NCBI GenBank assembly: GCA_000934665.2
Contig: KZ538769.1
Span: 124,001-160,250, forward strand
Direction: 5' to 3'
Source of the DNA: Catajapyx aquilonaris
Taxonomy: Eukaryota
DNA: 36,250 nucleotides
Both the position numbers and the translations under genes were made by a program. Position 1 is the stretch's first letter. Each line of letters begins with the position of its first letter. Below, in pieces: positions 1-36,250 of the stretch. The notes under the pieces are model-generated. The model did not search any database. It had not been told where the DNA came from and worked only from the letters and a program-made list of their open reading frames with translations.

Positions 1-2009
1 CAGTTACTTTCCAATGCAACCGCGTGCAATAATGGCTTTCCTGATAACGCCCTTGCATTTCGTGTTATCGGATCGTTACAAAATGAAATCGAACTTGCCC
101 ACCTCCGCCTAAGGTTGGCAGGATTTAATCTGAGGCACGATGTTTCATGGCAAAGTCTGAGCGGATGCAGCTGGATGGCGAGGAGGAGGAGGAGGAGGTG
201 GCGGTGGTAGGATGGTGAGGTGGGTGAATCCGCTGCTAGTCACGATTCTTGGCCTGCAAAATCCATACGGGGCACAAGTACTGGTAACGCTCATCCGATG
301 CACCCTCCCCTATTTCACGCTGCTACCACATTCAGAAGCGGGCCCAACAACAGGACTAATGAATTCACTTGTTCCAACAATATCTCAATAGATACCAATG
401 GGAAACATGTGGCATGCAATTAATTCGCGACCAATGGAGAGCGGAGGAAAAAAAAAACTAGTCTCCCTTCTCCAATTGCAACTCGACATACAAAACCGAA
501 AAACTAGTTTGACCGCATGATGTGACCCAAGCTGTGTGCAGGTGAGAAATATTCGTTGTTGTTAATGATGCGAACGACATGTGTAAATGACTCACACGGA
601 CAATCCGCCACATCAGTTCACATTATGTCATAGAGTACGGACCTGATGGGAATACCCCGATTATTTTGACTGGAAAATGCGGGAGTGCGTGCAGACTTTG
701 TAGAACGTTACCGTAAATCAATCCAAAGGGCAATGATACATTTCTGACAGCAATGCGAACCACCATTATCCGGATGCACGATAGTAGTCATTTTAGTTAA
801 ATTATGACAACTGTAACATGCCAACTTTGCTATATTACGCTAAATAACAGTGAAGTCGCATCGGAGGTTCACAAATCACGAAGCACTTGTGCAGTAACCA
901 ATTACTGCAGTTGTATGTGTGGTATTGTACTGTACTGTACATGGCTCTGACGATGAGGTAACGCTACCCCCTTTGTCCCAGCATGGGGCTGCTCTTTCTG
1001 AACACGATTCACTATTTTTTTTTTTTGAGCCCAAGAAACGTGAATATTCACAAACGTGATGATAACTTTTCGGCATCTAATAAGACATTAGCGGAAGATT
1101 TTTAGAACTCTTATTGCAACATAACAGCTGGACCATCTGACGGTCCTTGTTATGCGCCAAGTCTCTAATAGGCTAATGGAATCTGACGAGCCTCAATACA
1201 TGACACGAATAACTTACACTATCTTACTGCATTATTATGTTCCAAAACTCCAGTGCGAATCCCATCGAAGCAATTTTACTCGCTGAAGAATTACCGACTG
1301 TACATAAGAATCCAGTTTGATATACCAAGTGCTTAGACTAATGTATAATAGATACTAAATCCCGGATTTACTTCAATGCGAGCAATTTAATCTGCCCATG
1401 CACCACGCTCATAAATCGCTAAATTGTGATATCAGTCCGTATATAGCCGTTCCCTGAATCATCCCAGCAGGTTCCACGTGTCCGATGCAAAAGACGACGC
1501 ATACGCTTCTGATTGTATAAAAGGCCAACCCCCCACTCCCTATGGGTGTTTACAACGCAATGGCACCCGGCCAAACCTTTCGCTAGGGAATGAATACGTT
1601 CGATGTGCTCTGGCTTCCGCAAGAATCAACACTAGTTACACATTATTCATCGCACTCCCCTCGCAAGATACACGCCCCGACTTAATCTGATGACCAGTCG
1701 CGGTGGGGTCAAAGTTCGCGAAAGGGCATGAATCGCGCACCGAGGCAAGTGATCTTACGCGCACTTATTATTTCCTGATAAGCGGTGCTCGTAAACAAAA
1801 GGGGCGCTCCTTATCCTGGATGGTCTGGAGCATTCCTGCGGCCGTTCATTTGCCCGCGAAATAACTCCGAGGCCGAGTCATTCTGGAATTGGGCCCGGAC
1901 CCCCATTCGCTCTATTCTTGGACTGGATTGTTATAAAACGGGAAGTGTCGGCCACACACCCTGGCTGGCTCACACTTGCCTTGCACAACCCCAACCACGA
2001 GGAGGAGCA

Positions 2010-2032
2010 GGGGGGGGGGGGGGGGGGGGGGG
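2010..2032 (+). repeat. G23 homopolymer
   Basis: 23 consecutive G; similar G tracts at 14024-14043 (with one N) and 20294-20305. Confidence 0.9.
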
Positions 2033-3408
2033 AACTCATCTATGAGCCAGCACGGATTCCTTTATTTATAGAAACCCGATTTAATGCCCCGAACTGACCT
2101 AGACCTCAAGACCCACATGTCGGGGGACACCCGCTTGCCCAATTCTTGGACGCCGATGTGATGCCAAATTCCTTACACTCTGGCCCAAAAAATGTAAACT
2201 ATCCAAGTTTACACACAAATAGGGGCTAACCCAGGGGCTATCGCCATTTATTCCCTCTATAGCAGCGAGACGCCAGGTTCTTTGAATAATTTGGAAAACT
2301 GGTTTGCAGTAATGATCGAAACGCACCCGAAGGCGAAATAACCGCACAAAGGATGCGCTGGCTGCATCGACATTTTTCAGTTGGCCAATGGATAATAAAA
2401 CTTCCAGTGCGCTTTTCAGGCGAGCGTCAGCCCTTACGTCTCTATAACAAAGCCTTCCTCGCAGAATAAAAAAAATGGCGGTCGTTAGTTAGGGGGGGCC
2501 TCAGCACTCTTCTTGGCCAGCCAGCCTCGCCGACGGGGACCTCAATTTATCAATAAATTATGCATCTGGATTTTAAGGGCCTTCTGATCTCACAGCCACG
2601 TCAATTGAGACCACTAATAGAAGCAGTACACAGCCCTCCATCACTGTGCTACTTGCCTTTGCACGCATCGGTTTGCAACAACTAAGACACCTAATTGCAT
2701 CGAGTACCTGCGGTGGATAGGTTTCTAACCCCCAAAAAATGAAGTCGTGCATATGGCACCTGTTGCTGCGGTTACAAGGCCAGCTCTTTGGATAACATTT
2801 CCACGCACATTTGGAAAAAAATCCAATTTGCGACATAGTTTGCTTAATACTCCGAGAGGGTTACAAAGGGTGCAAAAATGGGTCTAATAGGAGCTCCAAT
2901 CGTGCGACACTCTTGATCATGTGTGTGATTCGGCAACTTTCCATAGCTCCCCTCTTTTTTTGGTCAGATAATATCCAGCGATCCGTGCCACACGTGCTGG
3001 TGGCAACATTTGGTCCTGGCGCCCTCCCCCCTGTTCCCCCGTTCCCTCCACAGCAAACGGGCATGCCTGCCACGAATAATAACGAGTTACTCTGGTTCCC
3101 TGGTACCAACCCCAATGGGGGGAAAGCCGCTACACAGAACGAAAGCCCGTCTGATACAAGACAAAAAAGGTGAGGTTGGGCGGGGAAAGCGCGCAAGATA
3201 AATATAGTCGGGCTATTAGTGGTGAATGGAAAGAGAAAACTACGGTCCACTTGGTCTCGCCTCATCAACCTAAAACCAGGTGGGATTACTTAATCCGTAT
3301 TACCAGCCCAATTTTCCAATTGCATTACCCTCTCCACGTGGTTGGCACTTTCATTCATGCCGTTTCCTGTGGGTTACTTTCTCCGGGTAGAAAAGACAAC
3401 ACCCCCCC

Positions 3409-3725
3409 NNNNNNNNNNNNNNNNNNNNNNNNNNNNNNNNNNNNNNNNNNNNNNNNNNNNNNNNNNNNNNNNNNNNNNNNNNNNNNNNNNNNNNNNNNNN
3501 NNNNNNNNNNNNNNNNNNNNNNNNNNNNNNNNNNNNNNNNNNNNNNNNNNNNNNNNNNNNNNNNNNNNNNNNNNNNNNNNNNNNNNNNNNNNNNNNNNNN
3601 NNNNNNNNNNNNNNNNNNNNNNNNNNNNNNNNNNNNNNNNNNNNNNNNNNNNNNNNNNNNNNNNNNNNNNNNNNNNNNNNNNNNNNNNNNNNNNNNNNNN
3701 NNNNNNNNNNNNNNNNNNNNNNNNN
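3409..3725. other. Assembly gap (317 N)
   Basis: Run of N flanked by C7 (3402-3408) and G12 (3726-3737). Confidence 0.99.
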
Positions 3726-3836
3726 GGGGGGGGGGGGCATTATTGTGCATTCCTGTTACTGAATCAATTTCCCTTTCGCTTTCACACTCGGCGGGAGAGA
3801 GAAAAAAAAGGGGCGTAATAGAGATGGACCGGATGG

Positions 3837-3847
3837 AATGTGGGTCA
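3837..3847 (+). promoter_or_regulatory. RORE-type (HR3/E75) monomeric nuclear receptor site AATGTGGGTCA
   Basis: Matches WAWNTRGGTCA. Confidence 0.4.
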
Positions 3848-4949
3848 GCCTGCGTGATGCATTAGCCGGCTCATGTGTGAGATCGATTCGAACCACGTGT
3901 CTCTCCGCCGACTTTCCTCTTCTTCCCACCATCTCTGGACCACCAACAACAACTCGCAAGCATAAAAAAACAGACATAATATGTAGCCAGCGCACCTGGC
4001 ACCCTTTCAATTACATGTCAGGTGACATAATTATTACATACTTGAAACCTAAATTCCGACTGCCTGCAGTCAAACTCCAACCGTGGATAGTACAGGTTGA
4101 GTTAACCTACTTTCGTCCGCACAATTGTTCGCTTGATACGTTTCTTTTTTCTTTTTTTCTTTCGCCGCTGGCACTTATGCAGTCAAGAGCAGCGCACGGA
4201 TAGGTCTTTTCGTCCCGTGCAAAACCTGAGGGGTATCCTTCGCTTAAATATTCCAACTTGCAAGGTATTTATTAACTGTGCACGGAATGATGGTGGGGGA
4301 ATCGGGTCGTAATTCTGCAGCTGCGAGCTTACCATGTTGTGAGTTGGAAGGAGGCAGCACAAAAGTGAAAGGGAATGTAAAACCGCCGCTTTTAAAGATG
4401 CAATCCAGAGATTATGGAATTCTTCACAGCCAATTCAAGCAAATCAATCTGGGATACGAGTAAATGCACCGGAACGCTCGCTATGACTCTCCGATTGCGC
4501 CATAATTGTAGCCGGTGATTCAGCTAATCCTCTCCAAACCGAGCCATAAAAATGTGACATTTATGGCAAAATGTGGAAGAACTCGAGCTCTTCATATATC
4601 CCTGTACAAACAGTCATGCCGAAACAGCAGGGCAAATCATGGGAATATCCATCAAATGATGGCATCGACTTGTGCAGTAAGTTCCGAGAGAACAATGCGG
4701 CACCTGCTCTGCTGATGCTCCATCTACCGCTATTTACAAACTGCAATTAACTTGAGATGATGTCAGCATCCGCATAACCTGTTAGCTGCTGAATCCTTTG
4801 CCCCTTGACGAACGTGAAGTGCTATCGACAACTACACAATGCCACTAGGACTAAATGGATTACATTATATCTAGGCCATTGATATGATGACAGTTGATAC
4901 CGTTTCGCTCTCCGTCAAGACATGGCTGCCAAAGTGACTATCTGCAACT

Positions 4950-4960
4950 TGACCTACTTT
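4950..4960 (-). promoter_or_regulatory. RORE-type site AAAGTAGGTCA
   Basis: TGACCTACTTT on +; perfect consensus. Confidence 0.45.
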
Positions 4961-5579
4961 GCACCGACTATGCATCGCCTATTTCTTTTGGCGTCTAATT
5001 GGAGCATCCCTTGAACCCCCTCCCCTCTCTGAAATAACCGTCGGGGTGCACCCCCTGATAAAACCACGTTGCCGCACCCCTACCACCCCTCCGTACAAGC
5101 ATGGACGATACAGTAAACAAGCAAAGGCCTTCATGCAGTGTAAATATAAGCCCGGTTACCGACGACCTTGCACCACTTTCCGTGCTCCTCTTGACCTTCA
5201 AACTCCGATACCGTATGGCACAGTAGCGAGCAGTGACCTCAGGAGTCAAGGACCCCCCCCACCCCCTGCAAGGCACCCACGCCAAACCCCACCTACGACG
5301 GCACGGAAACCCCCTCGTCACTATTTATAACCCGCACTTTGCAGCTTTTCCATCGGCTCGAGCAGCGTCCTGAGAGGAATCCACGCGGCCGGCATCAACC
5401 CCATAGGTATACCATATAGGCAAAACACTCGGCGCAACAACCGAGCAAATTAAGGCGGTGACGCGGAATTAGAACCCCATAAGTTTGGCTTTACACGCAG
5501 TCAGGAAAGAACTGTGTCACACATTACGTCACCAAAGGCGACATGTGGGAAACGAGCGTCGCTTCCAGCTCGGGAGAAA

Positions 5580-5590
5580 AATTTAGGTCA
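5580..5590 (+). promoter_or_regulatory. RORE-type site AATTTAGGTCA
   Basis: Matches WAWNTRGGTCA. Confidence 0.45.
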
Positions 5591-7908
5591 CTGCCTACAT
5601 ATCCCATAGTCATACTATCGCCATGCTGGGTCGAAATAGAACCCACCAAATATTTATTGGACCAACATGCCCCCGGAGACGCCTGTCACAATTTCGCCCT
5701 TGACTTGGGCAGGTACCAATTACCGGCCCCGGTGTTTTTGGGCAGATGGCGATTGTTCCACAAGTTGAGCGGCCTGACCAATTATGCGTTAAGTTTGCCT
5801 AATGTATGTAGACTTTGACGTGCTGGAGGAGAAAAACGTGTCGGTATGGCATGTGAGTGGCAAGGCAGAAGTTAGAAGATCCACAACTAGACCATTATAC
5901 GGCCGTGGCAGAGCGGCAAAGGACCTGCATAACTCGTTGAGATACTTGCAGATATTTTGATGATGACCGGTTGGGTTGGTGAGTAGTTGACAGTTGACAC
6001 CATTGGATCAAATGAAGCGTAGGCGCGTAAGGAATGGTGCAGATGGTATTTCAACGCCCCTTATCACAAGTAGGCATCGCGTTTAATTGCTCGGCAAATC
6101 CATCCGAGGAAGTTGCAGTGTCGGCAGATCATTTTAAGGACGAGTTTGGTTGTTTTTACCACAGCCCCATCACGTGAGTTGCACCTGCCTAGTCATCGTT
6201 TCCTATACGAAAAAGGAAACGCGAAAAAAGTACGTCTCTGGGAACATAACTCCGGGTTTTCCCCTACTGACGTACTATCCCCAAAATGACGCCGCCTCTT
6301 GGTCATTGTTTGCGCTGGACCAGCCAAGGTCCACGGATGCCACCTTATTTACCCGAGTTTGTGTCAGGTCAACTGCCAACTCCTGCCCGTAATGCCCAAA
6401 GTTTACAACCACCGCCGCCACGGTTAGTTAGACCAAGAACGCGTCTTGGGCAATGCCACTAAGTACAATAATTGGCCGAACAACTTCGTAGCCGGCGACT
6501 ATATAGCCATAAGCACGGCGCCAGAGGTTCCGCTCGCCATCGCCTGGTGATTAACCCCTCGAAGCCTTGCTAGCTAATGACAACCACCTACACACCTACC
6601 CCCGGAATATGCTTAGTATGTGTCTATGCACTTGCCGTAAGCAATGTAGTTCATGTTGCGATGCTACTGACGTAACATGCCACGGAAGTCACGATCCCTC
6701 AATTGACGCACGGCTTAATTTTCACATGCACAGTACAGAGCCTCTAAAAATACGTTCTCTGAATCGAGTTAAGAAAAAATAAAACTATACGTAAAAAAAT
6801 AGCACGTGCTACACACGAGCCTAATTTTTAACCTTCGCGGCCTTATTTTTTCTTAGAACGCTGTCGCCCGATAACATACTACCCTTCAACTTCTGTCAAT
6901 TGACGTTCAGGACGCTCTCACAAAGGCGCAGTAGGGAACCCCCCATACCTTCCCGACCGCCATCCAAAACAAAATTGATTGGGTTCGCCAAATAGAAAAA
7001 AATCCGGGGCCGGGAACGTGAGGTTCCAAAAAAAGGATTTCCCAAGGAATGAGGCAAGAACAGGAGAATTTAGGCCACACAAATCTTTTGCCCACATATC
7101 GCTTGAAAAGTCCACCTGTATATGGCGCGAGCTATTGCCACACAATAACCGAGCTGACACGTGTGTGGGGAGATGAAGATCGGTTTTCCCACGTGAGGGG
7201 TGGCAAAATAGGGGTGTTCCAGAGGTTGATTTTCACAGGACAATGACTAACCCCTTATACACCTGTTTCTTCGCCTTTTCTCCCTCCCCCATCATACTCA
7301 ACCCTGCAAACGATTTCGGTAAGCCCACGTTATTTTTCAAGACGATAATACCGTAATTTGTTACAGGATACGAGTTTTTTCGCCAGCTAAAAATAGTCGG
7401 GTCGCAATGAACTCTTTGAGAATCCTCGCAATAACTCCTACGAGACGGTACAGCCACCTGGCGAGGTAATTACCCACACCCAAAAACTTTCCCAGTTTTG
7501 CCTCACATTGTACTGACGCACACCTGTCGCGTACCACATTTTCAACCCCATACGCCTGGCAACTAACGCATGAAAGGGGATTGCAAGAAGAACGCAATCT
7601 TCGGGATGCAACACAACGGTACAGCGGTTTGTGGATGCTGTGATGGCGTTTCTACATTACAGGGTTGCCTTTTTTCCCCTCTCCCTCTCGGTCTTCCATC
7701 CCCCCCTCCTCCTCCCTATACCCCTTTCACTACTGCACGGTTGGCTGACCCTGCTACACAACAAAGGCTTCTCTCGCTACTTTTGCACGCATTACTTTTA
7801 GTTTCGTTGCAACACACTGGATCGAGAGCCTGATTTTTGCCACCGTGGAAATTACGCGCTCGTCTGGTCCATCAGGCCACTTTTTGGCCCTCTATAGTAA
7901 CAAGGGGC

Positions 7909-7917
7909 TCAAGGTCA
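7909..7917 (+). promoter_or_regulatory. NR5A/FTZ-F1 consensus site TCAAGGTCA
   Basis: Matches YCAAGGYCR; ~140 bp into the intron after the DBD exon. Confidence 0.35.
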
Positions 7918-8054
7918 CCCCCTTTCTCGTCTCAGATGACTTTTCTCCTTGAGAAGAATGTGCCAGGACGTGCATTAAATTTTTTGCTAAGCTACACTAT
8001 CTAAAAAAGAAAAACATTTCGCGCCTGCAAGTCATAGTAGTGTTGGGGACTCAC

Positions 8055-8604
8055 CTTCCAGCTTCATCCCAACTTCTAGGCACTTCTGGAACCGGCAGTA
8101 GGGGCACCTCTTCCTCTGCGTCTTGTCAATGTGACAGGACCGGTCCGCCACGCACGTGTACACCTTCTTGTTCTGCACTGTGCGTTTGAAGAAGCCTTTG
8201 CAGGACTCACAAGTCAGCAGGCCGTAGTGGTAGCCGGACACTTTGTCCCCGCACACGGGACACAGCTCCTCGATGCCCTCCTTGGTGTCAGGCATGTCTT
8301 GTCCGCCCAACGTGGCGTGGTAGTCCATTCCTGCCCCGGGCCCGCCCCCGTTGCCGCCACCTCCTCCACCGCCTCCGCCTCCTGCCAGCAAACAAGAGTC
8401 CGAGTTACCCAATGAGGCTCCCAACAGGCCCCCGGGCGGCCCTTGGGCGCACGGGTGGTGTCCGTGGTGCATGCTGTATCCCCCAGAGGACATTCCCACG
8501 TGTTGTTGTTGCAGCCCCCCCGAACTGCCCCCAGCCAAGGGGGGGCTAAGGCTGAACGGGGTCACACTCAGACTGGTGATGGGCAACTCCATGTCAGCTA
8601 GCAT
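8055..8604 (-). CDS. ftz-f1: FTZ-F1 (NR5A) nuclear receptor: coding exon with beta-type N-terminus and both C4 zinc fingers of the DBD (partial gene)
   Basis: Translation [19 protein letters not shown]...[72 protein letters not shown] has the NR5A P-box CESCKG and is near-identical to insect FTZ-F1. ATG 8604 is the first in-frame AUG after TGA at 8734-8736. The exon ends at phase-1 donor GAAG|GTGAGT (8055/8054), just before the expected AVRADRMRGG FTZ-F1 box. Confidence 0.96.
8382..8410 (-). other. ftz-f1: Internal 3' splice acceptor within the FTZ-F1 DBD exon
   Basis: GGTAAC...CTCTTGTTTGCTGGCAG|GA (branch-like TAAC, pyrimidine tract, CAG); phase 1, matching the donors of the distal exon. 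Confidence 0.65.
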
Positions 8605-8868
8605 ATTAAGGGTCACTCCCCCACCGCCACCACCACCACCACCTCCGATTCCTTGGTACGCCAGCGCAACGCTTGTACACAAACTGCGGTCACAAAAACT
8701 CGAAACAAACTCGCACAACACTTTTTTTTTTTTTCAAAAATCACTGGTATGTCACCTGCCGGTCCACACCCGGGACACGGCCAGGTCGTGCGGTCCCCAT
8801 TGCAAATCCTGACCGTCCACCATCACTGACACTCTCCAAACGTAGCCAACGCGTGTCTAAAAGTATCC

Positions 8869-8898
8869 ACTGAAAGCACGTGGGGGTTGACCTATCGA
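8869..8898 (-). promoter_or_regulatory. Candidate proximal (beta-isoform) promoter/leader element: TAGGTCA half-site + CACGTG + Inr-like TCAGT
   Basis: Minus strand reads TCGATAGGTCAACCCCCACGTGCTTTCAGT, ~270 nt upstream of ATG 8604. Confidence 0.3.
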
Positions 8899-10363
8899 GC
8901 TGTGTGGGTACTACAAGCTTCGAACCGAGCCTAGCGACGGACCGACTGTAGCCAGAGAGCGTCTAGCACACACTGCCAGCCCAAAGCCAGATACAATGGA
9001 GAATGATCAGACAGCCGATGCAATAAGTGAAAGTGGATGGAGTCGCCTGGCCTACTTTTCTGCTAACCAGGTCTATGTTAGTGCCGTTGAGTGTAGAGAG
9101 CGAGAGTGGTGGGCTATTGCTGGTGGCCCACTGCCCTACTTACGAGGGCTCCCCGGGCTGCTGGAAAACCGGGGGGAAGGCGGGGCTGGGGAGGAGGGGA
9201 AGGGCACAGTACAGCCGACGGGGCCCGACCGCGGCGTTGCGATCGCCTTTTTGTGTGTGTGTGTGTCTGTCTGTCCCCCCCTATACCACCACCCAACGTC
9301 CCAACCCCAGGCTAAAACACCCCCCTCTACTCGCGCAACAAGGGCCCTTACCAAAAGCACGCCCATATCGCATGCTAAAGCCGCACACCACGTTTTTCTT
9401 CATTCACAATTGAAAGCCGGCTCCAGACTACTAGCCCCATGCTGCCAGAGCTCTCATCCTGATTGATCGCGACCCCATACGCACTGGCCCCAGCCAACAT
9501 TATTAGGTCCAAACATTTTTAGCACGCCAAATTACGACTGCCAAGGCGATTGTTGTGAATGTAGGTTAGGGGTTTTTCGCAGGCTCTGTTTTGGTACGCA
9601 ATCGATAACCCCGGCCGTGCACGGACCCTACTTAACCCTATTCTTATCCTTGCGTTAAAGAGAAGGTGCACACAGTCCAATTGTTAACATAAAATGTGCT
9701 ATTGCCGTGAAATAATTCAAAACTGACTAAATGAACCAACAGTAAATCTGGGCGCGTACTACACGTGGAAGTTTTATGGCCGTCCATAAGACGGACCCAT
9801 TATGCCAGCCAAATGTGAAAATATCCTGAATGTAATTTTACGGGGACATATGGCGGTGGGACTCGTTACATCTCGCAGGTTCATGTTGTCCGTCTGCAGT
9901 ACTGCGACGTTCATTGAAACGACACATCCATCACATTTTGAGTGCAGATCCAGTACATGAAAGTGATATTTAGGTCGACATTGTGTCACTTGGAAGTCTG
10001 AAGGTTAGCTGAACCTGCAACCTTCTGCATGCCTATGGTGACACCAGATTTTTGGGCAATTGGTTTTGAAAAGAAGGTCCTAAAGCTATTCTTTATGGGG
10101 GGATACCCATTGTATTTTATAATGAAGCCTATCTCCGCCCATGAATCACAGCCTCAGGCAATCTCTCCAAGTCGTTGAGCAAAAGATAACCCAGTCTTAT
10201 GAAATTGTCACTGTGACGAGCTCGACTCTTCCATATTGGGAAAGTAAAGGCGAAAATGTTCTACCCTTTCTCTCGCTGGGTATACCCGTGGGCGGGCTCA
10301 TGTACGACACCACAACTATAAAACTACAAATACGTAATATCAAATAATTCATAGCCTCTGCGG

Positions 10364-10374
10364 AAAGTAGGTCA
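10364..10374 (+). promoter_or_regulatory. RORE-type site AAAGTAGGTCA
   Basis: Perfect consensus. Confidence 0.45.
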
Positions 10375-13300
10375 AGGTACTAATGTAGTAAGTACCATAT
10401 TATATTCATGGCGACACGAAATTACAAAATATTTAATCGACCCAGATCCCGGACCCAAATGTACACGCCATGCTATATTTGTACCCCAGCCGGTGTGGCG
10501 GTACATTGTATTTAACTTCTAAAGATCATCCTTGGGCACCTGCTCTAATCGCCCCTCAACTAAAAATAAACTCGTTCCATGAAAAGTGCGTCTACACTGA
10601 AACAACGGGTTTTCTCGACTGTTTGCGGAAACTCAAGCGCCTCTTTCTCCCACGTAATGAAAGCGCCGAGCATATCGCAAAATAGCTCGCTTCCAGCGGA
10701 CTATTTTCATTGTCGGAGCAAGCTCTCCTCGCGAAATAAACTTACACGCAATTTAACCTAAATATCTCGACCCACTTATTAATCTCAGATTTTAATATGC
10801 GCGAATATAAGGGGAGTGGTTTCGACACTCGAATTACTTGAGAATCTCGAGAGTTTATCGCAGGTGAAGTGGCGCTTGTTTACTGCCCTGGAATGTTATC
10901 ACTCATGGCCAATGATTTGAACATTAACAGAAACCTCTTTAATCTTAAATGTGATACATGCGCACCTTGAATATTCCCCAGATAAAACGAAGAAGAAAAA
11001 ATCGTGCCGACTCCTGCTCTCTCATTAGTTACACCGTATAGCAATCTGTACCACGCAAGGCCCTGGAAAACCGAGATATAAATACACACTCCAGACGGTT
11101 ATAAATCCTAATTGCGCTAGCAATTTAATGCATATCTGCCGACCGAGTTTCTCCAAAAGGTCGCATATAGCCAGTGCAGGGGGTCACAAAAAAGAGGAGA
11201 TCGGGAAGCCCATTGATCCGCGGCACAATGTCCCGACACAGGTCAATTTAGTGTCGGCACAATGAATTGGTCGGTGCCTACAGAAAATTCTCTTCTGAAG
11301 GGTGGGGCTATTTCCGCCTCCGTCCAATTGTTAGAAAAAAATAGAGAGGGGGGCCTGACACTTTCACATGGAAGGTTCAATCCTCGTGTTTTGGGGAGCC
11401 TCCGAGGGAGGTGCCATTTGGCCGTAAATGAGTTACACAATCGATTAGTGCAAGCGGTCTAAAAACGTTTTTTTAGGTCATCCTTTGTGCTATCGGAATC
11501 AGCGTGCCATAAAATCGGCGCCCAAGCGGCAGAAAAGTAAAGTCCTCCGCCTCAAAATCAATATTCGCTCATGCATAATTCGATTCATTCCATTTAAGTA
11601 GGTTATCTCTAGCTAAAGATGATATTCAATTGCGGTCTCAATTTCACAACCGTGCCCTCAGATATCCATACACACACACTCAAAATGCATATGGAGGGGC
11701 CGCTATATACATATATGCTCTTCAAACATCAACACAACTGATCTTATGTGGCGATATATTGATAAATATAGAATGAACCGAAACTTTTGTCTGAATCGCG
11801 ATTGAGTCGAAATCGTACTCATTCATTGTGTTTCAAATTTATCAATTCTTTTAAGTTTTTCGACAATTCAAGTATTCAATCAAATCTACGGGAAAAATTG
11901 AAAAATCTGCGATTTTATGGCACAGAAAATATCGCCCAAAACCACTTGGTGCTCTTTCAAATAACTTGCACTCAAGTCAGCCCAAGTGTACTCTAAATGT
12001 GGAGCCCGCTGGACACCCTAATAAAGGCCACCCAAAATGGCCCCGTCAACAATATTCCATGCACATCCGACAACCCATTCATGCATCCAACAATGCCCCC
12101 GCAACAAAGTGTCACTCCAACGTCGCTCATCGCTGCAGGTCGGGTCAACTCGGTGTCACGCCAGAAAAGCAAGTGGGCGGAGAGTGTGAAGGAAAGGGTC
12201 ACCACCTATTCCACCTCATCATCAGCACAAAGGTAGTGACCCTCCCCCCATCCGAAAGGACTTGTCGTGCACTACTGCCTCCCAATTACCTTTCGGTGGA
12301 ACTACTCCTATGTACCACTACCCTTCCTTTTTTTTCTTCTTTTTTCCAAATAGGTTGCAGCCACCAGCATTCCCCGAGAAAAATACTCTCCACCTCTCAA
12401 CCGCCCTCTCATTTCCCTTTCTCTCCTTTATCTTCATCTATTTCTCCTATACGCCCGAGCTTTCTCTTCGACCCTTCTTCTCTCCCCCACAACCCACCCT
12501 TCTCTCCAAATAGCTGCCCGCCCGAAAAACAAAATCCCTCACGGCGTCCCTATTATGACACTTTGGTATCTATCTTGACGTTACCGGGGCTCTAAAGTGC
12601 AAGTTTTTTCCACATTTCACAACGACTTCCAGAGTGAACGTTCCCTAGACATTTCTTTTTTGTTGTCCCCGGTCCCTTTCAGGAGTTTCGATCATGGGAG
12701 TGGTCCAGCTTCCACCATTGCATTTCTTGCAACATTTTTTGGCGAAAGAGGTAGGCTGAAGCACTGGCATAATGGTTCAAAGCGACCCATATCAATGTAG
12801 GAAGCCGACTGATGAATCTATTTGGGTTAGCCCATGTGCAAAAGTGTTATGTGGAAGGCCAATTTGGAAGGCACGACTAATCGTGAAGGCATTTGGAGGA
12901 TTGGAACGAGGTGAGAGGGAATGCCGTGTTTAAGAAGGCGACAGGTGACACACTCGCCACAACAATGTGACTCCACAATAAATTACAGTAGTCATAAGGT
13001 CCAATTATCTTCTGCGGAGGAAGGCAGAGCGGGCAGGTTCATTGTTTCGTAATGATGACTGCTTGATGGGGTCCTCACCTACACGGTAGCAACTTGAAAG
13101 CCAAACAGCAGTTTCGCGAAGGGGACATTTCCAATGCAAAGGGACCTCTCATGCAACTCTTCACGGTCTGTTTCATACACCATAATAATGCGGTGCTGCG
13201 TTTAGTAGCCTATCCAGGGAACCTTTCATCCTCAAGTCCATGGACTTACGACATTCTGCGGCTATGCTCACGACGAGCGGGTCAATCTCTTCATGACTGA

Positions 13301-15653
13301 GATTGCGCTTAATCGTCCCAAAAAATTGTGCAAGTGAACATTGCAAATTCTGTCATGTCAAACAATGGTCTCAAAAAAAATTCTTGAAAATTTTTAGGGA
13401 TAAGGGAACAATCGTTTATTCACTCTGGCCTTTTGTGACATCGTTGCAAAACCCTGCTGCATTCTTGAAATAGTTAGCCCGTGCCATCCTCGGTACCTGT
13501 ATGCTCATCATGCCGGTGCAATCCAACCTGACGTGTAAGATGAATATACGCACGAATACGTCACACAAATTGATAACCGCAGGACTTCGCAACTGCGTCA
13601 GACTTAAGTCGTTCGGCAATAAGTGTACCTCTCTCTCTCTCCGATAATGATAATAGCGCCAACCCTTCCACAGGCCGGTTCAAGGGTCACTCCTATCAGT
13701 CCTGATAGCCGCTGGGTGGACCACTGATTTCCCTTCCTTCGATCCATTCCAAAAAACGATGGATTTTTCCTCCCTTCCAAGCTCCAGCCACAATGCAAGC
13801 CTCTCCGGCAAAACAGCACGGTAAAGGCGTGACTATCCAAGTGTCACGTTTTGGATTAGGCAAGAAAACAATTACCCCACACCAACTCGAGTCCGGTAAA
13901 GCGGTTGGTGGTTTTATTTCAGCACCTCCTGACCCGATCAAACACTGCATAAGAGATGATTCCATCGGGCCGACACAATAATTGGGACACGTGAGAAGCC
14001 ATTTTCCTCTCTTATCAAAAGGAGGGGGGGGGGGGGGGNGGGGTGCCCGCCGTATCTTCGGTTCCTCTCCAGTGATTACTTGCCCAATATTGCTCGACCC
14101 ATCCCTTTGGTCTCGTGACGTCCTTTCTAAATCACCGATGGAAAAACCAGGCGTTTCCTATATTCGCTCCTACACTTTGGCGCACTGCTAATGTGTACAT
14201 GAATAATTGACCTGCGACTAGCACTAGCACTTCGGAGCCAATCCGACAGCTGTAAGCGGTGAAGCATGTTCCATATTCCCTGGCGCGCACTAAAATTGGA
14301 CAATTCTCTCAAAGGAATCGGTAGGCCGGCTTCTCTCTCAAGTGAGAAATGGGACACGGAATTCCTGCTGTGTTTATCTCCCTAGGTGAAAGTGATGATA
14401 CGTTCGGTCGACTAGACGCAATACCACGTGGATTTTCATTATGTCACATGTCGTGTTATGAATCTCAAAAGTGTGCTTTACAAGAGTGCTGGAACGTAAT
14501 TTTTTTTTTGTACCTAGAACCGGCGGTACTCGGTTAATGAATTCGTGCTATCATAGCGGCTGTTTGATCTCCGAGGGGGATCAGTCCTAAACTATTATTT
14601 AAACGTGAGCTCTTGTAATTAAGGGGAGGGATTGAATCGCCCATCGATCCTTTCAAAATTGTAGCTGCCCAAAGCATGACACGATCATGCTGGTATAATG
14701 GCGCAAAATTAAGCTTAACTTTGATCCCAATTTAAGTACTCATTCCGTTGCTCTCTAATGGGGACCCCTATATTGAACTGACTTTTTGTTCTCCCAAGTT
14801 AATTCCCTAAGTAGGGAGGACTTAACTTCAAATTGAAGCGCATCCGAGGTAATTGGACAGAAAACTGTAGAGTGATCCGCACTCGCAGGCGTATATTCCC
14901 CTGTTACAATGGCCAGTTATGCACATTTTCAGCGACTTTGCGCACCGGCGTGAGAAACTGTGCAAAATACCCCTAGGCTGCTCACACAACAAAGAAAACG
15001 TAATTCACGTGCATCGCATTATGGCAGCTAATCCTACGCACTTTTGCTGCGACGAAAGTGAGTCTGAACATCCAACTTTTCCTTTCTACCCGCCCACAAC
15101 AGTATCATTATATCAGGTTTGCGCAAACCTGTCTTGCGCAATACAAAAAAATAACAATTGGCCGTTATTAAGATCCTGCAGGCATTTCTTTTTTTAAAAG
15201 TTTGAAAGTGCAAGTGGCGTCGTGGTTACGAAGGACACGTGCCTTGGACCGTATCGAAGTGGTTCAAGTGCAGTGGGTTTTTAGGTCACTTTCCAAGTGT
15301 GACTTTATCATTATCCCATATATTCCCCCCCCCCTCTCCCCACCCTGTTTCTCCCTAAGCCTTTGCCTATTACGTCGATTTGGCGAATCTTTTATGGCAG
15401 CAGAGGGTAATTGAAATGAGTCCTCAGCAAGTGGGTCATCTCGCCCGGGGAGTATTTTCACCACGTACGGATTGCATCATTCCCCGATTCTTAACAGGAT
15501 GACACTTTACCACCCGCGTGTCGATTTTCCGATACACGCTGATAATGGCGGGAACGAGATTTTTCGAGTGGTTCGAGTGCTGAGAAGACGTGCGAGCAGA
15601 TGTCGTTTATTCGGTACTTCAAGCAGTTCTGTCCACAAGCTTGCATTCCCTAC

Positions 15654-15664
15654 TGACCCATATT
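15654..15664 (-). promoter_or_regulatory. RORE-type site AATATGGGTCA
   Basis: Matches consensus; two looser sites nearby (15278-15288, 15428-15438). Confidence 0.45.
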
Positions 15665-17682
15665 TGAATTTGGGGCAAGTGGTGCAATATGCTTCGGTGT
15701 CACCCAAAAGGACAGTGTCGCATCTCAGGGTATCATTACCGAGAGATATCTAAGCGACAAAAAAAAAAGATTGAAGGATTACATCTATGTAAGATTGGTA
15801 ATTGCACCTGAACTATTTTCATCGCAAGTATGCTGAGGAAGAAGGGCGTTCTGATTAATATGCGTTTCTTCCCTTTGATTCAGACTATTATATAGATCTC
15901 TGCGAGAACTTTTCCCGGAAAAAAACCTCAAGGACGTTGCAATGTTTCCAGTTTTGCCTCTTCCGTACCATTTGGTCGTAAGGTCACAGGGTGCACCTGT
16001 CCAGCTGAAAACCTAAAGAGGCCTGTATTGGACGGCGTCTTCCGAGTAAAATTATTATAGTTTTTCATTCACAGGGGCGCCGTCATGCCTCACACCGACA
16101 GAAAACATCTACGCAGAAAAACTGGTTATTTCTATTATCAGTCTGCGAGTTATTCGCACATGCTCAGGATATAAATTGCTCCATGCACCAGACAGTACGA
16201 CAGCATGCCTATACATCGCAAGTTCGGTGCCACATAGCAGGCTATACCATAGCACAATGTACGCGTTCATGGTAAAACAGGCACGTATTTTCCAAACAAA
16301 AATCCCGGGCATAACACTGGTTGCAACCCGTCACAACATTAATAAACTAATACATTTATTTGCAGAGTGGGCCATGTGTGGATCAATTATTATTGGAAAT
16401 GAGCAGACTATACTCTGCACAATACCTGATAATTAGCTGCACCACTCGACGTGGCATACCCAATAGTTAGGAATGAAAGAGGAATGAGTCATATTTCCCC
16501 TCTGTATGTATAGGCATATTATCTTATGCACTACTGAATCAACATTCACAATATACAAATAATACAGTCGATAGTTCATATGGTCAACAGTCAACTCCCA
16601 ATAGGCCTACTATGTGATATGAAAACATTTTAATTTTCACAAATCCAAATGCAAAAAGCTATATTAGTAATATAATATATTAAAAATAGTGAGGTTAATC
16701 AAATTTCTTTTTTCCCCGCACAAATTGAATTCAGCATAAATCATTACATATCCCTGCTTCTTCACGACCTGAGGACATTGTATGACCCCTGCGGTAATTT
16801 TTCTTTCTTTCTTCCACAGCCTGCCTTTCTAAAATCTCGTACATACAAAAACTGTCTTTATAGTATAATGAACATCACCACAGAATAATTTTACCTATAC
16901 AATTTCACAAAAAGAAGGCTCAGACTCTAGCTTCCTTAACTGCATTCATCCAGTAGTCTGGCCCCCTTGCGTGCCAGACGTTACGCAGCAGTTCCCACGC
17001 TTCCCGACAATTTTCGGCACGCTTAAAAAATATCACCCGCCCGTGTGTTGCTTGCCTAAAAAATCTCGGACGTTGCCCATGCATATTACCATCAGACATG
17101 GACCACTTTCTCTTTTTTTGTACACCCCCAATAGTCATCAATTTCCAACAATATTTGGGGGAACTCCAACACGCCGCAAGCAATCAATCGATTTAATCAG
17201 TGAGCAATAATATATTGGGTCCATTTTTAGAATCGCCTGCAGACGACCATCACTTTCGGAGTGATCGGTTCCGGTCGAGTCACAGGAGGTCACGCACAGC
17301 TCATACTGTAAGGTCGTGGAAGAAGCTGCAGTGTCGTTTATTATCTCCCTTAGCTGCTTCCCAGCTCCCTGACATGAAAGTGAGACCTCCAGGCTACGGT
17401 TTTCCATTGTGAGTGGTTTCCTGGCCGTAACAATTTTACTATTACACAATGCCTCGTAACCCTTCGGAATCTGATAATCCTCACCTGAAGCCCGCCTCCT
17501 TTCCATGATGTATAAACCTGCCAACCCCCACCCCCCTTCCCTCCCCAAAAAAGAATCCCCCTCCTTCGGAGTCACAATAACCTACTTCCCCAGAAACCCA
17601 ATGCACTTGACCTCCTCTCCCAGAGACCGCTTTCGCTTTCCATCAGGGTCGACCGCAGGAAACCTGCTGTATGTACACGACC

Positions 17683-17710
17683 CACACACACATCCACACA
17701 CACACACACA
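17683..17710 (+). repeat. Interrupted (CA)n microsatellite
   Basis: cacacacacatccacacacacacacaca. Confidence 0.8.
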
Positions 17711-18762
17711 AACGAAAGAAGCATATTAAAATGTGGGCTGATGTTGAAAAATTAGAGGACCATAAATAGGACCAGGTTGATCCCGCAATTTCGTGAGTTC
17801 TAGGATATTCTAGTCACGAGAGTTGGAGGAAGTGGTGGTCGGGAGAAGAGGGGGGAGGGGTGTTTCTAATGCGACGACCTAATTACTGCCGAGCATATAG
17901 ATTACTCCGGGCCTCATTAAATATCGCGAACTAAGCTACAAATAAAGAGTTGAGTGTGATTAACATTGTAGATTTTACCAACTCTATAGATGGTGAGTAA
18001 TAGTCCGCTAACAAAAAACCGCTTTATGTGCGAGGAAAATTACGTTGATTGGCTGCCGGATAACTAGGAGTTAAGAATATTAGAGTCGGTTTAGGCGTTT
18101 CAACACAAACTCGAATTTCAGGTTGTGGATATAATACTCGCCTTCTGTGCACAAATATACACAGCGTATCTATTTATAGAACCTCATGTAATCTTCCAAG
18201 TTAAACAACCCTCTAATGTTTTCTTCTTTCTCCACCTCTTCTTGAGCGCCATTAAAAACCATGTCATGTGACAGGTATTGCTCACAAGCGATGACGCACA
18301 TCAAAATTAACTCATTCGCCAGAGCCACGGAACATAAATTCTTGTTGTTCGTTACTTCAACCACCGTTGAAGTCACCTCATATCCCGCATGCAAAATCAC
18401 AATGACGCTGCAGATTTTGATGACGCATTCTACCACCTATGGTTCCAAGAACCCCCTGGACAAACTTGACTAGCAAGATAGCCTATCACACACAGTGACG
18501 CTTCAAACTCTGCTTTTTTTCTTCTCCTCCTCCCCATAACTCCCCAAGGCTCTACCCAGCCATCTATCTCCGATTTATTACTCCTTGTTCCTGCGTTGAG
18601 TCAGGTGAGGAAATTGGGATACCGCAAGGATCTACACCAAATGGTGCGTATATTACGCGCAAAAATATTTTGGTCCAGCAACAGCGCAGCTGCTTGCTTC
18701 ATTCCCGGTTGGGCTACCAAGCCTCAACCAGCTCACAAAAAAGGGTGCTACCTGTGAAAGCC

Positions 18763-18853
18763 CCAAGGTCACACAAACACACACGACATCCATTCGTAAT
18801 TTCCCTCCACCAATCTAATGTCCAGGTATCTCTTGCGTGGCTTGACCCACTTA
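18763..18853. promoter_or_regulatory. NR5A site CCAAGGTCA (18763-18771, +) next to RORE-type site TAAGTGGGTCA (18843-18853, -)
   Basis: Both match consensus, 70 bp apart, followed by a 22-bp repeat. Confidence 0.4.
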
Positions 18854-21800
18854 CCCAGTGCACTAGACCCACTTTCCCTTTCTAGGGGATTGTTAAGTAA
18901 CAATGTGTCTTGCATCATGCCCATGATGGGTTTGGGGAGAGAGGGATGGAAACACCTGTCCTCCCCCCCTCCCCCACCCCTCGTTGTTTTTTCAATTCGA
19001 CCTTCCCTGATTGTGAACTGACATCCTAACACAGTGCACTAGACCTACTTTCCACCCTTTTTCCACCTGCCGAATAGGGCGGCCGGACCACACTTTCGTT
19101 TTCCATCTCGTGGCCGACCACTCTTACTCCTACACAAAAATCCCAACGCATATCATTTAATTTTCGCTGCCATATTGTGCATGCACCATGTCCTTCCAGC
19201 CCATCTCTCTATTCCGAAAGACATTGCGCAACCCACCCAATTGTCGTGTTTCCAACCTGATTTCCATTGCAGAGGTCGCGGGGTCCCAAAAAGCAATTTT
19301 CCCTCCGCCCCTGTCTCCTTCTATGGCGACGCTCGTTTTTTGATCCACATTAGTCATCGGCTCAACTTTGTAGCGGAGAAAATATCGCTTTCCTGCCGAA
19401 TTACCAATAAAGCTTTAGTTGCGACTCCCCGGCTTTTGTCAGCGCTTAATGCCGTTTTGATACCGCACAATGAAACGAGTTTGTCGCTCCCTCGAGTCGT
19501 ATTCCCCAGCAGTCAATGGCATGGAGTGACTTTTCGATAAGGGCAAAACCCCAGGCACGGTACACAAAAGCAATATGCAGCAGCCTGATTTAATGCTCCG
19601 AGGGTGACTAAAGTCCACTCGCTATCGTTATTGTCACATGAGGCCCAGCGCACCACAAGTGTGGCAGGTGAGGCCTCCAATCCTATCTTCTCTTCCCTTT
19701 AAGGCCGTAAGTTTCACATGTCGTAAAAACGGCTATCTCAGCGTATCAAAAAACCAGTGACAAACTGAAGGACAAAGCTCTTCACCTTTTTTTTATACCC
19801 TCCCCAAACTGTCAATATTAGCCGCTTAAGATGCCGTGCCTACATTTGGGTTCGATTAACCTAGCGTGACGTACACTGATGTCATCAATTCGCCTGGGTG
19901 CATTATACGCACATCGCTGTGTATTGAACTAACGCTGCATTGCGTGTGCTCGAGACATCACACGCCCCTATTAAATCGGCTCACCACCGCAGCACATAAT
20001 ATCGGTGCGCATAAATACGTGATCCGCACATATGACGTCCGCTAATAGTCATTATGCTCAGAGTTGCCTGATTCATCTCATGCGTCATCCAGGTTTCGCC
20101 ATTATTCGCACGTTAGCATCCCCTTCTTTCCTTTTTACTATGTCACCTATTATCGTCGAATTCACATAACACCTGATTGAATCATCCTGAATAATGAAAT
20201 ATGCAAAAACGGCCTAAATATGTGCCGCAGCCGCTGTTGGGCAATCAATATAGGCAGAGTCCTATTGACCAAAGTGTAGGCTGCATATAGTGAGGGGGGG
20301 GGGGGTTACGACTGGGGGGGTTCTCCTCTGCCTACTTACCTCCTGACCCACTAACATTGGCACTACTTCAGCAGCCATTCATTAGGCCTCGAGCCAACCT
20401 CTGACGTGGTCCCTTTTATGGATAACCTGTCCTGGAACGCAAGCTGGAGTTATTTGCCCCACCAACTTTTAACCACCCTTCATTTTCCACCCTCTCTCTC
20501 CTCCCCCCGCCCAAACTTCATCTATCTACAGGAGTGTTGTGGGTCTATAATCGCATTAGTTCCACCAACGTTGCGTGGGCGCACCAAAACCTTCGCTTTT
20601 ATTTTTAGGTCACTAAGTCAGCACCTTTTTGTCCCATTTTTAGGGAGGGGCTGTTTTTTAAAAAAAAGGGCTGCTCCCCCGCCTCTTTTTAGAGGAGGTG
20701 CGGATGACTATGCTGGGATGTAACTCCGGTGGAAAAAGTGGTCCGTCAGCGTGTATCGGGGTGGGAAATGTTGCGGGTAGTTAGTTCCCAATGAAAGGGA
20801 GCGTGGCGTCCAATGGTGCTGGCCTACTTCGCCACTGGCGAAAGTGAAATGCAAAGCACACTGATTTAGGTCTGATGAAAGGAAAAGTATTTTCTAACGT
20901 GATCCCGCGTTGTTATCTCATGCGATGAAAGGGAGTGGGAGATACAGCCAGAGTGAGAGAGAGAAAAAAAATTGGTTGACACCATTGTTGGATGGGCACT
21001 TTCAGTTTCGACCAACTATTTAATAATTGCAGCAAACCAATATTTCAGGATTCTGTGAAGCACATTCCATGCTTGTATCGAACTTTTCATAACATATTGG
21101 TTTTACACACAAAAAAGCTCACTTTTCACTGCGAACAAGTGAGCTATTATAAATGACGTGCATTCATCTTGATGCATTAAAACAGGGGTCCCTGCGTAGC
21201 TTTGTGGCCTCTGACAAATTGACAATCAAATCGACGGAAACTGTATAGGAATGGCACCTAATTTTCTATGATGACGCTCACGCTAAAATCTGGCCATATG
21301 TAGCTGATTTATAACTAGAGGGATCGGATCCACATCCTTGACCCAATTGTCATGGGAGAACTCGTCGTATTCTGTCAAGGTCTTCACTCATGTGCGGACG
21401 TTTGTTGTGTTGCCCGCACTACATGAAACAACAAAAAAAGAGAGTTATGGGCAACACATTGTTCCAAGCTCCTCTATTATCTCGACTCCAGTCTTGATAA
21501 TCCTGATTATTCTCGCCAACAGCGTCAAAAAGCGGTTCGCGTGACTGTAGCTGGCAATGGGCAAAATTGCGCGTCGATATGAGGCTGGAGCTCGTTCCAC
21601 GCTTACTTTTACATACTAACTTTTTTTTTTTTTGTGGTCCACAAAATATTTCATGCATTTTTTACTACTCGCAGCAATCAGCTCTAATTCGTATAGTTGT
21701 GGAATGTGACAGTGTATTGTATGCTAGAAGACAAAAACGCAGCCTCCAAAATATGCAACCATAACTCGCAACAAGCACACTATACTCTCGTGCTCGGAAA

Positions 21801-22599
21801 CAAAGGGCCCAGTGCTTTCGTGCCACGTAAAGCCGGGTATCGATCCCGTAATCGATTGCAATCATCAGAAATACTCCACTTTTAATGCCTTCCTGAAATG
21901 TTATCGGCTTGGCAATTCAGACTTTTAAAAAGAACCAACTCAATCATACACGGTGCATACACGGTGCATTCACACTGCATATACGATGTACAATAATCAA
22001 ACTATAATAGGTACACGTGAAGCTAAAACCAATTTTCGTAGGAACAAACACGGTCGTATAGAAGATCCTGTTATTTGCGTAGCATCTCTACGGTAACCAA
22101 TTTGGACCCCCAGAATCTAATTTTGTAACCTCATTCCTTCCTGATTACAATGTCGGGTCGGCAATAACAACCCATCAGGAATGCTGCATCCTGCAAGTTA
22201 GGTTTCCCCTGCAACAGAAAATGTACTGCTCCAAACACTCAGGATGAACGAAACATTCCACACACACACCCATCTAAATACTCAAGATTCTCCACACACT
22301 GTGGATTATTCTGAAACTATTCCACCATTCACTCCATATCTGGCGCAAGGATTTGCCAGTCACCGCAAGACACGGTATGCTACGTTGAGTCATTTTATGA
22401 CATTATAATTACAGTGTATAGATTACTGCAGTATTATTTCTCATCCATTCTTCTCATTTTAATGTACCGCCCATTATACTTTTCGAAAATACGAAGTCGT
22501 TGGAATTTTTGGTGTGCAAATCATGACCACGATTCTGACACTCAATGCTTCCGGTATCTGATGTATATTTTTACTTACGTTATAAACAATGTAAGTAGA

Positions 22600-22608
22600 T
22601 GACCTTGG
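22600..22608 (-). promoter_or_regulatory. NR5A/FTZ-F1 consensus site CCAAGGTCA
   Basis: TGACCTTGG on +. Confidence 0.3.
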
Positions 22609-24865
22609 AAAACGTGAACAGCGTTAACCTGATTTTGCGACCACGCCAAATAAGCGCGCCTCGATTCCCTTTTATTCCCCATGCATAGTGTGTAAACACA
22701 GCATGTTTTATTTCTGAATCCAATCGTCGTTACGCACGCTCATGCCAAGCCATGATTAAATAAGTTATTTGACAGATTCAAGTCATGATACTACGAATTC
22801 ATCACTGAATATGCGGTTCCAAACAAACGCCAAAAAGGTCGTAAATAATCTTGAGAAAAGCACTGTGAGAGAGTTTCCAATATATCGTTACATAATCAAG
22901 TCACTATATGCAGAGTGTATACATCAATATATCATGTCACGAGATATGTCAATTTCGTCATAAATTACAACAAAATTCCAAAGGTCAACCCCTGTAAGAT
23001 CCTGGTACTGTACACCCTAATTTCCCAGGAAAAAAACACGTACATACACAATGCTTCCTGATCAATTAGTATCGTAATTAGGCCAAAGTCATGTCAAGGT
23101 TTAAGCAGAAAAAATGTGAACAAATGCCCATATTCTTCCAGTATAAGAGAAGCATCGCTAGAAAGCATCAAAGTAGCCGAGTCCGGATGAGCTCTCATCT
23201 CCCAAGGATATCAGCAACATGAAATGAGGTTACCATGAATAGGATTTGCAGGTCCCCCACCTCCCCACTAAGCCCTCTTCCCCTTGGAAGAATACCAAGC
23301 ACTGTTTAAAAACTTGAAACACTGAACTTCTAACACACCTTCATTGTGAGGCTGCAAGAGATGCTATCTTGCAAGCCTCCCAGCTCAAAACCACGAGGGT
23401 TACCAAGTACCGCCTCTGTAGCTTTTCAGGCAGTGCAGTGGAAGATTGCACTTTGCAACTTTATTATGCAGCCGTGCATTGCTACAATTCCCAGCAGGGG
23501 ATCTAGTTTCTCCCTATTTTCGCCAACAAAACCCGGCTCTAATCTGCGCAGTATCCACTCCTTTTTAAGTGTCTTTTAATGAAGTTCACTGACTTTGGCT
23601 GCTCTTGGTCAGATAAGAGGCGAGGTGCAGCGCAAGCTAAAAGTCTCTGCGCTTTTACTACGGGGTTGGGAAACACGAGGTCCGCTTTACGTCACCAAAA
23701 CAGGCGTAGGTAAACATCAACAGCTTTCTGCGACGAAACGTTACGTCTTCATCCAAACCCGGGCTGCTGTAACACGACGCACAACCTGTGCAATTTTTCA
23801 GACCGTGACATATAAATATAATCTCATTATTTCTCGCCAAATGCGTGGCAGATTTTTCAAAGCGTATGCTCCTCAAGGATGCTTCCCAGCACCATTCTTC
23901 GCAGACGCAGATAGACGGAACCAACTCATGAGCTATAATTAAGTGACCTTCCACCAAAACACATGAAACGCTTGACCCACTTCTCAAGCCAAAAATGCTC
24001 GCAATGTCAACATGGATGACGTCCCATAACCCAAACCTTCTCTCTCCACACCAAAACCCTTCAATATTTTTCCCCCCCAACCCCTCTCCCGAAATTTATG
24101 TGGTTCCTCCTTAATATCCCTCCCGTGTCGGATCGCTTCAACTCTGCCATGCAGCACGCTCCGTTGCGTTATTGGAAGTTATAACCCGCCCACAAATTCG
24201 TCATCCCATCGTAAATGAGGTCTCCGGGTTAAAAATTGCGTCCACCAATTTTTTTTCAAAAAATAAATTAATGCGTCACACATTTCCTAGCTAAGACGAA
24301 TGGCATTTAGTTTGGTGCCTGTTGGCCACCCTAGAAAACAACTGCCGTGCTGCGTATATGACACCCTCCTGCATGTGCAAATTTTTCTGCGCTGATATCA
24401 CTTCTGGGTGCCAGTTCCTCGGGTGACGATGACCACTCTCAGCGGAGTTGGACAATACAAACCCGCGATAACGGACCAAAACCGTGGGAGAGTTGGCAGG
24501 TTATCGCTCGGCATATTGCAAATCAACACCTCTGGTGGGGTGTTGAGTGCACACAGGGTCGATTACGCCGCCATGCTCGAATCAGGTCACCCACTAACAT
24601 TGGCACTGCTGGCCTGGTTGCTGGATTGATGGTGGTTTGCTGGAGGTTATTCTTCCTTTTTTTCGGTCATCCCCATCCAGTATGGAGAGGCTGGTGGGGG
24701 TGGAGTGCATTTTTTTTCTGCCAAAGGGGCGAGGCCATGGCATGCAAAAGCAGAACATGTAAGAAGGCGAAAGGAAAAGAGTGGTGGGGGGACTCTATGC
24801 TGTGTTTGTGACGCAGCAGGAGTACCCCTGGCGGGCCTCCCCGCAAGCTTTAGAGCTGAGCCGAC

Positions 24866-24876
24866 TGACCCAGTTT
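24866..24876 (-). promoter_or_regulatory. RORE-type site AAACTGGGTCA
   Basis: Matches WAWNTRGGTCA. Confidence 0.45.
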
Positions 24877-27135
24877 CCCTGATTGATTTGCTCGGCTATG
24901 CCTACACCACTCCAAAAGAGCTACTAGCAATGCCTTCAACCACTGCTTTTTTTGTGTGTGTGTCATTATTATTATTTTTACCACCCATGCCCTCATTCAG
25001 CAAGCTGCAAATTAGGCCCAGCAAAAAAAAATTCTGTGGCCATGTACGCTTCATTTCAATATCACGCACCCAGGCAAAATGTTTGCACTGAAAATAGCAG
25101 GTGCACAGTAATGATGCGACCCAATTTTGCGTCAAAAAAATGCCAACAATGTGTGAACCTTGGATCGGAATTTTTTTACCCGAGGTTCTCTGCTGGAATT
25201 TATATTCATCCGGGGAAGAAAACAATGCTCTCGGTACAGGGGCACCAGAAAAAATTTATGGCTTGATGAACCGCCCCCGTCGTTTTATTTTGAATGGGAC
25301 GTACCGCGATGGCGACGCAGCCTCTCTAAGGTCCAAAATGAGGTTGCTTCCTCATCCCAGGAGGCAATTTTCTAGGACCTCCAATCAAACATCCCTCGAG
25401 GGCCATTGACCAAACTGTCCGATTCATCCTCCCCAAAAATATAATTCTCAAAGAGCGGTTCTGACCCTTTTTATTAATGAAAACCTGCCCCAATGTTGCG
25501 GGTTTTGAAAAGCAAAAGCAACATAACGGTAGCTCTTTCGTGTCAGCTTTCACCCCAAAAACCCCTTCTTCTTTTTGCGACACGAACCACTTTCTTTTTC
25601 ACCTTCCCTTTCGACGGAATCCTTGTCAACTAGTTAGAAGAAAAAATTTGCATTATTGGCGGGGGCCATGTTTCTTATTGGATGATATCACTTCAAATTT
25701 GATGCGGTTTTCGGGCCACAAAAGCGCGTGAGAAGCGTCTCCTTCCTTTGCAATCGATTTCCGATAGACTCTTGCGCGTCTTACCCACGTGTGACGCGAC
25801 GCAGTAGGTCAGCAAAACGTTAGCGCTTCTCCACCACCCCCACCACCTAAAATTGAGGTAAAAGCCAGAGAAAGAGGTCACCTCCTTCAAGAAAGGTCGA
25901 GCGGAATCAATACTGCCCTCCAAACTAAAACAGGGTGTGCTCCACATCTTCTGATGTGTATTCTGGTTATCTCGCAATGGGGTTTGTAACCCTGCACATG
26001 ACATGGAGTTGCCCAAATTTGTCTGCTGTGGACTTATAAAATATCAGGGGCATTAACCACGCAATTTGTGGAATACAGCTCAATTTGTTTTCTGATATTG
26101 TGTTTGAATGTAAATATTTGAGCGACATGCACAGATGCTGCTAACTCCAAAAATAATTATGTCGCTTCCATTATTACCATTCTCTGTTATGTAAATAAAT
26201 CATTACCCTTGCAGCTAATCAAACAATACAAAAAGCACAATTGCTGAAATGAGCACGGCTTGTGATCGAATCAGAACGGTTTGAAATTGGAGCCAAATTT
26301 TACTTTCATAAAACCGCTGCGATGGGCAGACGTAGCGGTTTGGCAGTGCAAAACAAGTATTTTTCCTGAAAAAGTAGACCAGCATGAACTTGACCCAAAT
26401 CCTAATTATGGCATTGTGTGAATGGCATCATAGTGACACAACTACAGCAGCGTTCCTTTCCATGACAGGGTGAAAGTTGCTCGGATTGTTACATAAAACT
26501 ACGTTCCCTGGCGATGAGCTTGGATTCACCAGTCGAGACTAGGCCTAGGCCTACTTTCACGCTCCGTGCCCGCAAGCACTTTCTGTTGCTCGTGCACTTG
26601 CACTGCGAATGCCATAGAATTCACTCGCACTTACTCTCCATTCTGCACTGAACGCAACACAATTTCAGTTTTAATACCACAATCAAGGCCTCCATATTCA
26701 AGCAAAATTGCTCTCAACAAGCAACTAAAAACATGTATCGTTTAACACCAATTTGGTACAGGCCTAGGCTACTTGTAAATAACATTTCATTTGAATAGCT
26801 ACCAATTTTGTGCCCAATGTGAATTTATCCAAGCGAGCAGTTTGCGCTTAGATTCTATATTAACCGCATGCGCTCCAAATGCACTCAACGTCGCACCCTG
26901 GTTACAGTTTCATCCAGGCTGGTTTTTCAACAGTATGACTCCACCGAGGGGTTGAATCGTGCACCGACAGACTTGTAACAACAACCATGTGCATTGCGCT
27001 GCCTCCTCGCAGCATGTCGTTTGCCTCTACCAACATGACTCTTCAACGCTGATGTTGGGTCACATGCCGTACTCATTTTTAATCATATATTTCATAGAAC
27101 ACACCATGCATGATCCTTACCCATGTCATCGTTAC

Positions 27136-27268
27136 CTGAGAAGGAGACATGCTCAGGCGAGCTGTGCTGCGACTCGGGCTGGGTCGTGGTCGAGGCCGCG
27201 GACGCCGTGTTCTCCTCGCTGCCGCCTCCGCCAAGCCCAGCGGCGACCACCGATGCCTCTTCATGCAT
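27136..27268 (-). CDS. ftz-f1: Alternative (distal) first coding exon of FTZ-F1, MHEEASVVAAGLGGGGSEENTASAASTTTQPESQHSSPEHVSFS; alternative donor extends it to 27121
   Basis: ATG at 27268 with A at -3 and an in-frame TGA 36 nt upstream. MHEEA...AASTxxQP resembles, from recall, the MHE(E/D)A...AASTSQP N-terminus of several insect FTZ-F1 proteins. Phase-1 donors CAG|GTAACG (27136) and TGG|GTAAGG (27121) fit the phase-1 acceptor at 8381. Confidence 0.82.
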
Positions 27269-27964
27269 CGTTATATTATTACGCCCCCCTCCAATATGCC
27301 CTCAACAATACCACGGTGCGTTCCAATAAAATCCAGAACAACACGAGGGGCAGGGGACGTCCCCCCCGTCCCGTGGTCCGTCCTTCCCTCGGAAAAAAAC
27401 CTCCAAAAGCAAATTTCAAGGTCCTCTTTCTACCACCCCTAAAAACCGAGTCTTCTTCCTCTGCTGGTGCTTCGGCCTCCCCCAGCAGAACGTACCGTCC
27501 CCTTCGAACATAGCCCCTCCTACCCCCTCCCCCTCCTCCCTGTTCTCCGATGATGGTTGCTGTGGGGGGTGTTGTGGAACGGAGGGGGCGTCGCGCGGGC
27601 GAAATTAAAAAGAAAAAATGAGAGGTAGTCCCTTCGGTTGGTGAAGGGGCAGCACCGAACGCACCGCACACAAAACCCGAAAGGTAAAAATCTAGGTATG
27701 TAGGCCAAACTTCCACTTTCACACTTTTAGGCCACTTGCAAACCTCTCTCACGGCCGGAATCAAATCAGCCTCCCCTCCTCGGGCCAAGCCCAACCCAGG
27801 GGCGGCCCCAGGGCCTGCCCGGGTGTCCTAACCGGGGCTGTAAAATGCGGGGCGAATTATGAGCCGGGTTGCGACCCGGGTTGTGCATCGCATTTCCGGA
27901 GCTGCAGGATCTGATTTGATCCTTGTTTACGTCCCGGCCAACCGTTTACAACATTGGGAAGGGA

Positions 27965-27975
27965 AAAGTAGGTCA
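27965..27975 (+). promoter_or_regulatory. RORE-type site AAAGTAGGTCA
   Basis: Perfect consensus, ~700 bp upstream of the distal exon ATG. Confidence 0.45.
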
Positions 27976-28113
27976 GGGTGCCGAGGCGTGTTCAGGGGCT
28001 CACCCCCACACCCACCCACTCCGAAGAACCCACCAACCCCCTAGCTTCATCATGGCCGGATCCACACATATACAGAGTCCAGAAGGAGGCAGTCCCGGGA
28101 AAATTTTGTCAAT

Positions 28114-28165
28114 AAAATGGCGGAACTTTTGCGATGTATAACATGTGAGGGGAAAAAAATGGCGG
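28114..28165 (+). promoter_or_regulatory. Pair of YY1/Pleiohomeotic motifs AAAATGGCGG
   Basis: Identical 10-mers at 28114-28123 and 28156-28165; a third copy at 2472-2481. Confidence 0.4.
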
Positions 28166-28762
28166 GGTTTTTTTCACACCCGAATGGATAGCAGGTGGCA
28201 TCTAACGGTTGGAGTTGGAAGTTTTGTCATTCATTTCAGATTTTGTGAATTTCGCACGGGGATTGATAAATGAGACAACATGGAAGGGACATGTGTGGTG
28301 GCGTGACAATTGGCATCGCAGATGAAACACCAAACTTCATTTTTCAAAACTTTAAAAACAACGAAAATTTGGGCATTTAAACTATTAAAAAATGCAGTTA
28401 TTTTTGGACTTTTCCATGAATCAGTGGCACATAGGACATCGGTGTGCCAAATTTCAGTACTCTCAGAGTGTGGAAGTGGGTTAGGTAGCCCGGACAAACA
28501 TACAGATATGTACACACTTTAACGTTTATAAGTATAGAGATTAATTAAATTCAGCATGAAACTTGACCATGCCAATGTGTTGTTCGGAGCAAACAAGATC
28601 GGGAAATCACGCGAGCGTGATTCGAGTCGACTTCTTCTCATTGGGCAGTGGGAAGTGAGGCTGACATTGCGATGCGATACGACGCAATTCTACAGGACAA
28701 CACAATGACATTGGTTGCTGTCAGTTTCATTTCCTGATTTAAATGCCAATCTGCAAGTAAAT

Positions 28763-28771
28763 TGACCTTGA
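28763..28771 (-). promoter_or_regulatory. NR5A/FTZ-F1 consensus site TCAAGGTCA near the putative distal promoter
   Basis: TGACCTTGA on +; Inr-like TCAGT (minus) at 28831-28835. Confidence 0.3.
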
Positions 28772-30210
28772 CGCATAGAGTGAATCCGGAAAATCGGAAG
28801 TGGTGGGTCACCTGAAGTTGGCCATGAAACACTGAATACGAATCCGAAAACGGTTTGTCGCTATCTCCTGCAGTTTATTAGGCCCTGATACCTGTCCACA
28901 GACAGACAGACAGAGATAAGCCCTTTTTTTCGATCAGAAAAGTCTAAAAAGAGAACTATCTTCTAACAGGGAAGTTGAAATATTAATATATTAATTTTAT
29001 TCCATCAACCCCTTACAGGGAAATGTCGTGATGGTGATGATGATGACATCAATATTGACAAATATGTTGTGATATGGTTTCTGTTAAATAAAAAAAGACG
29101 TCAAATTAATTTAATAATATTCACTAACCTTACCATGCCATGTACTTTTCATACAAAAACCTGCCTTTTATAGCAGAGTAATTGAAATACATATTAATAA
29201 TATAACAATAACAAATAATATTGCATTAATGTTAATAAATATTATGTACTTATAAGGCTCGATAAATGCAAAAAAAATCATCATCATTGGCCTATGAATA
29301 GTGTGGTCAACAATACTGAGGGCCACAGTCAAATGGTAAAAATAGGTTTCAAATGTGACCGCATAAATAGATGGCAATGAAACATAACTTGGGACGTCAA
29401 ACCAGATATGTATCGGTGTAACTTTTCAGATGTAATCCTGTTTGGCTTTCAGTTCACAATCTTGGGAGTTTCAAAAATGCAGTCTTGCTTGGCTCTTGGT
29501 TTGCAATATACATGTATTACAAGCAGGAAGGTAGAAATCCATATGTGTCACATGAACTGTCTGGGAGACATGTCTGTTACCTGGTATTTGCATATAGTCT
29601 GCACCTGCTGAGGTGACTTTCAACATCAAAGTTGGAATCCATTAGGCTGGTGGAAATGCAGGGAGGTCTTGGGAGAGGTAATAAACTTCAACACCTAATG
29701 ATACAAAAGGATAAGGAAGAACAAATAAATCAGCATTGTTGGATTGTATGTTACTTGCAGTTTTCCTACTTTATTTATCAGTCTTGCATAATAATATTTC
29801 ATGCACTTTCCTATGACATCCACTGCTTCATTGGTTGTGGTGCACACCTTATCAACACCTGCTGACATTGTGGTTGGAATGGCATTCATTTGCTCCATTC
29901 GAGGATATGACCTGATTGCACTGTTGATCCTACAGTACAATGTAACTAATGTGCAAGGAGATACTGACCTATCCCAAATGAATAAAAAATATCTCCTCTG
30001 AATACTATTACTGAGACATATTACGTATTACTTTCAGGCAAAGTATTTCATGGACACAATATCTGTAGTAGGATGTCCTGCAAGACATGAAATAAAAGAC
30101 TGGTTACAACAAACTTTAACAATTCACAAGTACTTGGTGCCATTTCACTCTTGCAATCCTTCTGCCCTATACAGCGCAGGTATCAGTAATGTCATTTTGT
30201 GGCTTGATTT

Positions 30211-30241
30211 TTTATTATATATTTATGCAGTACAGTTTATT
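30211..30241 (-). terminator. Polyadenylation signals (AATAAA x2) of ACADM copy A
   Basis: tttatt on + at 30211-30216 and 30236-30241, 110-140 nt past the stop. Confidence 0.6.
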
Positions 30242-30350
30242 AAATCAATACAGGATTGTATCGAGACTGGTTCTGCATAATAGAATGCTCTGCTCCAGGT
30301 CATGTCAATCATGTCTGCAACATAGTAGTGTTCCCAAAGTTATTGCATCC

Positions 30351-30503
30351 CTACACCACTCCGTGCTTGAACCTGGATATCAGCTGCCTAGAAATTATGA
30401 GCCTCTGAATTTGAGAAGTTCCTTCATATATCTGGAAAATCTTAGCATCTCTCATAAGCTTTTCCACAGGATACTCTGAGTTGAACCCAGCACCACCAAA
30501 TAT
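30351..30503 (-). CDS. ACADM: ACADM copy A exon 7 ([50 protein letters not shown])
   Basis: Acceptor TTTTTTCCCTCAG|ATA; stop TAG. Confidence 0.95.
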
Positions 30504-33264
30504 CTGAGGGAAAAAAGTAATGTAGGTGATCCTCATTATTCACAGCCTTGTTTTAGCATGTATGCAATATTACATGCTGTCTGGTTCAAGACTGCAGCGA
30601 TTTACTGGCTATTATGATAGCACATTATAATTTCAACCAATAATACAGCTATACAGTGGTTTCAAAGTATGATAACGGCCAAAACAACCACAGCATTCTT
30701 AGCTCTTGACAGCACACACTAATGACCAGAAATTGCACAAATTTGACTAGAAGTGAATTATTATCTTTCACTGCCAGAGAGAAGAGAGTTAGTCTTAAAT
30801 CCATACCTGAACAGCATCAGTGGCACACTTGTTGGCTACATCAGCAGCAAGACATTTGGCAATAGACGAGTGATATGTATTACTCTTTCCCTGATCCCTC
30901 TCCCAGGCTGCTCTCATCCATGCCATACGTGACATTTCAACTCCAATTGCCATGTCAGCCAGCATAAATGCTACTGCCTGGTGGTTGATTATCTCGGTTC
31001 CAAATGCTTTCCGTTCCAGAGCATATTTGGTAGCTTCATCCAGACAGCGCTGGGCCAGTCCACATGCCATTGCTCCTACCTGCAGAGTGGAAATATTATC
31101 ACACCTATTTATTTCTGAATGGGAAAGGAAAATATTTCAACAAGCACATTTACATGTAGCTTACAAGTGAGAGCTACAACTACCAATCAGCATGCTCAGT
31201 TGCAATGAGTGACTCCACTGATTCTCATTCCTAGTGCACCATGTCCACCACTAGCATACAATTTTTCTTACAATTTATGGTACATACCGAAGCTCTGGTG
31301 ACGTCAAACACTCCCATGGCAATTAAGAATCCAGCTCCTTCACCCATCAGCACATTTTCTTTTGGGACCCGCACATCTTCAAACGTGATCCCACGTGTGT
31401 CTGAACATCTTTGGCCCATATTGATCTCCTTCCTGCCTGGAGTGACTCCAGGAGTGTCCCTGTCCACTATAAAGCCAGTGAATGCCTCTTTTGCAGAAGT
31501 CTTTGGGTCAGAGCTGGTGCGGGCTAATACAAAGTACCAGTTGGCAACTCCTCCATTTGTGATCCACATCTTTTGCCCATTTAATATGTACTCATCTCCT
31601 TTCTTCTCTGCCTTGGTCTGAATACCATTGACATCAGAACCACCTCCAGGTTCAGTAACAGCATAGGCCTAAAGTTTACAAAAAATGTCACTTGTACTCT
31701 GAATACCGTAATTATATTCACCATACTAGGGCTGTAGAAATGCTCTGGCCTGATTGCATACAAAACATTTCCAGGTGACCTTTCACTAAAACACAAGGCA
31801 GTAAGGTGAAGTGTACTTATTGCTGCTAATACTGCAGACTGTCACAGTATGAGGAGTCAAACGGTATAACCTCATAGCAATGTTCTGTCTTTGGTCCTCT
31901 CTAAGTAATATTTTGTAATGGGCTAACAATCAAGGAAGCTTCATTTCGATTGACATATTTAATTAGTTGCCTTGCCATACATTGCTACAGCCTTTTTACA
32001 TTGTGCGATACTTACAGCCATAAGTGGTTCTGCTAAAAGGCGTCCAAGATACTTTTTCTTTTGCTCCTCATTCCCAAAGGCTATTACTGGTGCTTGCTGT
32101 AAAGTAATTGCATTTTTGTATTTGTAACATATACAGTGTTTTCAAGACATCTATGTACAAGAGAATGAAAAGTTAAATTGTCTTTTTGAGATGTTATAAA
32201 AAGGAGCTTCAAAAACTGAATTCCTCCTGCATAAGAACTGGGCCTTACGAAATTCAATTTATCGTACAAGCAGTACCTATCTCTTAACTTACCCCTAGAC
32301 TAGTGCCTGACATTGCTGTGAGAATGCCTGTACATGCATAGGCTAATTCCTCTTGAACAATACAAGAGTCAAATGAACCAAGGCCAACTCCCCCATCCTC
32401 CTTTGGAATGGACATGTTCAGGTAACCCAGCTCATGTGCTTTCTTTATGATGGGCCATGGATATTCCATTGTCCGGTCATACTCAGCTGCCTGAGGAAGT
32501 ATTTCTTCCCGTGCAAACTTTCGGATAGTGCTCTGCAGTTCCTTCTCGGTGTCAGTCAGCTCTGAAAACACAAGACAACAGTGATGTATAGATACAAAGT
32601 AACATTACAAAGTTCTATGCACGTGGCATACCAAAGGAAATAGCTGCTCCAGAAAGCTCGCCTCCAATGGTGCTGGAACTCAGACCCCTGAGTGCACCTT
32701 GGCTAATGTGGCCTATGCGTCCACATAAAAACTAAGAAGAGTGATAGAATGAAGTGCTAAAAGGAGTACTTTATGTTGGGTGGCCCAGTGCTAATGATAG
32801 ATTTTGATTGCAGGAAGAAACAGGAAAACCCCAAGAAAACCCATGTGAACATAAGAGAGAATCCATTGAAACTCGATCCACATTAGGACTTCCTCTGCAT
32901 GATCCGGGGATCGAACTCAAGATCCCAGAGGTGGAGGGGGTGGTCCAGTGTTAAACAATTCCAAAAGTTACAAGTGGAAAAGTTCCTCAAAATTAATAGG
33001 AAATTAAGAAAAGAGTCCATGGACATGGACTAACTTAGACCACTTCACAATGACACAACTCGACCCAATCACTGTCCAATCATCCATTTTCACATCACTG
33101 CCTGCAGTGTCATGTTGGTGAATAATTAGTGAGAAAAAACACAAGTTGTACCACTGCAGCTTGTTTGTGACCTTTTGGAACTAGTGGGGGAGGGCACATG
33201 TGGAATTGTGGGCCTGGCATGGATGCACAGGTGCACAGTTACTCACCCGAGTAAGAGTTGTCAT
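30351..33264 (-). CDS. ACADM: Medium-chain acyl-CoA dehydrogenase, mitochondrial (copy A); 7 coding exons, 424 aa: join(33247-33264,32632-32731,32293-32561,32016-32096,31288-31668,30807-31079,30351-30503)
   Basis: All six introns are GT-AG and phase compatible. Motifs [42 protein letters not shown] and KIFQIYEGT (catalytic Glu) match MCAD. Confidence 0.94.
30807..31079 (-). CDS. ACADM: ACADM copy A exon 6 ([11 protein letters not shown]...ATDAVQ)
   Basis: CTCTGCAG| acceptor, CAG|GTATGG donor, 91 codons. Confidence 0.95.
31288..31668 (-). CDS. ACADM: ACADM copy A exon 5 ([12 protein letters not shown]...FDVTRAS)
   Basis: CTTTAG| acceptor, TCG|GTATGT donor, 127 codons. Confidence 0.95.
32016..32096 (-). 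CDS. ACADM: ACADM copy A exon 4 ([27 protein letters not shown])
   Basis: TTTACAG| acceptor, GCT|GTAAGT donor; 81 nt, not in the ORF track. Confidence 0.93.
32293..32561 (-). CDS. ACADM: ACADM copy A exon 3 ([20 protein letters not shown]...GTSLG)
   Basis: TTTTCAG| acceptor (phase 1), GGG|GTAAGT donor. Confidence 0.94.
32632..32731 (-). CDS. ACADM: ACADM copy A exon 2 ([33 protein letters not shown]), mitochondrial presequence region
   Basis: TCTTCTTAG| acceptor, TTTG|GTATGC phase-1 donor, giving ISF-E-L like human FSF-E-F. Confidence 0.8.
32800..32960 (-). mobile_element. Degenerate tRNA-derived SINE fragment in ACADM intron 1
   Basis: Pol III B box GTTCGATCC (32908-32916, minus) followed by TGGGTTTTCTTGGGGTTTTCCTGTTTCTTCC, resembling the GGGTTTTCTCCGGG..CCGGTTTCCTCCC core of V-SINE-like families (from recall); boundaries approximate. 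Confidence 0.6.
33247..33264 (-). CDS. ACADM: ACADM copy A exon 1 coding part (MTTLTR)
   Basis: AAAATG context, CGG|GTGAGT phase-0 donor compatible with exon 2; short first coding exon as in vertebrate ACADM. Confidence 0.65.
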
Positions 33265-34071
33265 TTTCCAACCACAAAGTGACAATCACTGGCTTGTTGA
33301 AGCAGTTGGATCAATCAGATTGTGAGTTCAAAAAGGAGTGATGCCAGGCAAGTACTGCTATCACTGGCAGAGCAAGCTGATGTGGACTTTATTGATGTGG
33401 CTTAATCTGTGTCCTTCAAGCAAGCAACACATTTTTATACATAACTGCATTCTTATCATCTCTTGACAGCATGATACTTCTAAGGTAAGTGACACAGGGT
33501 GCATATGGACTCGATCACCTTTCCACCCTATGCTTTAAGTCCACCTGTTATAAGACATGAAATGTAAACTGTTAGCAAAAGTTAATTTGCCACACAAAAT
33601 GCAGAATGTCAAGGAAATACTGCAGCTCGAATCTCCATGGGTCAGAAAAACACTCCAAGTTGTGGTAGAATCAATGCAGAGAAGTTTGGAAAATACAGTG
33701 TTACAGAACTGCACATAGACGCAGTATTTACCTTTGTTTCCACACTGATTATGGTTAGATAAACAAAAATGCATTCTCTGTAATTTTACAGCACTTCATC
33801 TTTGGGAAAGAAAAAATCTGTGATAGATCTCTAGCTACAGATATATACATTTTTAACTGTGGGCATGTGATTTTATAATTACAATAAAAAGTAAACATAA
33901 ATTTTAGCAATCCCATTTACAATCCAGTCCACAATTTTTGGCCTTTAGGCAGTGTGGTATAAAAACATGTGTAAATCTGGCAGAAACTTTCATTCGTGGA
34001 GCTTGAAAAATGTGTAAATTCCATATCCTCTATTCTGTGGCTGCCGTGTCTGAATGGCACCCACTCTAGAT

Positions 34072-34200
34072 CATCCACTGCAATAACTGATGGAGATTAG
34101 AAAGGCGCTGAGTTGTCACGCCTTGTGGATGATAATTTCCAAGGGACCTCCTGTCAGCATTATCTTTGCACCACATCAACCTCAGTAATAGCAGTGGATG
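34072..34200. repeat. 19-bp imperfect inverted repeat enclosing ~90 bp
   Basis: CATCCACTGCAATAACTGA (34072-34090) versus TCAGTAATAGCAGTGGATG (34182-34200), 2 mismatches. Confidence 0.65.
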
Positions 34201-34326
34201 GCAGTCATATAAGGTGATGGGCTGAGAATAGTAAATTATCGCCTGCTGTTTGAGTTACGGAAAACTTCAAAATACAGTATAGTTGTTAGAGATTAGATTC
34301 AGGGATGTAAAAGAAATTCCCTTGTA

Positions 34327-34985
34327 CAGGTTGAGAATCCTTTATTCGAAATGCTTGGGTTTCAGATTTCAGAATATATGTAGGCCAGGCTATATTTGCA
34401 TCTATAAAATTGGACAGATTTGGGATTTTACATCTATTAAAGGGACACTCCACTCAAAAAACAAGTTTGGCTCTAAAAATCGGGGGAAAAATCCCAAATC
34501 CAAAGGTTCAATCCGTTTTTCGCTACGCGAAATGGTAATCCCATGGGGAAATTCAAATAGTTCGCTAGAAGCTGGCCATCCGCCAGCGACGCCCTCGGGA
34601 CCTTGGGAACTGGAGGGCTCCTCCCACTCGCCCGCGTGCTTAGGCCCATTCCAGAGTGGTGCAGCCCTCCAGTTCCCCTGTTCCCCGTGTGGCGGCGGCC
34701 CCGCTCATTAGCAGACGACACACTTTGACACCTCGCCCTGGGATTACCATTCCGCATAGCGAAAAACGAATTGCACCGTCGGATTCAGGATTTTTTGCCA
34801 GATTTTTAGAGCCAAACTTGCTTTTTGAGTGGAGTGTCCCTTTAATAGATGTTACACATAAACCCTGTAGGTAGTTTCATATACAAGTATTTTTTATACT
34901 TGCAGATGCAAGTAATGATGCTAATAATGCCAGGAGGTTGGAGGTCTTACGATTTCAGAATTTCGGATGAAGGATTCTCAACCTG
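34327..34985. mobile_element. Tc1/mariner pogo/Tigger-like MITE (~254 bp of own sequence), interrupted by a second MITE
   Basis: TIRs CAGGTTGAGAATCCTTTATTCGAAAT (34327-) and ATTTCGGATGAAGGATTCTCAACCTG (-34985); TA on the left, GA on the right (mutated TA duplication). Confidence 0.75.
34441..34841. mobile_element. 401-bp MITE with ~103-bp imperfect TIRs and TTAA duplication (Kolobok/T2-like termini)
   Basis: TTAA|AGGGACACTCCACTCAAAAA...TTTTTGAGTGGAGTGTCCCT|TTAA; arms pair over ~34441-34543 / 34739-34841; no transposase. Confidence 0.88.
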
Positions 34986-35553
34986 GACTTGCAAACGCAG
35001 GTGCCTGTATAACAACCTGACTGCCTGTATTTCACAGCAGGTCAAAATGCTCATTTTTTGGCTTGAAACTTGGCTTGAAAAGAAATGTAGTAAGTTTACT
35101 CAGGAAAATAAGATCTTAGGAAATCATATGAATTCAAAATAATATATTCAGTAACAATCTACAATTCAACATTTACTCATAAAATCGTTGCATTGGACAA
35201 GAATAGAGAAGACAGCCTGCCACACAAAATCAATACCACCAAAGAACTTCCATGTTTTCACTTTCAAACAGAGTATTAACCAGCAAATATGGGGTTCAAT
35301 TTACAATTATGATCAAAGACCAGAAAACCTCATCATGCACCTGACAGGCTTAATTGATGTGAAAACATTATAAAAATATACATTGCATTGATTAGCTGTT
35401 CCACTTTTTCCTCGCCTCACGAGTAAAAATAATTCCAAACTTCTACGCATAGCCAGAAGTTTCAAAAATTCTATCAATCATTTGAGTTCCTGATCCGTTT
35501 CTCAATTTTATGATCACCATTATGCAGTCCCCAAAGATTGGATTATAAAGTTT

Positions 35554-35706
35554 TTAAGCTTTTCCCTGCTTCATCCTGGTTATGTACTCCCTGGACACAA
35601 TCATTCTCTGGATCTGGGCAGTCCCTTCATAGATCTGGAAGATCTTCGCATCACGCATCAGCTTCTCCACTGGATACTCCGAGTTGAATCCTGCTCCACC
35701 AAAAAT
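35554..35706 (-). CDS. ACADM: Last coding exon of a second, tandem ACADM paralogue (copy B; rest lies beyond the window)
   Basis: [59 protein letters not shown]; same 153-nt length and intron position as copy A exon 7. Confidence 0.93.
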
Positions 35707-36156
35707 CTGTGAAAGGAATATTTGCACAATGTCTTCATTTGCATCATGGTGCAAGATTACTTATGCAGTTGTGTACAACAGAGACGCTGAAAAAGTGCCT
35801 ACGGTTAACAACATGTCGTTAGTATCTTTCTATAGGTGTAATATATGGAGGTGTTTATATAAGTGGAAGTGGCACAGGTTAATATTCAGGTAGTGATCAA
35901 TAATTAATTTCTGGCAGCATGTATGTTATATGATATACTGTATACATTCCAATATCAGGTTATGGCTCTATTGTTTCTGGATTGCGCTTTTTTGAGGCTT
36001 ACAATGATTTTAAACACACAAGATTGTAGAATGTGATGTTGCTCACGTATTTTGCATTAACCCCTTCGGCCCCAGATCAGCCCGAACCACACAGTTTTTG
36101 GCTTACGCGTACTCCGAAGATACGGACAATATATTTTGCAAATAATAACAGCTATA

Positions 36157-36250
36157 CGAGGGTCGTCCAATAAGTTCTGAGCCTAAGGTAGATGGCGTGG
36201 GCTGATAATGATGTCCTTCCACCTGAAGGTAGTGACACTCATTAGAGCAA
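36157..36250. mobile_element. Probable mariner-family element terminus (truncated by window end)
   Basis: TA|CGAGGGTCGTCCAATAAGTTCTGAGCCT resembles mariner TIR starts; the other end is not visible. Confidence 0.5.

What the first reader, a model, noticed from the sequence alone, without database searches (positions are those of the whole stretch)
523..28810. FTZ-F1 locus is studded with ROR/HR3-type monomer response elements over ~28 kb
Seen: 8 strict WAWNTRGGTCA sites (3837, 4950, 5580, 10364, 15654, 18843, 24866, 27965; three are the identical AAAGTAGGTCA) and about 22 TRGGTCA cores in total (others at 523, 2095, 8888, 11470, 15278, 15428, 20344, 20602, 21339, 23973, 25801, 26391, 27052, 28800). 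There are also many one-off variants ending GGTCG, GGTTA or GGTCT. A uniform-base model predicts about 0.5 strict sites and about 7 cores. Known: in insects HR3 activates beta-FTZ-F1 and E75 antagonises it through such sites, described mainly near the transcription start. Inference: the whole locus, including both large introns, may be a dispersed array of HR3/E75 sites that times FTZ-F1 expression in the moult cycle.
Basis: partly seen in the sequence, partly recalled or inferred. Interest (0 to 1): 0.72.

Follow-up and report, generated by a model that had tools for sequence, protein, structure and literature searches.

The report
Conserved HR3/E75 sites around FTZ-F1
The DNA in and around an arthropod moulting-timer gene (FTZ-F1) carries about ten times more binding words for the hormone-induced receptors HR3 and E75 than chance gives, and related insects and crustaceans show the same excess, which suggests an old, shared control layout for a switch so far worked out mainly in the fruit fly.

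Summary
Observation confirmed. The window has 8 strict RORE-type sites against 0.6-0.9 expected, and 0 of 100 shuffles reach 8. The 5' half of the motif is the top-ranked of 7,053 7-mers in an unbiased scan. The gene is FTZ-F1 on the minus strand, with alpha- and beta-type N-termini.

The excess recurs in other arthropods: 24 sites against 2.0 expected in 17 genomic FTZ-F1 loci, but 2 against 3.1 in 43 spliced transcripts. It is about 40-fold near the beta start and 7-9-fold in introns and distal DNA.

In this window both receptor sites are one-mismatch variants.

Best reading: HR3 activates, and E75 and Blimp-1 repress, through a promoter switch plus dispersed monomer sites. Binding, start sites, timing and genome-wide background were not tested. 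This is a known circuit with a cis-layout that I did not find described.

The parts
8055..8604 (-). FTZ-F1 beta-type coding exon (beta N-terminus plus C4 zinc-finger DNA-binding domain), ending at a phase-1 GT donor; the remaining exons lie beyond coordinate 1
   Evidence: Translation; Pfam zf-C4 E 2e-32; the arthropod hits are FTZ-F1; no further FTZ-F1 exon in the window
27136..27268 (-). Putative alpha-type first coding exon (44 codons plus a phase-1 donor), predicted to splice to an in-frame acceptor at 8382/8381
   Evidence: ORF; it starts like the alpha N-termini of springtails and insects, seen by eye, but blastx support is weak, 16 bits; donor and acceptor phases agree; no RNA evidence
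9124..9141 (-). Element I: Rev-DR2-like double half-site (A/T-rich 5' extension, half-site, 2 bp, half-site), one mismatch in each half
   Evidence: The same element with a perfect first half occurs once per locus, on the gene strand, upstream of the beta start in termite-like L011/L013/L015, L025/L026, mayfly-like L038, L076 and springtail-like L050
9048..9057 (-). Element II, part a: one-mismatch RORE at the head of the conserved core-promoter module
   Evidence: Aligned with a RORE or variant in L011, L038 and L076
9022..9035 (+). Element II, part b: Blimp-1/PRDM1-like site, inverted relative to the gene, 26-28 bp before the Inr-like word (the usual TATA position, if the Inr is the start)
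   Evidence: Matches the Blimp-1 consensus quoted in PMC10027706; mostly invariant columns in 4 of 4 aligned sequences; inside a 46-bp block 85-87% identical to termite-like loci (window 8990-9035)
9001..9006 (-). Element II, part c: initiator-like word, the inferred beta transcription start about 400 bp before the beta ATG
   Evidence: Inr pattern recalled; same alignment columns in L011, L038 and L076; not verified with RNA
3837..3847 (+). Strict RORE, downstream intron
4950..4960 (-). Strict RORE, downstream intron
5580..5590 (+). Strict RORE, downstream intron
10364..10374 (+). Strict RORE, 1.77 kb upstream of the beta ATG
15429..15438 (+). 10-letter RORE, alpha-beta intron
15654..15664 (-). 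Strict RORE, alpha-beta intron; followed by a partial second half-site at 2 bp
18843..18877 (-). Strict RORE (18843-18853) paired with a one-mismatch site about 22 bp away; part of a 35-bp unit repeated at 19019-19053 (83%)
21339..21348 (-). 10-letter RORE, alpha-beta intron
23973..23982 (-). 10-letter RORE, alpha-beta intron
24866..24876 (-). Strict RORE, alpha-beta intron
26391..26400 (-). 10-letter RORE, alpha-beta intron
27965..27975 (+). Strict RORE about 700 bp upstream of the alpha ATG (putative alpha promoter region)
30363..32562 (-). Neighbouring medium-chain acyl-CoA dehydrogenase gene (upstream boundary of the array; no strict site from 29501 on)

Best explanation
The region is the cis-regulatory domain of the FTZ-F1 gene of an arthropod, probably a non-insect hexapod (inferred). 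It has two tiers.

Tier 1 is a conserved beta promoter: a Rev-DR2-like double site, then a RORE, an inverted Blimp-1-like site over the -30 region and an initiator. Tier 2 is 12 strong and about 10 weaker monomer ROREs spread over both introns and the alpha promoter.

Inferred working: during the ecdysteroid peak HR3, E75 and Blimp-1 are induced. HR3 loads on the ROREs but the gene stays off, because E75 competes for or joins the same sites (as a dimer on the DR2) and Blimp-1 blocks the core promoter. As the hormone falls the repressors decay, and the pre-loaded HR3 at promoter and introns turns the gene on sharply.

Shown here: motif excess, motif class, recurrence across species and promoter order. 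Taken from Drosophila or Bombyx work: the identity and sign of the factors. Inferred only: start site, occupancy, E75 dimer binding, promoter occlusion and the function of individual intronic sites.
For: Window: 8 against 0.6-0.9 expected; 0 of 100 shuffles and 0 of 300 permuted motifs reach 8. The top 7-mer of 7,053 is the 5' half of the RORE (15 against 2.3, p 3e-8), and the second is a Blimp-1-like word (19 against 5.4, p 5e-6).

Other species: 24 against 2.03 in 17 genomic loci (122,757 nt), with 11 of 17 loci carrying at least one site and 0 of 300 permuted motifs reaching 24. Spliced records have 2 against 3.06 (43 records, 165,296 nt). 3' UTRs have 0 against 1.51 (33 of 43 records, 66,288 nt). 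By zone: beta-proximal 13/0.30, distal upstream 5/0.53, downstream introns 6/0.85; with the 10-letter pattern 15/0.50, 7/0.89 and 13/1.40. Element I occurs in 5 other hexapod lineages and element II in 3.

Literature: DHR3 sits on the fly ftz-f1 promoter before activation and also 1.5 kb downstream (PMC3424582, section 11 and passages). Blimp-1 represses and Hr3 activates ftz-f1 (PMC10027706, passages). BmE75A and C repress BmHR3 on RORE-linked genes (PMC4499807, passage). RORE and RevDR2 are defined in PMC7086371 (passage).
Against: There is no binding, expression or start-site data for this organism, and no genome-wide background; the negative controls are small (0.1-1.5 sites expected). 6 of 17 loci have no strict site, including 10.5 kb of a hymenopteran-like downstream intron (L066) and 5.3 kb of L012. 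The 17 loci fall into about 9 lineages and come from the best 80 of 289 hits, so they are not independent.

Intronic sites could not be aligned between species. Element patterns were drawn after seeing the data, and one position was widened to admit the window. The DR2 signal is clear for the start of the second half (6 of 66 sites at spacer 2, 0-1 at other spacers) but not for a 4-of-6 match (9 against 7 at spacer 0). Element II was not found in L025 or L050, and element I was not found in the crustacean-like loci.

The Blimp-like 7-mer is only 1.6-fold enriched across species (37/22.6), and the stricter 8-mer is not enriched in the window (3/1.2). PMC12380352 (passage) argues that HR3 does not drive beta-Ftz-f1 in silkworm and Manduca, and a fly preprint notes induction without Hr3 (10.1101/2020.09.18.304410, passage).
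Confidence: 0.7

Rival explanations
1. The sites are real HR3/E75 elements, but only the promoter tier times the moult. The dispersed sites belong to separate tissue or stage enhancers (embryonic stripes, ovary, neurons, clock) or are redundant, fast-turnover sites, not one locus-wide timing array.
For: Enrichment is about 40-fold at the beta promoter but 7-9-fold elsewhere. Intronic sites are not alignable, and L066 lacks them. E75A and ftz-F1 form mutually exclusive embryonic stripes in cockroach and cricket (PMC10228571, passages). In the fly only one of two promoters responds to DHR3 (PMC3424582).
Against: The intronic and distal excess persists in several lineages (20 against 2.3 with the 10-letter pattern), which needs continued selection. 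Both louse isoforms cycle with the moult (PMC8136749, abstract and passages). This rival is not exclusive of the best explanation.
Confidence: 0.18
2. Another nuclear receptor is the main reader: E78 (recalled as a close E75 relative), HR4, HR38, or FTZ-F1/HR39 in autoregulation.
For: All read the same six-base half-site (established knowledge), and sequence cannot separate HR3, E75 and E78. FTZ-F1-type elements are slightly above expectation (4 against 1.4-2.1 in the window; 9 against 5.1 across species, p 0.07).
Against: The excess is confined to half-sites with T directly 5' and an A/T-rich extension, the ROR/Rev-erb signature (PMC7086371). Half-sites preceded by A, the FTZ-F1/HR38 type, are 8 against 3.7-4.8 (p 0.03-0.12). 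EcR-type palindromes and the full HR38 element were not counted.
Confidence: 0.08
3. Non-functional: a genome-wide compositional bias or remnants of a repeat that carries the motif.
For: Genome-wide background is unknown. One local duplication does create two variant sites (18843-18877 and 19019-19053). An order-5 model removes the significance of the 7-letter core.
Against: No repeat family links the strict sites. The same excess appears at the orthologous gene in termite-like, mayfly-like, springtail-like and copepod-like loci of 33-59% GC. There is none in transcripts, 3' UTRs, DNA after the stop codon (0 against 0.19 in 8,858 nt) or the MCAD side. The promoter elements keep their order and strand.
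Confidence: 0.04

Closest known systems
Drosophila beta-ftz-f1 regulation by DHR3 (Hr3), E75 and Blimp-1 (Kageyama 1997, Lam 1999, Agawa 2007 as cited in PMC10027706; the originals were not read; ChIP in PMC3424582)
   Same: Orthologous gene with an inducible beta promoter just upstream of the DNA-binding-domain exon; motifs for the same activator and repressor classes; DHR3 is also found 1.5 kb downstream of the fly promoter.
   Different: Here the sites are spread over at least 24 kb and reach the alpha promoter region, which in fly S2 cells is not inducible. The promoter carries a Rev-DR2-like site, pointing to direct E75 dimer binding, whereas the fly model as I recall it has E75B tethered to DHR3. 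The evidence here is sequence only. No dipteran genomic locus was in the sample, so identity of the elements with the fly's was not tested.
Vertebrate RORE / RevDR2 elements read by ROR and REV-ERB (PMC7086371, passage)
   Same: Half-site with an A/T-rich 5' extension; activator and repressor compete at the same site; a 2-bp-spaced direct repeat for repressor dimers.
   Different: Arthropod orthologues HR3/E75 on a moult clock, not the circadian clock. The second half-site matches only 3-5 of 6 bases.
C. elegans NHR-23 targets with several ROREs (let-7, lin-42, nhr-23; PMC9377799, passages)
   Same: Multiple ROREs above chance at moulting-cycle genes, shown there to bind the HR3 orthologue and to set pace.
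   Different: Those are six-base sites within promoters of a few kb; these are 10-11-base extended sites over tens of kb of the FTZ-F1 orthologue. The passages seen do not treat nhr-25.
Two-promoter FTZ-F1 gene structure of panarthropods (PMC8136749, abstract and passages)
   Same: An upstream alpha exon splices into the DNA-binding-domain exon, whose 5' extension encodes the beta N-terminus.
   Different: The passages seen deal with exon structure and expression, not with cis-elements. Its S1 File was not read.

Membership tests
RORE (NR1F/NR1D monomer element) | Six-base nuclear receptor half-site | tested here: met
   51 half-sites in 1-29500 against 26-38 expected under orders 0-3
RORE (NR1F/NR1D monomer element) | A/T-rich 5' extension with T next to the half-site | tested here: met
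   22 of 51 half-sites have the T; A/T at 18 of 22 in two upstream positions
RORE (NR1F/NR1D monomer element) | Bound by HR3 or E75 and confers their regulation | not testable with these tools
   No ChIP, EMSA or reporter data for this organism
RevDR2 element | Extended half-site plus a second half-site 2 bp downstream | tested here: inconclusive
   Start of the second half conserved at spacer 2 in 6 of 66 sites against 0-1 at other spacers; full second half matches only 3-5 of 6; the 4-of-6 test gives 9 against 7 at spacer 0; the window copy has a mismatch in each half
RevDR2 element | Cooperative homodimer binding of Rev-erb/E75 | not testable with these tools
   Needs EMSA
Blimp-1/PRDM1 site | Match to the 8-letter consensus | tested here: met
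   Window 9026-9033 matches the consensus quoted in PMC10027706; conserved in L011, L038 and L076
Blimp-1/PRDM1 site | Blimp-1 binding and repression | not testable with these tools
   Needs binding or reporter assays
FTZ-F1 (NR5A3) gene | NR5A-type C4 zinc-finger domain closest to arthropod FTZ-F1 | tested here: met
   Pfam zf-C4; up to 99% identity over the domain to named FTZ-F1 proteins
FTZ-F1 (NR5A3) gene | FTZ-F1 box and ligand-binding domain | tested here: inconclusive
   These exons are not in the window; they should lie beyond coordinate 1
FTZ-F1 (NR5A3) gene | Alpha and beta transcripts from two promoters | tested here: inconclusive
   Both N-termini and phase-matched splice sites are present in the DNA; no transcript evidence was obtained
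Homotypic cluster of binding sites | Many sites for one factor class, above chance, at a known target | tested here: met
Homotypic cluster of binding sites | Sites grouped into discrete enhancer-sized modules | not tested
   No clustering statistic was obtained

The most novel reading that the evidence does not exclude
The cis-regulatory hardware of the 'hormone has fallen' switch is older than insects. Crustaceans and hexapods share a locus-wide field of HR3/E75 monomer sites and a beta-promoter RORE. Hexapods add a Rev-DR2 on which E75 represses directly as a dimer, and a Blimp-1 site placed on the TATA position that physically blocks initiation. The promoter is thus a deeply conserved three-input timer, recognisable from sequence alone. 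Its loss or retention by lineage would predict where HR3 does or does not drive FTZ-F1, which is disputed for Lepidoptera.
Probability: 0.35. Interest if true: 0.72.

Novelty: new variant of a known kind. Interest (0 to 1): 0.52.

Why it matters
FTZ-F1 comes on only when the moulting hormone falls, and how that timing is wired is described as not completely understood even in the fly (10.1101/2020.09.18.304410, passage) and as HR3-independent in moths (PMC12380352, passage). Short non-coding elements that stay recognisable between a probable non-insect hexapod, termites, mayflies and springtails, plus a shared site excess in copepods, give exact targets for binding and mutation tests in species without genetic maps of this promoter. 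They also give a comparative test of whether the HR3-to-FTZ-F1 link is direct and ancestral. The circuit itself is known, so the gain is in architecture and evolutionary depth.

Tried and rejected
Genome-wide background: no genome is held.

Transcript mapping: one run search found 6 runs, 4 of them possibly the source DNA and 2 with small shares of 0.14 and 0.07. No read or contig layout was obtained, so exons, start sites and polymorphism at the motifs stay open; the small-share runs are not used as evidence.

Repeat origin was rejected for the strict sites. FTZ-F1 autoregulatory elements as the source of the excess were not supported. A general dimer (DR2) nature of the dispersed sites was rejected: only 1 window site outside the promoter keeps the start of a second half-site at 2 bp. 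A locus-wide Blimp-1 array across species has weak support only (1.6-fold). Alignment of intronic sites between the window and 24 genomic loci found only the 46-bp promoter block. Placing the beta start from 5' ends of 56 spliced records failed: none carried the promoter patterns. Formal tests of site clustering, EcR-type and HR38-type elements, model-based counts of one-mismatch sites and Blimp-RORE co-location were not obtained.

Literature: 10 searches listed no paper whose title or abstract start describes a locus-wide RORE excess or a conserved DR2/Blimp-1/Inr promoter at FTZ-F1. Two primary papers were not held, one abstract book returned no text, and PMC3498158 passages were not relevant. 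Look-ups in earlier findings by relatives and by words were empty.

Full report
Gene context. The window holds the 5' part of FTZ-F1 on the minus strand. One exon (8604-8055) encodes a beta-type N-terminus and the C4 zinc-finger domain; its named arthropod relatives are FTZ-F1, up to 99% identical over the domain. No later FTZ-F1 exon is in the window, so 1-8054 is intron. A short ORF at 27268-27136 begins like the alpha N-termini of springtails and insects (seen by eye; blastx support is weak). It ends in a phase-1 donor that fits an in-frame acceptor at 8382/8381. This matches the two-promoter structure described for panarthropods (PMC8136749, abstract and passages). An MCAD gene at 32562-30363 bounds the region; its best single-domain hits are insect proteins at 82-87%. 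The mix of a hexapod-type alpha start and a beta start closest to krill and barnacle suggests a non-insect hexapod; this is inference. No transcript evidence was obtained.

Observation. All 8 strict sites and 22 cores in 1-29500 are present. Expected strict sites are 0.54-0.75 under Markov orders 0-3 and 2.2 under order 5. 0 of 100 dinucleotide shuffles and 0 of 300 column-permuted motifs reach 8. An unbiased word count ranks the 5' half of the RORE first of 7,053 non-low-complexity 7-mers (15 against 2.3) and a Blimp-1-like word second (19 against 5.4; the label is recalled). The excess is specific to half-sites with a 5' T and an A/T-rich extension; other half-sites are near expectation (29 against 21.6-29.3), and FTZ-F1-type elements are not clearly raised (4 against 1.4-2.1). 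By eye, 10 of the 16 imperfect anchored sites have a single mismatch, where about 2.3 are expected. No repeat family explains the strict sites.

Cross-species test. One metagenome scan gave 289 confirmed relatives, of which the best 80 were kept: 24 genomic and 56 spliced. I dropped 7 near-duplicate genomic loci (L011, L014, L015, L016, L026, L052, L078) and 13 redundant transcripts. The 17 genomic loci (122,757 nt) carry 24 strict sites against 2.03 expected; 11 of 17 have at least one, and 6 have none, including 10.5 kb of L066. The 43 transcripts (165,296 nt) carry 2 against 3.06. By zone (which used L011 for upstream and L013 for downstream termite DNA): within 1.5 kb of the beta ATG 13 against 0.30; further upstream 5 against 0.53; downstream introns 6 against 0.85; after the stop codon 0 against 0.19; 3' UTRs 0 against 1.51 (33 of 43 transcripts). 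The loci are termite-, mayfly-, springtail-, hymenopteran-, copepod- and mite-like or unplaced (labels by best N-terminal match), about 9 lineages, so the p-values overstate independence. The negative controls are small, and no genome-wide background exists.

Conserved promoter. The only non-coding match between the window and any locus is a 46-bp block at 8990-9035, 85-87% identical to termite-like loci. Around it lie two elements. Element I (9141-9124) is an extended half-site, 2 bp, and a second partial half-site. With a perfect first half it occurs once per locus, on the gene strand, 0.8-1.0 kb (2.4 kb in L050) before the beta ATG in five other hexapod lineages, and in none of the crustacean-like loci or 56 transcripts (81 sequences searched, pattern drawn after the fact). 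This is the RevDR2 layout (PMC7086371, passage), though the second half matches only 3-5 of 6 bases and a looser test does not single out spacer 2 (9 against 7 at spacer 0). Element II is a RORE, an inverted site matching the Blimp-1 consensus (PMC10027706, passage) and an initiator-like word 26-28 bp further on. It is shared with L011, L038 and L076 but was not found in L025 or L050. In five crustacean-like loci with enough upstream DNA (L020, L045, L069, L072, L077) a monomer RORE lies on the gene strand 0.6-1.15 kb before the beta ATG, and in four of them a second lies on the opposite strand at 110-190 bp.

Mechanism. Shown: excess, motif class, recurrence and order. From other species: DHR3 is on the fly promoter before activation and also 1.5 kb downstream, and transcription rises after ecdysone removal (PMC3424582, section 11 and passages); Blimp-1 represses and Hr3 activates ftz-f1; Blimp-1 sites lie in a transiently open region of fly ftz-f1 (PMC6743789, passage); Bombyx E75 represses HR3 on RORE-linked genes (PMC4499807, passage); several ROREs set pace at nematode moulting genes (PMC9377799, passages). 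Inferred: HR3 pre-loads on promoter and intronic sites; E75 (possibly as a dimer on element I) and Blimp-1 (over the -30 region) hold the gene off until the hormone falls. Against: HR3 is argued not to drive beta-Ftz-f1 in moths (PMC12380352, passage), fly ftz-f1 can be induced without Hr3 (10.1101/2020.09.18.304410, passage), and the dispersed sites may serve embryonic or tissue enhancers (PMC10228571, passages). Sequence cannot separate HR3, E75 and E78.

Novelty. The circuit is known in Drosophila. Ten searches listed no paper that, by title or abstract start, describes the locus-wide excess or the conserved promoter layout. The primary fly papers were not available (the others recalled only), and the supplements of PMC8136749 and PMC3424582 were not read; they may cover part of the promoter. 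No dipteran or lepidopteran genomic locus was in the sample. Verdict: a real, conserved feature; a new variant of a known regulatory system; interest 0.52.

Noticed in passing
window 30363-32562 next to FTZ-F1: MCAD may be an old neighbour of FTZ-F1: in Zophobas the two carry locus tags Zmor_006906 and Zmor_006909, and in Neocloeon, Periplaneta, Ischnura, Tenebrio and Brassicogethes both list the same longest-contig length.
   Followed up: partly
window 35566-35733, minus strand: A second, diverged copy of the last MCAD exon (69% against 83% for the main copy), suggesting a tandem paralogue upstream.
   Followed up: no
window 34430-34852 (outer arms 34324-34988): Inverted repeat with 120-nt arms, 88% complementary, nested in a 32-nt outer pair; it looks like a small transposon.
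   Followed up: no
window 10105-27135: The Blimp-1-like 7-mer is 14 against 3.2 expected in the alpha-beta intron; the cross-species excess is only 1.6-fold.
   Followed up: partly
L020 8985-9024, L072 1051-1090, L077 1331-1360, L069 3365-3402: Copepod-like loci share a 30-40 bp block upstream of the beta ATG, with an AP-1-like word (recalled label) and an inverted word resembling the hexapod Blimp-like site; in L069 it lies in reverse orientation.
   Followed up: partly
window 20346-20367 and 24589-24610: A 22-bp direct repeat (95%), 4.2 kb apart; the first copy overlaps the RORE core at 20344.
   Followed up: no
L038 about 584-605: In the mayfly-like promoter the element II RORE is followed by an inverted copy of its 5' half, forming a palindrome.
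   Followed up: no
L050 1136: A springtail-like locus holds the alpha-type first exon 8.2 kb upstream of the beta start, the same layout as the window.
   Followed up: partly
window 3409-3725: Assembly gap of 317 N between poly-C runs, 110 bp from the strict site at 3837.
   Followed up: no
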